64,000 nt of DNA, taken from the NCBI GenBank assembly GCA_013178005.1, contig JABLXL010000002.1:15220-79219 (forward strand), written 5' to 3'. The position numbers were made by a program, and so were the translations under genes. Each line of letters begins with the position of its first letter. Positions within the stretch are counted from its first letter, which is position 1. The DNA is from Actinomycetota bacterium (GTDB taxonomy: Bacteria; Actinomycetota; Geothermincolia; Geothermincolales; RBG-13-55-18). The notes beneath the pieces are model-generated. The model had not been told where the DNA came from, did no database searches, and saw nothing but the letters and a program-made list of their open reading frames with translations. Positions 1 to 64,000 of the stretch are shown here, piece after piece.

Positions 1-79
1 TGAACTCCACCAGGGAAAGCGCCTTTTCCTCCTCGATTTGCTCCACCGCCTTGGCGATCAGTGACTGCAAGCGTGCCAC
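1..79 (-). CDS. hypothetical protein, partial (continues beyond window start)
   Basis: The reverse strand of 1-93 reads ...VARLQSLIAKAVEQIEEEKALSLVEF with a GTG preceded by a GAAAGGAG RBS. It lies downstream of the GntR gene in the same orientation. No recognisable domain is present. Confidence 0.25.
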   Translation of the reverse strand, partial: MARLQSLIAKAVEQIEEEKALSLVEF

Positions 80-93
80 GTCCGGCGCTCCTT

Positions 94-828
94 TCACCGT
101 CCCTGCGAGACGGCCCTCAGCCTCACTTTTTCCTCGCGACAGTACATCCTGGAACACCCGAGGGGCCGATTTCCCGGGCCTTGTATAACCTGTTCGACGC
201 AGAGAACGTGCGCACCCTGCCTTACCTTGAGCTGCCTGGCGTTCTCGCCCGATATCGTGGTTGCATATATTTCAAGGATATTCCTTATGGGGTTGAGCTC
301 TGTATGCCTCGCCACCAGGTCGGGAAAAGCGGCGTAGGCGATCTCCCTCTCCAGCACCGGCGCCCCCTTGATATAAGGGAGGATGCGCACGTCCAGGGCG
401 AGAGGTGTGGAAGCGGAGAAGACCACTCTCTTGATGCGCAGCACGGTATCCTTGGGGCGCAGGTCCAGCCTGGCGGCGGTTTCCCCATCGGCGGCGACGA
501 CCTCCACCTCCCGCAACTCCACGCGGTAATTCCTGCTCTCGCCGAGGATGTCGTTCTCGCGCAAGTCGAGCACCAGGAAGTCCATGTGGCGCTGGGCGAC
601 GAAGCTGCCCTTTCCCTGCACCATCTGGATATAGCCTTCTCGCTCGAGGAGCTCCAGGCCGCGCCGCACGGTCATGTGGCTGATGCCGTATTCCCTCGCC
701 AACTCCGATGTGGAGGGCACCCGCTCTCCCGGCGCAAGGTCTCCGTTCTCTATGCGGACCTTGATGTCCTGCGCCAGCCTGAAATAAGCGGGAGTGAAAT
801 CCGGCCTCGCCTCCGCCACCTCAAACAC
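94..828 (-). CDS. GntR-family transcriptional regulator (HutC-like, N-terminal wHTH plus C-terminal UTRA-like domain)
   Basis: The N-terminus ...PGERVPSTSELAREYGISHMTVRRGLELLEREGYIQMVQGKGSFVA is a classic GntR HTH. The protein is 244 aa and sits downstream of the corrinoid methyltransferase genes. Confidence 0.85.
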   Translation of the reverse strand: MFEVAEARPDFTPAYFRLAQDIKVRIENGDLAPGERVPSTSELAREYGISHMTVRRGLELLEREGYIQMVQGKGSFVAQRHMDFLVLDLRENDILGESRNYRVELREVEVVAADGETAARLDLRPKDTVLRIKRVVFSASTPLALDVRILPYIKGAPVLEREIAYAAFPDLVARHTELNPIRNILEIYATTISGENARQLKVRQGAHVLCVEQVIQGPGNRPLGCSRMYCREEKVRLRAVSQGR

Positions 829-986
829 CTCCCTTTATCGCCATTGTATACGCGCCCGGATGGATTGCGGGCGCGAGGGACAACCCGCTTCGCGGTGTCG
901 ACTCGCTCTCGCCGGGGCTTCCGCGCCTCGGCGATTTGTGTCCGCCGCCATCTCCAACGGGCGCGAAGGTCTCCGCATACTTTCCG

Positions 987-2102
987 TCACGCTCCAAACT
1001 TCTTTACCGAAGCGATCATCGCCGCGACATTTTCCGGCCTGGCGTTGGGGGGGATATCGCACCCCTGGGCGAGGATAAAGCCCGCGGGCCCGATCTCCTC
1101 GATGAGCCTCTTGCAGTATTCCTCGACCTTTTCCACCGTACCCAAGGATAGCAGAGAGGCGGGGACATCGCCCATTATGCAAGCGTGATCGCCCAACACC
1201 TGCTTGGCCTTGAAGATGTCCGTGCTTCCATCGGGTGAAAAAACGATCCTCTTCGCCGGCAGCTCCCGGAGGTACTCGAGGTCCCGCGTCCAGTCGGAGT
1301 CGAAGTGGAGCACGGCGATCACGCCCTCTTCCACCACCGCTTCCACCATCTGTTTGTAGTATGGAAAGACGAAGCGCTGCCAGTGGCGGGGGGAGATGAA
1401 CTCGCTTGCCGCCCGCCATCCTCCCACCCAGGCGGCGATGGGCTTGATCATGCCGCACATCATCCTGGCATCCTCGATCATGTCGCGGATGGCTACGTCC
1501 ATGGCCGCCTGAACCTTGTCTGGAATGCGGTAGAGGTCGCGCAGGAACTGGTGCATGGACCTGCCGCCGCAGAACAACTCATATGGTATGGTGACAATGG
1601 CGGGGGAGAAGGGGACGATGCCGTGGTCCTTCATCGCCTGCATGGCGGAGGGCACGGACATGAAAAAGACGGGCAGCTTCTCTCCCAGGTTATCCAGCCT
1701 CTCGAGATAAAACCTCTCGATAAAGGGGCGGAACCCGTCGTTGATGATGGCATCGTAGTCGGATTCGCTCATGAGTTCCACTTCGTCGACCTGCCAGAGT
1801 TCGTCCTCGGGGAGGTCGCGCCCGGGGATCTTCAGGCGCGAAAGCCAGGCGGTGCTCAGGTTGTGCACGTAGAAATTGGTGTGCTGGATGCCGTCCACCT
1901 CGCCCAATTCCATAAAACATTTGAGCATGACCTGGTTGGAGAGTTCCGGGTTGGTGCAGAATTCCGAGAGCTTCACTCCCTGGTGGCGAGCGCAGAAGCT
2001 ATCGCCCAGGGGCACCACGGGCACCCTGTCCGGCCTCTCCAGCCTCACCGCGGTGAGGATACGCTCGAGCCTTTCCTCGTAAAGGTCGTTTGCCGTGGTC
2101 AT
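987..2102 (-). CDS. uroporphyrinogen-decarboxylase (URO-D) family methyltransferase, MtaA/CmuA/MtvB-like corrinoid-dependent methyltransferase
   Basis: The 371-aa protein has a URO-D-like fold. Its start codon abuts the stop of the upstream corrinoid-protein gene, indicating translational coupling. Confidence 0.8.
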   Translation of the reverse strand: MTTANDLYEERLERILTAVRLERPDRVPVVPLGDSFCARHQGVKLSEFCTNPELSNQVMLKCFMELGEVDGIQHTNFYVHNLSTAWLSRLKIPGRDLPEDELWQVDEVELMSESDYDAIINDGFRPFIERFYLERLDNLGEKLPVFFMSVPSAMQAMKDHGIVPFSPAIVTIPYELFCGGRSMHQFLRDLYRIPDKVQAAMDVAIRDMIEDARMMCGMIKPIAAWVGGWRAASEFISPRHWQRFVFPYYKQMVEAVVEEGVIAVLHFDSDWTRDLEYLRELPAKRIVFSPDGSTDIFKAKQVLGDHACIMGDVPASLLSLGTVEKVEEYCKRLIEEIGPAGFILAQGCDIPPNARPENVAAMIASVKKFGA

Positions 2103-2103
2103 C

Positions 2104-2733
2104 TCAACTCACCCCCAGGAGTTCCCTGGCGATCCTTATCCCGGTGGGTGCGTCCACGCAATAGGCGTCCGCCCCGCAATAATCCGCCGTGCCCTGGTCC
2201 ACGGGACCCCCGCCCACGAGGACCTTCACTCCGTCGCGCAACCCCGCCTCTTTCAGGGCCTCCACCGTCTCCCGCATGCTGTTGAAGCTGGTGGTGAGAA
2301 GGCATGAGAGGCCCACCAGTTGCGGCTTATACTCCTTGACCGCTTCCACGAATCTCTGAGGCGGAACGTCCACGCCCAGGTCCACCACCTCGAAGCCGTT
2401 GCTTCCGAAGATGAGCCCCACGATGTTCTTGCCGATGTCGTGGATGTCGCCCGCCACCGTCCCCAGGACCATGGTGGCGATCTTTTCCTTACTACCCTTG
2501 AGTGTATCACCGAGCGAAGCGGTGGCGGCGGTGAAGATGTCCGCCGCCATTATCAGCTCGGGCAGGTAGTATTCCTGGTTCTGGAAGCGTTCCCCCACCA
2601 TAACCATGCCCTTCTGGAGGTCGGCGAGGATCTCCTCCGCCGTCACTCCTTCCTCGAGTTTCCTCCGCACTTCCTCGCCTACCTCATCCTCCCTGAGGTC
2701 AGCGAGCTTTTCCGCCAACGTTTCCTGCATTGC
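2104..2733 (-). CDS. cobalamin-binding corrinoid protein (MtaC/MtbC/MttC-like)
   Basis: The B12-binding motif DIHDIGKNIV (DxHxxG) and a Rossmann-like B12-binding domain are present. The start is set at MQETLAEK, preceded by a GGAAGGAGG RBS. The longer track ORF starts earlier in a poor-context region. Confidence 0.85.
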   Translation of the reverse strand, partial: AMQETLAEKLADLREDEVGEEVRRKLEEGVTAEEILADLQKGMVMVGERFQNQEYYLPELIMAADIFTAATASLGDTLKGSKEKIATMVLGTVAGDIHDIGKNIVGLIFGSNGFEVVDLGVDVPPQRFVEAVKEYKPQLVGLSCLLTTSFNSMRETVEALKEAGLRDGVKVLVGGGPVDQGTADYCGADAYCVDAPTGIRIARELLGVS

Positions 2734-3019
2734 CGAACCTCCTTCCGCATGGGGCTGCTCACCTCGAGCTCGTCCACGCCGCCGTCCTGCCTGGTTTTGC
2801 GTAACAGGTGTCCGCACCCGCCTGCACCTGGCGTGCCCGCCACCAGGTACAGGCGGGCTTGGAACTTATATATATAACTATATACATGGCGGAGCGGCGG
2901 CTGTCAAGCCCCGTTGGTATGGGGGACTGCAGACGAACAGGGGCGAAAGTGACAGATCAGCGATTTTAACTCTCGAATACCCATTCTTTTTGATGATGCG
3001 CGTCTCGAGGAGGTGGTAT

Positions 3020-3109
3020 ATGCAGATGAAATTCGCAGTGTGTTGCGGTTTCTGCCGGGAAGATCGACCGTCCCTGGATGAGCCATCGTGCTCCTTCCTC
3101 CCCAGTTGA
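3020..3109 (+). CDS. small Cys-rich ORF (29 aa, MQMKFAVCCGFCREDRPSLDEPSCSFLPS), speculative
   Basis: A strong RBS (GAGGAGG) sits 6 nt upstream of the ATG, in an intergenic gap between convergent/divergent genes. There is no homology evidence. Confidence 0.2.
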   Translation: MQMKFAVCCGFCREDRPSLDEPSCSFLPS

Positions 3110-3264
3110 GACGGTGGCACATAGCAGGCAGAGGACAGTGAATCGAAGAAAGGAGGACTGTTCTTCGAGAACCCCGATCTCTTAGGTGTTTAAGAATGAA
3201 GGTACAGCGCTCGATGCTTCCCAACCTTTTGCCCGTAAGGAATCGCTGTGCCTCGGATCCGTCG

Positions 3265-4455
3265 TCACTCCTTCCTCGACGCACGGGTAGGTAATTCTGT
3301 GTCTTCTGTGGACATTCGGGAGGTGGTCACGCGGGAGCCGCGGCCGATGTCCCGCATGATGAGCATGAAGGCCGCGCCGCCGACGAGCAGGCCGAGGTAA
3401 AAATCCATGAAGCGCCAGATGAGGGTGAGGAGCCCCGCCGCGCCCAGGTCCGGCAGCACGCTTTTATAGACGTAGAGGAAACCGACCTCCCCGATGCCGC
3501 TGCCCCCGGGGGTGGGTACGAAGGGCATGAGGATGTGCACCACAAGTTGCGCCACCACCGCCCGCCAGAAGTAGGAGCCGTAACCCAGCCCGACCACGGC
3601 GACGGGCACGGCGAGGAAACCGGTGAACCAGTACAGGCAGGTGAGAAGGCCCACGGCCAGCAGCCTGGCTCGTCCGATGCGTGCCAGGCGGCGCAGGCAG
3701 ATCACGAAGGCCTGGATCTCGGCGATCAGCCTCTCCAGGAAGCGCTGGTACCAGGCGCGTTTGCGGAGGAACGCGGGCGAGTGCTTGAGAAGGGTGTCTC
3801 CCACCGCGCTGTGCGGGCGGAGGATGGCCCACAACACCAGCGCGAGATAGAGAAGCCCCACGGCCAGGGCGGAGAAAAGGAAACCCTGGATGGACATGGA
3901 AAGGTCGATGTATTTGCGCGCCACGAGGATCACGAAGGGAAAGAAGAGCATGAGCAAGGCCGTGGATATGCAGGCGCCGAAGGAGACCACGGCCACGCTT
4001 TCCCCTGGCCCCAGGCCGTAGGCGTAAAGGAAGGCCATCTCGCCCGTGACCCCTCCCGCCCTCCAGGGAGTGACAAGGCCGGAGAAGTAACCTGCATAGA
4101 CCGTCTTGGTTATGTCGGCCAGGCGCACCTTCTCGCCCACGGAACGGATGAGCAGGCGCATGCGCACCACGGACCAGAGCCAGCGTCCCAGGGATAGGGA
4201 GGCGGCGAGCACGAGAAAGCCAGGGGAGAGGTTGGAGAGAGCGCTCAGCGTGGCCCTGTCCAGGGTGGCCAGGGAGATCACGATGAGGGTGGCGACGGAG
4301 AGGGACACGGCGAGAAAAAAACCTCGCCTGAGCTTGGAGCCCTTGGGGGATCCGCCGTCTCGAGATACCCTCTTTCCGGCTTCCTGGTCGTCCTTCATGG
4401 CAACCTGCCCGCTTGCGGGATGTTCGGTGGTTTCCGACGTTTTCTCTTCGCCCAT
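3265..4455 (-). CDS. flippase-like / lysylphosphatidylglycerol-synthase transmembrane-domain family membrane protein
   Basis: A 396-aa polytopic membrane protein with a basic N-terminus and several hydrophobic helices. The overall pattern resembles the LPG_synthase_TM / TIGR00374 family. Confidence 0.6.
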   Translation of the reverse strand: MGEEKTSETTEHPASGQVAMKDDQEAGKRVSRDGGSPKGSKLRRGFFLAVSLSVATLIVISLATLDRATLSALSNLSPGFLVLAASLSLGRWLWSVVRMRLLIRSVGEKVRLADITKTVYAGYFSGLVTPWRAGGVTGEMAFLYAYGLGPGESVAVVSFGACISTALLMLFFPFVILVARKYIDLSMSIQGFLFSALAVGLLYLALVLWAILRPHSAVGDTLLKHSPAFLRKRAWYQRFLERLIAEIQAFVICLRRLARIGRARLLAVGLLTCLYWFTGFLAVPVAVVGLGYGSYFWRAVVAQLVVHILMPFVPTPGGSGIGEVGFLYVYKSVLPDLGAAGLLTLIWRFMDFYLGLLVGGAAFMLIMRDIGRGSRVTTSRMSTEDTELPTRASRKE

Positions 4456-4461
4456 GGGGAC

Positions 4462-4815
4462 ATTCTACTTTAAATTGGGGTCGTATCTTTACTTTTTCAT
4501 TCCGCCGTGGCGTAAGGCAAACACCCAACGCATTCCCGGAACAAAAAAGTCAAGACACGACCCGGTCTCATAACCGGATGCGGGGTCATGTCTTTACTTT
4601 TTCATTCCGCCGCGGCGCAGGACAAACACCCAACGTCATCCCGGAACAAAAAAGTCAAGACACGACCCGGGTTCATAACCGGATGCGGGGTCATGTCTTT
4701 ACTTTTTCATTCCGCCGCGGCGCAGGACAAACACCCAACGTCATCCCGGAACAAAAAAGTCAAGACACGACCCGGTTCAAGACACAACCCGGTTCAAGAT
4801 ACGACCTGGGTGAGC
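4462..4815. repeat. tandem array of about 3 copies of a ~110-bp unit with inverted termini (MITE-like element)
   Basis: The units are near-identical (gtctttactttttcattccgccgcggcgcaggacaaacacccaacgtcatcccggaacaaaaaagtcaagacacgacccgg...). The array begins with GGGTCGTATCTTTAC and ends with CAAGATACGACCTGG, an inverted repeat of about 12-13 bp. Confidence 0.75.
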
Positions 4816-5001
4816 CGCCTCATGGCCTGCGGCAAGCCAAGGGCGCATCATAATGGTAGAGGGTATTGCCCGATGTAAGTTTCCGCGTTATGGGAATGAT
4901 AAGCGAAAGGGCAACTTGTAAATCGCGCGGGCAAAATGGCCGCGCGGCAGGAAGGTCGCCGCGGGCGGTTGAGAAAAAAGCTGAGACGGGAGGCCAGGGA
5001 C

Positions 5002-7581
<2,580 letters not shown>

Positions 7582-7698
7582 GTCGATAGCTATGATGTTG
7601 TAATCGGAACTTGGCGGGATTTAAAGCCATGGGCCAGGGATCTGACGCCGGTTCGCGGCGTAACGGCAGGTGGACGGAACGGGAAAGGAGCATGTGAA

Positions 7699-7863
7699 AT
7701 GTTCGGTAAAGCTACCGATCCGGTATGCGGCATGAAGATAAGCAAGAAAGACGCCGCAGCCACGTCCGAGTACGGCGGCAAGACCGTCTATTTCTGCAAC
7801 CGGGCGTGCAAGGAGGAGTTCGACAAGGACCCGGAAAGGTATATCCAGCGCGCGAAGGGATAG
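7699..7863 (+). CDS. YHS/TRASH-domain metal-binding protein (54 aa)
   Basis: MFGKATDPVCGMKISKKDAAATSEYGGKTVYFCNRACKEEFDKDPERY has the Cys pattern CGM...FC..C typical of YHS domains. It lies directly downstream of copA. It is below the ORF-track length cut-off and was found by hand translation. Confidence 0.7.
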   Translation: MFGKATDPVCGMKISKKDAAATSEYGGKTVYFCNRACKEEFDKDPERYIQRAKG

Positions 7864-7920
7864 GCGGGCTTGCCGGCGCTCCGCTCGCGGCGGCCGTGAG
7901 CGCATGGAGGGGGGTTCGGT

Positions 7921-8427
7921 TTGAAGGAAGACGGGTTCGATACGGGCCGGGCGCCATCCGATCTCTCGGAGCATTTCGATTACCGCGCCGCCACGCGAGC
8001 CAGGGCCGAGGAGGGCACGGTGGTCTCGGTGCACGGGGAGACGGCGAAGGTGCTGATGAGGCGGAGCCGCATGTGCGAGGGATGCGGGTCCTGCTGCGTG
8101 AAGGTGGACGAAGACGGCATGTTGGCGGACGCCGTGAACCGCGCGGGCGCGAAACCGGGCGACCGCGTGCTGGTCGATCTCCCCGAAAGCCTCTCCATCC
8201 GCGCCGCATTCATCCTCTACGGGGTGCCCTTGCTTTTCTTCTTCGCCGGGCTGGGGCTGGGGGCGCTGCTCAGCCTGGCCGCTCTGGGAGGAAAGCTCAG
8301 CGTGCCGCTGTCCGTGGCGTCCGGCTTCGCGCTGCTGGTCGTCTCCTACATCCTCCTTTCGCGCGTTTACCGTGCCGGCTCACGCGCCGCGGACCGCTAC
8401 CGCCCGGTCATCGTCAAGGTGCTGTGA
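7921..8427 (+). CDS. RseC/MucC-family protein (SoxR-reducing system / sigma-E regulator C-like), paralog 1
   Basis: An N-terminal soluble domain with CEGCGSCC is followed by two TM helices. The architecture matches the protein at 53690-54160. Confidence 0.55.
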   Translation: MKEDGFDTGRAPSDLSEHFDYRAATRARAEEGTVVSVHGETAKVLMRRSRMCEGCGSCCVKVDEDGMLADAVNRAGAKPGDRVLVDLPESLSIRAAFILYGVPLLFFFAGLGLGALLSLAALGGKLSVPLSVASGFALLVVSYILLSRVYRAGSRAADRYRPVIVKVL

Positions 8428-9023
8428 CGGAAACGGAGACGTAACCTCGCCGTTGAGGCGACCGGCGTGCCCTGCCGGCTGCCCGGTATTCCGATTGAAC
8501 GGCCAAGGCGAGAGATAGAGATCGCCCCGTCCTCCTCGTGGGGTTCGCCTATCTTGCGGGAGCGACGCGGCGGCTTACTTACCTACTTTTTTCGCCACCG
8601 CGCATCGAAGGCAACAACCGGCGCTTTCAAGCCAAGAGCGGTTAATCCCTTTGCTCGGCCACGCTCGATATTATTGAATGCCTGGAACCATGATCGTATC
8701 TTCGTTCTTCTGTTTTTTATAGAAGCAATGCGTATCTGCCTGGCGAAATGGCGATATTGATAAATTGATAATATTACAACCCCTACCTCCCGACCCTTAT
8801 CTCCTTTCCGCTGTATCCTGCCGGCCAGCAGGACCAATCGAACCCTACCGTTCAACATGGGAGGCGCATCACGGCGCGTCGCTTTTTGCAGCGGCCATCT
8901 GTTGACGGCAAAGCGCACCACGGGAAATGCTCGTATGGATCCATGTGGCAGTTCGTCCCACGTGTCCGGGGCGCCGAGGTGATATACTCTGATGGCAAGG
9001 GGGTGATCGTGGTGGTTGGCGGT

Positions 9024-9395
9024 ATGCGTGTCGTGGAGGGAGAAGGAGTGCCCCTGCCCAGGGGTCCCTATTCGCCCGCGGTAACCTGGGACAAACTGGT
9101 ATTCGTCTCCGGGCTGCTCGCGATAAACCCGGACGGCAGGGAGGTAGCCGGGGACGTGCGCGAGGAAGCCATGGTGGTGCTCAGGAACCTCAAGCGCATC
9201 CTGGAGGAAGCGGGAAGCGGGATGGAGAGGGTGCTCTCGGTGGGCGTCTACCTGGCGGATATCGGGGATCTGCCCGCGTTCAACGAGGTTTACGAGGAGT
9301 TCTTCCGGCCGCCGTATCCTGCCCGAACCGCCATCGGCGTGTCCCTTTTGGGCGGGTTCCGCGTGGAGCTCTCAGCCGTGGCGTACCGGGAATAA
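9024..9395 (+). CDS. ridA: RidA/YjgF family reactive-intermediate deaminase
   Basis: The ~124-aa protein has ...PRGPYSPAV...GDLPAFNEVYEEFF...PARTAIGVSLL... typical of the YjgF/chorismate-mutase-like fold. The internal Met is chosen as start. Confidence 0.8.
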   Translation: MRVVEGEGVPLPRGPYSPAVTWDKLVFVSGLLAINPDGREVAGDVREEAMVVLRNLKRILEEAGSGMERVLSVGVYLADIGDLPAFNEVYEEFFRPPYPARTAIGVSLLGGFRVELSAVAYRE

Positions 9396-9566
9396 TCCGC
9401 GCGGCGAGGAAAATGCAGCGGCGCGCCGGCGCTTGCGGGCTACGATAGGAGATCGAGTTCGAACGCGTCTTTTCGGGGCGGTGCCGGTTTGCCCCGAACT
9501 CGACCGAGCGCCCAGCGCCGGGAAGCGGGGCGGTACCATGAAAGCGGTGGATAGTGGAGGAGGGGC

Positions 9567-10868
9567 ATGATGAGCAAGGTGGCGGTGGTCGCTGCAGGCG
9601 ACGATATGGAAGCCTCCGTGGAGCGCGTTTTCGAGCCCTTCGGCGGCGTGAGGGAGGTGCTGGGCGGCAGGAAGGGCGTATTCATCAAGGTCAACGCCGT
9701 CGATTACAAGTCCCACAGCTATACCGACCCGGCGGTGGTCAAGGCCGCGGCGAGCTTGTTCAAGGCTGCGGGGGCCCGCGAGGTCTACGTGATGGAGAAC
9801 TGCACCCAGGCCGCGTTCACGCGGCTGGTTTTCCGCGTGACGGGCTTGGAAAAAGCGGCCCGGGAGGCGGGCGCCGTGCCCCTGTACCTCGACGAGGGGA
9901 AGCAGGTGGAGATAACCCTTCCTACCCTCGGTTACGACGTGCACGTCTCCCGCTGGGTGAAGGAAAGGCTCATGGAGGGCCGGGACGACAACCTCTACCT
10001 GAGCATACCCAAGCTCAAGACGCACTCCATGGCCACGGTGACCCTGGGGGTCAAGAACCAGTTCGGCTTGATCATGCAGGGCGATCGCATTAGGGACCAC
10101 AACTTCAACCTGCACCGCAAGTTCGCCGATATCTACGCTGTGATCAGGCCCGACTTCACCCTCATCGAGGGCATCTACGCCATGAACCATGGCCACGACC
10201 ACCCGGAAGGGCTGGTGGGCAGGTGCGCCGAACGCCTGGGGGTCCTGATCGGCGGGGACGATACCCTGGCGGTGGACGCGGTGGGCTGCGATATCATGGG
10301 TATCGATCCGCGCGGCGTGGAACACTTGAGGCTTGCCGCGGAAGGAGAGTGGGGCACCGTCAACCTTGAAGAGATCGAGGTGATAGGAGACCCCGATCCG
10401 TTCCGGCGCCGGTACACCAGCGAGCTCCTCGACGTCTATCCCGCGGACGTGGAGATCATCGAGGGCGAGGAGAGATGCTGCCCCGAGGGATGCAGTCTCA
10501 ACACCCGCATGGTCCTGCAGTACCTTTTCGTGGACCATGGCGGGCGGGGCGGATTCAGCATCGTCATGGGCAAGGGGTTCGGCCCCGAGAGTCTTTCGTC
10601 GCTCAAGGGCAAGGTCTTGGTGGTGGGGGATTGCGCGTACGAAGAGGCATACCCCGGGCTTGTTGAAAGGTTGGGGAAGAGGGCGGTACGGTCGGCCCGC
10701 GGCTGCAACAACCTGCGCGATGTGCTGGGCGCCCTGACGCCGCTCATGGGAGTCAATCCCTTGAAGATGGTGCCGCTTCCGGCGCTGGAGTCGCTTGGCC
10801 TGCTGGCCAGGGCCCGGCTCCACCGCACCTCGGCGCGCATCACGCCCATTATCCCCAGGAGGGGGTAG
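9567..10868 (+). CDS. DUF362 domain-containing protein
   Basis: A GGAGGAGG RBS precedes the start. The N-terminus has VAVV...VFIKVNAV, typical of DUF362. The protein is 433 aa. Confidence 0.65.
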   Translation: MMSKVAVVAAGDDMEASVERVFEPFGGVREVLGGRKGVFIKVNAVDYKSHSYTDPAVVKAAASLFKAAGAREVYVMENCTQAAFTRLVFRVTGLEKAAREAGAVPLYLDEGKQVEITLPTLGYDVHVSRWVKERLMEGRDDNLYLSIPKLKTHSMATVTLGVKNQFGLIMQGDRIRDHNFNLHRKFADIYAVIRPDFTLIEGIYAMNHGHDHPEGLVGRCAERLGVLIGGDDTLAVDAVGCDIMGIDPRGVEHLRLAAEGEWGTVNLEEIEVIGDPDPFRRRYTSELLDVYPADVEIIEGEERCCPEGCSLNTRMVLQYLFVDHGGRGGFSIVMGKGFGPESLSSLKGKVLVVGDCAYEEAYPGLVERLGKRAVRSARGCNNLRDVLGALTPLMGVNPLKMVPLPALESLGLLARARLHRTSARITPIIPRRG

Positions 10869-10908
10869 GGGGTTATCTCCGGGCCGCTATATCTGCGGCC
10901 ACTCCGGC

Positions 10909-12192
10909 ATGAAAAAGGATATCTGCAAGGCGATGCGGGAGAGAGGGGATTCGTTGGTAAAGGAAACGACGATAGAGCGCAGGCCGCGCGAGGTCTCTTC
11001 CGGCGATGCCCTTCCGGAGGAAATCGAGGCTGCCAGGATGGGCAGAAACCCCGTGCTGTTTCTCCCCGGGTTCCTGCGCCTCAACGCCCTCACCTCCACC
11101 ATGCGCAGGCGCCTCAAGAACCTCGATTTCGAAGTTTACACCATGCGCCCGCCGTTTCTGGGGTCGGGGGACCTGCGCCGCTACGCACAAGCGTTGCGCG
11201 AGAAGATGAGGGAGATGAGGGTGCTTCTGGGGGCGAGGAAGCTTTCCCTTATCGGGCAGGGCACGGGAGGCCTGGCGGCCAGGTACGCGGTGGAGCAACT
11301 GGGAGCCCACGAGTACCTGGACAAGCTGGTGATGCTCGGCACCCCGAACCACGGCTCGCTCTCCTTCTACCCCTTTGGGTTGTTCGCGGCGGCGCGCGAG
11401 GCCTTACCCACCAGCGCTTTCCTGCACGCGTTGAACGAGGGATACCGGAAGATACGGGATGAGGATGAGCTCTCTATATATGTATCTATCTATACCCCCC
11501 TGGACTTAGCGGTCGTGCCCTGGTGGAGCTCCCGGCTTGAGGGGGCCGAGAACTTGCGCGCCAGATGGCCGACCACCCACATGGGTCTGGTGAGGTCACG
11601 CAGAATAGCCCAGGTGGTGGCGGGCCTTCTCGAGGGGGAGGCAGGCCACGGGGCGGCCGCCGCGGATCGGGGAGAGAACCTGCTTTTAAGGGAGTTAACG
11701 GAGAACCTGGAAAAGAATCCCATGGACGAAGGCGACCTGTTCCGCCGTGGGAGGCTCCTGTTCGACCACGGCTATTTCAGCCTGGCCGTGAAGGACTTCA
11801 CGAGGCTCATCAAACTGCGGCCGGACCTCCCGGAGGCCTACATGCTGCGGGGGAAGGCGCTGAGGCGCAAGATAAACCCCGGGGAGAACCCCATCTACAA
11901 CCGCGCCGTGCGCGATTTCAACCAGGCGATCAGGATGAAACCGGGGTGGGCGGAGGCCTACTACGAAAGGGGCGTGTGCTACGCCCTCCTCAACGCCTGG
12001 CCGGAGGCCGTGGACAGCTGGGACCGCGCCCTGATCATCGACCGCGACCTTTATCCCGCCTACCTCGCCAGGGGCTTGGGGAGGATGAAGAGAGGGGATT
12101 TCGCGGGCGCGGTCGAGGATTTCACAGAGGTCCTGCGCATCCAGCCCGACGAGCCGGAGGCGACGCGCTTCCTCTCCGAGTTGGGCGTATAA
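10909..12192 (+). CDS. alpha/beta-hydrolase (lipase-like) domain protein with C-terminal TPR repeats; nucleophile motif degenerate
   Basis: N-terminal PVLFLPGF...LIGQGTGG...LGTPNHGS resembles a lipase/PGAP1-like fold. The canonical GxSxG is replaced by GQGTGG. The C-terminus has about three TPR-like repeats (AYMLRGKA..., AEAYYERG..., AYLARGLG...). Confidence 0.65.
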   Translation: MKKDICKAMRERGDSLVKETTIERRPREVSSGDALPEEIEAARMGRNPVLFLPGFLRLNALTSTMRRRLKNLDFEVYTMRPPFLGSGDLRRYAQALREKMREMRVLLGARKLSLIGQGTGGLAARYAVEQLGAHEYLDKLVMLGTPNHGSLSFYPFGLFAAAREALPTSAFLHALNEGYRKIRDEDELSIYVSIYTPLDLAVVPWWSSRLEGAENLRARWPTTHMGLVRSRRIAQVVAGLLEGEAGHGAAAADRGENLLLRELTENLEKNPMDEGDLFRRGRLLFDHGYFSLAVKDFTRLIKLRPDLPEAYMLRGKALRRKINPGENPIYNRAVRDFNQAIRMKPGWAEAYYERGVCYALLNAWPEAVDSWDRALIIDRDLYPAYLARGLGRMKRGDFAGAVEDFTEVLRIQPDEPEATRFLSELGV

Positions 12193-12473
12193 GCTTGTCG
12201 CTGGCCGTAAGGATTTGAGGCATCGGAGCTGCGGCTCGTGCGGGTGCGGGGTATTATTGAAGCTCGCACTATGGAAAAACCCGCGTGGTCGAACATATTG
12301 CTTTATGGCTTGGAAGGAAAACCGTTGAAGCGTCTCCGATAATCACTAAATGTTGCAGAAAGAGGCGACGCCGCCCGCCGGCGATCCCGTTGCGCCTCAA
12401 GGGTTTGTCCCCGGCTTGTCGAAGAAAAAGGGAGCCGGGTAGAGGGGCGTTGACGGAGGTGTTCACCGGCGTG

Positions 12474-14783
12474 ATGTTTGGCGACAAAGGAAAGAGGGCG
12501 TCGAGCGGTGGCGGGTACGTCCGGATACCGCCTGGCGAGCCGAGGCCCGGCGGGCACGGTCCGGCGGCCCGCGCCGGGGGAAGGGCAGGCGGGGGAGCGG
12601 GGGCAACGGCGGCGCGCGCAGCCCTAGCCACTGTCATAATCTGCCTGTCACTATCCTTTGTTATCCCCTCATTACCGGTGGTGCGCAGGGCATTCGCCGG
12701 GACTCTCTCGGGGTGGAAGTTCTGCGTGGACCCGGGCCACGGCGGGAGCGAGACGGGGGCCGTGGGGCCCACGGGCCTTATGGAAAAGGACGTGAACCTG
12801 AGGGTGGCCCTGTACCTCAAGGACCTCCTGGAGGCGGAGGGCGCCGAGGTGCTCATGACCCGTTACGACGACGCCGCGGTGAGCATCACCCAGCGCTGGC
12901 AGATGGCCAACGCCTGGGGGGCCCACCGCTTCATCAGCATCCACCACAACGCGGAGAGCGACCGCGCCATCAACTATACCGTCACCCTGGTCTCGGTCAA
13001 CGCCAGCCAGGAGTCCATGGAGCTCGCCAACGCGGTGCAGGCGGAACTGGTGGGGGAGTTCGGCCTCGGCAACTCGGGAGTGTGGAAAGTCAATTACTGC
13101 GGAGTGCTGAACAACACGGTCATGCCTGCCATCCTGACCGAGGCGTCTTTCATCTCCAATCCCGAACAGGAGCAGCGCCTGCGCGACGAATCCTACCTGC
13201 AGCGCGAGGCCGCGGCCATTCTGCGCGGCATCCACATGCCCTCGAGCATCAGCTTCGCCCTCCCCCAGGCGAACCGGGTGAGCGAGGGGGTCGTGGACGT
13301 GGAGGTGCAGCTCCTGGGCGAGGACGCGCTGGAGCGCCTCGACCTCGAGCTGGACGGGAAACCGCTGGCCAGCAGATCCTCCAAGCCCTACCGTTTCCAG
13401 GTCGACAGCTCCGCGCTCGGAGACGGCACCTACTCCCTGCGCGCCGTGGCGCATTACGGGAACGGGAGCACCGCTTCCGCCGCCCGCGACCTCATCGTGG
13501 CCAACGCCGCCCGGCACTGGTACTTCGCCGAGGGGACCACGCGCGAGGGGTTCGAGGAATGGCTCACGGTCCTCAACCCCAACCCCGAACCCGTGACCTT
13601 CAAGGTGACCTACGCCTTCGGCGGGGACGGGGCGACGGAGCGCTCCTACCAGGTGGCGGAGGAGAGCAGGCTGAGCATCGAGGTCGCCGGAGAGGTCGGG
13701 AAGGGGCGGGACGTGAGCGTCATCGTGGACTCGCCGCTTCCCTTGATGGTGGAGAGGCCCATGTACTTCCTCTACCAGGGGCGCTGGGCGGGCGGCCACG
13801 TCTCCGCCGGGACCAACGCCCCCTCCACCGAGTGGTACTTCGCCGAGGGGTACACGGGCGAGGGCTTCGAGGAGTGGCTGTGCCTCCTCAACCCGGGAGA
13901 CGAGCGGGCGGAGGTGACCATCGAATACGTTTCCCAGGGAGGCCTGCTGAAACAGGAGCGGAGGACGCTGCACCCCAAGCAGCGCGACACCGTTTTCGTC
14001 AACCAGGCGGCGGGGCCGGGGCGGGAAGTGTCCCTGCGCGTCATCTCGGACAAGGCGGTGGTGGCCGAACGCCCCATGTACTTCCTCTACCACGGCCTCT
14101 GGGCGGGAGGACACGTCTCCGCCGGGACCAACGCCCCCTCCACCGAGTGGTACTTCGCCGAGGGTTACACGGGCGAGGGCTTCGAGGAATGGCTCTGCCT
14201 GTACAACCCCAATCCTGAGCCGAACCTGGTGAGCATCTCCTACCAGACACAGGACGGCGCCGTCATCGGGGACCAGGAGCTCGTTCCCCCATACTCGCGC
14301 CGCACCGTGGACGTGAACCTGCGCGCCGGCCGCAACCTCCAGCTGTCCATCGCGGCGAAGGGGGAGAGGCCGCTGGTGGCGGAGCGCGCGATATACCACG
14401 ACTACCACGACTGGTGCGAGGGCGGCGACGTGGGCAAGGGCGTGACCGCCCCCTCCCGGCACTGGTACTTCGCCGAGGGCTGCACCGGGGACGGCTTCGA
14501 GGAATGGCTCTGCATGCAGAACCCTGGCGAATCTCCCGTGGAGGCCGAGATCAGGCTGCACCACGAGAGCGGCGAGGTGCTTGCCGAAAACATCACCCTG
14601 CAGCCCCACGGGCGCACCACCGTCTTCATCAATTCCATGAGCCCCTACCAGGAGGGGGTCGCCTTGTCCGTGCATGCCGACGGCGACATCGTGGCCGAGC
14701 GCCCGCTTTACTTCCGCTACCGGGGCGCCTGGGCGGGTGGGCATGTCTCGGCGGGGTTCTATCCCGGGATGGGCTTCCGGTAG
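12474..14783 (+). CDS. N-acetylmuramoyl-L-alanine amidase (Amidase_3) with four C-terminal ~95-aa repeat domains
   Basis: After a signal/TM segment comes an Amidase_3 core (CVDPGHGG...ISIHHNA...ILTEASFISNPEQ). This is followed by four repeats, each starting WYFAEG(T/Y/C)TG(E/D)GFEEWL..NP and ending ...ERP(M/L)YF.Y.G.WAGGHVSAG. The start is uncertain (ATG at 12474, or the in-frame ORF from 12285). Confidence 0.85.
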   Translation: MFGDKGKRASSGGGYVRIPPGEPRPGGHGPAARAGGRAGGGAGATAARAALATVIICLSLSFVIPSLPVVRRAFAGTLSGWKFCVDPGHGGSETGAVGPTGLMEKDVNLRVALYLKDLLEAEGAEVLMTRYDDAAVSITQRWQMANAWGAHRFISIHHNAESDRAINYTVTLVSVNASQESMELANAVQAELVGEFGLGNSGVWKVNYCGVLNNTVMPAILTEASFISNPEQEQRLRDESYLQREAAAILRGIHMPSSISFALPQANRVSEGVVDVEVQLLGEDALERLDLELDGKPLASRSSKPYRFQVDSSALGDGTYSLRAVAHYGNGSTASAARDLIVANAARHWYFAEGTTREGFEEWLTVLNPNPEPVTFKVTYAFGGDGATERSYQVAEESRLSIEVAGEVGKGRDVSVIVDSPLPLMVERPMYFLYQGRWAGGHVSAGTNAPSTEWYFAEGYTGEGFEEWLCLLNPGDERAEVTIEYVSQGGLLKQERRTLHPKQRDTVFVNQAAGPGREVSLRVISDKAVVAERPMYFLYHGLWAGGHVSAGTNAPSTEWYFAEGYTGEGFEEWLCLYNPNPEPNLVSISYQTQDGAVIGDQELVPPYSRRTVDVNLRAGRNLQLSIAAKGERPLVAERAIYHDYHDWCEGGDVGKGVTAPSRHWYFAEGCTGDGFEEWLCMQNPGESPVEAEIRLHHESGEVLAENITLQPHGRTTVFINSMSPYQEGVALSVHADGDIVAERPLYFRYRGAWAGGHVSAGFYPGMGFR

Positions 14784-15067
14784 GGACGGACCAGGTTCCG
14801 AGGATGGGCACGGAAAGGGAGTCAGTGCGGATGGCCTGCGAAACGAAGCCCTGGAACCGGGGATTTCCGGCATCGGGACGGGAACCGGCCGCCGGGCGGG
14901 GCGTATCGCCCCTTGGGGCCGGTGGAGGGCGTAACCCGCGCCGGTTCGGAGGCGATGTTACAATGGGGACAACGGGCGAGGCGAAGGATTAGTTCGTGGA
15001 GGGGTAGAATAAACCAGAGGGAAGGGAGTTTTTCCGGGCACGGTTGGCATGGTTAAAGGAGGTTGCA

Positions 15068-16252
15068 ATGAAGGGATTGGCCAGCAAGATACTCATCGCG
15101 CTGGGCATCGTTCTCATCCTGGCGGCCATACTGTGGTGGGCCATCGCCGTCAACTCGCTGGTGAAGATCCCCGATGATTTGGATTCTACCAGCAAGTACG
15201 AGGGGGAGATGACCTACTACGTCAATCCAACCACCCACGAGCCGCTGCCGGAGGGCGAGGAGATGAAGTTGCCTATGAAGGTGGAGCGCAGGGTGTCCTC
15301 GGTGGCGGATGAATACGATTCGTCCACCGCGGTTCTCAAGGAGGAGGTAACGGTGGAGGTGGGGGGCCTGAAGAACCCCCCCGGCGGCCTGGAGTCCATA
15401 TACGTGCTCGACCGCAAGGGCTCGGAGAACCTCAACGACGAGCGCGCCTACGATTTCAAGGCCGGCAACCGCGTCAACCGCGAGGGGAGCTACTACCCAC
15501 TCCTTCCCTTTGATACCTCCAAGGACGAGGCATACAAGATATGGAAAGGGGAGATCGGGGAAGCGTCGGATTCCGAGTTCATCGAGGAAGTGGAGTCTTT
15601 CGGCGTCACCGTTTACAACTTCAAGGGCAGCGCCACCCTGGAGGACAAGAAGGAGGTCGTGCCGGCTTATATCGAGTTGAACGGCTTGCCGTCCGAGGTG
15701 ACCTTCGAGGAACTGAAGCCCCGGTTGCAGGCCCTGGGGGTGGACGTGGACGGGCTGCTCGCCCTGGCCCAACAGCGCCTCTCGGCCGAGGACCTGCAGA
15801 GCCTCAACGCCGCCCTTCAGGAGAAGATACCCATTAAATACTACTGGACCTACGACATAGAGACCTCCGTGGAGCCCAAGACCGGCGCGCCGGTCAACCT
15901 CTACAAGGACGTCGAGGCCATGTACATGGAGGTGGACACCTCGAAGCTGATGGGGGTATTCACCATCCTCGCCAAGTACTCCAGCGACCCCGTGCTGGGT
16001 CCGGTCCTCACGCAGCTCATGTCGCTCCAGGGCCAGTTGGGGGAGGCGAAGCCGCAGAAGGTCCTGGAGTACAGTATTGCCCAGACAGAGGAGACGGTGA
16101 AATCGGCTATCGATGATTCCAAGGACGCCGCCTCGAAGATCAACCTGGTCAAGGTCTACATACCCTGGGCATTGCTCATAGTGGGCGCCCTGCTCCTCAT
16201 CATCGGCTTGCTTATGGGGGGCGGCGAGGTCCCGGAACCCGCGGGGGAATGA
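15068..16252 (+). CDS. DUF3068/PorA-like membrane protein (N- and C-terminal TM anchors)
   Basis: An AAAGGAGG RBS precedes the start. An N-terminal TM (ILIALGIVLILAAILWWAIAV) and a C-terminal TM (ALLIVGALLLIIGLLMGG) flank an extracytoplasmic domain. This family is typical of Actinobacteria. Confidence 0.5.
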   Translation: MKGLASKILIALGIVLILAAILWWAIAVNSLVKIPDDLDSTSKYEGEMTYYVNPTTHEPLPEGEEMKLPMKVERRVSSVADEYDSSTAVLKEEVTVEVGGLKNPPGGLESIYVLDRKGSENLNDERAYDFKAGNRVNREGSYYPLLPFDTSKDEAYKIWKGEIGEASDSEFIEEVESFGVTVYNFKGSATLEDKKEVVPAYIELNGLPSEVTFEELKPRLQALGVDVDGLLALAQQRLSAEDLQSLNAALQEKIPIKYYWTYDIETSVEPKTGAPVNLYKDVEAMYMEVDTSKLMGVFTILAKYSSDPVLGPVLTQLMSLQGQLGEAKPQKVLEYSIAQTEETVKSAIDDSKDAASKINLVKVYIPWALLIVGALLLIIGLLMGGGEVPEPAGE

Positions 16253-16318
16253 GCCCGGATTCGCCGGGAAAGCGCTCACGGCAAGGACTGCGACGCGGGG
16301 ACTCCGAAAGGGGTCCCC

Positions 16319-16723
16319 GTGTTGGTTGGCGTCATGGCGGGGAGGCGGGGATCGGTGGATAATGGTACCCGGCCCGGACCGGGGAACAGCCCGGAAGAGG
16401 AGCGTCGCTGCCCGCTGTGCAACGGCGTCCTGCGCCCCTCTACGGAGCGCGGCCGCTACGAGTGCATGCGTTGCAGGTCCGAGGCGCGATTTCGCGACCA
16501 GGAGCTCCTCGCCATGCGCATCCCGGGATATGAGCTGCGGCTTGAGGAGTTGAGCAGGCGCAACCATGAACTGCTGGCGCTTATCGAGGAAGAGGGTTCC
16601 CGGGGGGCGGCGCGCGACATGAGGAGATTGAGGTCCATGCACGAGGAAAGGCAGAGGGTGCTCTCGGAGTATTCTTTCTTTTGCTATTTCCGCCAGTTCG
16701 TGGAGAGGTGGGAGGAACGTTGA
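16319..16723 (+). CDS. hypothetical zinc-ribbon protein
   Basis: CPLCNGV...YECMRCRS is a CxxC...CxxC ribbon, and the C-terminus looks coiled-coil-like. The start is uncertain. Confidence 0.4.
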   Translation: MLVGVMAGRRGSVDNGTRPGPGNSPEEERRCPLCNGVLRPSTERGRYECMRCRSEARFRDQELLAMRIPGYELRLEELSRRNHELLALIEEEGSRGAARDMRRLRSMHEERQRVLSEYSFFCYFRQFVERWEER

Positions 16724-16930
16724 GGCCCCGGGAAGCGTCACAGCATTTGAACGAGCGGGGCGATTTCCGCTATCGCGGAGGAACAAGACGGAGGCGGCGA
16801 CCTGTCCGGCACGAAAAGCCCGGAAGGAGGGGGCAGCCTTGGAGGGCGTAGTTGGCGCCGGACGCGTCGCTTTCCGCCGCGGTTGCACGATGAAGGAAAA
16901 GTGAAGGTTTCGCGGAGGTAGTAAGAGCGC

Positions 16931-18139
16931 ATGGCAAGGCGTAGGTTGAGCAACTGGGAGAAGGCCAAATCCTTCCTGCTGCCGAAGAGGGGCCTGATGC
17001 GCTGGGCGCTCATCGTTTTGGGATGTGTGCTCGGCCTGATGGTCCTCGCTTCGTCCATCATGGTTTACGCGGACGCCCGTCACCGGGGGGAGATGTTCCC
17101 CAACACCACCGTCCTGGGCGTCGACGTCACCGGGATGACCCGGGAGGAGGCGGTTGAGGCGGTGACCGAACAGGCGGTAAAGCCCCTTATGATGCCCCTC
17201 ACCCTGCAATTTCGAGGCGAGCAGTGGGTTCTGGATCCCAAGGAGCTGGGGGTTGACGTTGACGTGGAGGGCCTGGTGCAGCGCGCATACGACGAGGGAT
17301 GGAACAGGTCGCCTTTCGAGCGCGCGTTCAGGCGTGCGTTCAACCGGCCCAAGGAGATAAGAGTAAGCCTGGATTATTACATGGACAACGAGGCCCTCAA
17401 GGCGAAGCTCAACGCCGTGGCGGCGGACATCGACCAGGAGGTCAGGAACGCCTCACTGGATTTCGATTTCCAGACCGGCAAGCTCACCTTCCACCCCTCC
17501 CGGGACGGCCTGTGGATGGACGTGGACGCCACCATGGGGCTGGTACAGGAGGCGCTCTGCGGCGAGAACCGCGTCATCGAGCCGGTGGTGGCGGTGACCC
17601 CGCCCTCACTCTCCAGTGACGACGTTAAGACGGTGCTGGTGGTGGATGTCATGGGCAATACCCTGAGCTGGTACGATAAGGACACCCTGGTGAAGACCTA
17701 TTACGTGGCCACGGGCGAGCCCAAGTACCCCACTCCCCTGGGAAAGTTTTACATCATCCGCAAGGAGGAAAATCCGGTTTGGATCAACCCCAACGTGGAA
17801 TGGTCCAAGGACATGCCCCCGCGCATCGAGCCCGGTCCGGATAACCCACTGGGCGTGCGAGCCCTGGTGACCAGCGCGGCGGGAGGCACGGTGCTCATCC
17901 ACGGCACCAAGAACCTGGTGCCGGGGCTTTATTCGCACGGGTGTATACGCATGGCGAACTGGGCCATCCTGGAGTTGTTCGATCACGTGAACGTGGGCAC
18001 TCCCCTCTTCATCTGGACCTCCAAGCCGGTGCCGCCCCCGCCACCGGAGGAAGGCGCGCCGGTGGGACCCGAGGACCCGGGTCTGGGCACGGGCGGCGAG
18101 ACGCAGGGCGAACAGACCCAGAACGGCGGCAACCAGTAG
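16931..18139 (+). CDS. L,D-transpeptidase (YkuD domain) with N-terminal TM anchor
   Basis: The YkuD catalytic region ...TPLGKFYI...GTVLIHGT...YSHGCIRMANWAILELF has the conserved His/Cys. The C-terminal tail is Pro/Gly-rich. Confidence 0.85.
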   Translation: MARRRLSNWEKAKSFLLPKRGLMRWALIVLGCVLGLMVLASSIMVYADARHRGEMFPNTTVLGVDVTGMTREEAVEAVTEQAVKPLMMPLTLQFRGEQWVLDPKELGVDVDVEGLVQRAYDEGWNRSPFERAFRRAFNRPKEIRVSLDYYMDNEALKAKLNAVAADIDQEVRNASLDFDFQTGKLTFHPSRDGLWMDVDATMGLVQEALCGENRVIEPVVAVTPPSLSSDDVKTVLVVDVMGNTLSWYDKDTLVKTYYVATGEPKYPTPLGKFYIIRKEENPVWINPNVEWSKDMPPRIEPGPDNPLGVRALVTSAAGGTVLIHGTKNLVPGLYSHGCIRMANWAILELFDHVNVGTPLFIWTSKPVPPPPPEEGAPVGPEDPGLGTGGETQGEQTQNGGNQ

Positions 18140-18142
18140 CGC

Positions 18143-18176
18143 CTTTCGCCGGGGCGCGCGGGGACCGGCGCCCCGT
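18143..18176 (+). terminator. GC-rich hairpin downstream of the L,D-transpeptidase gene (candidate intrinsic terminator)
   Basis: GGGGCGCGCGGGGACCGGCGCCCC forms an inverted repeat immediately after the stop. No clear U-tract follows. Confidence 0.25.
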
Positions 18177-18488
18177 GTCTCGCCGAGCCGGGCGGGGGGA
18201 GCGCGTCGCCGTCCGTCGAGGACGCGGGGTCATCGCGTCAGCGTCGTGGAAGAGAAGCCGCGCGGTACCGCGGGTGATTTTTCGCACGGTCTTCGTTTAA
18301 TATGGTTGGCAAAATAAGGCAATGCTTGAGAAGCGTTTCCCCCCTGCATTGCCGCGATTTCCCCATGCCCATCATTGCATTCAACATGCAGCCATGTTCA
18401 CATTCGAGGACGCGCACCGCAGGCCTTTCGGCTCCGCCGGAAAGGCGAGGATTTAACGGCGGGAAAGAGGCCTCGCCCCGCCGGCCTG

Positions 18489-18704
18489 TCAGTCCTCCTC
18501 GTGGTACTTGAAGGAGATCTTCACCCGCGCGCGGTAAGCGGTCACCTTGCCGTCCTCCACCCGCATGTCCAGCTCGGCGATCTCGGCGATGCGCAGGTCG
18601 GTGAGGCTTTTTGCCGCCGTCTCCACGGCTTTGCGGGCCGCGTCCTCCCAGGACTCCGTGCTTGTGCCCACCACCTCGATGATCTTGTAGACGCTTTCGC
18701 TCAT
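18489..18704 (-). CDS. dodecin family flavin-binding protein
   Basis: The ~71-aa protein MSESVYKIIEVVGTSTESWEDAARKAVETAAKSLTDLRIAEIAELDMRVEDGKVTAYRARVKISFKY matches the dodecin pattern. The track ORF is longer, and the internal Met is chosen as start. Confidence 0.8.
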   Translation of the reverse strand: MSESVYKIIEVVGTSTESWEDAARKAVETAAKSLTDLRIAEIAELDMRVEDGKVTAYRARVKISFKYHEED

Positions 18705-18848
18705 CTCTCCCCCTTTCCTCTTGAAGAGCATTCCCTGCAGACAGTCTTTCCACCTCGGCAAGCGCTCAAACGTCGCCGGCGCTGGATTGCCGGCGCCTCC
18801 GGGGGGAAAATATTCACGGGACTCGAGTTAGGACAAGGGGAGGTTTCC

Positions 18849-19820
18849 ATGAGGGCGGCGGTTATCGGAGCGGGAGCGATGGGCAGCCTGGCGGCGTTTC
18901 TCTTGCACTCCGCCGGGGTCGAGGTGGTGCTCTACGAGAGCCGGGAGGAACGCCGGTCGCTGTTGCGTGAGCGGGGTATAGTGCTGAGAGGCGCTATCGA
19001 GGGCGGTTTCGCGCCGGAGGTGGGAGAAGCCGGCAAGGCGGAGGCGCCCTTTGACCTCATGGTCCTGGCGGTGGATGCCGGGCAAACAGGCGGGGCGTTA
19101 CGGCCGCTGAGCCCCTTCGTGCACCGCGACACCGCTTACCTCTCCCTGCAGGATGGGTTCGCTGCCGCGGAGCTGGCCTCGCTGGTGGGGGCGGAGAGGA
19201 CCCTCGTCGCCCTCGCCTGGATCTCGGCGGAGGAGCTGCCCTCGGGCGAGGTGGAGGTGGAGGGGATAAGGGCCTTGAAGCTCGGCTGCCTCGCGGAGGA
19301 AGAGGGGGGATGGCTCGAGGAGCTCTCGGCTGCCCTGGGTCGCACGTGCCCGTGCGGGGTGGAGGCGGTGCCGGACGTCGATGCCGGCACCTGGTCGCGA
19401 CTGCAGGGCGCGGCGGCGGTGAGCGGGGTCTGCGCCGTAGCCGGCATGGCTCCGCTGGAGGCGCGGGCGGACGGCCGCCTGGACGTGCTTTGTCGGGAAG
19501 CGGCCGAGGAGTGTCGCAGGTCGGCGGCCGCGGTCGGGGTGGAGCTGCCGGTGCAGGAGTCCCCATGGGACGAGGCGGTCTGGGGGGCATTGAGGCCGCC
19601 CATGCTTAAAAGAGTGGAAGCGGGGGAGGCCACGGAGGTCGCCTGGATGAGCGGCCGTATCGTGGAAAAAGCGCGAAGCACGGGGCTTCCCGTGCCCGTG
19701 CACGGAGCCATATTCACCCTGGTGAGGGAGATCGAAGGGGGAAGGCACCGCCCTGGCGAGGCGGCGGCAAGGGAGCTTGAGAGGCGCGCGGAGGAAGACA
19801 GGGGCATGTCATTGCAATGA
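18849..19820 (+). CDS. 2-dehydropantoate 2-reductase (ketopantoate reductase, ApbA/PanE) family protein
   Basis: An N-terminal Rossmann motif AVIGAGAMGS is followed by a C-terminal ApbA-like helical domain. The longer track ORF (from 18375) overlaps the convergent dodecin gene, so the internal ATG at 18849 is preferred. Confidence 0.75.
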   Translation: MRAAVIGAGAMGSLAAFLLHSAGVEVVLYESREERRSLLRERGIVLRGAIEGGFAPEVGEAGKAEAPFDLMVLAVDAGQTGGALRPLSPFVHRDTAYLSLQDGFAAAELASLVGAERTLVALAWISAEELPSGEVEVEGIRALKLGCLAEEEGGWLEELSAALGRTCPCGVEAVPDVDAGTWSRLQGAAAVSGVCAVAGMAPLEARADGRLDVLCREAAEECRRSAAAVGVELPVQESPWDEAVWGALRPPMLKRVEAGEATEVAWMSGRIVEKARSTGLPVPVHGAIFTLVREIEGGRHRPGEAAARELERRAEEDRGMSLQ

Positions 19821-20014
19821 GCTTGCTCCCGGGCGCGAGAGGGCGTGCGGTAACGCCGGCCCTGGAAGGGAGAGGAAGCGGGATGGATCGGGGCAATCGT
19901 GAAGCTTCACCCTGGTGAGGGAGATCGAAGGGGGAAGGCACCGCCCCGGCGAGGCGGCGGCAAGGGAGCTTGAGAGGCGCGCGGAGGAAGACAGGGGCAT
20001 GTCATTGCAGTGAG
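19711..20014. repeat. tandem duplication (~105 bp, 2 copies, ~90-bp spacer) of the 3' end of the panE-like gene
   Basis: Copy 1 at 19711-19820 and copy 2 at 19911-20014 differ at only two positions. Each ends in the same stop codon. Confidence 0.8.
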
Positions 20015-20115
20015 TCCCTCGCTGGGCGCGCGAATATCCGGCCGAATGGACGGCACTGGACGTGAGCGGGAGCGATGCGGTCGAGGAGCGGGGACGTGGT
20101 GGCGATCGAGAGGCC

Positions 20116-21636
20116 TCAACGCCTTGGCAGGAGGTCGCGCAGAGCCCGGCGCGAGGGTTTGCCCAGTAGGGTGCGTGGCATCTCCTTCAGGAAGGTCACG
20201 CGGTGCGGGCACTTGTAGTAAACAAGGAAACCGCGTGCGTATTCGATGAGCTCGCGCTCGGTGGCCTCCCGGCCCGGAACGGTCACCACGAAAGCGTGCA
20301 CCACCTCCCCCCGTATGGGGTCCGGTTCTCCCACCACTGCCGCCTCCGCCACCGCCGGGTGCCTCTCCAGGATCCGCTCCACCTCCGAGGGGTAGAGGTT
20401 AAAGCCGCCGCTGATGATGAGGTCTTTCTTGCGCTCGACGATGTACAGGTACCCGTCCTCGTCCAGGTAGCCGATATCGCCGGTGTGCAGCCACCCGCCA
20501 CGTAGGGCTCTTTCGCTCTCCTCCTCGTCGCGCAGGTATCCCTTCATCACGTTGGGACCGCGCACGGTGATCTCGCCCGGGCTTCCCGGGGGTAGCTCGT
20601 GCTCGAACTCATCCCTTATCGACACCTCTACGCCTTCCAAGGGCAAGCCCACCGACCCCGCCTTGAAGGGTATGAAGGGGGTCTGGCAGCTCACCACGGG
20701 AGAGGCCTCGGTGAGTCCGTAGCCCTCGTAGAGGTATACGCCGAATTTGTCGTGGAACGCCCTGAGCACCTCTAGGGGAAGGGGGGCGGCCCCGCTCTGC
20801 AACCGCAACCAGCTTTTAGTGTTGTAGTTCGGGGCGTGGGGATGGTTCAGGAGCTGTATGAACATCGCCGGAACGCCCGGCATGGTGCGCACGTGGAACC
20901 TTTCCGTGTAAGCGAGGACCTTTTCGGCGTCGAACCAGGGCAGAAGCACGCTCCTCATGCCGCACAGAGCGGGGAGCAGGGAGGTGGTGAGCCCGAAAGA
21001 ATGGGACAGGGGCAGGGCGGAGAGCGCCGTCTCATCCCTGGATATGCGATTGGAGGCGGCGATGGCGCGCACGTTGCTTCCGATGTTGCCGTGGGTGAGC
21101 AGCACCCCCTTGGGCTTGCCGGTGGTGCCCGCGGTATAGAGGAGTGCCGCGATATCCTCGTCGCTCAATGCCGGGCGGTTCTCGATGGCCTCCGGCTGGT
21201 CCGAGATCAACTCCTCGAGGGAAAGCGTCCCCGCCTCCCTCTCCTTCGATACCAGGATCACGCGTCCATGCGAGTAGTGCGCGGGGGAGGCGAGCTTGAT
21301 CTTGGCGAGAAGGCCCGGGGTGGTTACCAGGTAGGAGGCTCCGGAGTGCTCCACCATCCACGATAGCTCCTCGGCGCTGATGAGGAACATGGTGGGACAG
21401 AGGACGATGCCCATTCTCGCGCAGGCGGTGACGAGGGTGAAGAAATCGGGGCTGTTTTCCATGTGCGCGAGCAGCACGTCCCCCGGCGCCATTCCCAGCT
21501 CGCGGAGGGCGTTGGCGATACGGCAGGACCTGCGGTCGAGCTCCAGATTAGTGTAGGAGCGTTCCTCGTAGAAGAGGATGTCGAACTCCGGGAAGGCGCG
21601 CACGGCGTTATCGAGGATATCCGTGAGCACGCTCAT
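20116..21636 (-). CDS. long-chain-fatty-acid--CoA ligase / AMP-dependent synthetase
   Basis: AMP-binding motifs YTAGTTGKPKGV and ...GYGLTE... are present in a 506-aa protein. Confidence 0.9.
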   Translation of the reverse strand: MSVLTDILDNAVRAFPEFDILFYEERSYTNLELDRRSCRIANALRELGMAPGDVLLAHMENSPDFFTLVTACARMGIVLCPTMFLISAEELSWMVEHSGASYLVTTPGLLAKIKLASPAHYSHGRVILVSKEREAGTLSLEELISDQPEAIENRPALSDEDIAALLYTAGTTGKPKGVLLTHGNIGSNVRAIAASNRISRDETALSALPLSHSFGLTTSLLPALCGMRSVLLPWFDAEKVLAYTERFHVRTMPGVPAMFIQLLNHPHAPNYNTKSWLRLQSGAAPLPLEVLRAFHDKFGVYLYEGYGLTEASPVVSCQTPFIPFKAGSVGLPLEGVEVSIRDEFEHELPPGSPGEITVRGPNVMKGYLRDEEESERALRGGWLHTGDIGYLDEDGYLYIVERKKDLIISGGFNLYPSEVERILERHPAVAEAAVVGEPDPIRGEVVHAFVVTVPGREATERELIEYARGFLVYYKCPHRVTFLKEMPRTLLGKPSRRALRDLLPRR

Positions 21637-21920
21637 TCTCCCGATCCCCCTTCACCTCGTGCCGGCTATGGGTGCGGCTGAATTGATCGCCCACACCGGC
21701 GTTCGGTTCGGCCGCCTCGGCCGTCCGGCGATACGGTTTTCATGATCGCCGGCCCGCATGGCGCCCATCCCCCTCGGCCTTCTGCATTGCCTCGACGATC
21801 ACTCGGGCAAATACGTCCCAGCCAGGCGGTGAGCTTCTTTCGCTCCTCCCGGCGACACGGAAAAAGACATGTTTTCCACGCTGCAAATGTCCTGCTTTCC
21901 CTGAACGAAAACCATTCTAC

Positions 21921-22285
21921 CACCGCCGTGAGGCTTCGTGGGCGCCCAACCCCTTTCCGGCCCCCGGCGTTTCCCCGCCTCGGGAGCCCGCGTGGTCCCT
22001 TTCCGGCCGGTCGTGGACGATATAATGGTTCGACTGGTGAGGACGAGGATAACAAGGATATATGGAATCCACTCCCGCCCTGCTTCGTGGGCGCGATACC
22101 CCTTTCCGGATCTTGCTCTCGGGGGCTCGCATGATCCCTTTCCGGGCGGGCCTTCGTCGCTCGCGGACGGCTGCCCCCATAGGTTCGGGGTTCAGGTATT
22201 CCTACCTTATACCGTGGACTTCCATCAACTCGTCGCTCGCGGATGGCTGCCCTCATTGGTTCGGGAGTCGAGATGCCGGGAACAA
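21921..22285. promoter_or_regulatory. divergent intergenic region with imperfect direct repeats (candidate operator/leader for the MMPL transporter gene)
   Basis: Two copies of about 75 bp are present (gcttcgtgggcgc...cccctttccgg ... cc(c/t)tttccgg(c/g)cgg). A ~38-bp motif tcgtcgctcgcgga(c/t)ggctgccc also occurs twice. Confidence 0.35.
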
Positions 22286-22400
22286 CCGATTCCCCGTGGG
22301 TTGTCGCGCAGCCGGAAGGAAGGTAACCTGATGGAGGCGAAGGTATTATCATATGATAGAGGGCGGTTAAACCGGTCTTATTCTTGTCGGGAGGAAGGAA

Positions 22401-24899
22401 ATGGCTTTTTTCGCGCGGCTCTGCAGGGACCATGCCGTGGCGGTGGTACTCGTCTGCCTCATCGTCACCTTGCCGGTGGCGGTGGGCATCTCCTTCCTCG
22501 AGGTAAGGGCGGGGCAGAAGGACCTCATACCCAGTAAATACGAGACCTCACGCACGCTGCGCCAGGTCAACGAGCTCTTCGGCGGCACCACCATGGAAAC
22601 CCCCATGGTGGAAAGCGATTCTCTGCTCGCCTACCCCATGATCAAGAAATTCCTCCTCTTGGAGGACGAGATGGCGGAGGCGATAGGCGACAATAACTAC
22701 GTCTACATGGAGCACTACCTCACCGCCTTCGCGCGCAACGCACTCGAGGAGGCGAAGAAGCAGTACGGCCCCCTTGTGAGCGATATCGCCACCATACTCA
22801 AGTTCGGGGAGGGGACGCAGGTGCCCGATCCGGCCGACCCTTCGCGGAGCAAGCCCTTTGAGGAGGTCATCGAGGACGGCGTTGCCCAGTACCTCTCCAA
22901 CCCCGTGGCCAGCAAGTGGACGGTGGAGAAAAAAGGCCAGGCGCTGCTCTCCGAGGACGGGAGGTATGCGCAGATCATCATCAAGATCAACCCGGACCTC
23001 GATTCGCCCCAGCGCAAGGCCCTGGCGACCAGGATGGAGGATTTCTTCCACGCCTATTTCGAGGGAGGGGAGGCGCCGGCCACCGTTTACGTGAGCGGCG
23101 ACCCCTCCATCGACAAGGACCTGGAGAACTACGTCTATTCCAGCACCTGGCTGCTGGCGGTTCTCGCGCTCATCGTGCTGGTCACCCTGCTCTTCATCAC
23201 CTTCCAGAGGTTGACCGACGTGGTCTTACCCCTGGCGGTGATCGTGCTCTCCACCATATGGATCTACGGCCTCATGGGGTGGGTGGGTTACCCGTTCACG
23301 GTGATCTCGGCCATCATCGGTCCCCTGGTGCTGGGGATAAGCCTGGGGAACGTGGTCTACATGATGGGGCGCTTCTACGAGGAGTTCGGCATCGAGGGCC
23401 GTCCCCGGGAGGCGGCGTACAGGTCCGTGATCACCGTGGGAGTGGCCGTCTTCCTCGCCTGTATCACCACCGTGTTCGGTTTCACCTCTTTCCTCCTCTC
23501 CGATTTCGATATCCTGCGGGAGTTCGGGATCATGTCCGGGGTGGGCATAGCGGTTTGCTTCCTGTTCAGCGTGACCTTCCTGCCCGCCCTCATGATCATG
23601 CGCGAGGAGAGGAGGCAGCGCAGGGGATACACGGCCCCCCGTGGGGTGGAGATATTCTCTCCCAGCAATAACCGGCGCATCGACCGCGGCCTGGGCGGCC
23701 TCGCCTCCCTCTCCCAGCACCGCCCCGGCGCGGTGGTGGTGGTGTACGGCTTCATCGTGCTCATCTGCGTCATGGGCGCCTTCCGCCTCACCACCACCCC
23801 GGACCTGCGGGCGCTCGCGCCCCAGGACATCCCCTCGCTGCAGGCGCAGTACCTGCAGGAATCGATCTTCGGCGGAGTGCAGCAGGACGTCATCCTCCTC
23901 ACGGGAGACGTCATGGAGCCCCGCGCCCTGGCGGCCATGATAAAGTTCCAGGAGAAGATCTCCGCCACGCCTTATTTCAGCGAAAATGGAAGCTCAAGCC
24001 TGGGGGAGCTCCTGCGCGATTACCGCGTCGAGATGGGAAAGGCCGGTCCCGAGGACGGCCCGGAGGCCGCGCTTCCCGCTACCAAGGCCGAGGCGGAGGA
24101 GACGCTGGCGGAGCTTGAATCGCTCATGGGGTCCCAGGACGGGAAGCTTGTCTCCGGGGACCACCGCGCGGCCCTCATCTCCATTTTCAGCGAAGGAGCC
24201 AAGAGCAACCGGGAGATGATGGACAAGGACCGCATCCTGACCGAGGCCGCCGAGGAGGCCTTCGGCGCCACCGCTTTGAGCTGGCGAGTGGGGGGCATCA
24301 CTCCGCTCACGGCCGACATGCTGGGGAATTTGGTACCCACTCAGGTCTGGACGGCCGTCCTCGCCCTGTGTCTCTCGGCGCTGGTGCTGGTGTTGATCTT
24401 CCGCTCCCTGACCTTCGGGCTCGCCACCCTCTCGGTGCTGGTCGCGGGGATAGCGGTGGAGCTCGGCTTTCTGTCCCTCATGGGGTGGACCCTGGACATG
24501 ATGACCGTGCTCATATCCTCCCTCATCATCGGCATGGGCATCGACTACGGGATACACATCACCCATCGCTTCATAGAGGAATACGAGCCCGGGGAGGTCA
24601 GCGTGGCGGACGCTTTAAGGTCCTGCGTGACCAGGGTGGGAAAGCCGCTCCTGGCCAGCGCCGTCTCCACGGCGGGCGCCTTCCTGGTGGTGTCCTTTTC
24701 GCGCATGGCGCCCATACGCCGCTTCAGCCTGGTTACGGCGCTTTCGCTCCTGGCGTCCCTTGCAGCGAGCCTGCTGGTGCTTCCCTCCATCATCACCTTG
24801 ATCGCCAGGCGCCACCTGCTGGTGAGGGAGGGGGCGCCCTCGGAGGCGCACGACCTCACCCCCGCGGGGGCGGACGCCGCGGGAGGCGCCAAGGGCTAA
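22401..24899 (+). CDS. MMPL/RND-superfamily transporter (two 6-TM bundles with large periplasmic loops)
   Basis: The 832-aa protein has a duplicated MMPL/SSD-like TM architecture. A GGGAGGAAGG RBS precedes the start. Confidence 0.85.
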   Translation: MAFFARLCRDHAVAVVLVCLIVTLPVAVGISFLEVRAGQKDLIPSKYETSRTLRQVNELFGGTTMETPMVESDSLLAYPMIKKFLLLEDEMAEAIGDNNYVYMEHYLTAFARNALEEAKKQYGPLVSDIATILKFGEGTQVPDPADPSRSKPFEEVIEDGVAQYLSNPVASKWTVEKKGQALLSEDGRYAQIIIKINPDLDSPQRKALATRMEDFFHAYFEGGEAPATVYVSGDPSIDKDLENYVYSSTWLLAVLALIVLVTLLFITFQRLTDVVLPLAVIVLSTIWIYGLMGWVGYPFTVISAIIGPLVLGISLGNVVYMMGRFYEEFGIEGRPREAAYRSVITVGVAVFLACITTVFGFTSFLLSDFDILREFGIMSGVGIAVCFLFSVTFLPALMIMREERRQRRGYTAPRGVEIFSPSNNRRIDRGLGGLASLSQHRPGAVVVVYGFIVLICVMGAFRLTTTPDLRALAPQDIPSLQAQYLQESIFGGVQQDVILLTGDVMEPRALAAMIKFQEKISATPYFSENGSSSLGELLRDYRVEMGKAGPEDGPEAALPATKAEAEETLAELESLMGSQDGKLVSGDHRAALISIFSEGAKSNREMMDKDRILTEAAEEAFGATALSWRVGGITPLTADMLGNLVPTQVWTAVLALCLSALVLVLIFRSLTFGLATLSVLVAGIAVELGFLSLMGWTLDMMTVLISSLIIGMGIDYGIHITHRFIEEYEPGEVSVADALRSCVTRVGKPLLASAVSTAGAFLVVSFSRMAPIRRFSLVTALSLLASLAASLLVLPSIITLIARRHLLVREGAPSEAHDLTPAGADAAGGAKG

Positions 24900-24907
24900 A
24901 GGTACGG

Positions 24908-25843
24908 TCAGCTCAGTTTAAGCAGCCGCGCGAAGGCCTTGCCCATGATTATCTCTATCTCCTCCGGGGTGAAGGAGACCTCCGGGCAACAGCTCAGATC
25001 GGGCTCAGTGACCGCCTTGACCCATGTCCCCCACGGGCAGAGCACGTTGAGGTAAGGCCCGTCGGTGCCGAAGAACACCCGCCAGGGGCCCACCTGGTCG
25101 AGCACCCGGCGCAACATGCGGTAGAAATCCTGGGGATGGCTGTTGTACCGCATCTGCCAGCCGGAGAAATCGAGATAGATGTTCGGCTTTATCTCCGCCA
25201 CCAGCAAGGCCTCCTCCCACATGGAATGGGCACAATGGGCCATGATGATGGGAAGATCCGGAAAGTCAGCAGCCACGTCGTCCACGTAGATGGGCTGGGT
25301 GAAACGGAACTTCATGGGCGCGGGCTGGCTGCCGGTGTGGAAGAGCACCGGTATCCCGTACTCCATGCACTTCTCGTAATAAGGGTAGGCGGCGGGATCG
25401 TAGGGGTAGTAGCCCGTGGTGGGGTGGAGCTTCAACCCCCTCATGCCCCAGTCCTCGACCGCCCGCTTGAAGAGGTCCAGTCCCTCGGGACGGCGCGGAT
25501 CGATGGCGAAGAAGGATACCAGGCGATCGGGATGGCGTTTCGCGGCCTCGGCCACCATGCGATTCTGGTCCTCGATGGAGACCGGCGGTTCGCCGGTGGC
25601 GAGCCCGTAGTCCACGGCGAAGACGCAAGCCATGTCCACCCCCGCCTCGTCCATGTTGGCGACGGTCTTGTCTCCCGTGGTGTCGCTTATCACCGGCATG
25701 AGGCTGTCGATGAGCGCCGCCGCGTCGGGATACTCCCCCGTCATTTTCCCCATGGGCGCGGTGGCCACCCTCGCCATGCCGATGAAGAAACTGCGATCGA
25801 TCCAGTCTTCCGCCACCAGATGCACGTGGCTGTCGATGATCAT
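24908..25843 (-). CDS. amidohydrolase-2 family metal-dependent hydrolase (TIM barrel)
   Basis: MIIDSHVHLV... is followed by conserved His/Asp metal ligands. The protein is 311 aa. Confidence 0.8.
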   Translation of the reverse strand: MIIDSHVHLVAEDWIDRSFFIGMARVATAPMGKMTGEYPDAAALIDSLMPVISDTTGDKTVANMDEAGVDMACVFAVDYGLATGEPPVSIEDQNRMVAEAAKRHPDRLVSFFAIDPRRPEGLDLFKRAVEDWGMRGLKLHPTTGYYPYDPAAYPYYEKCMEYGIPVLFHTGSQPAPMKFRFTQPIYVDDVAADFPDLPIIMAHCAHSMWEEALLVAEIKPNIYLDFSGWQMRYNSHPQDFYRMLRRVLDQVGPWRVFFGTDGPYLNVLCPWGTWVKAVTEPDLSCCPEVSFTPEEIEIIMGKAFARLLKLS

Positions 25844-26134
25844 CGCGCATCACCCCTTTCGCTTGCGAAGCCCTCAGCCGATAGGGAAAGTATATGCCCA
25901 AGCCGGCCGGGGATAAAGGGCGCTCCCGGCGCAAGGCATGGAAATGGCATGCGAGCGGTAATAATATGGTGGAAGGAGGCGTTCAGGTTAAGGCAGCGTG
26001 AACGTCATCTTCACGGACGGAGGATGCGGCCGGCCACCCTCCGGGATGAAAAGTCCCCCGGAGGGGTTGGCGCCGCGATGTGGGACATGCGGTTTGTGGG
26101 ATGGCGGTGAGAACGATGAAGGGAGCTGCGAGGA

Positions 26135-27148
26135 ATGCTCGGTATCTACTTCGATGACGGCCTGAAACTGAGGGACGACCTTCCCGATCCCGAGCCCGGC
26201 CCGGGCGAGGCGCTGATAAAGGTAATGGCCGCGGGCATCTGCCATACCGACCTGGAGATAGTCAGGGGCTACATGCATTTCAGGGGGATCATGGGGCACG
26301 AGTTCGTGGGGGTGGTGGAGGCCGCCGACGATCCCGAGCTGGTGGGCAAGCGGGTGGTGGGAGAGATCAACTGCTGGTGCGGCCTGTGCCCGTTGTGTAT
26401 CGAGGGGAAGACCAGCCATTGCGCGCAGCGCACCACCCTGGGGATCAGCGGCCGCGACGGAGTGTTCGCGGAATACGTGGCCCTTCCCGTGGCCAACCTG
26501 CACGTCGTCCCCGACACCATGCCCCTTTACTCCGCCGTCTTCGTGGAGCCCCTCGCGGCCTGCTTCCGCATCCTGGAGCAGGTGCACATCAACCCCAAGC
26601 TGGGCGTTGCCGTGCTGGGCGACGGGAAACTCGGTCTGCTCGCCGCGCAGGTCCTGCGCCTGACGGGCTGCCGATTGCTGGCCATTGGCAATTATCCCCA
26701 TAAACTGAAGATCCTCGACCGCCTTGGCGTAAGGACAGCCCTGCAGAAGGAGATCGACGGCGGGGAACGATTCGACGTGGTGGTCGAGTGCACGGGGAGG
26801 CCGGAGGGCTTCGAGCTGGCGCGCTCCCTGGTGGACCCGGGCGGGACCATCGTGCAGAAGAGCACCTACGTGGAGTCGCTAAACGTGGATATCTCCCGCT
26901 TGGTGGTGGACGAGATAAAGGTGGTGGGCTCCCGGTGCGGGCCCTTCGAGCCGGCCATCCGCGCTCTCATGCGGGGACTGGTGGAGGTGCAGGAGCTCAT
27001 CGACCGAAGGTTTCCCCTGGAAATGGGCCTGCAGGCCTTCGAATACGCCATGAGGGACGAGTCGCTGAAGGTGATCCTGGAGATGAGGACCTACCCGGCG
27101 GAAGGCTTGAGGCGCCCCGGCGAGCTTGAGGAAGAGCCGGTCATCTGA
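26135..27148 (+). CDS. zinc-dependent alcohol dehydrogenase (MDR family)
   Basis: The catalytic Zn motif GICHTDL..GHEFVGVV, the structural Zn Cys cluster CWCGLCPLC and a Rossmann domain are present. Confidence 0.9.
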   Translation: MLGIYFDDGLKLRDDLPDPEPGPGEALIKVMAAGICHTDLEIVRGYMHFRGIMGHEFVGVVEAADDPELVGKRVVGEINCWCGLCPLCIEGKTSHCAQRTTLGISGRDGVFAEYVALPVANLHVVPDTMPLYSAVFVEPLAACFRILEQVHINPKLGVAVLGDGKLGLLAAQVLRLTGCRLLAIGNYPHKLKILDRLGVRTALQKEIDGGERFDVVVECTGRPEGFELARSLVDPGGTIVQKSTYVESLNVDISRLVVDEIKVVGSRCGPFEPAIRALMRGLVEVQELIDRRFPLEMGLQAFEYAMRDESLKVILEMRTYPAEGLRRPGELEEEPVI

Positions 27149-27321
27149 GCGGTGGGGACACCGGCGACATCGTTCCTCGACATCCGCGACGAAGAAAGCG
27201 TGTCCCGTGCGGGAAGTCCCGTCCCCTGGCCGCACCACGGCGCGTTTTTCTGGCGCGGTGGTCAGAGAAAAGAGGGCTGAACGAGAAGGCATCGCGAGGA
27301 CATCACGAGGGAGGAAAGTTC

Positions 27322-29022
27322 ATGAGCGTCGAAGGTCTTTTAGCCGTGGCGAGAGGGGAGGCGGAGGCGGACCTGCTCCTCGCCGGGGCGAGGGTTGTGG
27401 ACGTCTTCCGGAGCCGGGTGGTGGAGGAAAGCGTGGCCGTGCACGGCGGCAGGATAGCGGGCTTCGGGGAAAGGAGGGCGAAGGAGAGGGTGGACCTGGG
27501 GGGAGCGTTTCTCTGCCCCGGCTTCATCGACGGCCACGTGCACATCGAGTCCTCCATGGTGAGCCTGCCCGAGTACGCGCGCGCGGTGGTGCCCTGCGGG
27601 ACTGTCGCCGTGGTCACGGACTACCACGAGATCGCCAACGTGCTGGGCGTGGAGGGCCTGCGCTACATGATGCGCGCGGGCGAGGGTCTACCCCTGGGCG
27701 TGTACGTCATGCTCCCCTCATGCGTGCCCGCCACCCCCATGGAGACGGCGGGCGCGGTCCTGGAGGCCGAGGACCTGGTGCCCCTCCTGGAGGAGAAAGC
27801 GGTTATCGGTCTGGGAGAGGTGATGAACTTTCCCGGGGTTATAAACGGGGACCCGGAGGTGATGGCCAAGCTCTCCGCTTGCGCCGGACTTCCCATCGAC
27901 GGGCACGCCCCTGGGCTTTCCGGGGAATCGCTGGACGCGTACATCGCCGCCGGGGTGCAGTCGGACCACGAGTGCGTCTCCGCGGAGGAGGCGCGGGAGA
28001 AACTCGGCAAGGGCATGTTCATCTACGTCCGCGAGGGCTCCACGGCGCGGAACCTCGAGGCGCTGTTGCCCATCGTGGACGGGGCTTCCCAGGAACGTTG
28101 CCTTTTCGTGACCGACGACCGCCAGCCGGGGGACCTGCTCGGGGGAGGCCACATGGACGCGGTGCTGCGGAAGGCGGTGTCCTTAGGGCTTGATCCCTTG
28201 ATGGCGGTGCGCATGGTGACCCTAAACGCAGCGAACCGCTTCGGGTTGAGGGGATATGGGGCGGTCGCGCCGGGATTCAGGGCTGACCTGGTCGTCCTGG
28301 AGGACCTCGAGGGGTTCCGGGTGAGGAAGGTGTACAAGGGTGGGGTTCTGGTGGCCGAGGAGGGCGCGTTCCTGCCCGAGGTGGAGCCCGGTCCACCCAC
28401 GCCGGGAAGCATGAACATCGCCTGGGAGAAGGCGGGTGGCATCGCCGTGCGGGCCGAGGGAGACGAGATGCTGGTCATCGGGGTGGTGACGGACCAGATA
28501 ATCACCCTGAAATTGCGGGAGAAGCCCAGGGTTGAGGATGGGGTTGCGGTGAGCGACCCCGCCCGGGACCTGCTCAAGATATGCGTATTCGAGAGGCACA
28601 GGGGCACCGGCAACGTGGGAATCGGCTTTATCAAGGGATTCGGGCTCAGGGAGGGAGCCCTGGCCTCCACGGTGGCTCACGATTCCCATAACCTGCTGGC
28701 GGTGGGCGCTTCGGACGAGGAGATACTAGCGGCGGCGCGGGCAGTGGAGAGGATGGGTGGCGGCCAGGCGGTGGTGCGGGGAGAAAGGGTGCTGGCGGAA
28801 CTCCCCCTGGACGTGGCGGGCCTCATATCTACCCTTCCCCTGCACGAGGTGAAGGAACGCGTGATCTCACTACAGGACGCGGCGCGGTCCCTGGGCTGCC
28901 CCTTGCCGGAGCCCTTCATGACCCTTTCCTTCATGGCCCTGCCGGTGATCCCGGAGCTGAAGATCACCGATAAGGGCCTGTTCGACGTGGGTTCCTTCCG
29001 CCACGTGCCGCTTTTTTCCTAG
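27322..29022 (+). CDS. ade: adenine deaminase
   Basis: The 566-aa amidohydrolase has GFIDGHVHIESS and the overall adenine-deaminase domain order. Confidence 0.8.
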   Translation: MSVEGLLAVARGEAEADLLLAGARVVDVFRSRVVEESVAVHGGRIAGFGERRAKERVDLGGAFLCPGFIDGHVHIESSMVSLPEYARAVVPCGTVAVVTDYHEIANVLGVEGLRYMMRAGEGLPLGVYVMLPSCVPATPMETAGAVLEAEDLVPLLEEKAVIGLGEVMNFPGVINGDPEVMAKLSACAGLPIDGHAPGLSGESLDAYIAAGVQSDHECVSAEEAREKLGKGMFIYVREGSTARNLEALLPIVDGASQERCLFVTDDRQPGDLLGGGHMDAVLRKAVSLGLDPLMAVRMVTLNAANRFGLRGYGAVAPGFRADLVVLEDLEGFRVRKVYKGGVLVAEEGAFLPEVEPGPPTPGSMNIAWEKAGGIAVRAEGDEMLVIGVVTDQIITLKLREKPRVEDGVAVSDPARDLLKICVFERHRGTGNVGIGFIKGFGLREGALASTVAHDSHNLLAVGASDEEILAAARAVERMGGGQAVVRGERVLAELPLDVAGLISTLPLHEVKERVISLQDAARSLGCPLPEPFMTLSFMALPVIPELKITDKGLFDVGSFRHVPLFS

Positions 29023-29521
29023 GGCGGCGGCCGGCGCGGGAGGCGGGAACGCATGTGCGACCAGCCGCGCGCGAGGTTGAGCAGGCCGGCCAGGGCGATG
29101 ATCCCGGCGGTGAGCAGGCGGAGGTTGCGCCCGCGGGAGAGGAAAGCCGACGCTTCCTCGACGGCCCGGCGCAACGGGTCAAGGAAGAATCAACATCGTC
29201 GCCGATTCGGGAGGGGTTGTAAGGCTCAGGAATCAGGCCGGCGCGGGAGGCGGGAACGCATGCCGACCAGCCGCGCGCGAGGTTGAGCAGGCCGGCCAGG
29301 GCGATGATCCCGGCGGTGAGCAGGCGGAGGTTGCGCCCGCGGGAGAGGAAAGCCGACGCTTCCTCGACGGCCCGGCGCAACGGGTCAAGCGATGAGCCCA
29401 TGTCGTCGCTGAGGTGGGTGAAGGTGCCCAACTGCAACCGCGCCGACTTGACGCCTGAAAGAACCTCCTCGAGCGTTTCGGCCGCTTCGCCGCCCCTCAA
29501 GCGGCCCATGAGCTCCGACAT
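28964..29521 (-). CDS. hypothetical membrane-anchored protein containing an internal tandem duplication
   Basis: The start MSELMGRL is preceded by a GAGGAGGAAGGG RBS. The segment LTAGIIALAGLLNLARGWSACVPASRAG occurs twice because of a ~140-bp DNA duplication. No recognisable domain is present. Confidence 0.35.
   Translation of the reverse strand: MSELMGRLRGGEAAETLEEVLSGVKSARLQLGTFTHLSDDMGSSLDPLRRAVEEASAFLSRGRNLRLLTAGIIALAGLLNLARGWSACVPASRAGLIPEPYNPSRIGDDVDSSLTRCAGPSRKRRLSSPAGATSACSPPGSSPWPACSTSRAAGRTCVPASRAGRRPRKKAARGGRNPRRTGPYR
29026..29390. repeat. tandem duplication (~140 bp, 2 copies, ~60-bp spacer) inside/at the 3' region of a minus-strand ORF
   Basis: 29028-29168 and 29238-29390 are near-identical, differing by one small indel. 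Confidence 0.8.
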
Positions 29522-29718
29522 CCCTTCCTCCTCTCCGGAACGCCGCCCAGGGCTTACAACCATCAATTCTATGCCGGGCGCCCCTTTTCGCCCAGGCGTT
29601 ACCCCGGAGATGGCCCTGTGATATACTTTTAGCGCCGCCGCCGGCGGCCGTCCTAAGGGGTATTTCACGGACAGCTTTTCCGTCACATCGGAGGTCCTTG
29701 GCGCTAAAGGAGGTAGGA

Positions 29719-30603
29719 ATGGAGATCAAGAACGTCTTCGTAGTAGGTTCAGGCCTCATGGGGAGCGGCATCGCTCAGGTCAGCGCCTTTGCCGGTTACA
29801 AGGTGAAGATGCATGACGTGGAGGAGAAGTTCACCGCTAAGGGCATGGAGGCGATCAAGGCCTCCCTGGGGAAGTTCCTCTCCAAGGAGAAGATAACCCA
29901 GGAGCAGCACGACGCCGCCCTGGCCAATCTCTCCACCACCACCAGCCTCTCCGACGCGTCCGACGCCGACCTGGTGGTTGAGGCGGTGTTCGAGAAGCTG
30001 GAGGTTAAAAGCGAGGTATTCAAGACGCTCGACGAAGTGTGCCCCGAGCACACCATCCTGGCCACGAACACCTCGGCCATCCCCATATCCTCCATCGCGG
30101 CGGCCACGAAACGCCCGGACAAGGTGGTGGGCACGCATTTCTTCAGCCCCGTGCCCCTCATGCGCCTGTGCGAGATCATTCGCGGGCTGCAGACCTCGGA
30201 CGAGACCATGGAGGCGGCGGAGAAATGGGCGCAGTCGGTGGGCAAGGAAACCGTCCGCGTGCTCAAGGACCACGCGGGCTTCATCGCCAACCGGCTCTAT
30301 CTCCCCATGGGCATGGAGGCCGCCAGGATGCTCGAGGCGGGAGTGGCCACGCCGGAGGACATCGATAAGGCAATGCGGTTGGGTTACAACCTTCCCATGG
30401 GACCCCTGGAGCTAGCGGACATGACCGGCATCGACGTGCTCGCCAACGCCTGCATGGCCATCTATAACGATACCGGTGACCCCAAGTACTATCCCCCGCC
30501 GTTGATCCACCGCATGATAGCCTCCGGGCTGCTGGGAAGGAAGACGGGCAAGGGATATTACGACTACTCCAGCGGCAAGCAGGAGAGCTACTGGAAGGTG
30601 TGA
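29719..30603 (+). CDS. hbd: 3-hydroxybutyryl-CoA dehydrogenase
   Basis: An AAAGGAGG RBS precedes the start. The NAD Rossmann motif VVGSGLMGSGIAQ and the 3HCDH N- and C-terminal domains are present. Confidence 0.9.
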   Translation: MEIKNVFVVGSGLMGSGIAQVSAFAGYKVKMHDVEEKFTAKGMEAIKASLGKFLSKEKITQEQHDAALANLSTTTSLSDASDADLVVEAVFEKLEVKSEVFKTLDEVCPEHTILATNTSAIPISSIAAATKRPDKVVGTHFFSPVPLMRLCEIIRGLQTSDETMEAAEKWAQSVGKETVRVLKDHAGFIANRLYLPMGMEAARMLEAGVATPEDIDKAMRLGYNLPMGPLELADMTGIDVLANACMAIYNDTGDPKYYPPPLIHRMIASGLLGRKTGKGYYDYSSGKQESYWKV

Positions 30604-30627
30604 GAACGGACCGGAAACGGGGTTGCT

Positions 30628-31515
30628 GTGCGCGAGGACAGGGGAGAGGTCGTCGTTGAGAGAAGGCCCCCGGCGGGATGGGTGGTCCTTTCCCGACCCG
30701 AGCGCATGAACGCCCTCTCGCCCGAATCGGTGCGCGTCCTTTGGAGGGCTTTGAGTGAGCTCGAGGCCGACCCGGAGATCAGGGCCATAGTGATCACGGG
30801 CGCCGGAGAGGCTTTCTGTGCGGGAATGGAGCTGGCCGGGCTGGAGGGCGGGACTCCCCTGGCGGCGCGACGGCGCTGCCGCGAGGTGCAGGCACTCACG
30901 GGACGTATCTCCGATGCTCCCCTCCCCGTGATCGCCGCCGTGAACGGGGTGGCGTTGGGAGCGGGACTGGAGCTCTGTCTAGCCTGCGATTTCGCCCTAG
31001 CGTCCGAGCGAGCCATGTTCGGTTTCCCCGAAACCAAGTTGGGCATGATCCCCTGCGGCGGCGGCACCCAGAGGCTGGCGCGCCTGGTCGGCTTGCGCAG
31101 GGCGGAGGAGCTTGTGCTCACGGGGCGCGTCCTGACGGCGGAGGAAGCCGGAGACTGGGGCCTGGTGAACCGGGTGACCGGAGAGGGCGCGCTTGAGCGG
31201 GAGGCGGATGAGCTGGCGCGAAGGCTTGCATCCTGCGGAAAGCTGGCCCTTTACCAGGCTAAGCGCTGCGTGAGACACGCCCCGGATATGGGCCTCGAGC
31301 GCGGGCTTGAATACGAGGCGGAGTGTTTCGCCACCTGTTTCTCGAGCGGTGAGCCAACGGCAGCCCTCAGGGGCTACGCCGCGCAGGCGGAGGCCGGAGG
31401 GAAGGAGGATATTCCTGCCTCGACGACGTCTGGAGGAAGCGAGGGTTCACATGCCGCCGCGAGGGAGGAGGCGGGCAGGAGGGAGAGCGGGGAGGAAGAC
31501 GACATATTCGAGTAA
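30628..31515 (+). CDS. enoyl-CoA hydratase/isomerase (crotonase) family protein with acidic C-terminal tail
   Basis: A crotonase-fold oxyanion region (ITGAGEAFCAGMEL; AAVNGVALGAGLEL) is present. The gene has a GTG start. Confidence 0.8.
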   Translation: MREDRGEVVVERRPPAGWVVLSRPERMNALSPESVRVLWRALSELEADPEIRAIVITGAGEAFCAGMELAGLEGGTPLAARRRCREVQALTGRISDAPLPVIAAVNGVALGAGLELCLACDFALASERAMFGFPETKLGMIPCGGGTQRLARLVGLRRAEELVLTGRVLTAEEAGDWGLVNRVTGEGALEREADELARRLASCGKLALYQAKRCVRHAPDMGLERGLEYEAECFATCFSSGEPTAALRGYAAQAEAGGKEDIPASTTSGGSEGSHAAAREEAGRRESGEEDDIFE

Positions 31516-31723
31516 CTCCGCGTGGTCAGCGGGGTTATCTACCTCGGTCGGGAACGCGAAAAGCCGGCGTGGTTCGCGGTCGTTCAGGACAGGCCAAAAC
31601 CGAAACGTTGAGTAAGGGCAACGCACGGCGCGTCCGTGGCGCCTTGCCATGATGCCGGCCTTTGGGCGCGGAAGCCAACGGTTGCCTTTTGTCCCTGGAG
31701 GGATAGACATAGCGGGAGGTTGC

Positions 31724-32506
31724 ATGGAGTTCAAGTACCTGTTGGTGGAGACGGACGGCGAGGGCATCGCCACCATACGGCTCAACCGTCCCGAGGCCAG
31801 GAACGCCCTCAACCTGGAGCTCATCGCCGAGCTGGGAGAGGCGGCGGACATGCTGGCCAGGGACGAGGCCGTGCGGGCGGTGATCGTTACAGGCGGCGAG
31901 GAGAACTTCGCGGCCGGAGGCGACATCAAGGAGATGTCGGGCAAGTACGCGCCCGATATGCTGAACGCGTACGGGGCCGATCTTTCCGGTTTCGAGAAGA
32001 TCGAGCGCATACCCAAGCCGGTGATCGCCGCGGTGAGCGGCTACGCCCTGGGCGGAGGCACGGAGCTCGCCCTGGTGTGCGACATGATCGTGGCCTCGGA
32101 GACGGCCGTCTTCGGCATGCCGGAGATCACCCTGGGCATAATCCCTGGCGCTGGGGGCACCCAGAGGCTCCCCCGCCTCGTAGGGCCCAACCGGGCCAAG
32201 GAGATGATCTTCACCGGGTCCTTCTACGACGCCCGGGCATGCCTGGAGATGGGCCTGGTGAACAAGGTGGTGCCGGTGGAGGAGCTCATGACGGAGGCCA
32301 GGGAGCTGGCGAGGCGATGCATCCGCAACGGGGCCGTGGCGCTGGCCTGCGCCAAGGCGTGCGTAAACGAGGGGATGAACCTCGACCTCTACTCCGGGCT
32401 GGCATACGAGCGGAAGTGCTTTTCCCTGCTCTTCTCCACCGAGGACCAGAAGGAGGGCATGGCCGCCTTCAAGGAGAAGCGCAAGCCGGAGTTCAAGGGC
32501 CGCTGA
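31724..32506 (+). CDS. short-chain enoyl-CoA hydratase (crotonase, Crt-like)
   Basis: MEFKYLLVETDGEGIATIRLNRPEARNALN...AAVSGYALGGGTELALVCD... A GGGAGG RBS precedes the start. The long track ORF in this region is a read-through artefact of a different frame. Confidence 0.9.
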   Translation: MEFKYLLVETDGEGIATIRLNRPEARNALNLELIAELGEAADMLARDEAVRAVIVTGGEENFAAGGDIKEMSGKYAPDMLNAYGADLSGFEKIERIPKPVIAAVSGYALGGGTELALVCDMIVASETAVFGMPEITLGIIPGAGGTQRLPRLVGPNRAKEMIFTGSFYDARACLEMGLVNKVVPVEELMTEARELARRCIRNGAVALACAKACVNEGMNLDLYSGLAYERKCFSLLFSTEDQKEGMAAFKEKRKPEFKGR

Positions 32507-32583
32507 ACGCGCGGCGGAGCCTGAAGGAACAAACCCAAGGCGCCCCTTTGCCTTATCCGTATGTTCGAAGGGAGGAACACCAC

Positions 32584-33726
32584 GTGATCTCGTTTGAGTT
32601 GAGCGAGGAGCAGAAGGCCATCACCAAGGTGGCCCACGAGTTCGCCGAGAAGGAGATCCGCCCCGTGGCGGCGGAATACGACGAGGAGGAAAAGTACCCC
32701 GAGCAATTCATCGAAAAGGCCTTCAAGGCCGGCATGACCTACCTGTACGTTCCCGAGGAATACGGCGGCCAGGGGATGGATTTCCTCACCGCCTGCCTGG
32801 TCAACGAGGAGCTCTCCTGGGGATGCTGCGGTTTTGCCACCATCCTGGGGGCTAACGGCCTGGGGGTCACCCCGCTCCTGGTTGCGGGCACGGAGGAACA
32901 GAAGGAGAAGTACCTCTCGGACCTAACCTCCCGTCCCTCGCTGGCCGCCATGGCGCTCACCGAGCCCGATGCCGGGTCGGATGCGGCGGGGGTGAAGACC
33001 AGCGCGGTGCGGGATGGGGATGTATACGTGCTCAACGGCACCAAGTGCTTCATCTCCAACGGCGGCATCGCCGACCTCACCACCGTTTACGCCGTCACCG
33101 ACCCCTCCAAGGGAGTGCGCGGTCTCTCCTGTTTCCTGGTCCCCAAGGGGAACCCCGGCATCAGCGGGGGCAAGAAGGAGCGCAAGATGGGGGTGCGCGC
33201 CTCGGTCACCTCGGAGGTCATCCTCTCCGACTGCCGCGTGCCGGTCGAGGACCGGCTGGGCGAGGAGGGGGAGGGCTTCAAGATCGCCATGAAGACCCTG
33301 GACAAGGCGAGGGTGAACGTGGCATCGAATTCGGTGGGCATCGCCCGCGCCGCCTTCGAGGCGGCGGTGGATTACGCCAAGCAGAGGGTGCAGTTCGGCC
33401 GTCCCATCGCCGAGAACCAGGCCATCCAGTTCATGCTTGCGGACATGTCCATGGAAATCGAGGCCGCCAGGCTCATGTACATGAAGGCCGCATGGCTGGA
33501 GACCCAGGGGGCGAACTTCACCCGCGAGGCGGCCTACGCCAAGACCTTCTGTTCGGACATGGCCATGCGCGTGACCACCGACGTGGTGCAGGTCTTCGGC
33601 GGGTACGGGTACATGCGCGACTACCCGGTGGAGAAGTACATGCGCGACGCCAAGATAAACCAGATCTGGGACGGCACCAACCAGATACAGCGGATCGTGA
33701 TGGCCCGCAGCATCCTGGGAAAATGA
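32584..33726 (+). CDS. acyl-CoA dehydrogenase (butyryl-CoA dehydrogenase-like)
   Basis: GTG start after a GAAGGGAGGA RBS. The three ACAD domains are present and the C-terminus ends ...IYEGTNQIQ-like (IWDGTNQIQRIVMARSILGK). Confidence 0.9.
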   Translation: MISFELSEEQKAITKVAHEFAEKEIRPVAAEYDEEEKYPEQFIEKAFKAGMTYLYVPEEYGGQGMDFLTACLVNEELSWGCCGFATILGANGLGVTPLLVAGTEEQKEKYLSDLTSRPSLAAMALTEPDAGSDAAGVKTSAVRDGDVYVLNGTKCFISNGGIADLTTVYAVTDPSKGVRGLSCFLVPKGNPGISGGKKERKMGVRASVTSEVILSDCRVPVEDRLGEEGEGFKIAMKTLDKARVNVASNSVGIARAAFEAAVDYAKQRVQFGRPIAENQAIQFMLADMSMEIEAARLMYMKAAWLETQGANFTREAAYAKTFCSDMAMRVTTDVVQVFGGYGYMRDYPVEKYMRDAKINQIWDGTNQIQRIVMARSILGK

Positions 33727-33932
33727 CCGGGTCCGCGCACGGGCGGTCCCCGTCGGCCCGGGAGTCCTTGACGGGCGGGAAGAGTTGCGCACATTATGAT
33801 GCATGTGAGCCGGGCAGCAGCCCGGCGGCATGGTCCGCGGCGCCCCGCGGATGAGATGCGCGGGGCGCGCGAGAGTGAGCAGACAGGGAGGGTTCTCCAC
33901 GGAGAAACGGATGAGGCAAGAGGAGGTTGAGC

Positions 33933-35087
33933 ATGGACTTTGAACTCTCTCAGGAGCAGAAGGCCTTCTTCAAGGAGGTCAAGGAGTTCGCGGAAAAGGA
34001 GATCGCGCCCTTCACGGAGGAATACGACCGCAACAGCGAGTTCTTCTGGGATGGCTGGAAAAAGATGGGAGCAATGGGCCTCCTGGGCCTTCCCTTCCCC
34101 GAGGAGTACGGAGGGTCCGACGCGGGGGCCCTGGACACCGCCATCGCCATGGATGCCTTCGCGGCGGGGGGAGGGGACGCCGGCGTGTCGCTTTCCTGGG
34201 GTGCCCATACCATCATCGGGGGCGTGCCCATCTGGGTGATGGGAAACGAGGAACAGAAGAAGAAGTACCTCCCCGGAATGTGCAGCGGCGAGAAGGTGAG
34301 CTGCTTCGGGCTCACCGAGCCGGACGCCGGTTCCGACGCCGCTTCCCTGAAGACCACCGCGGTGCGGGACGGCGACGAGTACGTCATCAACGGCTCCAAG
34401 ATGTTCATCACCAACGGCCCCATCTGCGACCTTTGCATCGTGATGGCGGTGACCGACAAGGAAAAGGGCGGCGCGGGCATCAGCGCCTTCATCGTGGAGC
34501 GCGACACCCCAGGCTTCGAGGTCAGCCGTGAGCTGGACAAGATGGGCAACCGCACCTCTCCCACCGCCGAGCTGGCCTTCAACGACTGCCGCGTCCCGGC
34601 GGAGAACCTGCTGGGAGCGGAAGGCGAGGGTTTCTACGGGGTGGGCAAGGCCACCCTGGAGTGGGAGCGTGCCATCATGGTGGCCCCGGCGGTGGGCGGC
34701 ATGGAGTGCAACATCAACCGCTGTATCGAGTACGCCAAGGAGAGAAAGCAGTTCGGCAGGCCCATCGGCAAGTTCCAGGCGGTGGCCTTCAAGATCGCGG
34801 AGATGAAGTGCCTTCTTGACGCGGCTCGCCTCCTGGTCTACCGCGTGGCCTGGATGAAGGACCAGGGCATCCCGGCCATGATGGAGGCCTGCGTGTGCAA
34901 GCTCTTCGTCACCGAGAGCGCTTTCAAGGTGGCCAACGAGGCGGTGCAGATCTTCGGAGGCTACGGCTACATCCGCGAGTACCCGGTAGAGCGCACCCTC
35001 AGAGACGCCAAGCTGGGAACCATCGGGGCCGGCACCTCGGAGATCCAGAAGATGATCATCAGCCGGCTGCTCATGGGCAAGTTCTAG
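33933..35087 (+). CDS. acyl-CoA dehydrogenase (second paralog)
   Basis: A GAGGAGG RBS precedes the start. ACAD domains are present and the C-terminus ends ...GAGTSEIQKMIISRLLMGKF. Confidence 0.9.
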   Translation: MDFELSQEQKAFFKEVKEFAEKEIAPFTEEYDRNSEFFWDGWKKMGAMGLLGLPFPEEYGGSDAGALDTAIAMDAFAAGGGDAGVSLSWGAHTIIGGVPIWVMGNEEQKKKYLPGMCSGEKVSCFGLTEPDAGSDAASLKTTAVRDGDEYVINGSKMFITNGPICDLCIVMAVTDKEKGGAGISAFIVERDTPGFEVSRELDKMGNRTSPTAELAFNDCRVPAENLLGAEGEGFYGVGKATLEWERAIMVAPAVGGMECNINRCIEYAKERKQFGRPIGKFQAVAFKIAEMKCLLDAARLLVYRVAWMKDQGIPAMMEACVCKLFVTESAFKVANEAVQIFGGYGYIREYPVERTLRDAKLGTIGAGTSEIQKMIISRLLMGKF

Positions 35088-35117
35088 CGACCGGGCGAGG
35101 GCGGGGGTTCGCCGGGC

Positions 35118-35396
35118 GTGCGCGTGACGGTGCGTCTCACCGGGATCATCCGGCACCATGCCGGGGTCAAGGAAAAGACGTACGAGCTACCCGAGGGAGC
35201 GGTCGCCGCGGATCTGCTGCACCGCGTGGGAGAGGACCTCGGCCACCGCATGCCGCGCCAGTTGTGGGACGCGGACGAAGGGCGCTTCCACCCCATAATC
35301 AAGGTCTCACGCCGCGGGACCCCGTTCCTCGAGGATGGCGACCCCTTGAGGGACGGGGACGAGGTGTATGTCATCTCCCGCATGGCGGGCGGGTAG
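35118..35396 (+). CDS. MoaD/ThiS-like ubiquitin-fold small protein ending in Gly-Gly
   Basis: The 92-aa protein has the C-terminus ...YVISRMAGG followed by a stop. The size and GG terminus fit sulfur-carrier proteins. Confidence 0.55.
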   Translation: MRVTVRLTGIIRHHAGVKEKTYELPEGAVAADLLHRVGEDLGHRMPRQLWDADEGRFHPIIKVSRRGTPFLEDGDPLRDGDEVYVISRMAGG

Positions 35397-35556
35397 GGAA
35401 CCCCGGCGCCCCGCCCCGGCGGAATCGCCGGGCCGGGAGGCGAAGGCGTCAAGGCGCCGCCGGCTTTCCGGACGGCGCGAAGCGTCCATGTGTGCGGCGC
35501 GAAGCCGGAGGATCCGTACGGAGATGTCCTGGGAGGGGTACGGAGCGTAGGGAGGC

Positions 35557-36933
35557 GTGATGAGCGATTACGACGCGATCGTGGTGGGCGCGGGCATCGC
35601 CGGCCTGGGGGTGGCCACGCAGTTGCAGCAGGCGGGCAAGAAGACCTTGCTCCTGGAGATGTACCCCAAGGCGGGGGGGCGCATGCAGTCCTACGACCTG
35701 CCCGGAGGGTACCGCGTGGATATCGGGCTGCACATGATCGAGATGGGCAAGAAGGGGTATTGTCACGAGCTGGGCACGCGCGTGGGCAAGGAGTTCGAGT
35801 GGGCCGCTTTCTCCGTCACCCTGGACCTCTACGAGGGGGGGAAGTGGCAGGACATGCAGACCTTCATCCAGCTCACCGACGAGGAGAAGACGAGCTTCAT
35901 AGAGCTCATGAAGGGCATCGCGGAGATGGGCGAGCCCGACTTCAAGGCATGGGACAGCCGCTCCTTCGACGAATGGCTGGACCGCAACGGCCTCACCGGC
36001 AGCCTGCGCGAGGTATGGGAGAACATGAGCATGATCATGACCACCATACCCGACGCCAGGGAGCAATCGGCGGGGGAGTGCCTATACATCGCCAGGGAGG
36101 CGTTGATTAAGGGCAGGGCGGTGCTCATCGCCGCCTATCCCCGGGGAGGCATGTGGGGCGTGATCGGTCCCCTGGTGGACGCGTTCCAGGAAATGGGAGG
36201 AGAGCTCAGGCTAGGAGCCCGCGTGGAGCAGGTGGTTTTCGAGGGCAGGAAGGTCGCGGGCGTGAAGGTTGCCCGCAGGGGATCCAACCCCATCGCCAAG
36301 GAATGGCGCTTCGTCTCCACCGACCTGGTTACCGCCCCCCTGGTGGTGCTGGCCCTTCCCATCTGGCACCTGGACAAGGTGCTTGATTTCGACCGCCGTT
36401 ACTCCCCGCTGCCGGGTTGGTGGTTGAAGCGCATCGAGGACATCAGGGGGGAGAGGACGGGGCTGCTGGGCTACATCATCGCCACCCGCAGGCCTCTGTA
36501 CGAGCGCACGGTGTTCATGTCCGCGCTGAAGTCGCCGCGCACCGGGCTGCCCCTGCAGGCCTTCGCGCCCACCGCCTTCGATCCCGGGGTGGCCCCGCCC
36601 GACCGTTACCTGCTGGTCACCGACAACGTCGCCGAGCCCTGGGAGCTGGAGGACAAGTTCAACCTGGCGCGGCTCATGGAGCAGCACTGGGAGGACGTGA
36701 AGGAACTCTACTCCTTCGAGGACGGGGAGGTTGAGTTCGCCGTTCCCTACTACACAACCGGGTGCGACGGCCTGGCGCGCAAGCCGGGACTAACCGGGGA
36801 TTTCAAACCGGACGTGCAGGCGCCCTCCGTGGACGGCCTCTTCTTCGCGGGCGATACCTACCTGGGCAGGGGGCTGGCCATAGAGGGGGCGTCACGGTCC
36901 GCCATTCTCTGCGCCGAGCGCATCCTGGGCTGA
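35557..36933 (+). CDS. NAD(P)/FAD-dependent oxidoreductase (amine-oxidase/phytoene-desaturase-like fold)
   Basis: DYDAIVVGAGIAGLGVATQLQQAGKKTLLLE is a dinucleotide-binding motif. The C-terminus has ...FFAGDTY..G.. typical of the FAD fold. Confidence 0.8.
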   Translation: MMSDYDAIVVGAGIAGLGVATQLQQAGKKTLLLEMYPKAGGRMQSYDLPGGYRVDIGLHMIEMGKKGYCHELGTRVGKEFEWAAFSVTLDLYEGGKWQDMQTFIQLTDEEKTSFIELMKGIAEMGEPDFKAWDSRSFDEWLDRNGLTGSLREVWENMSMIMTTIPDAREQSAGECLYIAREALIKGRAVLIAAYPRGGMWGVIGPLVDAFQEMGGELRLGARVEQVVFEGRKVAGVKVARRGSNPIAKEWRFVSTDLVTAPLVVLALPIWHLDKVLDFDRRYSPLPGWWLKRIEDIRGERTGLLGYIIATRRPLYERTVFMSALKSPRTGLPLQAFAPTAFDPGVAPPDRYLLVTDNVAEPWELEDKFNLARLMEQHWEDVKELYSFEDGEVEFAVPYYTTGCDGLARKPGLTGDFKPDVQAPSVDGLFFAGDTYLGRGLAIEGASRSAILCAERILG

Positions 36934-37032
36934 GGGCCGCGCGCGGAGCGCCCTCCCGTTCCGGCCGCGCGTGCTATCATGGGGAGCGTGTTCCCGAGTT
37001 CCTGCGAGAGGAAAGGAGATGCCTCGAAGGTC

Positions 37033-38529
37033 ATGTCCCCCGGGAGGCGTAAGCTGCGCGTGTTGATCGTCTCTGATGCCTGGGGATTCGGGCTCATGGA
37101 GACCAGGCCGCATCCCCTGTGGCAGGTCCGCTACTGGGCCATCCGCAACAAGGCCCTCCTGGTGCCCGAGTACGGGGCCATGTACATCGCCGCCTTCCTC
37201 AAGGGAAGGGGCTTGGACGTCGAGGTCGTCAACCTGGTAGCCGACGTCTTCGAGGACGAGTCCTGGTTCAGGGAGGTGGAGGAGGGGTTGCCGGAACACG
37301 CCCCGTCCACCGCTCCCATCGGGAGCGGGGAGGCGATGACGCGCGCGCGGGAGAACCTGGAGGCAAGGGTCAAGAGTGCACAGCCGGACGTCATCCTCTT
37401 CCCCATCTCCATCTATTACATAGCCTTGCACGCCCGCGAGATGCTGAAGCGCTTGCGGGAGCTGGCGCCCGGAGCGGCCCTGGTGGCCGGCGGTGTGTAT
37501 TCCACCATGCATCCCCAGGAGATCATGGACGACGGAGCCGCGGACTTCGTAGTGCGGGGAGAGGGGGAGTGGACCGCCCTGGAGCTGCTGCGGGCCCTGG
37601 AGGAAAGGGGATCGAACGCGGACTTCTCCGGCATCGCCGGCCTCAGCTGGCGAGACCCCGACGGAGGGGTGGTGCATAACCCGGACAGGGAGCGGGAGAA
37701 AAACATCGACCTCTTCCCCCACATCTATACCGTCTCCGAGGAGTTCGCCATCGGTAACCGCTACCGCATCCTGAAATCCCTGAACCCCCTGGACGACTAC
37801 ATCCCGGGAGGCGGGTTCCTCACCTCCCGCGGCTGCCCGGAGGAATGCACCTTCTGCCTCGACCCCGCGGTCTGGAAGAGGAAGACGCGGTTCCATTCCC
37901 CGGGGTACGTGCGCGAGGTTCTGGATTACTGCTGGGGAAATTTCACTGCGGGCGAGAGGAGCTTCTACTTCGGTGACGCCACCTTCGCCCTCAACCGCCC
38001 GCGACTACGGGCGCTCCTGGAGACGGTCCGGGAGTTCCCCTTCACCTACCACATCCAGACGCGCGCCGATTCGCTCACCCCGGAGGTGCTGGAGGGCCTG
38101 CGGGAGAGCAACTTCGGGAGCGTGGCCATCGGGGCGGAATCGTTCGATGACCGCATCCTGCGGGAGGTGGTGAAGAAGCGCACCACCAGGGAGGAGATCC
38201 TCGGCGCCGTGAGGGCGGTGAAAGCCCACGGCATGACCCCCATCCTCACCTTCATCGCCGGCCTGCCGGGGGAGAGCCGGGAGAGCATGGAGCGCACGGT
38301 GGAGATCCTGCGCCAGGAGGGGATTACCGAGGCGACCTTCTTCCCCCTGGTGGTCTTCCGGGGCACCGCGCTTTACCGCACCTTCCTGGAGACCTTCGGC
38401 GAGGAGGAGCGGGAACGCCTGCGCCTCAATCCCTGGTCGGAGGAATTCTGTTTCGCGGGCGAGGAGTTCTCCTCCATGCAGGAGCTCATCGACTATACCC
38501 AGACGCTCAACGACGCCATCCGCGCCTGA
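37033..38529 (+). CDS. B12-binding-domain radical SAM enzyme
   Basis: The N-terminal KLRVLIVSDAWG... is a Rossmann-like B12-binding domain. The radical SAM motif is CPEECTFC. The start is ambiguous between 36979 and 37033. Confidence 0.85.
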   Translation: MSPGRRKLRVLIVSDAWGFGLMETRPHPLWQVRYWAIRNKALLVPEYGAMYIAAFLKGRGLDVEVVNLVADVFEDESWFREVEEGLPEHAPSTAPIGSGEAMTRARENLEARVKSAQPDVILFPISIYYIALHAREMLKRLRELAPGAALVAGGVYSTMHPQEIMDDGAADFVVRGEGEWTALELLRALEERGSNADFSGIAGLSWRDPDGGVVHNPDREREKNIDLFPHIYTVSEEFAIGNRYRILKSLNPLDDYIPGGGFLTSRGCPEECTFCLDPAVWKRKTRFHSPGYVREVLDYCWGNFTAGERSFYFGDATFALNRPRLRALLETVREFPFTYHIQTRADSLTPEVLEGLRESNFGSVAIGAESFDDRILREVVKKRTTREEILGAVRAVKAHGMTPILTFIAGLPGESRESMERTVEILRQEGITEATFFPLVVFRGTALYRTFLETFGEEERERLRLNPWSEEFCFAGEEFSSMQELIDYTQTLNDAIRA

Positions 38530-38655
38530 GTCCGCGCGCCCCCTCGACCCACAGCTTGATGCGCGGGCGAGGAGTTCTCCTCCATGCAGGAGCTCATCGA
38601 CTATACCCAGACGCTCAACGACGCCATCCGCGCCTGAGTCCGCGCGCCCCCTCGA
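38442..38655. repeat. tandem duplication (~95 bp, 2 identical copies, ~25-bp spacer) of the 3' end of the radical-SAM gene
   Basis: 38442-38535 and 38561-38655 are identical. Both copies include the last ~27 codons plus the stop and 20 nt downstream. Confidence 0.85.
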
Positions 38656-38741
38656 TTGGCGCGCTTTCGCGGGTGAGGATATTATAGGAGTAGAACACGG
38701 AGCACGTTGCCGAGTTTACGGGAAGGACGCTTCGCCGGGGA

Positions 38742-39830
38742 GTGAGGGAAATGAACACCAAGGAGTTGAGGACCTTCGCGCGCAGCAGGATCTTCTCCAC
38801 TTTCGAGGAAAGGGCCGCCAAGGGGGGTTTCGACCGCGGTTTGTGGAGGGAGATGGCGGAGTCAGGGGTCGTCGGGATGGCCCTGGACAAACGGTACGGC
38901 GGCGGGGGAGCCGGGATGGGGGAATTCGTGGAATGCGTGTCCCTTCTCGCCGGCGAGGGCCTTGACCTGGGGCTGACCCTGAGCCTGATCGATCATGTCG
39001 TGCTCTGTGCCTACCCCCTGCAGGTCTTCGGCTCGAAGTGGTTGAAGGAGCGCTACCTGCCCCCGCTGTGCAAGGGCGACTGCATAGGGGCGGCGGCGGT
39101 TTCGGAGGATGACGGCGGCGGGGACCCGAAACGCATGCGGAGCTCGGCGGCGCGCGCGGGAGACGGCTATACCCTGAGCGGGGTCAAAGGACCGGTGACC
39201 AACGCCCCCGTGGCCGACCTCTTCCTGGTGGTGGCGGCCACCGATCCCGGCGCGGGGAAGGACGGGCTTTCCGCTTTCCTGGTGGAGAGGGCGGCTGGCG
39301 TGCGGGTGGAGGAGCTGGGGCTGGGATTTCTTCCCACCTCTCCCCACGGGCGCGTGATCCTGGACGGGGTGCGGGTCTCCGCGGATCACCTCCTGGGGGA
39401 AGAGGGGTGGGGGCACGAGAAGATCTCCCGCTCTCTCTTCATCTGGGAGAGGAGCGCCTTGATCCCGGTAGTGGTCTCGTACCTCGAGCGCTGGCATCAC
39501 CTGGTGGTTTCCAGCCTGGACCCCGAGGGCATCTCGCCCGATTTGCGCACTCTCCTGGCCCGCAGGAAGGTGGAGCTCACCGCGTACCGCGCCCTTGGTT
39601 CCCGACTCCTGGAACTCACCTTCGGCGAGGCGGAGAACGGGCGCGAGCGCCTGGAGCTCCTGCTCTTTTTCGGCAAAACCCTGCCGGAGTGGGTGGAGAG
39701 CATGCGCGCCGCGGTGGAGGAGGCCAGGGTGCCGCTGGACGAGACCCTGCGGGCCATGGACCGTGACCTGCGCCTCCTGGAGGTGGGCGGCTCACTTCTC
39801 GACTGGCAGTTCCAGAAACTCCTTTTCTGA
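38742..39830 (+). CDS. acyl-CoA dehydrogenase family protein (third paralog, divergent)
   Basis: The ACAD N- and middle-domain pattern is present (...GDPKRMRSSAARAGDGYTLSGVKGPVTNA...). The C-terminal domain is shorter and less conserved. Confidence 0.7.
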   Translation: MREMNTKELRTFARSRIFSTFEERAAKGGFDRGLWREMAESGVVGMALDKRYGGGGAGMGEFVECVSLLAGEGLDLGLTLSLIDHVVLCAYPLQVFGSKWLKERYLPPLCKGDCIGAAAVSEDDGGGDPKRMRSSAARAGDGYTLSGVKGPVTNAPVADLFLVVAATDPGAGKDGLSAFLVERAAGVRVEELGLGFLPTSPHGRVILDGVRVSADHLLGEEGWGHEKISRSLFIWERSALIPVVVSYLERWHHLVVSSLDPEGISPDLRTLLARRKVELTAYRALGSRLLELTFGEAENGRERLELLLFFGKTLPEWVESMRAAVEEARVPLDETLRAMDRDLRLLEVGGSLLDWQFQKLLF

Positions 39831-39841
39831 ACCTGCATGGT

Positions 39842-40060
39842 GCGGAATCGTCCCGGCGCGCTTCCCGGTCTTAAGAAGTCCCTGAAGACTTCCCCGTCAT
39901 CCTGACAGAGCAAGCAAGTTCGGCGGGGAAAAGAGTCGGTCCTCCGGGCGTTCAATCCGTGAACCATGTTGCCGGGTCCGTTCTCCGCATGCGGAATCGT
40001 CCCGGGGCGCTCTCCGGGTTGAAGAAATCCCGGGAGCCCTCCCAGTCATACTTACAAAGC
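39842..40060. repeat. imperfect direct repeat (2 x ~80 bp) in the leader region of the glycyl-radical-enzyme gene
   Basis: tgcggaatcgtcccgg(c/g)gcgct(t/c)tccgg(t/g)(c)t(t)aagaa(g/a)tccc...agcaagcaa appears twice. Confidence 0.6.
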
Positions 40061-40282
40061 AAGCAAACAAGATAGTTGGGGAGGGAGAAGTATCCTACCG
40101 ATTAAGCCGGATTATACGGCGCTACGCTTGCCTTAACTTGGGTCAGGGAGCGCTTTTTGCTAACCTGTTAAGTGACGGGCGTCATTTCGCCACGGAGCGC
40201 GCGGATATATCCTGGCGACAGGAGCAGGCGTGTTCTTCGAGGCCGGGCGGGTCCGGCCGGAACCCTGGGAGGTGCGGAGAGG

Positions 40283-42682
40283 ATGAGGGAGAGCGAGGTC
40301 ATATCGCCCGAGCGGATATGGCGTGCGTCGGACAAGCTCACGCCGCGGGTGCGCAGGCTGCGCGAGGAATATTATTCCATCGAGGAAAGGCCGTACTTCC
40401 GCAACGAGGTCATGCCCTTCACCACCGGGACGGACTGGGACGTGGTGTGGTCCCCGGTGAACTGGGGCATCATCCCCGAGCTGGTGCCCTTCATGGGGGC
40501 TTTCTCCGAGTCGTTGCGCGCATCGGCCCGCGTGGTGGACCTGCCGGACGGCTTCTGGGGGCGTTCGCTGGTCATGCGGAAGGCCCTTTTCTTCCGGGAG
40601 GTATGCCGCCGCCACCTGCCGGTGCGTATCCTGGAGGGCGAGCTCATCGTGGGAGGCCAGTTCAACACCGCGCTTTCCAGGTGCCTGAACCGTCGTGAGG
40701 CCAGGAAATGGAAGAAATCGGTGGATAAGTGGTGGAAGCGGGCGGCGGAGATAAACGAGCTGGGCATCGGCAACGCCGGAGCGGTGCCGGGCCACCTCAT
40801 CCCGGATTATCCCCGCGTGCTCAAGTCCGGCTTCTCGGGCATCCGCGCGGAGCTCGCGGAGATGCTCGCGAAGGTCGATGACGAGGCCCACGCCGATTTC
40901 CTGCGTGCCCTCATGGAATGCTGCGATGCCGCGCGGGAGATCGCGGCGCGCTACGCGGAGGAGGCCGACAGGCTTGCGGAGTCGGAAGCGGACGCGGCCA
41001 GGGCGGAGGAGCTGCGCGAGATAGCGCGCATCTGCCGCAAGGTGCCCTGGGAGCCGGCGGAGACTTTCCACGAGGCACTGCAGGCGCTGTGGTTCACGCA
41101 CATGCTGGTCATGGCCGCGGAGTCCTATCCCGGGGCGGGGCTCTCCCACGGGCGCTTCGACCAGTACATGCTTCCCTATTACCGGGCCGACCTGGAGGCC
41201 GGGAGGCTCACGCGCGAGCGGGCTAAGGAACTGCTCCAGTGCTATTGGATAAAGCACAATTACGCCTATGACTTCCAGTGCCGGGTGATGAACAACCAGG
41301 GTATCAACTCCGGCTTCGGGCAGCTCATCACCATCGGGGGGATAAACGCGGACGGAAGCGACGCCTCCAACGAGCTCACCTGGCTGATCCTCGAGGTCAT
41401 CGAGGAGATGAACATGCTCGAGCCCAAGCCCAATATCAGGCTGCATCAGGGGACCCCGGAGCCGCTCCTGCGCAGGGTGGCGGAGATGATCTCCGGGGCG
41501 CAGGGCTCCCCCTTCCTCATGAACTTCGACGAGAACTCCATGCGCGGGCTCGCTTGGCAGGGTCTGCCCGAGGACCGCCTCTGGGATTATGCCCCCGTGG
41601 GATGCCTGGAGAACACTCTCCAGGGGGACGACCGGTCCGGCACCGTGGACGTCAACGTCAACCTGGCCAAGGCGGTGGAGCTGGTTTTCTTCCGCGGCCG
41701 GGACGCAGCAACCGGAAGGCGCATCGGGCCGGATACGGGCAGGGTGGAAGACCTTTCCACCTGGGAGGATTTCAAGGCCGCCTTCGAGGCCCAGATGAAG
41801 GCGCTCATGGACCACATGCTCTCCATCAGCGACGAGGCCGACCGCATCCGCTCCACCTGGGAGCCCACCCCCTACCTCTCTACCCTGGTGGGGGGTTGCG
41901 CGGAGAGCGGTAAGGACATCACCCAGGGAGGGGCGCGCCACAACTACATCACCGTGGAGGGCGTGGCCTTCGCCACCGCGGCGGATTCCCTGGCGGCGGT
42001 GAAGAAGCTGGTTTACGAGGACGGCAGGATCAAGATGGATGATCTTTCCAGGGCCATACGGGAGAACTTCGAGGGCCACGAGGCGCTGCGCCAGACCCTG
42101 ATCAACAAGGCCCCCAAGTACGGCAACGACGACGATTACGCCGACGAGGTGGCGCGATACCTCTCGCGGCTGTGGACGGTGATGGTCAGCGAGCGCGTGT
42201 CCCCGGCCACCGGTAGGAGATACCGCGCCGGTTACCTCTCGTGGAATTACTGGATAGCCTTCGCTCCCGGCACGGCGGCCACGCCCGACGGCAGGAGGAA
42301 GGGGACCTTCCTTTCCAACGCCATCGGCCCCGTGGACGGGACGTGCCACAACGGCCCCACGGCGGAGCTCCTCTCCGTGGGCAAGATGGGCCTGGAGACG
42401 GCGCCCAACGGCGCCTCCCACACCATGAGCTTCAGCCCTTCCATGCTGCGCGACGAGGAGCACGTGTCCAAGCTCATGGCCTTCCTGCGCGCCTACGGCG
42501 AGAAGGGAGGCACGGCGCTGCAGGTGAACGTCATCGACCCGGAGACCCTGCGCGAGGCGCAGCGCAGGCCCGAGGATTACCGCAACCTGCTGGTGCGCGT
42601 TACCGGATACAACGCGTATTTCGTCATGCTGGGCCGGGAGATGCAGGATGAGATCATCGCGAGGGAATCCCATGAGCTCTGA
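40283..42682 (+). CDS. glycyl radical enzyme (PFL2/dehydratase-eliminase-like subclass), substrate unknown
   Basis: The C-terminal glycyl-radical motif is RVTGYNAYFV. The catalytic-loop Cys is followed by Glu (VGCLEN), as in glycerol/propanediol/choline/hydroxyproline GRE eliminases. The protein is about 800 aa. An RBS (GGAGGTGCGGAGAGG) precedes the start. The co-located activase gene overlaps its 3' end. Confidence 0.9.
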   Translation: MRESEVISPERIWRASDKLTPRVRRLREEYYSIEERPYFRNEVMPFTTGTDWDVVWSPVNWGIIPELVPFMGAFSESLRASARVVDLPDGFWGRSLVMRKALFFREVCRRHLPVRILEGELIVGGQFNTALSRCLNRREARKWKKSVDKWWKRAAEINELGIGNAGAVPGHLIPDYPRVLKSGFSGIRAELAEMLAKVDDEAHADFLRALMECCDAAREIAARYAEEADRLAESEADAARAEELREIARICRKVPWEPAETFHEALQALWFTHMLVMAAESYPGAGLSHGRFDQYMLPYYRADLEAGRLTRERAKELLQCYWIKHNYAYDFQCRVMNNQGINSGFGQLITIGGINADGSDASNELTWLILEVIEEMNMLEPKPNIRLHQGTPEPLLRRVAEMISGAQGSPFLMNFDENSMRGLAWQGLPEDRLWDYAPVGCLENTLQGDDRSGTVDVNVNLAKAVELVFFRGRDAATGRRIGPDTGRVEDLSTWEDFKAAFEAQMKALMDHMLSISDEADRIRSTWEPTPYLSTLVGGCAESGKDITQGGARHNYITVEGVAFATAADSLAAVKKLVYEDGRIKMDDLSRAIRENFEGHEALRQTLINKAPKYGNDDDYADEVARYLSRLWTVMVSERVSPATGRRYRAGYLSWNYWIAFAPGTAATPDGRRKGTFLSNAIGPVDGTCHNGPTAELLSVGKMGLETAPNGASHTMSFSPSMLRDEEHVSKLMAFLRAYGEKGGTALQVNVIDPETLREAQRRPEDYRNLLVRVTGYNAYFVMLGREMQDEIIARESHEL

Positions 42683-43625
42683 GCCGGACGCCGTGACCGG
42701 GGTGGTCTTCAACCTGCAGCGGTATTCCACCGAGGACGGCCCCGGCATCCGCACCACCGTTTTCCTCAAGGGATGCCCCATGCGCTGTCCCTGGTGCCAT
42801 AACCCGGAAGGCCTGGCGAGGGACCCCCAGTTGGTCTGGTACGAGGTGCGCTGCATAGGAGCGCACGACTGTCTGGCCGCCTGCCCGCGCGGGGCCCTGA
42901 CCCTAACCCCCGAGGGCATGGTGATCGACAGGGAGCGCTGCGACGCCTGCGGGAGGTGCGAGGAGGCCTGTCCCGCCGCCGCCCTGGAGGTCATCGGAAA
43001 GGTGAGGACGGTTGAGGACGTGGCGGCCGAGGCGTTGAGGGACCGCGTCTTCTACGAAAAGTCGGGGGGAGGGGTGACCCTCTCCGGGGGGGAGCCCGCG
43101 CTGCAGTTCGACTTCGCCCTCTCGCTCATGCGCAAGCTGCGCGACGAGGGGGTGCACCTGGCCCTGGACACCTGCGGCGGGGTGAGCTGGGAGAGGCTGG
43201 GGCCCCTGGTGGAGCTCGCGGACCTGGTGCTGTTCGACCTCAAGGTCATGGACGCGGAAAAGCACCGCGCCTACACCGCGGTCCCGCTAGCGCTGGTGCT
43301 GGACAACGCGCGCGCCGTGTCCCGCGCCGGAAAACCGATGTGGGTACGCACCCCGATCATCCCCGGGTACACCGACGGCGAGGAGAACGTGAGGGCCATA
43401 GCCCGCTTCATCAGGGACGAGCTTCCCGCCGTGGAGAGGTACGACCTGCTTGCCTTCAACAACACCTGCGACGCCAAGTACCGGCGCCTGGACATGGTCT
43501 TTCCCCTCGCCGGGGAGGGGCTGATAGCGGAGGACTGGATGGCCCGGCTTGCCGAGGCGGCCGAGGACGAGGGTCTGAGCATCGCCCGCTGGTCGGGGGC
43601 GACGGCGAGGGCGAAGGGGGGATGA
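42672..43625 (+). CDS. glycyl-radical-enzyme activating enzyme (radical SAM with two extra ferredoxin-like 4Fe-4S motifs)
   Basis: CPMRCPWCHNPE is the radical SAM CxxxCxxC motif. CLAACPRGAL and CDACGRCEEACP are additional cluster motifs typical of GRE activases of the dehydratase class. Confidence 0.9.
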   Translation: MSSEPDAVTGVVFNLQRYSTEDGPGIRTTVFLKGCPMRCPWCHNPEGLARDPQLVWYEVRCIGAHDCLAACPRGALTLTPEGMVIDRERCDACGRCEEACPAAALEVIGKVRTVEDVAAEALRDRVFYEKSGGGVTLSGGEPALQFDFALSLMRKLRDEGVHLALDTCGGVSWERLGPLVELADLVLFDLKVMDAEKHRAYTAVPLALVLDNARAVSRAGKPMWVRTPIIPGYTDGEENVRAIARFIRDELPAVERYDLLAFNNTCDAKYRRLDMVFPLAGEGLIAEDWMARLAEAAEDEGLSIARWSGATARAKGG

Positions 43626-43628
43626 GGG

Positions 43629-44423
43629 ATGGAGATGCCCAAGGAGGTCCTGGACCTGTTCGCGGAGGAGATGGCCGCGAAGTTCCTTGCCACCGTGGAT
43701 CCCGAGGGAAAGCCCAACGTGGCCCTGATCGTGACCCTGCAGCCTCCGCCGGACGGCAGGCGCGACAGGCTCATCTTCGGTGAGTTCCTGATGTGGAAGA
43801 GCAAGGAGTACCTGCGGGATAACCCCAGGGTGGCCGCGGCGGTGGTGAACACCAAGCTGCGCATGGCCTCCCTCACCGGCGACTTCCGGGGTTTCGAGAA
43901 GACCGGTCTCTACAAGGACGCCCTTGATTCCTCTCCTCTCATGCGCTACAACGCCTATTCCGGAGTGAGGGCCGCCGGGGTGATCGACGTGCGCGAGGTG
44001 TGGCCGGCGCGCTCCGCGTCCATGGCCGCGGTGCCCCTCGACTTCCTTCGCGTGAGGGCGCACCGGCGGGTGGAGGAAAACGGCTCGGTGCCCGTTCCGC
44101 CCATGGTGCGGGAGAAGTTCGTCAAGCTCACCTCGGTGAAGGCGCTGGCGGTCATGGGCGATGACGGTTACCCCCGCATATACCCGGTCATGGCGGCCTC
44201 GCCGGCGGGGAGGGGGGGATTCGCCCTACGCGTGACCTCGTACAATCGCGAGCTCGCCCAGGTGGAGGTCCCGTGTCCGGCGGCGCTTTGCGTGCTCACC
44301 TTCGACGTCAAAAGCTACAAGGTTAAGGGCGAACTCCATCCCCTAGGCCGCAGCACGATGCTCTTCCGCGTCAAGGAGGTCTATAACGCCATGCCTCCCC
44401 TGGCCGGAGACCTCATCGTATAG
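43629..44423 (+). CDS. pyridoxamine-5'-phosphate-oxidase-like (split-barrel FMN/F420-binding) family protein, tandem-domain
   Basis: Two halves each resemble the PNPOx-like split barrel (FLATVDPEGKPNVALIV..., ...LAVMGDDGYPRIYPVMA...). A GGGGGGATGAGGG RBS precedes the start. Confidence 0.5.
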   Translation: MEMPKEVLDLFAEEMAAKFLATVDPEGKPNVALIVTLQPPPDGRRDRLIFGEFLMWKSKEYLRDNPRVAAAVVNTKLRMASLTGDFRGFEKTGLYKDALDSSPLMRYNAYSGVRAAGVIDVREVWPARSASMAAVPLDFLRVRAHRRVEENGSVPVPPMVREKFVKLTSVKALAVMGDDGYPRIYPVMAASPAGRGGFALRVTSYNRELAQVEVPCPAALCVLTFDVKSYKVKGELHPLGRSTMLFRVKEVYNAMPPLAGDLIV

Positions 44424-44544
44424 AGACACGACTCTCCCCAAGGCCTCCCTTTTTCCGCCAGGTCAAGCGTCGATATGTTGCTCGCTCTTGCCCGCTTCTT
44501 CCGGAAAAGCAAGCAACAAGCGAAGACGCGGACATATTTCGCTT

Positions 44545-45630
44545 TCAGTAATTGCCGAGGAGGCTGAAGCCGGGAAGGTTGAAGGGGAACTTGGCTCCCC
44601 GCTTCACTCCCAGGGCCACCATCTTCGCCAGGCGCTGCGGCCCGATCAGCCTGAGTTGAGACTCGAGCAGGCTGACCTGGGGCCTGATCTTGTACCAGAC
44701 GTGTTTTTTAAAAAGGAAACCCGCCTTGAAGCCGCGGTTGAAGCGCTCGAAGTCCTCAAGCGCCTTCGCCCGGTCATATACGGCCATGGCCGCGACCTTG
44801 CCCGAGACCAGCGCGCCGAGGATGCCGAACCAGAAGAAGGGGTCCATGGCGCCGCTGATGGTGCCGCATAGGATGAGATCGCGGTGGAAGAGGCGGGGGT
44901 TGTCGGGGGCCGCGATGGGCACGGCGCCGGAGACGTAGCGCCATTCCCGGTGCTCCACCCCCTCGTGGTGGACCATGAAGTCGCTGTATTTCCTGAGAGC
45001 CGCCCGGTCTATGGGGCGAATGGAGAAGAGGAGGTCGAAGTAGAAGTTATTGCACGAGCTGAGGTAGCCGTATTCGCTGATGACCTCGTCTATCCAGATC
45101 CAGGAGATGTTGCTGAAGCCTATCTCGCCGCGGGATATCCAGCCGTACCAGCGCAGGTAGGGGATGTCCAGCATCTCGTAGACGCTGGGGGTGAGCCCGC
45201 AGGCCACGATGGTGTTCTCGGGCAGGTTGGGTAGGTCTTCCTTCCTCAACGGGGAGTCGAACTCGAACTCCACGCCCAGCTTGACCGCCTCGTCGTAGAG
45301 CAGGGTGTCCAGGCTGGTGGGCCGGTTCCCCCTTTCCACCGTGTACATGTCCAGTTCATCCACGGGGGCCTCCAGCACCGTCTCGTGGAAGTAGAACGGG
45401 CAGCGCGCCAGCCGGTGGAAGACGGAGGAGAGGTCGATACCCACGTATTCCGAGGTGCGCTCCACGTCGATGCCGGTGGTGTGGGTGGAGGGGTTGTAGA
45501 TTGAATCGCCCCCGTACCCCTTCTCCCTGTCGTGCACCACCACGCCGTAGCCCTTGCGCGCCAGGTCGATGGCGGCCACCAAGCCGGACATGCCTGCGCC
45601 GTAGATGGTGACGTCCGCTTTGCTCGCCAA
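44545..45630 (-). CDS. FAD/NAD(P)-dependent oxidoreductase (geranylgeranyl-reductase-like)
   Basis: VTIYGAGMSGLVAAIDLARKGYGVVVHDRE is a dinucleotide-binding motif. A probable TTG start lies 6 nt after an AAGGAGG RBS. The track ORF extends to 45684. Confidence 0.65.
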   Translation of the reverse strand: MASKADVTIYGAGMSGLVAAIDLARKGYGVVVHDREKGYGGDSIYNPSTHTTGIDVERTSEYVGIDLSSVFHRLARCPFYFHETVLEAPVDELDMYTVERGNRPTSLDTLLYDEAVKLGVEFEFDSPLRKEDLPNLPENTIVACGLTPSVYEMLDIPYLRWYGWISRGEIGFSNISWIWIDEVISEYGYLSSCNNFYFDLLFSIRPIDRAALRKYSDFMVHHEGVEHREWRYVSGAVPIAAPDNPRLFHRDLILCGTISGAMDPFFWFGILGALVSGKVAAMAVYDRAKALEDFERFNRGFKAGFLFKKHVWYKIRPQVSLLESQLRLIGPQRLAKMVALGVKRGAKFPFNLPGFSLLGNY

Positions 45631-45715
45631 GTCTTCCTCCTTTCCCTTGCCCCTCCCGGACGCGGCGTCGCACGCCGTACACATATTAACATTTATGTAT
45701 CCCTGGGGGCAGCGC

Positions 45716-45900
45716 TAAGAATAGGGTCGTAAGAATAGGGTCGTATCTTGAATTTTTCCTCGCTCTGCTTAAGCGTGGCTCTTCGCCGCAAAGCGTTGGC
45801 AATACGCTTCGACTCCTAAGAATGGGGTCGTATCTTGAATTTTTCCTCGCTCTGCTTAAGCGTGGCTCTTCGCCGCAAAGCGTTGGCAATACGCTTCGAC
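45716..45900. repeat. tandem repeat (2 x ~100 bp) sharing the GGGTCGTATCTT...TTTTTC head motif with the 4.4-kb array
   Basis: agaatggggtcgtatcttgaatttttcctcgctctgcttaagcgtggctcttcgccgcaaagcgttggcaatacgcttcgactcct is repeated. It contains an internal palindrome gcgtattgccaacgc-like region (gcaaagcgttggcaatacgcttcg). Confidence 0.7.
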
Positions 45901-46029
45901 TCCTGTTTTCAACCCGTGCCTGGAGCTCAACCACCGGTTATTTCTCGGCCAGCGTCGAGCCCGTCCGTCTTTTCCGCCCGCATTCCCGGGAGAAGAACCA
46001 AAATCCTTAATATGTCCGTCTGTCGCTCA

Positions 46030-46380
46030 TCTGCTAAACACAACAGAAAAACAGCCTTATGACCGCTTGCATTGGCCGATGGCCCTGGCCTCCAGTCCTC
46101 AGGCCGATGGCCAGCCTTGACCCCGAGGCCTACTGCTCAGCTGCTTAACACACCAGAAAAAGCGGCCTTATAACCGCTTTAATTGGCCGATAGCCCCGGC
46201 CACCAGTCCTCAGGCCTATGGCCAGCCTTGACCCCGAGGCCTACTCAGGCCTATGGCCAGCCTTGACCCCGAGGCCTACTGCTCAGCTGCTTAACACACC
46301 AGAAAAAGCGGCCTTATAACCGCTTTAATTGGCCGATAGCCCCGGCCACCAGTCCTCAGGCCTATGGCCAGCCCCGACCC
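46030..46380. repeat. tandem repeat array (~3 copies of ~120 bp), each unit containing a hairpin
   Basis: Each unit reads ctgctcagctgcttaacacaccagaaaaagcggccttataaccgctttaattggccgatagccccggccaccagtcctcaggcctatggccagccttgaccccgaggcctact. The hairpin is aGCGGccttataaCCGCt. Confidence 0.75.
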
Positions 46381-46430
46381 CCAGGCCTAAGGCCCGAGGC
46401 GGGGAAGGGGGGAAGAGGGGTATATAATCT

Positions 46431-47774
46431 TTGCGGGGCCGGTGTGGGCTTGCGCGCCTTGCGGTGGGAGCATGGCGATCTCACCGGAGGCCTGCGGGGT
46501 TGAGAGCAACGGGGAAAGGGCGCGGACGCGACCCCCCGTACGCAGCCGCTGGTCGTGACGGTCAAGATAGAGAGGAGGAAGATACCCTGGAGGAGAAGGA
46601 GGGATACCGGCTTTCCAGGCCGCGCGCCAGGCGCGGGTTGGAGGAGGAGATCGCGCGTTTCTCCCTCGGTTATGCGCTCGGCGAGCGGGAGGGGTTGGTG
46701 GGTGTCTCCGCGAGGGGCCGGTTCCACGGGGACGTGGACGTGGCCTCCGTGAAGGCAGGCATATTCTCCGGGTCCATCGCGCCCGGCGACGAGGTTGAGG
46801 GTGAGGCCGTCGCCTCCGCCTACGCGGCGGTGTACATGCCGCGCGCGCATTATCCTCAGTACGTGCTGGGGGAGATGCGCGCCGCCCTCAGGCGCGGGGA
46901 AAGGGAGCCCGCGGCATCCCCGCATTTTCTTCCCGTCAGCAGGTTGCCCGCGTACCCGGATGGACGCAGGGCGTGTTTCCTTTATCCCCTTGGGAAAAAG
47001 GCATTCGACCGGCCGGATTTTCCCGCACACGTAAGGGACGTGCTTACCAGGGATTACCAGCGTCTACCGGTCCTCGTCCCTCCTGGCGTCGATATGCCGT
47101 CGGGTAGGGTGCGCTTTCGCGGCCGGCTCCTGCAGGTGGGGCGGGAGGTCGCCCACCGCCTGGCGGGGCTGGGTGACCGCTCCTACGAGTCCTATTCCTT
47201 GCGGGGGATGGTTGCCTTTCTTGAGCCATCCTGGATCGGGGAGGTGGACGGCGGCGTTTCCCTGCGCGGTTCCCTCTTCGCCGAGGCCTCCCTCCCGGTG
47301 GAAGTGTCATGGGATGAGGCGGCGGGCGCGCTGGAGAAGGCGGTGCGCATGTCGGTGGAGGGGGTGTTCCCGCCCTGCGAACGGGAAGACGAGCCGAGGG
47401 CCGATTGCGCGCTTCCCCACGGCGGCTACCACGTCACGCGTTTCCGCAGGCGCCTTTTCGCCGTGGTCTACGACCCGGTGATCGCGGTGTTTCGCGCGCC
47501 GCGCCTCCTGGGCATCTACCTCCCCTGCGACCTGCCGCGGGAGGAGGACGCGGCCGAGGCTTCGTTCGCGGCCTTCCTGGCGCGGTTGCGTTCGGCGCTC
47601 GAGGAGGGGCTGGGCCTTGCCGAGCCGGTGCAGGTGGAGATGGCCCACGACAACACCCTTTCCTGGGCCCGCGAGGGAGGAGCGCTGCGTGGCCCAGAAT
47701 TCGCGCGGGCAGAGGAAGAGCACGCCTTCCTCGCCCCCACCCTGCGCTGGCTACGCGGCGAACCGCTGCAATAG
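46431..47774 (+). CDS. hypothetical protein (no recognisable domain)
   Basis: A 447-aa ORF with protein-like composition, convergent with rnfB. The start is uncertain and the N-terminus is Arg/Gly-rich, so it may begin later. Confidence 0.4.
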   Translation: MRGRCGLARLAVGAWRSHRRPAGLRATGKGRGRDPPYAAAGRDGQDREEEDTLEEKEGYRLSRPRARRGLEEEIARFSLGYALGEREGLVGVSARGRFHGDVDVASVKAGIFSGSIAPGDEVEGEAVASAYAAVYMPRAHYPQYVLGEMRAALRRGEREPAASPHFLPVSRLPAYPDGRRACFLYPLGKKAFDRPDFPAHVRDVLTRDYQRLPVLVPPGVDMPSGRVRFRGRLLQVGREVAHRLAGLGDRSYESYSLRGMVAFLEPSWIGEVDGGVSLRGSLFAEASLPVEVSWDEAAGALEKAVRMSVEGVFPPCEREDEPRADCALPHGGYHVTRFRRRLFAVVYDPVIAVFRAPRLLGIYLPCDLPREEDAAEASFAAFLARLRSALEEGLGLAEPVQVEMAHDNTLSWAREGGALRGPEFARAEEEHAFLAPTLRWLRGEPLQ

Positions 47775-47983
47775 CGACCGAACACTAGAGCCTGGATGTG
47801 CGCCAATTCCCGTTGAAAACCGTCTTGCACTGTGGCTCGAAACCCTTATGCTCGATGGCCATACCGGAAACGGCGGAAAGGGTTTCGGCGCCGAGAGTAT
47901 GGCATGTTCACGGGGTACATGTCGTGGGATAACCGTCCGTCGGCGTTCGCGGTTCGCGCTGGCGATCAGCGGCCGGCAAGGGA

Positions 47984-48865
47984 CTATTGGTCAGAGCCCC
48001 GGTCGTCCCTTTTTCTCTTTTTTTCGGGGACGACGAACACGCCGCCCTCGGGGTGACCCTCTCGGGCCTCCCAGAGCTGGATGGAATCGGTGGGGCAGGC
48101 GGCGGCGCATTCGCCGCAGTTGGTGCACTTCTCGTAGTCTATAGAGGCGAAGCCGTTGCTCACGTGGATGGCGTCGGCGGGGCACACCTTCTCGCATTTC
48201 TTGCAACCGATGCAGGCCACCTTGCATACGCTCAAGGCCTTCTTTCCCGTGTACTGGCACTTGCAGCGCACGAATACGGTGGCTGACGCGGGCACCATCT
48301 GGATCAGGTCGCGTGGGCACACGTCTGCGCACAGCCCGCATCCGGTGCATTTCCTCACGTTGACGTGCCTTATGTGCTCCTCGTCGAAGGTGATGGCGTT
48401 GACGGGGCACACGTTCGCGCAGTCCTCCAGCCCGAGGCACCCGAAGGGGCATGCCTTGCCTCCGCCGGAGGCGATCTCGGCCGCGCGGCATGAGTTCACG
48501 CCCTGGTAAATGGCGCGGATGGGCGAGAGAGACTTTCCGCCCCGGCAGTGGATATGGGCCACCAGGGGCACGAGGGAGCCGACCTCGACCCCCATGATCC
48601 TCCCCACCTCCGCGGCCACGTCCGGCCCTCCCGCCTTGCATACGGTGACGGGGGCATCGCCTTTCACCACCGCCTCGGCGGCCGCCTCGCAGCCGGGGAG
48701 GCCGCACGCTCCGCAGTTGGAGCCCGGCAAGGCCTCCAGTACCTCGGCTACACGCGGATCCACCTCCACGTGAAAGCGTTTCGAGGCCACGGCGAGGATG
48801 GCTCCCAGCAGGGCCCCGAAGCCCGAGAGGGCTATGGCCGCTTTCCAGATCAGGGACCAGTCCAT
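47984..48865 (-). CDS. rnfB: Rnf electron-transport complex subunit B (polyferredoxin-type)
   Basis: An N-terminal TM anchor, a Cys cluster CGACGLPGC, and several 4Fe-4S ferredoxin motifs (CxxCxxCxxxCP x3-4) are present. It is the last gene of the rnf operon. Confidence 0.9.
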   Translation of the reverse strand: MDWSLIWKAAIALSGFGALLGAILAVASKRFHVEVDPRVAEVLEALPGSNCGACGLPGCEAAAEAVVKGDAPVTVCKAGGPDVAAEVGRIMGVEVGSLVPLVAHIHCRGGKSLSPIRAIYQGVNSCRAAEIASGGGKACPFGCLGLEDCANVCPVNAITFDEEHIRHVNVRKCTGCGLCADVCPRDLIQMVPASATVFVRCKCQYTGKKALSVCKVACIGCKKCEKVCPADAIHVSNGFASIDYEKCTNCGECAAACPTDSIQLWEAREGHPEGGVFVVPEKKRKRDDRGSDQ

Positions 48866-48887
48866 CCGTCGCTCCTTTATAGCTATC

Positions 48888-49511
48888 CTATAGTCCGAAC
48901 ATGCCTGCGAATCCCATGAAGGCCAGGGAGAAGAGGGCGGCAGCGATGAAGGCGATGGGCACGCCGCGGAAGAACTTGGGAACGGGCGCCAGGTCGAGGC
49001 GCTCGCGCATGGCGGCGAAGATGATGAGCACCAGGGAGAAGCCCACCGCCACCCCCAGGGTATAGACGACCGATTCCAGGAACCCGTAGTTATAGGCGAT
49101 GCTCAGCTTGGTGAAAAAGCCCGGCTTCACGCTCTCGGTGGCCGCGGCGAGCACGGCGCAGTTGGTGGTGATGAGGGGAAGGTAGATACCCATGGCCCGG
49201 TAGAGGGGTGGGCTGGTCTTCTTGATCACCATCTCCACGAACTGCACCAGACTGGCGATGACCAGGATGAAGGTGGGGATGTACAGGAACTGCCCCACCC
49301 CCAGGGGTTCCAGGGCGTAGTTCCATGCCAGCCAGCTCACCGAGGTGGCCATGACCATGACGAAGATGACGGAGATGCTCATACCCAGGGAGGTCTCCAG
49401 GCTGTTGGAGACCCCGAAGAAGGGGCAGAGGGCGATGAAGCGGATGAGCAGGATGTTGGCCACGATGGCGGCGCCGAAGAAGAGCAGGAAGTAACGCCAG
49501 GCCTCATGCAT
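48888..49511 (-). CDS. rnfA: Rnf complex subunit A
   Basis: A 207-aa polytopic membrane protein of the RnfA/NqrE family (…LGMSISVIFVM…TTNCAVL…). Confidence 0.9.
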   Translation of the reverse strand: MHEAWRYFLLFFGAAIVANILLIRFIALCPFFGVSNSLETSLGMSISVIFVMVMATSVSWLAWNYALEPLGVGQFLYIPTFILVIASLVQFVEMVIKKTSPPLYRAMGIYLPLITTNCAVLAAATESVKPGFFTKLSIAYNYGFLESVVYTLGVAVGFSLVLIIFAAMRERLDLAPVPKFFRGVPIAFIAAALFSLAFMGFAGMFGL

Positions 49512-49514
49512 CGC

Positions 49515-50144
49515 TCATCCCTCCTTGACTTCCGGCTTGCGGCGCTGCTGGTACCACTGCAGCAGCGCGGACAGCAGGGCGAAGGTTATGAACGCGCCCG
49601 GGAAGAGGATGAGGATCACCGGCATCTTGTCCGTCCCCAGGCTGATTATGGTCCGCTTGAACATCACGATCTTTCCGGTCCCGAAGAGCTCGCGGAACAC
49701 GCTCATGATAAGCAACACGCAGGTGTATCCCAAGCCTATGCCGAGGCCGTCCATGGTAGCATGCGCGACCTTGGCGCTGGAGGCGTAACCCTCCGCACGC
49801 GCCAGGATGATGCAGTTAACCACGATGAGGGGTATCCAAACCCCCAAACGTTCATATACGGCGGGTATGGTTTTCAAGGTGAGGTCCACGATGGTCACAA
49901 AGGAGGCGATGACCACAATGAAGATGGGGATGCGGACCTGGTCGGGTATGAAGTTCCTGATAAGGGAGATGATGATGTTGGAGCAGGTGAGCACGAAGAT
50001 GACCGCCATCCCCATGAAGATGCAGTTCTCCACCTTGGTGGAGATGGCCAGAGAGGAACATAAGCCCACCATCAGGACCAGGAGGGGATTGGTGGTGATG
50101 AAGCCCTTGATGAACTCGCCCCAGAGCGTCCTCTCCTTTTCCAT
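49515..50144 (-). CDS. rnfE: Rnf complex subunit E
   Basis: A 209-aa membrane protein of the RnfE/NqrD family (…NPLLVLMVGLCSSLAIS…VVNCIILARAE…). Confidence 0.9.
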   Translation of the reverse strand: MEKERTLWGEFIKGFITTNPLLVLMVGLCSSLAISTKVENCIFMGMAVIFVLTCSNIIISLIRNFIPDQVRIPIFIVVIASFVTIVDLTLKTIPAVYERLGVWIPLIVVNCIILARAEGYASSAKVAHATMDGLGIGLGYTCVLLIMSVFRELFGTGKIVMFKRTIISLGTDKMPVILILFPGAFITFALLSALLQWYQQRRKPEVKEG

Positions 50145-50156
50145 ATTCTTCCTCTC

Positions 50157-50720
50157 CTAGCTCCGCTCCTGCAGATGGCGCCAGATGTCCAGGGCCATAT
50201 TCACGCCGTTGGTGATGCCCCGCGAGGTGTAGGTGGCGCTGCTCACGCCGTCCACGTTCTCCCCCAGGGTGAGCGGGTCGGGGCCCTTGCCCTCGAACTG
50301 CCCCAGAAAACTCGGGTTCTCCGCCGCCACCGCTCCCAGACCGGGGGTCTCTTCGTTGGTGACCACCTTTATCCCCGTGACCTTGCCCTCAGCGTCGACG
50401 CCCACCGCCATGGTGATGAAGTTGTATCCCTTGCTTTTGAGCACGAAGGCGTAACCGATGACGTTGCCTGATTGATCGAGGCCTTCGAAGGCACCGCTCA
50501 GGTCGGGGAAGTCGCCCTGCAGGGACGATAACAGCTCGGGGTCCTCCTGCGGGCGCGCCTCGATGGACGAGAGCACTGTCTCGGCCGCCTCCGCCCGTTG
50601 CTTGTGCTCCTGTTCGTCGATGCGCTCCTTAACCACGGTGTAGGTGAAGCCCAGGCCCACCGCGGCCACCGCGCAAACCAGGAAAAGGCGAAGGCCAAGG
50701 TTCAATATAATCCTGGTCAT
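50157..50720 (-). CDS. rnfG: Rnf complex subunit G (FMN-binding)
   Basis: MTRIILNLGL... has an N-terminal TM followed by an FMN_bind domain (…GVSSATYTSRGITNGV…). The ATG overlaps the rnfD stop (ATGA). The 505-aa track ORF in this frame is an upstream read-through artefact. Confidence 0.85.
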   Translation of the reverse strand: MTRIILNLGLRLFLVCAVAAVGLGFTYTVVKERIDEQEHKQRAEAAETVLSSIEARPQEDPELLSSLQGDFPDLSGAFEGLDQSGNVIGYAFVLKSKGYNFITMAVGVDAEGKVTGIKVVTNEETPGLGAVAAENPSFLGQFEGKGPDPLTLGENVDGVSSATYTSRGITNGVNMALDIWRHLQERS

Positions 50721-51745
50721 GAGGAATGCACCTCCTTGGCCTCCCCAGCCGATCCATATCTTCTCGGCATGATGTAGCGGTCGATCAGCGGCACCAAGGC
50801 GTTCATGAAGAGGATGGCGAACATGACCCCCTCGGGGTTGTTGGACCAGAAGCGCAGCAACCAGGTGACCACCCCGAGTCCCACGCCATATACCACCTTG
50901 CCTCTCCGGGCCAGCGGGCTGGTGGTATAGTCCGTGGCCATGAAGATAGCCCCTATAAGCAAGCCTCCCGCCAGGGTGTAGAAGAGGGGATCGCGCCCGG
51001 TGATGGCGGTCAGCACCGCCACCGTGCCCACATACGTCACGGTTATCCTCCACCCGATGACCCTGGTGGCGAGGAGGTAGATGCCGCCCAGTATGAGCAA
51101 GAGCGCAGATACCTCGCCCAGGCAACCCCACGGGTTGGCGAGAAGCAGCGGCTTGTAGTAATTCGAGGCGAAAAGCCCCTGGGGAGCCTTGGCCGCGCCG
51201 TCGTAGATGTATTTCATGGCCGCGAGCGGCGAGGCGCCGTTCACGATGTCCACTGTCCCCTCGATGGCTTTGTGTGTCGCGGTGTTGGCGATGCCGATGG
51301 CGGCTGACTTGGCGTAACCCGTGGCGAAATAAGCCGGCCAGGAGACGAAGGCCACCGCGCGTCCCACCAGTGCGGGGTTGAAGATGTTGTGGCCGAGCCC
51401 GCCGAACATCTGTTTTCCGAGGATGGTTGCCGCCAGGCCCGCTATTCCCGCCACCCACCAGGGCAGCCTCGGGGGGAGGGTCAGGGCGAGCAGCAATCCG
51501 GTGAGGATGGCGCTGCAGTCGTCGAGGGTCACAGGGATGCGCCTTCCCTTCTGCATCACGAAGTCCCCGAGCGCCGCCCCGGCGATGGAAGCGGCGAGGA
51601 CCCACAGGGCTGACAGGCCGTGGATCACCAGCGCGTATATGGTCACCGGGGACAACGCGACGATGACGTGGCACATGATGCGGCGGGTGTTGATAGGGTC
51701 CCTGATATGGGGCGAGGTGGATACGATGAGCTTGTGCTCATTCAT
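50717..51745 (-). CDS. rnfD: Rnf complex subunit D
   Basis: A 342-aa NqrB/RnfD-family membrane protein with the conserved ...YGVGLGVVTWLLRFWSNNPEGVMFAILFMNALVPLID. Confidence 0.9.
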   Translation of the reverse strand: MNEHKLIVSTSPHIRDPINTRRIMCHVIVALSPVTIYALVIHGLSALWVLAASIAGAALGDFVMQKGRRIPVTLDDCSAILTGLLLALTLPPRLPWWVAGIAGLAATILGKQMFGGLGHNIFNPALVGRAVAFVSWPAYFATGYAKSAAIGIANTATHKAIEGTVDIVNGASPLAAMKYIYDGAAKAPQGLFASNYYKPLLLANPWGCLGEVSALLLILGGIYLLATRVIGWRITVTYVGTVAVLTAITGRDPLFYTLAGGLLIGAIFMATDYTTSPLARRGKVVYGVGLGVVTWLLRFWSNNPEGVMFAILFMNALVPLIDRYIMPRRYGSAGEAKEVHSS

Positions 51746-53141
51746 CTTTTCCCGCCTCCCCGCTCTCGCCGACCGCCTCTCGCCTCTCCGCCTCGCGCCT
51801 GTCCGCCTGCTGCTTGCGGCGCGCCAGTTCCGCCTTGCCGGTCTTGATGAGCTGGACCAGGGGGTTCTTTGTGGGGCAAGTATAAGTGCAGCAGCCGCAC
51901 TCTATGCAGTCCTCGATGTGCAGCCTGTGCAGCAGGTCCCACTTCTCGTTGTGGGCATAGGACCCCAGGTAGGTGGGTATCAAGCCCATGGGGCATACGT
52001 CCACGCAGCGGCCGCAGCGTATGCACACGGGCTCGGCGGGCACGCTGTACCCCGTTTCCTCTCGGGACAGGGCCAGTATGCCGGAGGTTCCCTTTATCAC
52101 CGGCACCTCCATGGTGTGCTGGGCAAGCCCCATCATGGGCCCGCCCATGATCACTTTGCCGGGAGGCTCAGTGAATCCGCCGCAGGCCTCCACGGCGTGC
52201 GCGAAGCTCGTCCCCAGCGGGACCAGGAGGTTGGAGGGCTCCCTGACCACCGAGCCGGTGACGGTGACCACCCTCTCCACCAGCGGCATCCCTTGAGAGA
52301 AATACTGCGCGATGGCGTGGGCGGTGCCCACGTTGTTCACCACCACACCCACGTGCATGGGCAGGCCTCCCGAGGGCACCTCCCGGCGCAGCAGATTGGC
52401 GATGAGCACCTTCTCGGCCCCCTGGGGGTAACGAGTCCGCAGGGAAGCCACCTCGATCCCCGACCCCCGGGCGGAGGACTCCATGGCCTTGATGGCCGCG
52501 GGTTTGTTGTCCTCGATGGCCACGATCCCTCGTCGGGCTCCCACCGCCCGCATGATGATACGTATGCCCTCCAGTACCGAGTCTGGCTCCTCGAGCAAGA
52601 GGCGGTAATCCGAGGTGAGGAAGGGCTCGCATTCCGCCCCGTTGAGGATGACGGTGTCGATGGGGTATTCCCCGGGAGGGCTCAGTTTCACGTGGGTGGG
52701 GAAAGCCGCCCCGCCCAGCCCGACTATGCCCGCCGCGCGCACCGCCTCGCGTATCCTTTCCGGCTCCATGTCCTCCCAGGGGCCGGGCGGCTCGAGGTTG
52801 GGATCGCGCCTGTAGCTACCGTCGTTTTCGATGATGACCGCGAGCACTTCGCCACCCGCGGGGTGGGGTTGGGGGGCCACCCGGGCCACCTTGCCCGAGA
52901 CGCTGGAATGGATGGGAGCGGAAACGAAGGCCTCGGAATCCCCGATCACCGTTCCCACCAGCACCTCGTCGCCCTTTCCGACCCTGGGGACGCAAGGCGC
53001 CCCGATGTGCTGGCGCATGGGGATGGTCACGGTGGCAGGCGCCTCGATCCTCCTGATCTCCTTGCCCGCCGAGGGTTCCTTCGAGTCCGAAGGGTGCACG
53101 CCTCCCCTGATCCTGTACAGAAGGCCGCTTGTCCTTCCCAT
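51738..53141 (-). CDS. rnfC: Rnf complex subunit C (NADH-binding, 2x[4Fe-4S])
   Basis: The 467-aa protein has an SLBB/NADH-binding region followed by CIRCGRCVDVCP and CIECGCCTYTCP ferredoxin motifs. Confidence 0.9.
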   Translation of the reverse strand: MGRTSGLLYRIRGGVHPSDSKEPSAGKEIRRIEAPATVTIPMRQHIGAPCVPRVGKGDEVLVGTVIGDSEAFVSAPIHSSVSGKVARVAPQPHPAGGEVLAVIIENDGSYRRDPNLEPPGPWEDMEPERIREAVRAAGIVGLGGAAFPTHVKLSPPGEYPIDTVILNGAECEPFLTSDYRLLLEEPDSVLEGIRIIMRAVGARRGIVAIEDNKPAAIKAMESSARGSGIEVASLRTRYPQGAEKVLIANLLRREVPSGGLPMHVGVVVNNVGTAHAIAQYFSQGMPLVERVVTVTGSVVREPSNLLVPLGTSFAHAVEACGGFTEPPGKVIMGGPMMGLAQHTMEVPVIKGTSGILALSREETGYSVPAEPVCIRCGRCVDVCPMGLIPTYLGSYAHNEKWDLLHRLHIEDCIECGCCTYTCPTKNPLVQLIKTGKAELARRKQQADRREAERREAVGESGEAGKDE

Positions 53142-53689
53142 GGCTCCTTCTAATCTGTTCCGGACCCCTCCCTGCCGCGTCCACCTGGGCGCGGGTAAAA
53201 AAATACCAGCGATAATCTAATCCTTGGCCGTTCTTTTGTCCAGAGCTTTTTCCGGTTTGTAGTCCAAGATCGGACGCCGGGAGGACAAAGCCTGGAAGCC
53301 GGAACCCTAGTCGGCCCGATGAAAACGGCCTCTTGCGGGAAGGAGAACCAAAGACCTTAAAGTCCAGGGCTTTGGCCACAAGTCATCGCGAAGAAGGCCC
53401 TCTTTCGCGGGACGGCGCCAGGAGCGCTCAAGCACGTTGTCCGGACACCGGTCGACCCAACCAAGAAAGGCACCTGTTGGGAAAGGAGATCAACAGCGCG
53501 CAAGCCTCGAGGCCGTATTGCTTATCATCTTCTTATGCCATTGGCCCACTTGCGGGACCCAAGGGATCTCCAGGTTGGGGCCAAGAGCCGGAGATCGAAT
53601 CGTTCCAACGGCCCAAAGGCCGTCCGCCCCTCCTGCCCCTCCTGGGCGGACCCCGTGCGGAGCGGGCGTGAGCGCGCTAGACTTAGGTC

Positions 53690-54160
53690 ATGGAATGCAA
53701 GGCGGTCGTGGCCGAGATAAAGGGCGGGCGCGCCAGGGTTCGCGTGGCGCGGGTGAACTGCGCGGAATGCGGCGGGTGTGGCCTACTGGCGCGCGACCGC
53801 GATCAGGTGATGGAGTTCACGGCTTCGGCGCGCCCTGGTTTGGAGGAGGGGGACGTGGTGATCCTCGAGGTCCCCTCGAGGCGTCTTGTGCTGTCCTACC
53901 TGGTCATTTTCGGTCTCCCGGTGCTGGGCATGATCGCCGCCTATCTCGCGGCGATGGCCTTGACCTCTCTGGCGGGAGCGGGCAACGGGGGGATCGCGGT
54001 TACGGCTGCAGTGGCGGCCGGATGCGCTTTTCTGTGGGTGGGGGTTAAACTGGCGGAGCGCGCGGGTTTCTCCCCGGTCATAGTGCGCGTGCTTGGAAGG
54101 CAAGGGGAGGACGCTTCGAGCCGGATGGGAGGTGGAGCGGAAGGCGGCGGGGTGCTTTGA
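53690..54160 (+). CDS. RseC/MucC-family protein (rnf-associated), paralog 2
   Basis: The N-terminal motif is CAECGGCGL and two TM helices follow. It is divergent from rnfC, the classical position for rseC-like genes. Confidence 0.65.
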   Translation: MECKAVVAEIKGGRARVRVARVNCAECGGCGLLARDRDQVMEFTASARPGLEEGDVVILEVPSRRLVLSYLVIFGLPVLGMIAAYLAAMALTSLAGAGNGGIAVTAAVAAGCAFLWVGVKLAERAGFSPVIVRVLGRQGEDASSRMGGGAEGGGVL

Positions 54161-54267
54161 CGAGCAGGCCCCCGATCTTGTTTGCCGCCAGGGGAGTGGA
54201 TGGCATGGTGAGGCCGACGGTGTGACGCAATTTTGGACGGCGATCCCTTTCCAGGTGCGTCGTCTCT

Positions 54268-55071
54268 CTATCGGTCCTCCAGCCGTGAGCTCGCCTCGGA
54301 GAGGATGGCTTCGACGGATGGCTTGTCATCGGGGTAGGAGAGGACCTCCGTTTCCAGGACATCGCCCACGCCCCGCCCTTCGGAGTGGCGTTCCAGATAC
54401 GCGTCGATCTTTCCCCGCAGCCGGTTGTGACATACTTCCGCGCCCTCACGTCCCACGTTGGGAAGGATGACCAAGAACTCGTTGCCCATCCTTGCCAGTT
54501 CGTCCACGGAACGTGTGTCGTTCTTAAGCACGGAGATGCTCAAGTCGCGCATCACGTTCACGCCTCGCTTGCGTTGCTCCTCGACGAATCCCCCCTCAAG
54601 GGAGAAGCGGATGAGCGAGAAGGGTGTTTGGTAACGGTCATGCTCGTTGATGTGTGTCTCAAGCTCCCGGGCGATGAACCTCTCGTTGCCGATCTGGGTT
54701 TCGTCGTCCACCAGGTCCTGGTTTTCCATCTTCACGAAGAAGTACCGGAACTGGGTCCTGATGTGGTTGCATAGAAGGGCGAGAACGCCATAGATCAGGA
54801 GCTTGATACCGGCAAGTTCCAGCGCCGTGCCGTATCCGAAATCCCCCTTGAAGGCCAAGCGCGCGGCGGTATACACAGCAATACTGAAGAGGAATCCGCC
54901 GGCGGCGCCTCGCTTTCCGCCGTAGAGGCTGGAGACGATGACGGCGAGCATCAGCAGGTGGCCCATGATCTCCACCCCGTCCGTCTTCTGTATGGCCATG
55001 GCTACGGCCATGGCCGCCACCGCCACCGTGATGACCAGAACGATTATCCGCTCGAACCTCGCGTATCGCAT
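54268..55071 (-). CDS. membrane-anchored GGDEF-domain protein with degenerate active site (GNEF)
   Basis: About 4 N-terminal TM helices precede a GGDEF-like domain. RMGNEFLVIL replaces RxGGDEF, and the upstream DxFK-like region is also degenerate. Confidence 0.7.
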   Translation of the reverse strand: MRYARFERIIVLVITVAVAAMAVAMAIQKTDGVEIMGHLLMLAVIVSSLYGGKRGAAGGFLFSIAVYTAARLAFKGDFGYGTALELAGIKLLIYGVLALLCNHIRTQFRYFFVKMENQDLVDDETQIGNERFIARELETHINEHDRYQTPFSLIRFSLEGGFVEEQRKRGVNVMRDLSISVLKNDTRSVDELARMGNEFLVILPNVGREGAEVCHNRLRGKIDAYLERHSEGRGVGDVLETEVLSYPDDKPSVEAILSEASSRLEDR

Positions 55072-55123
55072 TAATACCCCGCCCCTTTCAAGCCATACAG
55101 GACCTCAGGCGCCGAGGCCCTCC

Positions 55124-55468
55124 TCAGATATCCGTGTGGTACTCGCACCAAACCTCTCCGGTCGCGGGATCGTAAGCGTACTCCTCCCCCGATTCTGGGC
55201 ACTTGAGCCCCTTCGCGTTCTCGATGAAGTCGGGGACCAGCTCGTCCAGGTCATCAGGATACCCTTCGTGATATGAGTAGTAGCATAAAAGCTGCTCCCT
55301 GATGATCTTGAGGTTGCCGCGGCAGACTGCCTTCCTGCTGAGACTGGTGGAAACCTCGTAAGAAGCCACGGCTATGCCCACCAGGATGCCGATGATGCCC
55401 ACCACGATCAGCAACTCCACCAGGGAGAACCCCTCTTCCCTTCCCAAAGACCTGGACTTTCGCACCAT
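55124..55468 (-). CDS. prepilin-type N-terminal cleavage/methylation domain protein (type IV pilin / pseudopilin)
   Basis: The leader ...GREEGFSLVELLIVVGIIGILVGIAVASY matches the class III signal peptide (G|FSLVE). The protein is 114 aa with C-terminal Cys residues. Confidence 0.8.
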   Translation of the reverse strand: MVRKSRSLGREEGFSLVELLIVVGIIGILVGIAVASYEVSTSLSRKAVCRGNLKIIREQLLCYYSYHEGYPDDLDELVPDFIENAKGLKCPESGEEYAYDPATGEVWCEYHTDI

Positions 55469-55931
55469 CCCTCCCCGGACTGTTTTCTCTTAACAACACC
55501 ATCGGTCACAAGCACTTTCCACTTGAGATTGCTGGCACTGCAGGCCCTGTGAAGCGAAAGATCGCAGTGTGGCGGGGACCGCCTTGCCGCGGCACCGCGC
55601 TTTCGCGCCGAGCATAATTAAATAAATACGGGTCGCGTAGGCCGTTGGCAAGGACTGCCATTCTCCGACTCCCACAATATTTTTCCCCATGGCGGCCTGG
55701 GATACAGGCATGATCAAAGCACTGCAAAAGAGACCGGTCGCAGCAGCTCACCCACACCACGCCGCAGGAGTCGCATTCCCCCGTGAAATTGCCTGCGACG
55801 GAGGGCTTGCAAGCGGGAAAACGGACAGGCCACCCTAAACGCGCCGTATATTTTGGGTATGGCGTCTCTTTGAATGGAACTTCTCCGTCCGGCTCCCTGT
55901 GACAGTATTCTAGTCCAAGGGTAATGCACTG

Positions 55932-56573
55932 ATGTCCGCGCCCTTTCACTTTTGTCCGCACGGTTCACGGCATACATTCGCGTACCGTGGTTTGAGGACA
56001 AAGCGTTTCGTCGAAAAGGTCTTATCCGCCCGGTTCCCTGCGCCCGTCTACTCGTCCGGGGTTAAGGGTATAATGGATGGCGAGCGAAAGGACGGTGCGA
56101 GCATGCTGGAAAATGCCGGGGCGACGGAAAAGGGAGAGGTGGTCTCCAGCCCCCACGTCTTTTCGCCGCGCAAGGCCTTGTCCCGCGAGGACGAGTTGAT
56201 GGGGGCGGGGGCGATAATCATCGGCGCTTCCTTCCTGTACCCCCATGTGAAGGGATTGCTCGAGGCCGTGACCCCGGGATGCCTTTTCCACCGCCTCACG
56301 GGGCTGCCCTGCCTGTTTTGCGGGATGACCCGCAGCTTTGCGGCCACTGCAGGCGGCCGCTGGGAGGAGGCCTTCAGGATGCACCTGCTCGGCCCGCCCC
56401 TCTTCGTCCTCGTGGCCGCGCTGACGGCGCTTCTCTTGATGGAAAAGGCCTTGACGAGACGTCTGCTGCCCCGTCCTGGAAAGGCTTTCCTGAAGGGAGC
56501 GGCATGGGGCTTCCTGGTATTGCTGGTGATGGCGTGGGTTCTCCGCCTGGCGCTTTTCGGCGTCAACGTCTAG
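55932..56573 (+). CDS. DUF2752 domain-containing membrane protein
   Basis: CLFHRLTGLPCLFCGMTRSFAA matches the DUF2752 signature (G.PCPGCG.TRA-like). The start is uncertain and may be an internal Met. Confidence 0.55.
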   Translation: MSAPFHFCPHGSRHTFAYRGLRTKRFVEKVLSARFPAPVYSSGVKGIMDGERKDGASMLENAGATEKGEVVSSPHVFSPRKALSREDELMGAGAIIIGASFLYPHVKGLLEAVTPGCLFHRLTGLPCLFCGMTRSFAATAGGRWEEAFRMHLLGPPLFVLVAALTALLLMEKALTRRLLPRPGKAFLKGAAWGFLVLLVMAWVLRLALFGVNV

Positions 56574-56821
56574 GCTGGATGCATATGGTCCACAGGGAAG
56601 AGCGAAGCGGCGGAGCGGGAGGCGGGAAAGCTCCGGTGGACCGGGCAACGCTCCCTCGGGATGTTGGCGATGCTAGCGATGCAAGGATAGACGGATATAT
56701 GATGGATGGCTGCGCGTGATGCGGAGAAGCGCCGGGCTTGCCGACATGGATGAAAGAGAGGAAGAAGGGGAAAACCAGGGACGGGCCGGCAGGAGGCCCC
56801 TAACGGCGTGAGGAGGTTTTA

Positions 56822-57475
56822 ATGGAAGGAACACCGTACCCAGCCCAGGCGGGGTCCGCGTTGGAGTACAACGTGGCCGCGCGGACGAGCACCGATTTCA
56901 TCACCGACCCTGGGATGGCCATCCTGCTCTCCATCGTCACCTGTGGGATCTACGGCATGTACATCATCTACAAGCTGGTGCAGAGGCGGGACGAGCACTT
57001 CAAGCGCATGGCGGCGGTGGCCGACTCCGCCGTGGCGCAACTGCGGGCCAAGGCCCAGGGACGGGAGGACCTGGTAGGCCAAGAGCTCGCGCAGCTGGAG
57101 CAGATACGCATGCGCATGGCCACCATGGCGGCGGAAAGGGGGGCGGCGATCTGGCTCCTCATCTGTATCTTCACCGGCATCGGCTCCTTAATCCTCTATT
57201 ACCTGCTCATGAAGGATTACGTGGAGCACGATGCGGTGGAGGCTCATTTCTTCACCGTCATGAGCGCGGCCTTGGCCAAGCTGGGCTTGGCGGGACAGGC
57301 GGGCCAAGCCATGCCCACCGTGCCCCAGCGCGAGTTCGTGACCTTCCTGTTGTTGAGCTTAGTGACCTGCGGCATCTATGGCTTTTACTGGATGTACGTG
57401 ATGATCAAGGATTTCAACGATCACTTCATAGCCCAGGTCGCCTGGGAGGATTTCCTCCTCACCGCACTGCGCTGA
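56822..57475 (+). CDS. DUF4234 domain-containing membrane protein (two DUF4234 repeats)
   Basis: LLSIVTCGIYGMYIIYKL... and LLSLVTCGIYGFYWMYVMIKDFNDH are two copies of the DUF4234-like motif. Confidence 0.55.
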   Translation: MEGTPYPAQAGSALEYNVAARTSTDFITDPGMAILLSIVTCGIYGMYIIYKLVQRRDEHFKRMAAVADSAVAQLRAKAQGREDLVGQELAQLEQIRMRMATMAAERGAAIWLLICIFTGIGSLILYYLLMKDYVEHDAVEAHFFTVMSAALAKLGLAGQAGQAMPTVPQREFVTFLLLSLVTCGIYGFYWMYVMIKDFNDHFIAQVAWEDFLLTALR

Positions 57476-57684
57476 TCGGTAGAGGTTATGTACACGCCGG
57501 GCCTTCCTGACCGTTGGGTATAAGGCGCGTCTCCAGGCTGCGCTGACCGGTAGAGGTCAAGGGGGGCGGCAGGCCTGCGTGCGTAGGTCCAGGGGGCCCT
57601 TGCCGCCGGCGCTCGTGACTTGAGCCGGAGTGCGAGACATGCTGCGCCGGGTGTCCGCTTTCCCAGGATTCACACGTCAGGCGC

Positions 57685-58485
57685 TTACAGCTTTAGCCAT
57701 AGCGCCAGCCACCCCACCGCCGCGAGGATGGCAAGGGCGGCGAGGTCGCCCATCCCCGGACGGGATGAACGATAGCGGGAACGCCCGCCACCCCCGAAGT
57801 AGCCGCGTGCCGCCAAGGCCGTGCCCAGCTCCTCGGCATCCCGGAAGCAGGCCGTGAAGAGCGGCACGAGCAGCGGCAGAAGCGAGCGGGCTCTCCGCAA
57901 CAGGTTACCGCTGGAGAAGTCCGCCCCCCGCGCTTCCTGAGCCCGCGCGATCTCCCCGGCTTTACCGAGCAGCACGGGCAGGAAGCGGAGCGCCGTGGTG
58001 AGGATCATGGCCGTCTCGTGCACCGGAAAGCGCAGCGGGCGCAGGGGGGCCATGAGCCCCTCCAGGCCCGACAGGAGATGCACGGGGTCGGTGGTCATGG
58101 TCAGCGCGCAGATGGCCACCGCGGCCAGGGCTAGGCGCATGGAATATACCACGCCGTTCTGTATGCCGGTGTTGGTGATGGAGATGGGCCCCCATTCCCA
58201 GAGGACCCGGCCGGGCGAGAACAGCAGCTGGGCGAGGGCGGTTACGGCCAGGAGGATGAACACGGAGCGCAGGGAGGCCAGCAGCTGCAGGGGAGGGAGC
58301 TTGGCCAGGTAGACGACGAAAAGCGTGAACGCCAGGAGGACGACGATGCCGGAGGGTCGCCCGCAGGCGAACGACAGGGCGATGAGGCCCGCTGCCCCCG
58401 CGATCTTAACCCGGGCGTCCAGGGCATGGACCGGCGAGGGCATGGGGTAATACCTCCCGATGCCGACGCGGTTGAGGTCCCTCAT
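57685..58485 (-). CDS. ecfT: ECF transporter transmembrane (T) component
   Basis: A CbiQ/EcfT-family 266-aa membrane protein. Its start overlaps the upstream ATPase gene stop. Confidence 0.85.
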   Translation of the reverse strand: MRDLNRVGIGRYYPMPSPVHALDARVKIAGAAGLIALSFACGRPSGIVVLLAFTLFVVYLAKLPPLQLLASLRSVFILLAVTALAQLLFSPGRVLWEWGPISITNTGIQNGVVYSMRLALAAVAICALTMTTDPVHLLSGLEGLMAPLRPLRFPVHETAMILTTALRFLPVLLGKAGEIARAQEARGADFSSGNLLRRARSLLPLLVPLFTACFRDAEELGTALAARGYFGGGGRSRYRSSRPGMGDLAALAILAAVGWLALWLKL

Positions 58486-59339
58486 CGCTCCCCTCCTCCC
58501 AGTGCCCGGGCTATCAGCGCCGCGGCCTCCCGCGGGGAGGTCGCGCGCGCCGGCAGGTCCAGGCCTCGTTCCCGTAGCAGATCGAGCAACCGCATGGCGG
58601 GAGGGGGGATCAGACCCGCCTGCGAGAGCAGGCGGGCGTTTGCGGCGGCGGATCCTGGGTCTCCGGCATTGACGATGCGCCCCCCCGCGATGATCTCAAC
58701 GCGGTCCGCCAGCGCCTCCACCTCCTCCCAGTCGTGGGTCACCACCAGGATCCCGATGCCTTCGCGTTTCAGCTCCGCCACGAGGCCGTGAAACAGCCTG
58801 CGCCCCGGGGCGTCGAGTCCCGAGGAGGGCTCGTCGAGGAGCAGGAAGCGCGGCTTCATGGCCAGCACCCCCGCCAGCGCGGCGCGGCGCATCTCGCCGT
58901 CGCTGAGGGTGAAGGGCGAGCGCATGGAGTAAGTATCCGCATCGAGGCCCACCATGCCCATGGCCTCCCGCACCCTTTGCGAGAGCGCCCGGCCGCGCAG
59001 TCCCCGGTTGCGCGGCCCGAAGCCCACGTCCTTTTCCACCGTTTCCGCGAAGAGCTGCCTTTGCGGAGACTGGAAGAGGATCCCCACCGCGCGCCGCAGG
59101 CGCCGCACGCCGGAAGGGGAGTCATCCACGCGGTGCCCATCGAGGAGTACCCTTCCCCGGGCGGGGGCGAGCATGCCCGCGGCTATGCCCAGGAGGGTGG
59201 TCTTCCCGGATCCGGATGCGCCCATGAGGCAGACCGTTTCCCCTTCGGCGAGGGAGAGGTCCACGCCGTCCAGCGCCGCCCGGGCCATGGGGGTCCCGGG
59301 AAGGTAGGTGAAGCCGACTCCGTCCAGGGTTATGCCCAC
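58482..59339 (-). CDS. ecfA: ECF transporter ATP-binding protein (EcfA2-like ABC ATPase)
   Basis: Walker A GASGSGKTT, the signature LSDGEMRRAAL and Walker B LLLDEPSSGLD are present. Confidence 0.9.
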   Translation of the reverse strand: MGITLDGVGFTYLPGTPMARAALDGVDLSLAEGETVCLMGASGSGKTTLLGIAAGMLAPARGRVLLDGHRVDDSPSGVRRLRRAVGILFQSPQRQLFAETVEKDVGFGPRNRGLRGRALSQRVREAMGMVGLDADTYSMRSPFTLSDGEMRRAALAGVLAMKPRFLLLDEPSSGLDAPGRRLFHGLVAELKREGIGILVVTHDWEEVEALADRVEIIAGGRIVNAGDPGSAAANARLLSQAGLIPPPAMRLLDLLRERGLDLPARATSPREAAALIARALGGGER

Positions 59340-60170
59340 AGCGAAGCGAACACCTCCTCGGCGCTCAGCGGCATCCGGGGCACCTGCAGTCCCCGCGACG
59401 CGAGTTCCCTCGCCAGCTCGAGAAGGGGAGGCGTCTCCATGCCCAAATCAACGGCGGGACCGCCCTCGGCGAACAGCTCCTCCGGGTGGCCGAAAAAGGC
59501 CACGGAGCCGGAGGAGAGCACGACCACGCGGTCGGCCGCCAGCAGCTCGTCCGCGTGGTGGGTGGCGTGCACCACGGTGAGGTCCCTCTCGTCACGCAAC
59601 CTCCTTAACAGGGAAAGAGTCTCCATGCGCGCGCGCGCGTCCAGCATGGAGGTGGACTCGTCCGATACCAGGATGCGCGGCCGCATGGCCAGGGCGCCCG
59701 CCAGGGCGACGCGTTTCTTCTCCCCCTCCGAGAGGAGATGGGGCTCGCGGTCGCGCAGCTCTATCAGCCCCAGGGTCTCCAGGGCCTCTTCCACCCTCTC
59801 CGCTATCTCCTCGCGGGAAAGCGAGAGGTTCTCGGGCCCGAAGGCGATGTCGTCCTCCACCGTGGGGCCGACGATCTGGTTGTCGGGGTTCTGCATCACC
59901 AGGGCCACGCGGCTCCGGATGAGGGGTAGGTTCACGCTTGCCGAGGTGTCCAGCCCGCATGCCGTCACCCTCCCCGTGGTGGGCAGGAGCAAGGCGTTCA
60001 CCATGCGGCAGAGGGTCGACTTTCCGGAGCCGTTGTGTCCCGCCACGGCGAGGATCTCGCCTTTCCCGACCTCGAGGGATATATCCCGCAGCGCCGTTTT
60101 GCCTTCCCTGCCGGGATACGCGAAGTTGACCCCCTCGAAAACGATCGCAGCGGAGACCGATGCGTTGGAG
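59330..60170 (-). CDS. ecfA: ECF transporter ATP-binding protein (EcfA1-like ABC ATPase); start codon uncertain
   Basis: Walker A GHNGSGKST, the signature LSEGEKKRVALA and Walker B VSDESTSMLD are present. In-frame N-terminal extension by hand translation gives ...AIVFEGVNFAYPGREGKTALRDISLEVGKGEILAVAGHNGSGKST. No canonical start codon lies between there and the upstream gene stop at 60177. Confidence 0.8.
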
Positions 60171-60176
60171 CCCAGT

Positions 60177-60731
60177 TCAACCCACCTCCAGGGGCAGCGT
60201 TCTTCCCAGGGCCATGGAGAGTCGGCGGGCGGTCACCCCGATGAAAAAGCCCGTGGGCAGGGCGATGAGGAGAAGGTAGGGCAGGTAATATCGCAGACCG
60301 GGGAAACCCACCAGCAGGATGGCCACCCCGAGTTGGGCGGCGTTGTGGGTGACGGCGCCGGCGATGCTGATCCCGGTCAGGCTTACCAGGCGTGAAGGGA
60401 GGCGGTAGAGCGCCGCCATCACCAGGGTCGCCGCGGTTCCCGCCGCGGTGCTGATGGCCAGGCCCACGAAGCTTCCGCGCAGCAACCCCCCCAGCAGGCA
60501 TCGCAGGAGGTTGACGGCCAGCGCCTCCACGGGGCCGAGGAAAACCAGGGCGGCCACCGTGGCCAGGTTGGCCAGCCCCAGCTTCGCGCCGGGGAGGGGG
60601 AGGATGGGGGGGATAGCGCCCTCGATTATCTGCAACACCAGCCCCAGGGCAACGAGCATCCCCAACTGTCCCACCAGGTAGGACCTTCGGTCCGCGGGCG
60701 GACGAGCGGGACGGTTAGCGGTTGACGACAT
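60177..60731 (-). CDS. Gx-transporter family / heptaprenyl-diphosphate-synthase-component-I-like membrane protein (putative ECF substrate-capture component)
   Basis: A 184-aa membrane protein with 5-6 TM helices. It sits directly upstream of ecfA-ecfA-ecfT in the same orientation and overlaps the NusG_II gene. Confidence 0.65.
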   Translation of the reverse strand: MSSTANRPARPPADRRSYLVGQLGMLVALGLVLQIIEGAIPPILPLPGAKLGLANLATVAALVFLGPVEALAVNLLRCLLGGLLRGSFVGLAISTAAGTAATLVMAALYRLPSRLVSLTGISIAGAVTHNAAQLGVAILLVGFPGLRYYLPYLLLIALPTGFFIGVTARRLSMALGRTLPLEVG

Positions 60732-61134
60732 CCGGCCCCCCCTCGCCCGACCTTATCTCGATGACCACCCGGTTGGGCAGGCATACGATGCTTTCCCCGG
60801 GCTGGGATATCCAGCCGGAACGCACACACACCTTGTCGGGGCAGGCGGAGTCGAGCATGCGCACCCTGCCGTCGCTTACCTGCACGTAGCTGGTGCCCTG
60901 GTATCCCTCCACCGCCAGCTCCTCGCTCTCGCTCCGCAGCGACAAGGTCTTCACCGCCCTGCCGTTCACGCTGACCACCGCCTCCAGGGAGGAGCCGGCA
61001 CCCGCCTCGGTGATGCCCTGCGCGATGAGCACCGCGCACAGCGCCGCCACCGCGAGCACGATAACGATGTCTCCGGGCGCCCACCAGCGCCCTATGTGCG
61101 CGTTTCCCGCCGCTCTCCTCGACTCGCGGCCCAA
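60715..61134 (-). CDS. NusG domain II (DUF1312) containing protein
   Basis: An N-terminal TM is followed by a beta-rich domain ...VSVNGRAVKTLSL...SYVQVSDGRVRMLDSACPDKVCVRSGWISQPGESIVCLPNRVVIEI with a CxxxC pair. These proteins typically pair with a Gx-transporter. Confidence 0.6.
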   Translation of the reverse strand: MGRESRRAAGNAHIGRWWAPGDIVIVLAVAALCAVLIAQGITEAGAGSSLEAVVSVNGRAVKTLSLRSESEELAVEGYQGTSYVQVSDGRVRMLDSACPDKVCVRSGWISQPGESIVCLPNRVVIEIRSGEGGPDVVNR

Positions 61135-61273
61135 CCCCCGACCTCCTTCGGCGTTTCCTTTCCGGACGGTCGCTTTCTCCCCATATATTAAATGAAAGGG
61201 ACGCGCCCGGTCTTCAGTGGGGCTCGTATGGCGTCAAGACACATACGGGTTCCCACTCCGGCCCGGGAGCGCA

Positions 61274-61279
61274 TATAAT
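61274..61279 (+). promoter_or_regulatory. TATAAT -10 box positioned for a leaderless transcript of the downstream methyltransferase gene
   Basis: TATAAT lies at 61274-61279 and the ATG at 61287 has no RBS. This spacing gives a transcription start at or next to the start codon. Confidence 0.3.
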
Positions 61280-61286
61280 CTCACCT

Positions 61287-62192
61287 ATGGACGTGAAGGA
61301 AGCCAACCTGGTCTTTCACGACGAGACCAGCCGCGAGTACGACAAGAAGTGGGCCATCCGCTTCGACGACGACATGGCCGACTTCGTGCTCTCCAAGTTC
61401 GAGCTGGGCCTGGGCGGCCCCTTTCCGCGCGGCGTGCGCGTGCTTGAGATCGGCTGCGGCACCGGGTACGCCATGCTTAACCTGGGCCTGGCAGGGGTGC
61501 TGGACGAGGCCTGGGGGTGCGACATCTCCCAGGGGATGCTCGATGTCTGCCGCGACAACGCGGAGAGCCTCGGCATACGGGTGCATCTGCAACAGGCGGA
61601 CGCGGAAAGCCTTCCCTACGAGGATGAGTCCTTCGACCTGGTCATAGGCCATGCCGTGCTGCACCACCTCCCGGACCTGGACGCCTCGCTGCGCGAGATA
61701 CGGCGCGTGCTGCGCCCGGGAGGGAAGTGCGTGGTGGCCGGGGAGCCCTCTGTGAAGGGGCACCAGCTGGCGAGGGTGGCCAAGGCCATGGCCTCCGCGG
61801 GGATCAAGGCCTACGCCGGCCTGGGGGGCAGGCTGGGGAAGCGCAGGATAAGCCTGCGCCGCTACGACGCCTCCGGCAACCCCCAGGACCACGAGCTCCA
61901 GGAGCTCGAGTTCATGGTGGACATCCACAATTTCCGCCCCCGCGAGCTTTGCGAGATGGCGCGCAAGGCGGGGTTCTCCACGGCGCGTTGCGAGTCCGAG
62001 GAACTGTTTTCCAGCTTCATCGGCTGGATGATCCGCACCGTGGAGGGGAGCGTGAGCGAGGAGAACATCAGCGACCGATGGCGTTGGGGAGCCTATAACA
62101 CCTACAAGAGGGCCCGCGCCCTCGACCAGATGCTATACCGCTGGTTGCCCAAGGACTGGTTCTACAACCTCATCCTTTACCTGGAAAAATAA
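61287..62192 (+). CDS. class I SAM-dependent methyltransferase
   Basis: VLEIGCGTGYAMLNLG is SAM-binding motif I. The protein is 301 aa. Confidence 0.85.
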   Translation: MDVKEANLVFHDETSREYDKKWAIRFDDDMADFVLSKFELGLGGPFPRGVRVLEIGCGTGYAMLNLGLAGVLDEAWGCDISQGMLDVCRDNAESLGIRVHLQQADAESLPYEDESFDLVIGHAVLHHLPDLDASLREIRRVLRPGGKCVVAGEPSVKGHQLARVAKAMASAGIKAYAGLGGRLGKRRISLRRYDASGNPQDHELQELEFMVDIHNFRPRELCEMARKAGFSTARCESEELFSSFIGWMIRTVEGSVSEENISDRWRWGAYNTYKRARALDQMLYRWLPKDWFYNLILYLEK

Positions 62193-62195
62193 TCC

Positions 62196-62957
62196 ATGAT
62201 GGACAACATGGTCGAAGCCCTGAGGGAAGTCGGCAAGGGATCCGGGTTCCCCGAAAAGCTGGAAGGGAGGCCGCGGGGCTGGAGGTGGCTGGTGCGCACC
62301 TTGCGCTTCATCCGCGAGAAGCGCATGTACGGCCCCCGTTACTGGCGCTTCCTCTACCGTTTCCTGCGCTTCAAGCTCCTGCACCCGCGGGTGAAGACGG
62401 AGGGGTTCATCTTCCTGCCCCGCCGCTACCAGGTGGTGGTGAAGAAGGGCGCCAGCATGCGCATCGGCCGCTGGGTATGGATCGGCACCAACAACGCCCT
62501 GCGCTGCCACGAGGGGGAGCTATACATCGGTGACAACACCATCTTCGGCACCGACAACACCGTGAACTGTTACGCGGGCGTGTACATAGGCCCCGAGTGC
62601 CTCTTCGCCGACTCCGTTTATATCGTGGATTTCGACCACAACTACTGGGATCCCGTCATTTCCATCCGCTCCCAGGGCATCACCAAGCGCCCCATACGCC
62701 TCGAGGGCGATATCTGGGTGGGGGAGAAGGTGTCCATACTGCGCGGGGTCACCGTCGGCCGCGGATCGGTGATCGGGGCCATGAGCCTGGTCAACCGAGA
62801 CGTCCCTCCCTACGCGGTGGTGGGAGGGGTGCCCGCGCGGGTTTTAGGATGGCGCCCCCGTCCAGTGCCTTCGGAGATCGACGAGGGCGGCGTAAAAGGT
62901 GAAACGGACGATGCCTCCGGCGCCCGGCGGGACCCCGGGGGCTGCATGCGCGCCTGA
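62196..62957 (+). CDS. hexapeptide-repeat (left-handed beta-helix) acyl/acetyltransferase
   Basis: Repeated [LIV]GxxxxI hexads are present (IGDNTIFGTDNTVNCYAGVYIGPECLF...IWVGEKVSILRGVTVGRGSVIGAMSLV). Confidence 0.85.
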   Translation: MMDNMVEALREVGKGSGFPEKLEGRPRGWRWLVRTLRFIREKRMYGPRYWRFLYRFLRFKLLHPRVKTEGFIFLPRRYQVVVKKGASMRIGRWVWIGTNNALRCHEGELYIGDNTIFGTDNTVNCYAGVYIGPECLFADSVYIVDFDHNYWDPVISIRSQGITKRPIRLEGDIWVGEKVSILRGVTVGRGSVIGAMSLVNRDVPPYAVVGGVPARVLGWRPRPVPSEIDEGGVKGETDDASGARRDPGGCMRA

Positions 62958-63251
62958 CGGCGTAATCGCGATGGTGCGCTTGTTCGTCGGCGGTTTGAGC
63001 AAGGGCGTCTATAGGCTGGCATGCATCAGGTCGGCAACGCGGAGAGCAGGGGTTATGAGCGCGCGGAGGCGCTTGGTGCGGGGCGGGCCGGCGGGAAACC
63101 GTGCGGAGCGCATGCGTCTAGTTATTTATGCGCACCGGATGCGATGGTCGTTGTGAGGCGCTGAAGCTACATGAACGGGGCTTGTCGCATGGTTTTATTG
63201 TTTTATAGCCGATCGTTGCGGCCATCCACGGCACGAAGCGGGTGAATCGTT

Positions 63252-64000
63252 ATGGCCGAAGATGGGGAGAGAAAGGAAGGCTTTTCCGCACCCGAGATCA
63301 GGCGAGACCCCCTGAGCGGCGCCTGGTCCATACTGGCGACGGGACGCTCGCGGCGCCCCGGGGCGGTTCCGGGCGCTTCCCGGGAACCCGCCTGCCCGTT
63401 CTGTCCCGGCAACGAATCCATGACCCCTCCCGAGGTTTGGTCCGCGGGCAGGAAGGGGAGCGCGCCCGACACGCCGGGCTGGGAGATCAGGGTGGTCCCC
63501 AACCTCTATCCCGCCCTGGTACCCGAGGCCGGGGAGAGGGGGTGGAGAAAAAGCTCAAGAGTGGGGATACCGGCCCAGGGAGATCACGAGGTCATCGTCC
63601 ATTCTCCGGAGCACGGGCTCTCCCTGGGAGCCATGGACGCGCGGAGGGCGGCGGGGCTCCTGGGGGCCTGGCAGGCGCGCTACCGACACTTCGCCGCCAT
63701 GGCCCGCGTCCGCTATGTCCAGGTGATCGTCAACCACAAGCGGGAGGCCGGGGCGTCCCTGGAACACCCCCATGCCCAGGTCTTCGCCCTGCCCGTGGTG
63801 CCGCGCGCAGTCCTCGACGAGCTGCGCGAGTCCCGGCGCAGGGCGGGCAACTGTCCCCTATGCGCCGAGGCGGAGGAGGCGCGCGAGGACGACAGGGTGG
63901 TGGCGGAAAACCGGGCATGGAGGGCCTTCGTCCCCTACGCGGCGCGCGCGCCCTTCGAGCTGCGTTTCGCCCCCCTCCGGCATGCCGGCGATTTCGCGGC
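63252..64000 (+). CDS. galT: galactose-1-phosphate uridylyltransferase, 5' partial (runs off window end)
   Basis: The Zn-binding motif CPFCPGNE and the active-site HPHAQV (HxH) are present. It is not in the ORF track because no stop codon lies within the window. Confidence 0.85.
   Translation, partial: MAEDGERKEGFSAPEIRRDPLSGAWSILATGRSRRPGAVPGASREPACPFCPGNESMTPPEVWSAGRKGSAPDTPGWEIRVVPNLYPALVPEAGERGWRKSSRVGIPAQGDHEVIVHSPEHGLSLGAMDARRAAGLLGAWQARYRHFAAMARVRYVQVIVNHKREAGASLEHPHAQVFALPVVPRAVLDELRESRRRAGNCPLCAEAEEAREDDRVVAENRAWRAFVPYAARAPFELRFAPLRHAGDFA

Follow-up and report, generated by a model that had tools for sequence, protein, structure and literature searches.

The conserved unit in this region consists of three genes, encoding an oxygen-sensitive glycyl radical enzyme (GRE), its dedicated activase and a protein in which two split beta-barrels are fused (SB), and not of the whole 15-kb run in which they lie. 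We favour, as the reasonably probable reading, a composite region in which this self-contained core module stands beside local genes that do not form one pathway with it. The module was analysed within a 64-kb window, which is the whole stretch of DNA studied here.

Gene content of the region

Positions 29719-44423 carry 14 co-oriented plus-strand genes; Table 1 gives the positions of the features named here. Their presence and order by Pfam and NCBIfam agree with those given in the earlier note, and every listed gene has a GC3 coding signal of 0.78-0.90. ACAD1 and ACAD2 are indeed ACADs, but the label "butyryl-CoA-dehydrogenase-like" given to them is only approximate, because AcrC, the best match of both, stays below its cut-off; ACAD2 also has the isovaleryl-CoA-dehydrogenase-type motif IGAGTSE. 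The GG end of the ThiS-like protein is kept in relatives. Like the earlier note, we found no thiolase, CoA-transferase or EtfAB anywhere in the 64-kb window. FAD2 is weakly geranylgeranyl-reductase-like. The window also encodes an MMPL/HAE3 transporter, which is part of the backbone shared with relatives and whose best NCBIfam match, HpnN-like, is far below cut-off.

Table 1. Positions (in the 64-kb window) and best matches of the genes and the upstream motif.
Feature	Position	Strand	Match or remark
hbd	29719-30603	+	3HCDH_N + 3HCDH, E 1e-66
Crotonase 1	30628-31515	+	ECH_1, E 6e-58
Crotonase 2	31721-32506	+	ECH_1, E 1e-75
ACAD1, full-length	32590-33726	+	top NCBIfam match AcrC, 466 bits (cut-off 640)
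ACAD2, full-length	33933-35087	+	top NCBIfam match AcrC, 411 bits (cut-off 640)
ThiS/MoaD-like protein, 92 aa, GG end	35118-35396	+	ThiS, E 7e-4, below gathering score
CrtI/amine-oxidase-type FAD enzyme	35557-36933	+	Pfam; NCBIfam best HpnE, far below cut-off
B12-binding radical SAM enzyme	36979-38529	+	Pfam; NCBIfam best HpnJ, far below cut-off
Divergent ACAD (dACAD)	38742-39830	+	Pfam recognises N and M domains only
Candidate promoter/regulator motif	40172-40217	+	10-locus alignment
GRE, 800 aa	40280-42682	+	PFL-like, E 6e-144; Gly_radical, E 3e-26
GRE activase, radical SAM	42648-43625	+	TIGR02494, 330 bits (cut-off 174); Radical_SAM, Fer4_12, Fer4
SB, 264 aa	43629-44423	+	PNPOx_N, 22.9 bits (gathering score 28.1)
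FAD2, FAD/NAD(P)-binding protein	44545-45684	-	NAD_binding_8/DAO (Pfam); GG-red-SF, 40 bits, below cut-off
Fatty-acid-CoA-ligase-like gene	20116-21636		outside the 29719-44423 run

A 450-nt spacer with a conserved motif parts the GRE gene from the upstream genes. The motif, GTGACGGGCGTCAT followed after about 20 nt by TATATC, lies some 100 nt upstream of the start codon of the GRE gene. It is conserved in an alignment of 10 Solincola-type loci, its exact pattern is unique within the window, and it may serve the three-gene module as a promoter or regulator site.

The three-gene module and its neighbours

The SB gene was found at 129 loci in 23 lineage groups, with a GRE gene at most 8 kb away in 21 of the 23 and an activase gene in 20. 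The ORFs of the compared loci were called crudely, and every family member comes from a MAG. At 86 loci the three genes follow one another as GRE, activase and SB on the same strand, the median gaps being -11 and +10 nt. The trio occurs in Geothermincolia, Chloroflexota, Acidobacteriota and Asgard archaea. The SB family (552 representatives) adjoins the GRE family in every examined lineage with enough flanking sequence, and distant SB homologues also occur in such trios, where the GRE is 49% identical and keeps every motif.

Most lineages carry the trio alone. The only neighbours that recur are of the ACAD family (5 of the 23 groups), all others being found in three groups or fewer; among 137 non-redundant neighbours drawn from 17 groups, 182 Pfam families were recognised, and no family occurred in more than three members. 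Neighbour themes vary by lineage. In Dehalococcoidia and Acidobacteriota an ACAD gene is inserted between the GRE and activase genes; locus L032 has an ACAD, a thiolase-like gene, two crotonases and a beta-keto-acid cleavage enzyme (BKACE), and loci L159 and L160 have a family-III CoA-transferase. Sugar-type neighbours (GH51, GH172, GHMP kinase, aldo-keto reductase) appear in some lineages, and creatininase with peptide or amino-acid transporters at some loci. The search in relatives found a widely recurring trio, whereas the beta-oxidation-type genes are lineage-specific.

The hbd, crotonase, ThiS-like, CrtI-like and B12-radical-SAM genes join the GRE only within Geothermincolia, to which the B12-radical-SAM family is itself confined. 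The acyl-CoA block (29719-35087) accompanies the trio only in Solincola-type loci, while L001, a relative, has hbd and one crotonase. The adjacency of hbd, crotonase, ThiS and B12-radical-SAM genes is lineage-specific and partly backbone synteny. A link of the ThiS-like, CrtI-type and B12-radical-SAM genes (35118-38529) to the GRE is doubtful; the acyl-CoA block, though lineage-specific, may process the GRE product further.

Two further genes are more closely tied to the trio in Geothermincolia. The dACAD, whose best PDB match is the prolyl-ACP dehydrogenase 4irn (E 2e-34, residues 7-251), has orthologues that travel with the trio in three lineage groups, and it shares 31-36% full-length identity with the L002 and L077 copies, sited after the SB gene. 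FAD2 copies of 56-92% identity lie near the trio at 25 loci in three lineage groups. Since both stay with the trio through rearrangements, a functional unit larger than three genes is likely in Geothermincolia. Near the trio in other Geothermincolia we also observed a squalene-hopene-cyclase-like/prenyltransferase toroid protein, an alpha/beta-hydrolase, TetR and GPAT.

Class, active site and proposed mechanism of the GRE

The GRE falls outside every characterised family, and the PduC-like, HypD, CutC and IslA families are not close. It is below every NCBIfam cut-off, scoring 462, 458 and 390 bits where 1000, 1100 and 1050 are required; the second model is HypD, to which identity is 27%. In a PDB sequence search the top matches, CutC and glycerol dehydratase (GD), scored about 390 bits, from residue 170 on. 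Identity to the solved 1,2-eliminases is 25-30%, about equally far from each. The AF2 model has a pLDDT of 80 (below 50 at residues 332-344, 654-663, 681-695 and 775-800) and a TM of 0.73-0.79 to all of them. Its family is a tight clade, separated from other GREs by a long branch. The description of the GRE as uncharacterised, of the C-x-E class, with its own activase and without small Fe-S subunits, is upheld. No HiPIP-like small subunit lies beside the GRE, and there is no room for one, since the GRE and activase genes share 35 nt and only 3 nt part the activase gene from SB.

The GRE contains the motifs G-C442-L-E444 (C-x-E) and RVTG776YN, with C442 and E444 as catalytic residues and G776 as the glycyl residue, and H172 at the position of GD H164. 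C-x-E, H172 and RVTGYN are invariant in the alignment of 51 full-length family members from bacteria and Asgard archaea. A 2026 review states that eliminases and isomerases retain C-x-E and names GD H164 as the proton donor to the leaving OH (PMC13450708). By pairwise sequence alignments to GD, IseG and CutC, rather than by structure, GD H281/S282, Y339, D447 and Y640 correspond to A286/G287, G347, V456 and L653, IseG R676 to G651, and CutC D216 to H172. Substrate-defining residues are swapped for small or hydrophobic ones (G287, G347, G651, L653, W655), the pocket is mostly hydrophobic, and R452 and R649 are invariant. We infer an eliminase or isomerase with a hydroxylated, probably anionic substrate; the replaced pocket residues and the two invariant arginines suggest that it is probably larger than glycerol or choline and bears an anionic group.

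The activase has the cluster motif CPMRCPWC and two extra ferredoxin-like clusters. The AlphaFold model of SB (pLDDT 92.4) has two split beta-barrels in one chain, each half resembling small FMN-binding proteins; flavin binding is putative, and the PNPOx_N match is below the Pfam gathering score.

Judged by its motifs, the activase (CX3CX2C plus the two ferredoxin-like clusters) would install a radical on G776, and C442 is the thiyl site. The thiyl radical, on the model of glycerol dehydratase, HypD, CutC and YbiW, would take H from a carbinol carbon, whose hydroxyl E444 would deprotonate, while H172 would protonate the vicinal leaving group; a carbonyl product would then arise by 1,2-elimination or ring-opening isomerisation. 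As a guess, SB could replace flavodoxin as electron donor of the activase, or it could act on the product. In this Geothermincolia lineage the module stands beside two more flavoenzymes, dACAD and FAD2, and downstream of the acyl-CoA genes. Because five lineage groups have ACAD-family genes with the module, we tentatively suggest, at somewhat less than even odds, that the product enters CoA-thioester metabolism.

Alternative readings and comparison with known systems

It seems unlikely that all 15 kb serve a single dedicated catabolic pathway, as the earlier note had proposed, with the GRE performing the first radical cleavage and hbd, the crotonases, the ACADs, ThiS, the FAD enzymes and the B12-radical-SAM enzyme processing its product; in one version, elimination from a 3-hydroxy-4-substituted C4 acid would yield acetoacetate and then acetoacetyl-CoA for hbd, crotonase and ACAD. 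The co-oriented genes keep their order in at least 12 Solincola-type loci, and the ACAD genes inserted in Chloroflexota and Acidobacteriota, the CoA-related genes of L032, L159 and L160, and the fatty-acid-CoA-ligase-like gene are consistent with it. However, the order is conserved only in close relatives (GRE identity 79-91%) with long shared backbone collinearity; the window is collinear over more than 40 kb with L001, a 69%-identity relative, and therefore much of the synteny is shared backbone. The gene next to hbd on its upstream side encodes a housekeeping adenine deaminase that passes its equivalog cut-off (NCBIfam); the run is broken by intergenic gaps of 130-450 nt, and the motif-bearing spacer precedes the GRE. 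B12-radical-SAM orthologues (about 50% identity) in other Geothermincolia lie among DNA-ligase/purine genes, away from any GRE. The activase and SB are the sole invariant partners of a trio that mostly stands alone, and thiolase, CoA-transferase and Etf are absent from the window. The recurrence of ACAD-family genes beside the GRE in independent lineages is upheld. Still less probable is a lipid- or isoprenoid-modifying biosynthetic cluster in Geothermincolia, with the GRE acting as dehydratase on a polyol or a hydroxylated part of a lipid, beside CrtI-like, GGR-like, ACAD-like and B12-radical-SAM enzymes and an RND exporter. It would fit the largely hydrophobic pocket, the toroid protein, hydrolase, TetR and GPAT near other trios, and the best matches of the FAD enzyme (HpnE), B12-radical-SAM enzyme (HpnJ), transporter (HpnN-like) and FAD2 (GG-reductase), but all four matches are far below cut-off. 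Moreover, the transporter belongs to the shared backbone, the B12-radical-SAM gene is unlinked in relatives, and in other phyla and Asgard archaea the trio stands alone or beside sugar, amino-acid or CoA genes.

Two assignments of the GRE itself are very improbable. One is an alkyl- or benzyl-succinate synthase, activating hydrocarbons by fumarate addition followed by beta-oxidation as in bss/bbs. Hermod- and Thorarchaeota GREs have been labelled Ass/Bss on 29-38% identity (PMC8163825), and beta-oxidation-type genes lie nearby in the window; yet MasD and TutD scored 242 and 212 bits in the PDB sequence search against about 390 for eliminases, X-succinate synthases rank last among PFL-like GREs in the structural search (23% identity), beta, gamma and delta small subunits have neither genes nor room, and the C-x-E plus His dyad is the motif described for eliminases and isomerases (PMC13450708). 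An X-succinate-synthase assignment of the family is contradicted by these class features, and the likeness to bss-plus-bbs drawn earlier fails on enzyme class. Nor is the GRE at all likely to be an orthologue of a characterised eliminase such as trans-4-hydroxy-L-proline dehydratase, the automatic name of family members in several JGI records. Its Cys loop is locally closest to the hydroxyproline-type HpzG and HpyG (the beta-strand at about 645-704 is closest to YbiW, E 5e-7), but the HypD score and identity, the differing substrate-contact positions and the long-branched clade stand against orthology.

The composite reading, with its core module, can be set against known systems. Like the 1,2-eliminases (glycerol dehydratase, propanediol dehydratase, HypD, CutC, IslA/IseG, HpsG/HpfG), the GRE has the full-length fold, the G-C-x-E Cys loop, the RVxG glycyl motif, a His equivalent to GD H164 and an activase carrying two additional clusters. 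It differs in its low identity, below every family cut-off, and its changed substrate residues, and the module has an obligatory third gene, SB, absent from those systems, and lacks microcompartment genes. The isomerases YbiW/PflD (anhydroglycolysis) and HplG share C-x-E, and some GRE lineages have sugar-type neighbours, but scores are about 320 bits (25-27% identity), and the GRE locus has another partner protein and no aldolase or PTS context. Archaeoglobus fulgidus PFL2 (2F3O) and the Asgard "Ass/Bss" GREs (PMC8163825), whose function is debated or unknown, are likewise archaeal PFL-like enzymes with a single catalytic Cys; 2F3O (347 bits, 28% identity) is no nearer the GRE than bacterial eliminases, and the GRE family has the SB partner. 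Benzylsuccinate synthase with its bbs operon likewise places a GRE near ACAD, enoyl-CoA hydratase and hydroxyacyl-CoA dehydrogenase genes, whereas here the GRE class is another, small subunits and, in the window, CoA-transferase and thiolase are missing, and conservation of the neighbours with the GRE is limited to one lineage. SB shares its fold type with the small split-barrel FMN-binding proteins D. vulgaris FMN-bp, Swol_0183, YviC and HupZ, but consists of two fused copies with 14-20% identity to them.

The cluster and its conserved three-gene unit

All the genes that the earlier note had listed between hbd and the split-barrel gene were recovered by Pfam, NCBIfam and GC3, on the forward strand and in the order it gave. 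The window has a G+C content of 61-70%, and its coding frames are distinct by a GC3 of 0.78-0.90. The ThiS/MoaD-like gene and its GG terminus are kept in relatives. The label "butyryl-CoA-dehydrogenase-like" was loose for the first two ACADs: these are present, but acryloyl-CoA reductase scores best for them (below its cut-off) and ACAD2 carries an IGAGTSE sequence of the isovaleryl-CoA dehydrogenase type. Domain scans of the window ORFs bore out the absence of thiolase, CoA-transferase and EtfAB; no scanned ORF had an Etf or thiolase domain, so the cluster is not a butyrate-type bcd-etfAB-hbd-crt-thl operon. The gene directly upstream of hbd was considered as a pathway amidohydrolase and rejected, since it passes the adenine deaminase equivalog cut-off (592 bits against 472.5).

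Features of the cluster and its surroundings (window positions)
Feature	Position	Strand	Evidence or remark
~155-nt direct repeat	29029-29183, 29236-29389		
hbd	29719-30603	+	Pfam, NCBIfam
Crotonases (two)	30628-31515, 31721-32506	+	Pfam, NCBIfam
ACAD1, ACAD2 (full-length)	32590-33726, 33933-35087	+	Pfam, NCBIfam
ThiS/MoaD-like protein, 92 aa, GG end	35118-35396	+	Pfam ThiS, E 7e-4
CrtI/amine-oxidase-type FAD enzyme	35557-36933	+	Pfam, NCBIfam
B12-binding radical SAM enzyme	36979-38529	+	Pfam, NCBIfam
dACAD (divergent ACAD)	38742-39830	+	Pfam, N and M domains only
77-nt direct repeat	39841-39917, 39990-40066		
Upstream motif, window copy	40172-40217		
GRE, 800 aa	40280-42682	+	Pfam
Activase	42648-43625	+	TIGR02494
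SB (split-barrel protein), 264 aa	43629-44423	+	PNPOx_N match under threshold
FAD2 (FAD/NAD(P)-binding protein)	44545-45684	-	
447-aa protein	46431-47774	+	no Pfam or NCBIfam match
Rnf-type ion-translocating ferredoxin:NAD+ oxidoreductase operon	47984-53141	-	RnfB-like, RnfA/E, RnfD, RnfC

The window proteins were searched against 74 loci, and the ORFs of 141 loci, including 80 metagenome loci fetched via SB, were then clustered. ORF calling in the loci was heuristic and all sequences came from MAGs. The SB gene was found in 129 loci, which fall into 23 lineage groups (identity clusters at 60%, not phylogeny). Within 8 kb of SB, the GRE was present in 21 of the 23 groups and the activase in 20, the shortfalls being mostly contig ends. 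In 86 loci the order GRE, activase, SB is kept on a single strand, the median gaps being -11 and +10 nt. After this trio the ACAD superfamily was the most recurrent neighbour (5/23 groups), and any other neighbour occurred in three groups at most. The trio stands alone amid unrelated genes in locus L076. Distant homologues of SB (profile E 1e-29 to 1e-40) again have an activase upstream; at loci L159 and L160 they are preceded by a GRE as well, which has 49% identity to the window GRE and keeps all motifs. Outside Actinomycetota and Thorarchaeota, the 137 non-redundant neighbours (17 groups) fell into 182 Pfam families, each with three proteins or fewer, and no conserved transporter or downstream enzyme pointing to a substrate was found among them. 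The synteny in Thorarchaeota (thiamine-type ABC transporter/ThiN, GNAT, ACT, MFS and Memo genes) was set aside, as it mirrors close relatedness. Since GRE, activase and SB recur together and no other neighbour is general, the conserved unit is the GRE-activase-SB module.

The earlier note had read the whole 15 kb as a single anaerobic pathway, and this reading held in part. ACAD and CoA genes do recur by the trio. An ACAD lies between GRE and activase, with gaps of 10-20 nt, in Dehalococcoidia and Acidobacteriota (L018, L019, L021, L043, L046), and a related ACAD is present in L048. In L032 the trio is followed by an ACAD, an SCP-x-type thiolase-like gene, two crotonases, a beta-keto-acid cleavage enzyme and Amidohydro_2, while L159 and L160 have a family-III CoA-transferase upstream. 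In Geothermincolia, dACAD and FAD2 remain by the trio despite rearranged order. The hbd, crotonase, ThiS, CrtI-like and B12-radical-SAM genes, however, are lineage-bound, being found with the trio only in Solincola-type loci and, partly, in L001, a relative of 69% identity. L001 is collinear with the window for more than 40 kb, from ApbA/MMPL to the ECF transporter, methyltransferase and hexapeptide genes, so that this shared synteny is backbone. The B12-radical-SAM family (246 proteins at E <=1e-20) was seen only in Geothermincolia-type Actinomycetota; orthologues of about 50% identity have no GRE near and are surrounded by genes for DNA ligase and purine biosynthesis, or are close to HGD-D-type (2-hydroxyglutaryl-CoA-dehydratase-family) genes (L161, L162), which rejects this enzyme as an obligatory partner of the GRE. 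Its best PDB relative is 9ccb. The module is a more interesting finding than its embedding among beta-oxidation genes.

Other neighbours suggest other themes. One is a sugar theme: GH51 alpha-L-arabinofuranosidase directly follows SB in nine Actinomycetota metagenome loci (within L097-L107 and L114) and GH172 does so in L075, while Atabeyarchaeia have a GHMP kinase and Hydrogenedentota an aldo-keto reductase. The recurring glycoside-hydrolase adjacency is left unexplained by an acyl-CoA reading. A nitrogen theme is seen in L048, with a creatininase-family gene between GRE and activase, peptide/amino-acid binding proteins and an OPT transporter. Geothermincolia show an isoprenoid or lipid theme, with GPAT, an alpha/beta-hydrolase and a toroid protein like squalene-hopene cyclase, besides sub-threshold similarities to HpnE, HpnJ and HpnN. 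As no theme is general, none identifies the substrate.

Several further features were noted around the trio. The most divergent trio examined, that of L159/L160, comes after the family-III CoA-transferase and a 930-970-aa molybdopterin oxidoreductase, and adjoins multihaem cytochrome and NrfD genes. The 447-aa protein is kept just downstream of the trio in two Geothermincolia groups, and in L001 its homologue comes straight after SB. The Rnf operon, 3.5 kb downstream of the trio, is inserted relative to L001. Several ACADs near the trio (in the window and in loci L018, L019, L032, L043 and L048) have no Glu at the catalytic-base position of medium-chain ACADs: ACAD1 reads IWDGTNQ there, ACAD2 and the L032 ACAD read IGAGTSE, and the Chloroflexota ACAD between GRE and activase reads WTGTSE. 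Such enzymes may rely on a different base, or may do something other than simple dehydrogenation.

The GRE gene is preceded by a 450-nt spacer. About 100 nt before its start, 9 of 10 Solincola-type loci keep the motif GTGACGGnGATCAT, followed about 20 nt on by (C/T)ATAnC; the window copy is GTGACGGGCGTCAT, then about 20 nt and TATATC. The left part of the motif is a near-palindrome (TGACG..CGTCA), and a conserved ribosome-binding site, GGGAGGTG, lies ahead of the GRE ATG. We infer that the motif is the trio's own promoter or regulator site, and it may combine a Crp/Fnr-type site and a -10 element. Scans of 29000-46500 for sigma-70 and terminator consensuses gave counts not above those in shuffles. 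At gathering thresholds Rfam matched nothing in the window, so there is no known riboswitch ahead of the GRE. Two direct repeats were also seen. The copies of the ~155-nt repeat are 100% identical, start 206-207 nt apart and sit in the unusually long (~700 nt) spacer between the adenine deaminase gene and hbd; it may have arisen by recent duplication or through misassembly, or may be a regulatory element present twice. Those of the 77-nt repeat, in the dACAD-GRE spacer, are 81% identical at a spacing of 149 nt. The dACAD-GRE spacers are shorter in aligned related loci.

Class, family and distribution of the GRE

The GRE belongs to the PFL-like GRE superfamily by its matches to PF02901 (PFL-like, E 6e-144) and PF01228 (glycyl radical, E 3e-26), and its glycyl motif RVTG776YN is invariant in 51 of 51 sequences. 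The Cys loop reads V-G441-C442-L443-E444, with G-C-L-E invariant across the family alignment; C-x-E defines the eliminase/isomerase class of GREs (PMC13450708). The cognate radical SAM activase, encoded alongside, scored 330 bits with TIGR02494 (cut-off 174), has a CX3CX2C motif and overlaps the GRE stop. By motif, the assignment of the GRE to the C-x-E (eliminase/dehydratase) subclass with its own activase stands.

Within this class the GRE is uncharacterised, as the earlier note proposed. Its best PDB sequence matches were CutC, glycerol dehydratase (GD), HypD, propanediol dehydratase and IseG, at about 350-390 bits and from residue 170 onward only. Membership of a characterised eliminase family (HypD, HpsG, HpfG, CutC, GD/propanediol dehydratase or IslA) was rejected because family cut-offs are missed and contact residues, mapped by sequence alignment, are not conserved. 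The GRE falls short of every NCBIfam equivalog by at least twofold (HpsG 462 against a cut-off of 1000, HypD 458/1100, HpfG 432/1000, CutC 390/1050), and it also misses the PFL2/glycerol-dehydratase subfamily model TIGR01774 (511/678). Its AlphaFold model (pLDDT 80) is about equally distant from all eliminases and isomerases, with TM 0.73-0.79 and 25-30% identity; the model was used for fold only, as its pocket loops and glycyl domain have pLDDT below 50 because the alignment is shallow (64% identity or more). Short-segment PDB searches for likeness in the Cys loop and beta-strand gave weak hints of HpzG and of the isomerase YbiW. An X-succinate synthase (Bss/Ass/Mas) was likewise rejected: MasD and TutD scored 242 and 212 bits against ~390 for eliminases, and the X-succinate synthases ranked last among PFL-like GREs in the structural search (23% identity). 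Nor is the enzyme a pyruvate formate-lyase, which scored 94 bits in the PDB search; the GRE has a single Cys (G441-C442), not two adjacent ones, and reaches 111 bits with the PFL model against 994. The GRE would work like the 1,2-eliminases and isomerases but falls outside every characterised family. The absence of small subunits was likewise borne out, as no ORF for a HiPIP-like beta/gamma or rubredoxin-like delta subunit was found by the GRE: GRE and activase overlap by 35 nt, SB follows after 3 nt, and the upstream spacer has no conserved ORF.

A protein search returned over 120 clusters with 64-97% identity, the majority of them from MAGs of Geothermincolia-type Actinomycetota (Candidatus Solincola, Geothermincolales, Anoxymicrobiaceae). 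Automatic annotation has named many members "formate C-acetyltransferase" or "trans-4-hydroxy-L-proline dehydratase". With one genome per GTDB species, 55 loci had full-length relatives of the GRE at 53-91% identity, the next-best GREs being at 38% or less; all 55 are from MAGs, and the family has thus escaped study. Its members come from several bacterial phyla and from three or more Asgard lineages. By record titles, the carriers are Actinomycetota, Dehalococcoidia, Anaerolineae, Chloroflexia, Acidobacteriota, Hydrogenedentota, delta-proteobacterial and Polyangia MAGs, and among Asgard archaea Thor-, Hel- and Promethearchaeota and Atabeyarchaeia. Members share 49-97% identity with invariant pocket residues. 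Rather than clustering tightly with a characterised family, they formed a compact clade in a rough NJ tree, set apart from other GREs by a long branch, with archaeal sequences in at least three places. The SB gene is a marker for this sharply defined family.

Active site and proposed chemistry

Contact residues were mapped from pairwise sequence alignments, not from structure. By this mapping, H172 corresponds to GD H164 and to CutC D216, while GD H281/S282, Y339, D447 and Y640 become A286/G287, G347, V456 and L653, and the sulfonate-binding R676 of IseG becomes G651. The catalytic dyad (E444, H172) is thus kept and the substrate-specifying residues are gone. The 51 full-length members that were aligned agree fully at 169 of 800 positions, including G171-H172, YPG-x-G287, V-G-C-L-E-N-T, R452, T455-V-D457, N459, R649-x-G651-Y-L-S-W655-N-Y and RVTGYN; G347-Q-L is also invariant, and the preceding F346 is found in 50 of 51 (one Tyr). 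Every catalytic element of a C-x-E GRE with its activase is present.

The C-x-E Glu acts on the substrate hydroxyl, and in GD the His protonates the leaving group (PMC13450708). By analogy, the C442 thiyl radical would take a hydrogen from the carbinol carbon, E444 would accept the hydroxyl proton, and H172 would aid the exit of a vicinal O-, N- or S-leaving group or a ring heteroatom, giving a carbonyl product by elimination or ring opening. We infer that G287, G347 and G651 widen the pocket and that F346, L653 and W655 form its lining. R649, which is invariant, would lie on the same strand face as the sulfonate-Arg position of IseG, two residues past it, and R452 on the Cys loop. The enlarged pocket and these two arginines suggest a longer substrate with an anionic end (carboxylate, phosphate or CoA). 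There is a fair chance, short of even, that in bacteria the product meets an ACAD-family flavoenzyme. Speculatively, elimination from a 3-hydroxy-4-substituted butyrate would give acetoacetate and explain hbd, crotonase and ACAD without thiolase. A carnitine or 3-hydroxy-4-X-butyrate lyase of this kind serves as a speculative example only; H172 and the lack of an aromatic cage oppose a quaternary-amine substrate.

The split-barrel partner and known GRE systems

The protein that the earlier note called a PNPOx-like flavoprotein has a predicted split-barrel fold, its AlphaFold model (39-sequence alignment, pLDDT 92.4) showing two split beta-barrels; PNPOx_N scored 22.9 bits against a cut-off of 28.1 and no NCBIfam model matched. 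The SB family is small (552 representatives at E <=1e-3 among 1.84 billion). Literature searches found no description of SB as a partner of GREs, and nothing on glycyl radical enzymes with Geothermincolia, with Dehalococcoidia and ACAD, or on similarity networks with acyl-CoA; "FMN" and "flavoprotein" are absent from the GRE review PMC13450708. As a guess, SB would reduce the activase cluster or act on the product. In a tentative and on balance improbable reading, the trio is a new type of GRE system with three components, with SB as a flavin- or deazaflavin-binding pseudo-dimer and obligatory partner, acting on a substrate used by no known GRE. SB would then be a built-in electron donor for activation where a suitable flavodoxin is lacking, or a partner in product redox or handling, and the substrate would possibly be a hydroxylated acid or a CoA-linked compound.

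Hermod- and Thorarchaeota GREs have been labelled alkyl/benzylsuccinate synthases (PMC8163825). In this survey the GREs of Thorarchaeota (L027-L056, Thorarchaeota and relatives; L022, L044) are members of the C-x-E family with an SB partner, so the Ass/Bss annotation is probably wrong for these. With a biochemical assignment, the names "alkyl/benzylsuccinate synthase" and "hydroxyproline dehydratase" that these genes carry in metagenomic carbon-cycle reconstructions would probably fall; for the Thorarchaeota GREs this applies if those labelled in PMC8163825 belong to this family. Such an assignment would also show what use anaerobic sediment and subsurface organisms make of the GRE.

According to a 2026 review, all characterised PFL-like GREs are bacterial, whole GRE clades are without validation, and the archaeal clades, with no PFL-like GRE of known function, are an open gap (PMC13450708). 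If the three-component reading is true, the trio would make a PFL-like GRE of Asgard archaea functionally tractable for the first time; the copies there have been annotated as hydrocarbon-activating. The accessory subunits of GREs in that review are only HiPIP-like and rubredoxin-like (PMC13450708); a biochemical assignment here would extend GRE chemistry by a new substrate or reaction and also by an accessory protein of a new kind.

Follow-up and report, generated by a model that had tools for sequence, protein, structure and literature searches.

The MoaD family of small sulfur carriers includes a branch linked to aldehyde oxidoreductases (AORs), which was described as AOR-linked MoaD (Iyer, Burroughs & Aravind 2006, PMC1779556) and was later named WorX (Putumbaka et al. 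2026, PMC13328260). The function of this branch, supply of sulfur for the pterin cofactor, is predicted and unproven in these studies. A second use of such a carrier is found in the chuangxinmycin cluster, in which the carrier CxnE occurs with the B12-radical SAM methyltransferase CxnA and is served by a remote MoeZ (PMC5925218). Among the B12-radical SAM enzymes, MgmA (PDB 9CCB) is a glutamine C-methyltransferase of methyl-coenzyme M reductase (MCR). We compared these systems with a locus in a window of 64,000 nucleotides (the whole stretch of DNA that was analysed), where genes for a small Gly-Gly protein, a flavoprotein, and a B12-binding radical SAM enzyme follow one another. An earlier note on this DNA had proposed that the trio could modify a pathway substrate or act in sulfur transfer. 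Our preferred reading, to which we give a probability of about 50%, is that the small protein is a WorX-type carrier orphaned from its AOR and acting in trans, and that the trio is not one pathway.

The first gene (35118..35396, plus strand) encodes a WorX/MoaD-type ubiquitin-fold sulfur carrier of 92 aa with the C terminus SRMAGG. The open reading frame starts with GTG, is preceded by a purine-rich stretch, and ends in ISRMAGG directly before the stop codon, leaving a free Gly-Gly end. The Pfam ThiS (PF02597) score of the window carrier was 20.6 bits, just under the gathering cut-off of 22.5 bits, and an orthologue at locus L018 scored above it (23.7 bits). A profile of the carrier family, which included the canonical MoaD of the same genome, matched solved MoaD/SAMP-type proteins (1vjk, E 4e-12). 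The AlphaFold2 model was a beta-grasp (mean pLDDT 93.1, pTM 0.85), and its best Foldseek matches were SAMP1 (3po0, 4hro), HVO_2177, and MoaD, with a probability of 1.0. Residues A90, G91, and G92 were invariant across nine orthologues with identities down to 34%, and the subfamily had one member per genome. These results confirm that a small Gly-Gly protein with a ubiquitin fold is indeed encoded here, in agreement with the earlier note, which had named lack of the beta-grasp fold on structure prediction as a refuting result.

The carrier shares its fold, length class, and LxDGDE...GG C-terminal pattern with MoaD of E. coli (1FM0) and P. furiosus (1VJK) and with SAMP1 of Haloferax volcanii (3PO0), as well as the profile and structural matches. 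Unlike canonical MoaD, it is encoded outside the Moco operon, and MoaE (PF02391) was found in none of the 41 genomes of the class, including the source genome, whereas the same model matched in 11 of 14 reference genomes used as a control. A MoaD-type carrier thus lacks its canonical acceptor enzyme here, and a MoaD/MoaE role was rejected. A ThiS role in thiamin synthesis was also rejected because no ThiG was found and the neighboring flavoprotein is not ThiO; the search for ThiG in the genome gave only weak partial TIM-barrel cross-matches, and the one examined was an NMO-family protein.

The relatives of the carrier point to AORs. All seven close relatives examined, from the sister families f4 and f5 and the distant actinomycete G069, directly follow an AOR gene and lie in SCP2-FeADH-SCP2-AOR-carrier operons; in addition, one relative (P0175) is fused to a molybdopterin-binding domain. 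The carriers of the window's family are 46 to 53% identical to the AOR-linked f5 carrier, compared with 34 to 43% to the radical SAM-linked f3 carriers, indicating that the window, AOR-linked, and radical SAM-linked carriers form one orthologous family. The window protein therefore resembles WorX in its length of about 92 aa, beta-grasp fold, and free Gly-Gly end, in having sister-family orthologues strictly after an AOR/WOR gene, and in an E1 that is encoded elsewhere or a few kilobases away. It differs in that it, like most carriers of its order, is detached from AOR and stands beside the flavoprotein and the radical SAM enzyme; no AOR gene was found in the window. Its assignment to WorX would thus be by descent, not by present gene context. 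A further difference is the tail, which reads Ser-Arg-Met/Leu-Ala-Gly-Gly in the window protein and its kin, compared with Phe-x-Leu-Ala-Gly-Gly or Pro-Pro-Val-Ala-Gly-Gly in AOR-adjacent relatives. The Ser-Arg tail was considered as a sign of a new partner and was dropped, as the AOR-adjacent copy in genome G004 also carries it. In overall sequence, no shift divided the radical SAM-linked from the AOR-linked carriers.

Genome G004 shows what may have stood at this site. A fragmented FeADH-SCP2-AOR-carrier cassette lies there exactly between the upstream acyl-CoA dehydrogenase gene (ACAD2) and the flavoprotein/radical SAM pair. A frameshift and a TAG codon disrupt the carrier gene and the AOR gene is spread over two reading frames, while the flavoprotein, the radical SAM enzyme, the downstream dehydrogenase-like protein (ACAD3), and a glycyl radical enzyme are intact. 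Genus g6 retains FeADH-SCP2-carrier-radical SAM. Altogether, the carrier most likely assists tungsten aldehyde oxidoreductases as a WorX-type sulfur carrier whose enzyme gene was deleted from the locus.

The second gene (35557..36933, plus strand) encodes an FAD flavoprotein of 458 aa with the phytoene-desaturase/amine-oxidase fold, which was recognized by a full-length PF01593 match (E 1.7e-26) and a structure model, as the note had assigned it. Translation probably begins at the ATG at 35560, since the Atlas sequence begins at residue 2. The model (pLDDT 86) matched 3ka7, 5mog, and 3nrn best (TM about 0.75 to 0.8). The protein shares the FAD Rossmann and substrate-domain fold with the phytoene desaturases PDS/CrtI, HpnE, and the archaeal flavoproteins 3KA7 and PF1083 (3NRN). 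Unlike for phytoene desaturase and HpnE, squalene/phytoene synthase (PF00494) was not found in the source genome, and all NCBIfam equivalog cut-offs were missed (HpnE, 69 versus 283 bits; crtI_fam, 57 versus 238 bits). Paralogues of the flavoprotein adjoin other glycyl-radical-enzyme and beta-oxidation gene sets.

The third gene (36979..38529, plus strand) encodes a B12-binding (class B) radical SAM enzyme. Translation from the ATG at 36979 gives 516 aa, compared with about 494 aa in most orthologues, which align from near residue 23 of the window protein. As the note had stated, both domains are present, with scores of 50.2 bits for PF02310 (cut-off 32.1) and 81.5 bits for PF04055 (cut-off 29.5). 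The B12-binding domain is N-terminal, and the cysteines of the C-x3-C-x2-C motif (C264, C268, and C271) are invariant. The best solved relative was MgmA (9ccb, E 5e-19). The enzyme shares the class B architecture with MgmA, HpnJ, and BchE, which were its best sequence matches, but it scored far under their cut-offs (HpnJ, 122 versus 577.6 bits; BchE, 99 versus 481 bits; MgmA/TIGR04014, 89 versus 360 bits) and lacks an MCR, hopanoid, or bacteriochlorophyll context. No NCBIfam equivalog cut-off was reached for any named B12-radical SAM family, including PhpK. A hopanoid or carotenoid reading, suggested by the HpnE and HpnJ best matches, was rejected because the scores are far under cut-off and the squalene and phytoene synthases are absent.

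As the earlier note had described, the trio lies between acyl-CoA dehydrogenase paralogs and outside canonical butyrate metabolism. Domain matches (Pfam/NCBIfam-type) and gene-order comparison identified ACAD2 (33927..35087, plus strand) as complete, whereas only N-terminal and middle domains were detected in the divergent ACAD3 (38742..39830, plus strand). ACAD3 was found in 22 of the 23 genomes that share the window's family and in a single genome at greater distance. A tandem duplication lies at 38449..38655. Its unit of 99 nt, repeated at a spacing of 108 nt with 98% identity, comprises the last 81 nt of the radical SAM gene, including the stop codon, and 18 nt beyond. Control of the locus by a Moco or B12 riboswitch was rejected, as no Rfam model reached the gathering score in the window and nothing relevant appeared at E<=1 in 33500-40400. 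A thioamide route (YcaO/TfuA) was rejected because YcaO was not found. Our literature search on Geothermincolia with radical SAM or glycyl radical terms found nothing.

The order carrier-flavoprotein-radical SAM recurs in about 20 related genomes, indicating that the arrangement is not due to chance, and the same-strand intergenic gaps are short (10 to 340 nt). The three genes lie side by side in two families of Geothermincolia-like Actinomycetota, and the other refuting result named in the earlier note, lack of co-localization in related genomes, was thus not obtained. In every f1 to f3 genome with a checkable contig, the carrier adjoins the radical SAM gene or has the flavoprotein alone in between, and in genus g9 of f3 the three genes are inverted as one block. 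Presence is nested: all genomes with the flavoprotein have the carrier, and all with the carrier have the radical SAM gene. The latter was found as a single copy in 38 of 41 genomes; its tree agrees with the species groups throughout the class, and it is an old, vertically inherited, class-wide gene. It occurs without the carrier in about half of the class; the carrier is missing beside it in f4, in g4, and in an outgroup clade. A fused carrier-radical SAM form was absent among the best 150 family members; the candidate P0258 was a spurious immunoglobulin match. A small GG-ending open reading frame upstream of an outgroup radical SAM gene (L110) was unlike MoaD and was judged to be chance. Translational coupling of carrier and radical SAM gene is not claimed, as orthologue-based starts gave gaps of 10 to 227 nt.

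In addition to the locus itself, we examined the E1 and pterin-cofactor genes of the genome. The window contains no ThiF/E1 gene, consistent with the earlier remark that no E1-like partner is nearby. The search elsewhere in the genome, which the note had recommended, identified one clear ThiF-type E1 on another contig (C47:13375-14220, 178.8 bits), in which no rhodanese domain was detected; a second AOR-MoaD pair is located some 6 kb away from it. The Moco operon here consists of MoaA-MoaC-MOSC-MogA, and several AOR paralogues are also present. The source genome retains an SCP2-FeADH-SCP2-AOR operon on contig C30 that has no carrier gene, and the only homologue in the genome is the window gene. 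No AOR of the C30 type was found in G004.

These observations indicate that an FeADH-SCP2-AOR-WorX cassette was formerly situated between ACAD2 and the flavoprotein/radical SAM pair and was later deleted down to the carrier, which for this reason now adjoins the two genes. The single ThiF/MoeB-type E1 on C47 may adenylate its Gly-Gly end, which would then be converted to a thiocarboxylate, and AORs encoded elsewhere, such as that of the C30 operon, may receive this sulfur for their pterin (tungsten) cofactor. The flavoprotein and the radical SAM enzyme would be separate enzymes of the surrounding lipid/acyl-CoA and glycyl-radical-enzyme gene cluster, and the three genes co-transcribed neighbors with no three-step pathway. 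The trio is thus probably for the most part a relic of synteny, and the three genes probably do not form one new pathway. The comparative evidence does not support the unit proposed in the earlier note: the carrier falls in the AOR-linked branch and occupies a former AOR-cassette site, in G004 it decays with AOR and not with the other two genes, and it is lacking beside the radical SAM gene in about half of the class. The suggestion of sulfur transfer held in part: it is the likeliest chemistry of the small protein, but probably serves a pterin enzyme encoded elsewhere and not the trio. The pterin role itself is taken from published prediction and should be read as putative. Some findings run counter to the orphaned-carrier reading. 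Three f3 genomes (G025 to G027, 90 to 100% complete) keep an intact carrier and have no C30-type AOR at E 1e-180, a search that leaves room for other AOR paralogues. Conversely, G003, G005, G033, and G036 have a C30-type AOR without this carrier, indicating that the carrier is not strictly required for AOR. The constant proximity of carrier and radical SAM gene across f1 to f3, including the block inversion in g9, is a further counterpoint, as is the failure to find MoaE in any of the 41 genomes.

The same constancy, the short gaps, the nested presence, and the carriers kept intact in f3 without a C30-type AOR would also fit re-use of the carrier. Its thiocarboxylate, charged by the remote E1, would then be the sulfur source of a product that may be a small molecule, an acyl-CoA, or a lipid, with the flavoprotein creating an electrophile by oxidation or desaturation and the radical SAM enzyme catalyzing methylation or rearrangement, by analogy with the chuangxinmycin and BE-7585A pathways. 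A precedent exists in chuangxinmycin (PMC5925218), where a MoaD-type carrier is encoded in the cluster together with a B12-radical SAM enzyme and is served by an E1 from outside it. However, the chuangxinmycin genes make a secondary metabolite and include those for an aminotransferase, a P450, and a JAMM peptidase, the last of which was not found in the source genome; the Gly-Gly of CxnE is capped, CxnA belongs to a different radical SAM subfamily, and the comparative data for the window trio argue against a shared pathway. The absence of such a carrier beside the radical SAM gene of f4, of g4, and of the outgroup clade, the G004 carrier pseudogene beside intact partners, the lack of a sequence shift together with the Ser-Arg tail of the G004 copy, and the lack of fused forms among the best 150 family members all speak against re-use, as does a cluster in which no ThiG-, BexX-, or CysM-type sulfur-transfer gene was found. 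We regard re-use as unlikely.

If the carrier and the radical SAM enzyme, with or without the flavoprotein, both served AORs, and matured or modified either the AOR protein or its tungsten-pterin cofactor, this would fit a class with no recognizable MoaE in 41 of 41 genomes despite MoaA-MoaC-MOSC-MogA and several AOR paralogues, as well as the breadth of the radical SAM gene (38 of 41) and the G004 order AOR-carrier-flavoprotein-radical SAM. We consider this highly improbable: G003 has two AOR copies and no radical SAM gene, the G004 enzyme is intact beside a decaying AOR, no AOR other than that of G004 lies within the flanks (about 8 to 10 kb) of the radical SAM loci examined, and the missing step would more readily be assigned to the MOSC protein of the Moco operon. 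To our knowledge, MPT synthesis requires no radical chemistry. Very doubtful, too, is that the small protein acts without donating sulfur, as a SAMP-like protein modifier or as a noncatalytic subunit or chaperone of a neighboring enzyme. Its best structural match, SAMP1, is both carrier and modifier in Haloferax, a ThiF/UbaA-type E1 is present, and the Gly-Gly end is conserved; however, no Prok-JAB/JAMM peptidase (PF14464) was found in the source genome, the contexts of the carrier family are all pterin enzymes, and a structural subunit needs no free Gly-Gly end.

In many anaerobes, tungsten aldehyde oxidoreductases occur together with WorX-type carriers, the function of which is only predicted. 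On the orphaned-carrier reading, this lineage offers a natural experiment, in which a carrier was detached from its enzyme and yet long kept intact, the carrier and AOR of G004 decay together, and a whole class has AORs, MoaA/MoaC, and MoaD-like carriers with no recognizable MoaE. The analysis also draws attention to a conserved, uncharacterized B12-radical SAM enzyme and to an expanded family of phytoene-desaturase-like flavoproteins in carotenoid-less anaerobes. True cooperation of the carrier with the class-wide radical SAM enzyme seems rather unlikely, whether the carrier as a protein thiocarboxylate donated sulfur to radical reactions of an acyl or lipid substrate or both acted in a MoaE-independent step that makes or modifies the tungsten-pterin cofactor; if true, it would give the first demonstration of a radical SAM enzyme dependent on a sulfur-carrier protein. 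More generally, three genes conserved side by side may, as this locus illustrates, be the scar of a deletion and not a pathway.

Three forward-strand open reading frames in the window were found to be real genes, in the order carrier, flavoprotein and B12-binding radical SAM enzyme (rSAM). The carrier gene (positions 35118 to 35396) encodes a 92-aa protein ending in ISRMAGG directly before the stop codon, the flavoprotein gene (35557 to 36933) encodes 458 aa that match PF01593 over the full length, and the rSAM gene (36979 to 38529) encodes B12-binding and radical SAM domains with a C-x3-C-x2-C motif. The trio is embedded in a long run of genes on one strand of the window (G000:C12:15220-79219). 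The G000 genome (GC, about 64%; 97% complete) falls within the Geothermincolia/'Candidatus Solincola' group of Actinomycetota, as far as the names of its homologues show. The run begins with genes for a Zn-dependent alcohol dehydrogenase, an adenine-deaminase-like amidohydrolase, a 3-hydroxyacyl-CoA dehydrogenase, two enoyl-CoA hydratases and two acyl-CoA dehydrogenases (ACAD1 and ACAD2), and continues after the trio with a divergent acyl-CoA-dehydrogenase-like gene (ACAD3), a glycyl radical enzyme (GRE), its activase and a PNPOx-like protein. The longest open reading frame in this region (696 aa; 31636 to 33726) in fact comprises two genes in different frames, namely an enoyl-CoA hydratase gene (31649 to 32506), in a frame other than that of the long reading frame, and an acyl-CoA dehydrogenase gene starting near 32590. 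In addition, the 3' end of the rSAM gene is duplicated in tandem (38449 to 38547 and 38557 to 38655; 99 nt, 98% identical), the repeated stretch being the final 81 nt with the stop codon and the next 18 nt. The duplication may be genuine or may have arisen in assembly. Directly beyond it is a promoter-like site (38656 to 38685). Genes for a PorA-type porin (15044 to 16252), an L,D-transpeptidase (16931 to 18139) and an MMPL transporter (22401 to 24899) in the window of this anaerobic, Rnf-bearing actinobacterium hint at a corynebacterial-type outer layer in the class.

The scores of the rSAM stayed below every curated family cut-off (HpnJ came highest, with 122 versus 577 bits), and its nearest solved relative was MgmA (9ccb; E 5e-19). 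The flavoprotein reached no equivalog cut-off; its amine-oxidase/phytoene-desaturase-like model (pLDDT 86) most closely resembled two unassigned archaeal flavoproteins (3ka7, 3nrn) and the phytoene desaturase of plants. Five further flavoproteins of this fold are encoded elsewhere in G000, on other contigs, and the one chosen for comparison was 25% identical to the window protein; this is an expanded family in a genome where neither squalene nor phytoene synthase was found. In relatives, a closer paralogue (58% identity) lies beside a second GRE and activase, and another (46%) lies near a second beta-oxidation set. Paralogue loci are L035 (G027:C10, 9342 to 16969), L034 (G012:C30) and G000:C47:9079-10482; the second GRE has 990 aa and is accompanied by its activase and another flavoprotein of this fold, and contig C47 carries a more distant member 2 kb from an aldehyde:ferredoxin oxidoreductase (AOR)-MoaD pair. 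A role of the flavoprotein on hydrophobic, non-carotenoid substrates is plausible.

The earlier note had described the small protein as a ubiquitin-fold protein with a Gly-Gly end and no E1-like partner nearby, and each of these points was borne out. The AlphaFold2 model was a beta-grasp fold (pLDDT 93.1) with SAMP1, HVO_2177 and MoaD as top matches. The Pfam ThiS score was just under the cut-off for the window protein and just over it for one orthologue, and the family profile, which also took in the canonical MoaD of G000, matched solved MoaD/SAMP-type proteins (1vjk; E 4e-12). The terminal Ala-Gly-Gly was invariant across nine orthologues with identity down to 34%. No E1 was found within the window, and the search of the genome returned one clear ThiF-type E1 at C47:13375-14220. 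The same contig carries the second, canonical MoaD (...PPVAGG), directly 3' of a gene for a 708-aa AOR. ThiG, JAMM peptidase and YcaO were not found in the G000 genome.

MoaE (PF02391) was found in none of the 41 genomes of the class searched (30 of high quality), whereas the control search gave matches in 11 of 14 reference genomes; the label "MoaD-like" is therefore not to be taken too literally. Despite the missing MoaE, AOR paralogues (four clear ones in G000), MoaA, MoaC, MogA/MoaB, MoaD-like carriers and the ThiF E1 are present. The Moco operon of G000 (G000:C2:10375-12999; L126) runs MoaA-MoaC-MOSC-MogA, and its MOSC protein may therefore perform the missing conversion of cPMP to molybdopterin.

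Next, we examined the conservation of the trio. The rSAM was present in 38 of 41 genomes of the class (49 to 84% identity), and its tree mirrors the species groups except for one long-branch extra copy, indicating an old, vertically inherited gene. Of the two outcomes that the earlier note named as refuting, neither was obtained: the small protein has the beta-grasp fold, and the three genes are co-localized in related genomes. The order of the trio is retained through the window's family (f1) and in family f3, where genus g9 has all three genes inverted together and separated from the GRE genes. In genus g6 and family f2, the flavoprotein gene is missing from between them and the carrier lies directly next to the rSAM. 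In every case the gaps are short and the genes share one strand. The rSAM has neither neighbor in g4-type genomes, the Anoxymicrobiaceae-like family f4 and an outgroup clade.

Among 401 Actinomycetota genomes, a profile detected the carrier in just 24, nearly always as a single copy. In families f4 and f5 and one more distant actinomycete, all seven copies examined lay directly 3' of an AOR gene, and the f4/f5 operon order is SCP2-FeADH-SCP2-AOR-carrier. G000 retains SCP2-FeADH-SCP2-AOR at 58 to 67% identity, without a carrier after the AOR, and its sole homologue of the f4 carrier is the window gene. This operon is followed by a 610-nt gap, a DUF35/ChsH2-OB gene, two thiolase-like genes and another DUF35 gene (G000:C30:14306-22489; L127), and the region looks like a module that handles alcohols/aldehydes and cleaves the side chains of lipids or sterol-like substrates. 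The f1 carriers were closer to the AOR-linked f5 carrier (46 to 53% identity) than to the rSAM-linked f3 carriers (34 to 43%), which makes them one family rather than two functional classes. Its members in the wider library are 92-aa proteins, apart from one fusion (P0175, 294 aa) that combines a molybdopterin-binding domain of the sulfite-oxidase type (PF00174; E 3e-36) with a WorX-like beta-grasp domain whose ...IAGG is internal. This branch, the AOR-linked MoaD or WorX, is already known: a tungsten cofactor role was predicted for MoaD genes that stand "strictly adjacent" to those for AOR (Iyer et al., PMC1779556), and WorX is the ThiS-like neighbor of Class I tungsten oxidoreductases, "exact function unknown" (Putumbaka et al. 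2026, PMC13328260).

In genome G004 (contig C28; L019, same record as L085), fragments of an FeADH-SCP2-AOR-carrier cassette (about 12350 to 15700) lie between intact ACAD2 and intact flavoprotein and rSAM genes. The AOR is split across two frames, and the carrier is interrupted by both a frameshift and an in-frame TAG. ACAD3 and the GRE are also intact on this contig, and the decay is specific to the cassette region; the C30-type AOR is absent from G004 too. G004 works as a natural knock-out in which the carrier decays with the AOR and not with the rSAM or the flavoprotein, and this speaks against a true partnership of carrier and rSAM. Such a partnership, which we consider rather unlikely overall, would fit the long retention of the carrier beside the rSAM, even through an inversion, and the several genomes with a C30-type AOR and no carrier. 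Three f3 genomes also retain the carrier without that AOR, although other AOR paralogues may be present there. Chuangxinmycin biosynthesis (PMC5925218) offers a precedent, with a cluster-encoded MoaD-type carrier, a B12-rSAM and a remotely encoded E1.

The observation of the trio and its features is confirmed, and the interpretation in the earlier note, substrate modification or sulfur transfer, is partly supported. Genus g6 retains FeADH-SCP2-carrier-rSAM, and the simplest history would be that an AOR cassette once stood at this site, with ACAD2 on one side and the flavoprotein and rSAM genes on the other, and that most lineages lost all of it except the carrier, its last gene. The most likely account (probability about 0.5) is that the window carrier is an orphaned WorX-type sulfur carrier that would act in trans, beside two unrelated, putatively cotranscribed enzymes.

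Follow-up and report, generated by a model that had tools for sequence, protein, structure and literature searches.

A glycyl radical enzyme from a clade without characterized members and its conserved gene neighbors in an Actinomycetota bacterium

Gene content of the locus

The window, by which we mean the whole 64,000-nucleotide stretch of Actinomycetota DNA that was analyzed, carries a cluster of three genes coding for a glycyl radical enzyme (GRE), its activase, and a third protein, X264 (all features described below are on the + strand). Translation of the frame extending from 40172 to 42682, starting at the ATG at 40283 just downstream of GGGAGGTG/GGAGAGG, gives a GRE of 799 residues (40283..42682) with the C terminus ESHEL followed by the stop codon. 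The Pfam PFL-like and Gly_radical models match residues 166 to 655 (E = 6e-144) and 679 to 781 (E = 2.6e-26), respectively, and these E values therefore exclude a chance match. The AF2 model of the GRE (pLDDT 85.8) displays TM scores of 0.76 to 0.79 to eliminase structures and is poorly confident at residues 335-337, 683-689, and 776-782 (beside the glycine loop). The N-terminal 165 residues are restructured in comparison to standard GREs. All curated NCBIfam models scored the protein under their family cut-offs, including TIGR01774, which describes the broad PFL2/GDH subfamily (510.7 bits; cut-off, 678.2). The intergenic leader located 5' of the gene (39831..40282) holds a window-specific 77-nt direct repeat (copies at 39841-39917 and 39990-40066).

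The second gene (42648..43625) encodes a GRE-activating radical SAM enzyme of 325 residues that exceeds the cut-off of TIGR02494 (329.8 bits versus 174) and matches the Pfam Radical_SAM and Fer4 families. The CX3CX2C cluster motif is present (C43-x3-C47-x2-C50), as well as a ferredoxin-like two-cluster insert at residues ~66-115. The reading frame overlaps the GRE stop codon by 35 nt, or by 14 nt if the ATG at 42669 is used. The activase gene is downstream of the GRE gene in 65 of the 70 related loci with enough flanking sequence, and it overlaps the GRE stop codon or begins within 30 nt of it in 54 of 71. The translational coupling of the two genes that had been proposed from this single overlap is thus plausible, since the close spacing is kept in related loci.

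The third gene (43629..44423) encodes X264, a protein of 264 residues forming a tandem split β-barrel of the PNPOx-like type. X264 follows the activase in 61/70 related loci, whose hosts range from Actinomycetota to Asgard archaea, and its gene overlaps the activase reading frame or begins at most 30 nt beyond it in 44/60 loci. The same trio of genes was present in Jordarchaeales and Thorarchaeota, GRE-activase-X264 loci were recovered again by a search begun with distant X264 homologues, and a sister GRE clade has a single-domain PNPOx gene. X264 of the window matched Pfam PNPOx_N (PF01243) with an E value of 1.2e-4 (22.9 bits, for a gathering score of 28.1); its homologues are named "PNPOx family," and many of them have a precomputed PF01243 match. 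The AF2 model (pLDDT 92.1; pTM 0.90) adopts the split β-barrel fold, and Foldseek related it with a probability of 1.00 to HupZ, the FMN-binding protein of Desulfovibrio vulgaris, and F420 reductase. The N- and C-terminal halves aligned with each other (hhalign probability, 98%; E = 3e-13), indicating an internal duplication. Each half shares the fold of the PNPOx-like superfamily (2E83, 7KQ2 [HupZ], and 3F7E; Foldseek E values of 1e-6 to 1e-4 and target-normalized TM scores of 0.70 to 0.79). X264 differs from these proteins in being a fused pseudo-dimer, in its low identity to them (17 to 21%), and in its strict linkage to a GRE cassette. According to this modeled fold, X264 probably binds a flavin, although some of its Foldseek relatives bind heme or F420 instead.

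The preliminary description had claimed that the GRE lacks accessory subunit genes. This holds for small Fe-S subunits, since the intergenic stretches from 38.5 to 46.5 kb showed no small Cys-rich open reading frame with coding-like GC3, but the claim missed X264. Known GRE small subunits, such as BSS β/γ, HPAD γ, and MASS β/γ/δ, are likewise encoded by an extra conserved gene that is transcribed together with those of the GRE and its activase; they are small Fe-S or Fe proteins resembling HiPIP or rubredoxin (PMC13450708), whereas X264, a candidate partner of the GRE, is a 264-residue tandem split barrel with only two cysteines. X264 is the most distinctive feature of this GRE system.

Beyond the trio, gene neighborhoods are heterogeneous, each Pfam family occurring in at most 6 of the neighboring open reading frames in surveys of 140 and 132 of them, and the survey of related loci revealed no conserved CoA ligase near the cassette. 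In the window, the GRE gene is preceded by a gene for a divergent acyl-CoA dehydrogenase (ACAD)-like protein (38742..39830), of which Pfam recognizes no more than the N-terminal and middle domains and whose best NCBIfam matches, PigA and RedW, are far under cut-off. Neighbors of this type are frequent but not universal: 36/85 loci have an ACAD-like gene next to the cassette, and these genes fall into three non-orthologous types, whereas the archaeal and several bacterial cassettes are devoid of them, and a link to acyl-CoA may therefore be lineage specific. Further upstream are a gene for a B12-binding radical SAM protein (36979..38529; Pfam, with weak HpnJ and BchE matches), a type of gene present in the 3 kb that precede the GRE gene in 17 loci and restricted to Geothermincolia, and a co-oriented β-oxidation block (29698..35087). 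According to Pfam and the translations, this block codes for a 3-hydroxyacyl-CoA dehydrogenase, two enoyl-CoA hydratases, and two ACADs, and it is syntenic in relative L001 (81% identical). The repeated recruitment of ACADs by the cassette in bacteria, and of the β-oxidation block in the lineage of the window, suggests that the cassette feeds acyl-thioester metabolism.

Catalytic and substrate pocket residues

The published GRE fingerprint, RVxG[FWY]x6-8[FL]x4Qx2[IV]x2R, in which x is a free position (PMC13450708), is matched in its entirety by R772, V, T, G775, Y776, L783, Q788, I791, and R794. The glycine radical loop RVTG775YNAYFV (residues 772 to 781; 42596..42625) places G775 opposite G763 of the glycerol dehydratase (GDH). 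The fingerprint and the two Pfam matches bear out the initial assignment of the gene at 40283-42682 to the GREs, and its sequence indicates a genuine, predicted oxygen-sensitive radical enzyme. The threonine of the loop had been pointed out as standing in place of the usual Ser or Ala. It is no anomaly, as this position is free in RVxG; of the 121 representatives of related clusters (50% identity) whose loop is recognizable, 13 have threonine, and 9 of these 13 clusters are unrelated ones outside the clade of the window GRE.

The Cys loop, G440-C441-L-E443-N-T-L-Q-G-D-D-R-S-G-T-V455-D456-V-N-V-N (41600..41662), has as its core V-G-C441-L-E443-N-T (nt 41600-41620), and GCLENTL was found in 117/120 close homologues. 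In the phmmer alignments with PDB entries, C441 and E443 faced C433 and E435 of GDH and the Cys and Glu residues of HypD and IseG. MAFFT aligned the same two residues with C433/E435 of Clostridium butyricum GDH and with those of Klebsiella pneumoniae CutC, Parabacteroides distasonis HypD, and Escherichia coli YbiW, the counterparts of C441 being C433, C493, C454, and C441, respectively. Together with the TM scores of the AF2 model, these alignments place C441 at the position of the catalytic Cys that GREs carry on the finger loop of a 10-stranded barrel. Thus, C441-L-E443 is aligned with the CXE motif of five characterized enzymes, GDH, CutC, HypD, IseG, and YbiW, in agreement with the catalytic Cys and Glu originally proposed. 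The motif had also been taken as a hallmark of dehydratases and lyases. It does mark a class of chemistry, but it does not single out dehydration, since CXE is common to the 1,2-eliminases and to the newer GRE isomerases HplG, YbiW, and PflD (PMC13450708). In this class, the Glu forms a hydrogen bond with a hydroxyl of the substrate, and the reactions are eliminations or ring openings.

His171 (codon 40793..40795) aligned with H164 of GDH, H165 of YbiW, and the corresponding His of HypD, whereas CutC has an Asp at this position. The roles of Glu435 and His164 of GDH have been described in a 2026 review, His164 being proposed to protonate the leaving hydroxyl (PMC13450708). C441, E443, H171, and G775 occupy the catalytic positions of GDH, HypD, and YbiW, CutC departing at the His only, and none of the four varies among 50 clade members, the most distant of which share 42% identity. 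Since CXE and His are kept across many GREs, the leaving group is not fixed by these residues.

The rest of the pocket diverges. H164, C433, and E435 are the only GDH residues kept among those compared; H281, S282, Y336, Y339, D447, Y640, and S642 are replaced in the alignment by A285, G286, S343, G346, V455, L652, and W654, respectively, so that the glycerol- and propanediol-binding residues are not retained. G346 belongs to the pocket loop N342-S-G-F-G346-Q347 (41306..41323), in which G346 and Q347 are invariant among the 50 clade members. At position 285, where the window GRE has Ala, most clade members have Pro. W654, which also faces a Phe of IseG, is part of a pocket-lining strand, S653-W654-N655-Y656-W657 (42239..42253); the clade shows no variation at L652, S653, W654, or N655. 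As judged from these alignments, the specificity residues of the known eliminases are all replaced, and the GRE is for this reason predicted to be neither a glycerol dehydratase, a propanediol dehydratase, CutC, HypD, IslA, nor HpsG. The replacements, most of them small or apolar, and the Trp-Asn-Tyr strand suggest a larger and partly apolar substrate.

Clade limits and closest characterized systems

The GRE is 31 to 33% identical to the characterized GDH, CutC, HypD, and YbiW, well below the 60% that had been set as a bound for a characterized GRE. In a search of a representative library of 1.84 billion proteins, clade members scored 955 bits (54% identity), ~725-730 bits (45-47%), and 510 bits (38%). 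Just below them were generic GREs with 34 to 41% identity; for most of these, the alignment begins only at residue ~90-170. A genome scan identified relatives with 60 to 97% identity across phyla, and at least 293 species-level genomes, a lower bound for the size of the clade, contain a relative. The carriers are subsurface and sediment lineages that include Geothermincolia, Dehalococcoidia, Anaerolineae, Desulfobacterota, Acidobacteriota, Planctomycetota, Spirochaetota, and Bacillota among bacteria and Helarchaeota, Thorarchaeota, Jordarchaeales, and Njordarchaeota among archaea. By sequence, this is a discrete and strongly conserved GRE clade devoid of any characterized member. Homologues are named "formate C-acetyltransferase" or "pyruvate formate lyase family protein" in databases, and several are named "HypD" (JGI). 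These public names, whether pyruvate formate-lyase, hydroxyproline dehydratase, or hydrocarbon-activating enzyme, are without good support.

The closest relatives of the GRE are all eliminases, both by sequence and by fold. The phmmer search of the PDB returned CutC (393 bits), GDH (388), HypD (372), 1,2-propanediol dehydratase (PD; 367), IseG (354), and HpsG (353), and the nearest structures identified by Foldseek were HypD, PD, GDH, and CutC (E values of ~1e-47 to 1e-48; TM scores of 0.76 to 0.79). The B12-independent GDH (C. butyricum DhaB1; 1R8W and 1R9D) and PD (5I2G) share the fold (TM, 0.76 to 0.78), the aligned Gly, Cys, Glu, and His residues, and an activase with a ferredoxin-like insert encoded directly downstream. 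The window GRE differs by its modest identity (32.9% with C. butyricum GDH), its N-terminal region and pocket residues, and a cassette that contains a PNPOx-like gene instead of an alcohol dehydrogenase partner. HypD, the trans-4-hydroxy-L-proline dehydratase (6VXC and 6VXE), was the top Foldseek match (E = 3.9e-48) and shares CXE and His, but identity is limited to 31.9%, the NF043068 score is 458.5 bits for a cut-off of 1100, and no P5C reductase was found near the window GRE. In addition, D298 of P. distasonis HypD (at the position of GDH His281), which we take to be the equivalent of the amine-binding Asp278 of Clostridioides difficile HypD, is replaced by Ala285, or by Pro in most of the clade. 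CutC, the choline TMA-lyase (5FAU, 5A0U, and 9F3W), was the top phmmer match in the PDB and shares the fold. However, the CutC Asp is replaced by His171, its T-S-T (GDH positions 446 to 448) by T454-V455-D456, the TIGR04394 score is 390 bits for a cut-off of 1050, and the window locus has no microcompartment genes.

The C-S lyases HpsG, IslA, and IseG (6LON, 7KQ3, and 5YMR) share the catalytic loop, and HpsG provided the best NCBIfam equivalog match (462 bits). The scores obtained for the sulfonate C-S lyases and for the DHPS dehydratase HpfG (462 and 432 bits) were nevertheless below the cut-off of 1000, that of HpsG amounting to less than half of it, and no sulfite reductase was found near the window GRE. 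The strand Arg of IseG, presumably a sulfonate-binding Arg of the IslA Arg678 type, is replaced by Gly650; this is the one position of the Arg/Gln/Arg clamp that was mapped. Acting on a glyceryl-type substrate, HpsG abstracts a hydrogen at C2 and eliminates a group at C1 (PMC13450708), and it offers by analogy a useful mechanistic guide to what the window GRE may catalyze.

Proposed reaction, alternatives, and significance

With reasonable, though not high, confidence we regard the three genes as a self-contained cassette in which the GRE would be a new 1,2-eliminase- or isomerase-type enzyme with a new flavoprotein partner. Judging from family membership, the activase would install a radical on Gly775, which would then move to Cys441. 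The Cys441 thiyl would take a hydrogen from the carbinol carbon of the substrate, and Glu443 would hold and deprotonate the carbinol hydroxyl, generating a ketyl-type radical. A leaving group on the adjacent carbon, most likely an oxygen (water or alkoxide), would be expelled with the assistance of His171, in the manner of glycerol dehydratase and HypD, and the product radical would recover a hydrogen from Cys441. The GRE thus probably cleaves a C-O bond. As for X264, it may be a dedicated electron carrier reducing the activase cluster, an option that we hold at slightly less than an even chance; that it is an enzyme using a flavin to transform the product of the GRE appears nearly as plausible, and a structural or regulatory role somewhat less so.

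We attribute a minor probability to a new type of GRE reaction (an acyl-CoA or lipid-bound substrate might, for instance, be rearranged or undergo elimination), with the flavoprotein as an obligatory redox partner at each turnover. A conserved third component other than an Fe-S protein has been described for no GRE, ACADs were recruited independently, the N-terminal region is restructured, and the GRE falls under even the broad TIGR01774 cut-off. Against this, the whole eliminase catalytic set is kept, making known chemistry the simpler explanation, and activated GREs normally have no need for a redox partner (PMC13450708).

That the cassette is a lyase system cleaving C-O bonds of ether or glyceryl lipids anaerobically has, in our estimate, a low probability. 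Like HpsG with dihydroxypropanesulfonate, the GRE would remove a hydrogen from a carbinol carbon of glycerol. It would then expel an alkoxide, to which His171 would supply the proton, so that alkylglycerols or archaeal ether lipids would lose a fatty or isoprenoid alcohol. The products would enter β-oxidation, through the ACADs, and glycerol metabolism, the flavoprotein aiding activation or product reduction. Faint hints in this direction come from the pocket, predicted to be larger and more apolar than that of glycerol dehydratase, from a sister-clade GRE located within a glpK/glycerol-3-phosphate dehydrogenase operon, and from the three types of ACADs. Others are the neighbors that include a patatin, a carboxylesterase, and an α/β-hydrolase, and the isoprenoid-type FAD enzymes, HpnJ-like radical SAM protein, and SHC-like toroid protein of actinobacterial loci. 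If true, this reading would reveal an oxygen-independent route of ether-lipid breakdown in anoxic sediments and would provide the first function assigned to an archaeal PFL-like GRE.

An X-succinate synthase (XSS; alkyl- or benzylsuccinate synthase) adding a hydrocarbon to fumarate is unlikely, and we grant it only a slight chance, as the preliminary description had already argued from the missing β and γ genes. Such a role has been proposed for the PFL-like GREs of Asgard archaea (PMC8163825) and for Archaeoglobus PflD. In particular, Hermod- and Thorarchaeota GREs were labeled Ass/Bss by Zhang et al. 2021 (PMC8163825), and the Thorarchaeota proteins P0476 and P0486 are 55 to 57% identical to the window GRE. 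A single catalytic Cys with no Cys-Cys pair, the nearby β-oxidation and ACAD genes, and small or apolar pocket replacements that could fit a hydrocarbon are compatible with this function. However, the published case consists of 29 to 33% identity and a single Cys (PMC8163825), which are equally true of every eliminase. All characterized XSS retain small subunits, the α subunit alone being insoluble (PMC13450708), and no β, γ, or δ genes were found at the window locus (38.5-46.5 kb) or in the surveyed gene maps of related loci. Overall phmmer scores were lower for MasD (242 bits) and TutD (212 bits) than for the eliminases (350 to 393 bits), as were Foldseek similarities (E of ~1e-36 versus ~1e-48), and CXE and His are strictly conserved in the 50 clade members.

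A GRE decarboxylase acting on a carboxylic acid, in the manner of the arylacetate decarboxylases HPAD, IAD, and PhdB, is just as improbable. NCBIfam matches to IAD (308 bits) and HPAD (262 bits) speak for it, as does the Glu that HPAD likewise has at position +2 from its catalytic Cys. These scores are under those of all eliminases, as in Foldseek, no HPAD-type γ subunit was found between 38.5 and 46.5 kb, and His171, equivalent to the general acid of eliminases, is kept in the clade. A pyruvate or 2-ketoacid formate-lyase making acyl-CoA and formate directly is barely credible: many database names of homologues say so and a direct acyl-CoA product would explain ACADs in 36/85 loci without a conserved CoA ligase, but this chemistry involves two adjacent cysteines, Cys418 and Cys419 (PMC12338860), whereas Gly440 precedes C441, TIGR01255 scored 110.7 bits for a cut-off of 994.2, and E. 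coli PFL reached only 94 bits in the PDB search.

According to the 2026 review, entire GRE clades lack experimental validation, and archaeal PFL-like GREs are without any assigned function (PMC13450708). The sharp limits, strong conservation, and spread of the clade (at least 293 species-level genomes) make it a strong target for study. Inferring formate production or hydrocarbon activation from the presence of such a GRE gene is supported neither by the catalytic residues nor by the operon structure. A PNPOx-like protein as an obligatory partner would be a novelty among the components that accompany GREs, and X264 may bear on a practical bottleneck, the activation of GREs in vitro.

Glycyl radical enzyme gene, radical motifs, and activase

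The glycyl radical enzyme (GRE) is encoded on the forward strand by an ORF of 799 codons that starts with an ATG at position 40283, preceded by a ribosome-binding stretch (GGGAGGTG/GGAGAGG), and ends at position 42682. Pfam recognized a PFL-like barrel (residues 166 to 655; E = 6e-144) and a glycine-radical domain (E = 2.6e-26), in agreement with the RVTGYNAYFV glycine loop and the Cys-Leu-Glu motif reported in the preliminary description, both of which were seen in the translation. The C terminus matches in full the GRE fingerprint RVxG[FWY]x6-8[FL]x4Qx2[IV]x2R, in which x is a free position (PMC13450708), locating the radical at Gly775. The Cys loop reads G-C441-L-E443-N-T.

The activase gene (42648 to 43625, forward strand) encodes a protein containing the motif C43-x3-C47-x2-C50 and a ferredoxin-like insert, with a TIGR02494 score of 330 bits (cutoff, 174). 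As first noticed, its ORF overlaps the GRE stop codon, by 35 nt or by 14 nt if the second ATG is used. An overlap, or a start within 30 nt of the GRE stop, was found in 54 of 71 related loci. No small Cys-rich ORF of the Fe-S subunit type with coding-like composition was detected around the locus, in line with the reported lack of small beta- or gamma-type subunit genes. The broader claim that accessory genes are lacking held for these subunits only, since it overlooked a conserved third gene located after the activase gene.

The Thr of the glycine loop had been pointed out as replacing the usual Ser/Ala but is not an anomaly. Among 121 related cluster representatives with a recognizable loop, 65 have Ala at the x of RVxG, 22 have Ser, 13 have Thr, 9 have Trp, and the others have a different residue. 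T774 does not vary within the clade of the GRE, yet nine of the 13 RVTG loops belong to unrelated clusters outside that clade. Because of these occurrences, and because the position is free in the fingerprint, Thr was rejected as a special feature. The Leu of GC-L-E is more clade specific, with only two cases outside the clade.

The 452-nt leader of the GRE gene contains a 77-nt direct repeat, the two copies of which (39841 to 39917 and 39990 to 40066) are 81% identical and 149 nt apart. The closest relatives lack this repeat in their leaders, it displayed no significant folding, and an Rfam search of the leader gave no match; a riboswitch or other RNA element was therefore not retained. The proximal leader (~40130 to 40230) is conserved with that of the related locus L019. 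Tandem repeats of 87 nt (two copies, 98% identical), 146 nt (two copies, 97% identical), and 111 nt (two copies) are also present in the intergenic region (45716 to 46389) located downstream of the convergent FAD gene.

Active site and type of reaction

phmmer alignments to solved structures placed C441 and E443 on the catalytic Cys and Glu residues of Clostridium butyricum glycerol dehydratase (GDH; C433 and E435), CutC, HypD, and IseG. The same equivalences were obtained by MAFFT alignment with the products of four genes from a plasmid collection, namely, C. butyricum dhaB1 (found in a dhaB1-dhaB2-dhaT context), K. pneumoniae cutC, P. distasonis hypD, and E. coli ybiW. The Cys and Glu positions first assigned were thereby confirmed. 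The identity of the GRE to GDH, CutC, HypD, and YbiW in the latter alignment was 31 to 33% over ~740 to 750 aligned columns, well below the 60% that would have denoted a characterized enzyme. Every NCBIfam equivalog model gave a score of less than half of its cutoff, among them those for HpsG (462 bits; cutoff, 1,000), HypD (458 bits; cutoff, 1,100), CutC (390 bits; cutoff, 1,050), and PFL (111 bits; cutoff, 994), and TIGR01774, which covers the broad PFL2/GDH subfamily, was also below its cutoff (511 versus 678 bits). Thus, no existing name applies to the GRE, which is a genuine but uncharacterized enzyme.

In an alignment of 50 clade members, down to 42% identity, the invariant residues comprised H171, E280-x-YPG-x-G286, G346-Q347, C441, E443, T454-V455-D456, L652-S653-W654-N655, and R772-x-T774-G775-YNA. 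H171 aligns with GDH His164, which has been proposed to protonate the leaving hydroxyl, and E443 aligns with the Glu of the CXE motif, which, in all 1,2-eliminases of known structure as well as in the isomerases HplG, YbiW, and PflD, binds the hydroxyl of the substrate (PMC13450708). As judged from these residues, the predicted catalytic machinery points to an eliminase or an isomerase, and His171 would favor an oxygen leaving group. In contrast, the glycerol-contacting residues of GDH are all replaced in the clade (H281 by A/P285, S282 by G286, Y336 by S343, Y339 by G346, D447 by V455, Y640 by L652, and S642 by W654 in the MAFFT alignment), and the CutC-, HypD-, and IslA-type specificity residues that were mapped are missing as well. 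The predicted pocket would therefore match no known GRE substrate. The replacements, read from alignments and not from inspected coordinates, suggest a larger and partly apolar substrate.

Foldseek searches with an AF2 model of the GRE (pLDDT, 85.8) ranked HypD, propanediol dehydratase, GDH, and CutC together (E of ~1e-47 to 1e-48; TM, 0.76 to 0.79), with HPAD, BSS, and MASS clearly lower (E of ~1e-36). The matches from a tblastn search of the plasmid collection were limited to eliminases, PFL-type enzymes, and unnamed GREs. Eliminase-type chemistry is probable. A decarboxylase is possible, although decarboxylases are less similar to the GRE, and a new type of reaction, with the putative flavoprotein encoded by the third gene as a turnover partner, appears unlikely. 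An X-succinate synthase (XSS) is disfavored: a published proposal gives this label to Asgard PFL-like GREs, citing 29 to 33% identity and a single Cys (PMC8163825), but the small subunits are absent from the window and from every gene map surveyed, the similarity of the GRE to XSS is much weaker, and CXE and the His residue are strictly retained in the clade. The initial reading of an eliminase-like enzyme distinct from XSS is reasonable. PFL is excluded in practice by Gly440-Cys441 and by the model score.

A conserved PNPOx-like third gene

The key feature of the system is the conserved third gene, which encodes a tandem PNPOx-like protein, designated X264 (43629 to 44423, forward strand; 264 residues, including only two Cys). 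The start of its ORF lies 3 nt past the activase stop codon. De novo ORF clustering across 85 loci revealed an X264 homologue directly after the activase gene in 61 of the 70 loci with enough downstream DNA, and the ORF overlapped that of the activase or started at most 30 nt past its end in 44 of 60 loci. The GRE-activase-PNPOx trio was also found on Jordarchaeales and Thorarchaeota contigs. One sister-clade locus contains the trio with a PNPOx-like gene for a single 139-residue domain, and another (L086) has a 150-residue PNPOx gene upstream of the GRE gene. Reverse searches starting from X264 homologues only 36% identical led back to the same cassette, in one case among unrelated housekeeping genes.

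X264 homologues are named "PNPOx family protein" by their sources, and the match of X264 itself to PNPOx_N was weak (E = 1.2e-4) and below the Pfam cutoff. In Foldseek searches with an AF2 model (pLDDT, 92; pTM, 0.90), both halves resembled HupZ, the Desulfovibrio vulgaris FMN-binding protein, an F420 reductase, and other PNPOx-like barrels. Since the two halves also aligned with each other in hhalign (98% probability; E = 3e-13), X264 is predicted to be a fused pseudodimer of split barrels. An R-Y-N-A-Y loop (residues 106 to 110; 43944 to 43958), with an invariant Y-N-A-Y and a nearly invariant Arg, resembles the G-Y-N-A-Y of the GRE glycine loop. Mimicry of the glycine loop was rejected because sister-clade partners have RYNSY or lack the motif, and the likeness is probably a coincidence.

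The accessory subunits known for GREs occur only in HPAD, BSS, and MASS and are HiPIP- or rubredoxin-like Fe proteins (PMC13450708), whereas X264 is a PNPOx-like barrel and would thus be a different kind of GRE partner. Literature searches retrieved no description of the GRE clade or of a GRE paired with a PNPOx-like protein. The limonene GRE paper, considered as a match for the clade, describes a BSS-like XSS from another clade. The limonenylsuccinate synthase operon encodes a PNPOx-like protein of unexplained role, LssP, and a DUF4125 protein (limonene GRE paper). The presence of LssP makes a general role of X264 in GRE support, such as providing the activase with electrons, slightly more likely than substrate-specific chemistry. 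DUF4125 and a PNPOx-like protein are common to L086 and the limonene XSS operons.

Genomic neighborhood and distribution of the clade

Upstream of the cassette, the forward strand carries a divergent acyl coenzyme A dehydrogenase (ACAD)-like gene (38742 to 39830), with only the N and M domains recognized, genes for a B12-binding radical SAM protein and an amine-oxidase-fold FAD protein, a ThiS-like ORF of 92 residues, and a beta-oxidation block (3-hydroxyacyl-CoA dehydrogenase, two enoyl-CoA hydratases, and two ACADs). This order is kept in close relatives but not beyond them. ACAD-like genes adjoin the cassette in 36 of 85 loci and form three mutually distant groups, 22 to 33% identical to the ACAD-like protein of the window, located upstream of the GRE gene in Solincola-type genomes, after X264 in Anoxymicrobiaceae-type genomes, and directly after the GRE gene in Dehalococcoidia and Acidobacteriota. 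It looks as if ACADs were repeatedly recruited to the cassette. Past the cassette, the genes at 47984 to 53141 (reverse strand) are predicted, from their sizes and from synteny with L001, the locus of an 81%-identical relative, to form an operon for an Rnf complex (RnfB, A, E, G, D, and C).

Pfam surveys of 272 neighboring ORFs revealed no shared theme beyond the ACADs. Assignment of a substrate from gene neighborhoods was abandoned, since these surveys and the clustering of the 85 loci recovered only the activase, X264, and ACADs. All other neighbors are lineage specific. Anoxymicrobiaceae-type loci have GH51-like, CCG Fe-S, MFS, and SHC-like toroid genes, and Dehalococcoidia loci have periplasmic binding proteins and UPF0047. 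In three Desulfobacterota loci (L050, L062, and L065), co-oriented patatin-like phospholipase genes (~300 residues) are located 1.0 to 2.4 kb upstream of the GRE gene, and the Jordarchaeales cassette is followed by a carboxylesterase gene. The sister-clade GRE of L086 (P0242; 45% identical and sharing the GCLENT and LSWN motifs) is encoded within a glpK/glycerol-3-phosphate (G3P) dehydrogenase operon, in the order PNPOx gene, GRE, G3P-dehydrogenase C-terminal fragment, activase, DUF4125, GlpK (727 bits; cutoff, 590), GlpA-like, Pyr_redox protein, and DUF1667. The glpK operon, the patatins, and the carboxylesterase hint at a link of the cassette to acyl or glyceryl lipids.

A word-indexed search retrieved >120 proteins 64 to 97% identical to the GRE, mostly from Geothermincolia MAGs. 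The closest named genome is that of "Candidatus Solincola daggyaiensis" (91%). A scan of one genome per species detected a relative in 293 genomes, the best 80 being full length and at least 60% identical and originating from Actinomycetota, Chloroflexota, Desulfobacterota, Acidobacteriota, Planctomycetota, Spirochaetota, Bacillota, and one Helarchaeota MAG. When 1.84 billion cluster representatives were searched exhaustively with HMMER, scores fell in steps (955 bits at 54% identity, ~725 to 730 bits at 45 to 47%, and 510 bits at 38%), below which were generic GREs, 34 to 41% identical and mostly alignable only from residue ~90 to 170 onwards. The clade is discrete. A sister-sequence query added members from Njord-, Jord-, Thor-, and Promethearchaeota, Nezhaarchaeales, and Abyssubacteria, and the Asgard proteins of the 50-sequence alignment are 55 to 62% identical to the GRE of the window.

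Compared with those of standard GREs, the N-terminal 165 residues are remodeled: an insertion is present around FTTGTxWD, and ~30 residues are deleted further on. Three remote relatives share this unusual N terminus but no longer have the radical machinery: in P0249, Phe occupies the catalytic Cys position (SGFHETT) and the glycine loop reads RIFGQ, and P0281 and P0317 lack both loops. These proteins may be GRE-derived pseudoenzymes. In L042, from an uncultured Dehalococcoidia, a second GRE-like ORF (943 residues; ~14.3 to 17.2 kb) directly follows the GRE-activase-X264 cassette.

The names given to the homologues 64 to 97% identical to the GRE are generic or in conflict (PFL family, formate C-acetyltransferase, and HypD). 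The clade has a broad environmental and archaeal range and is currently misannotated.
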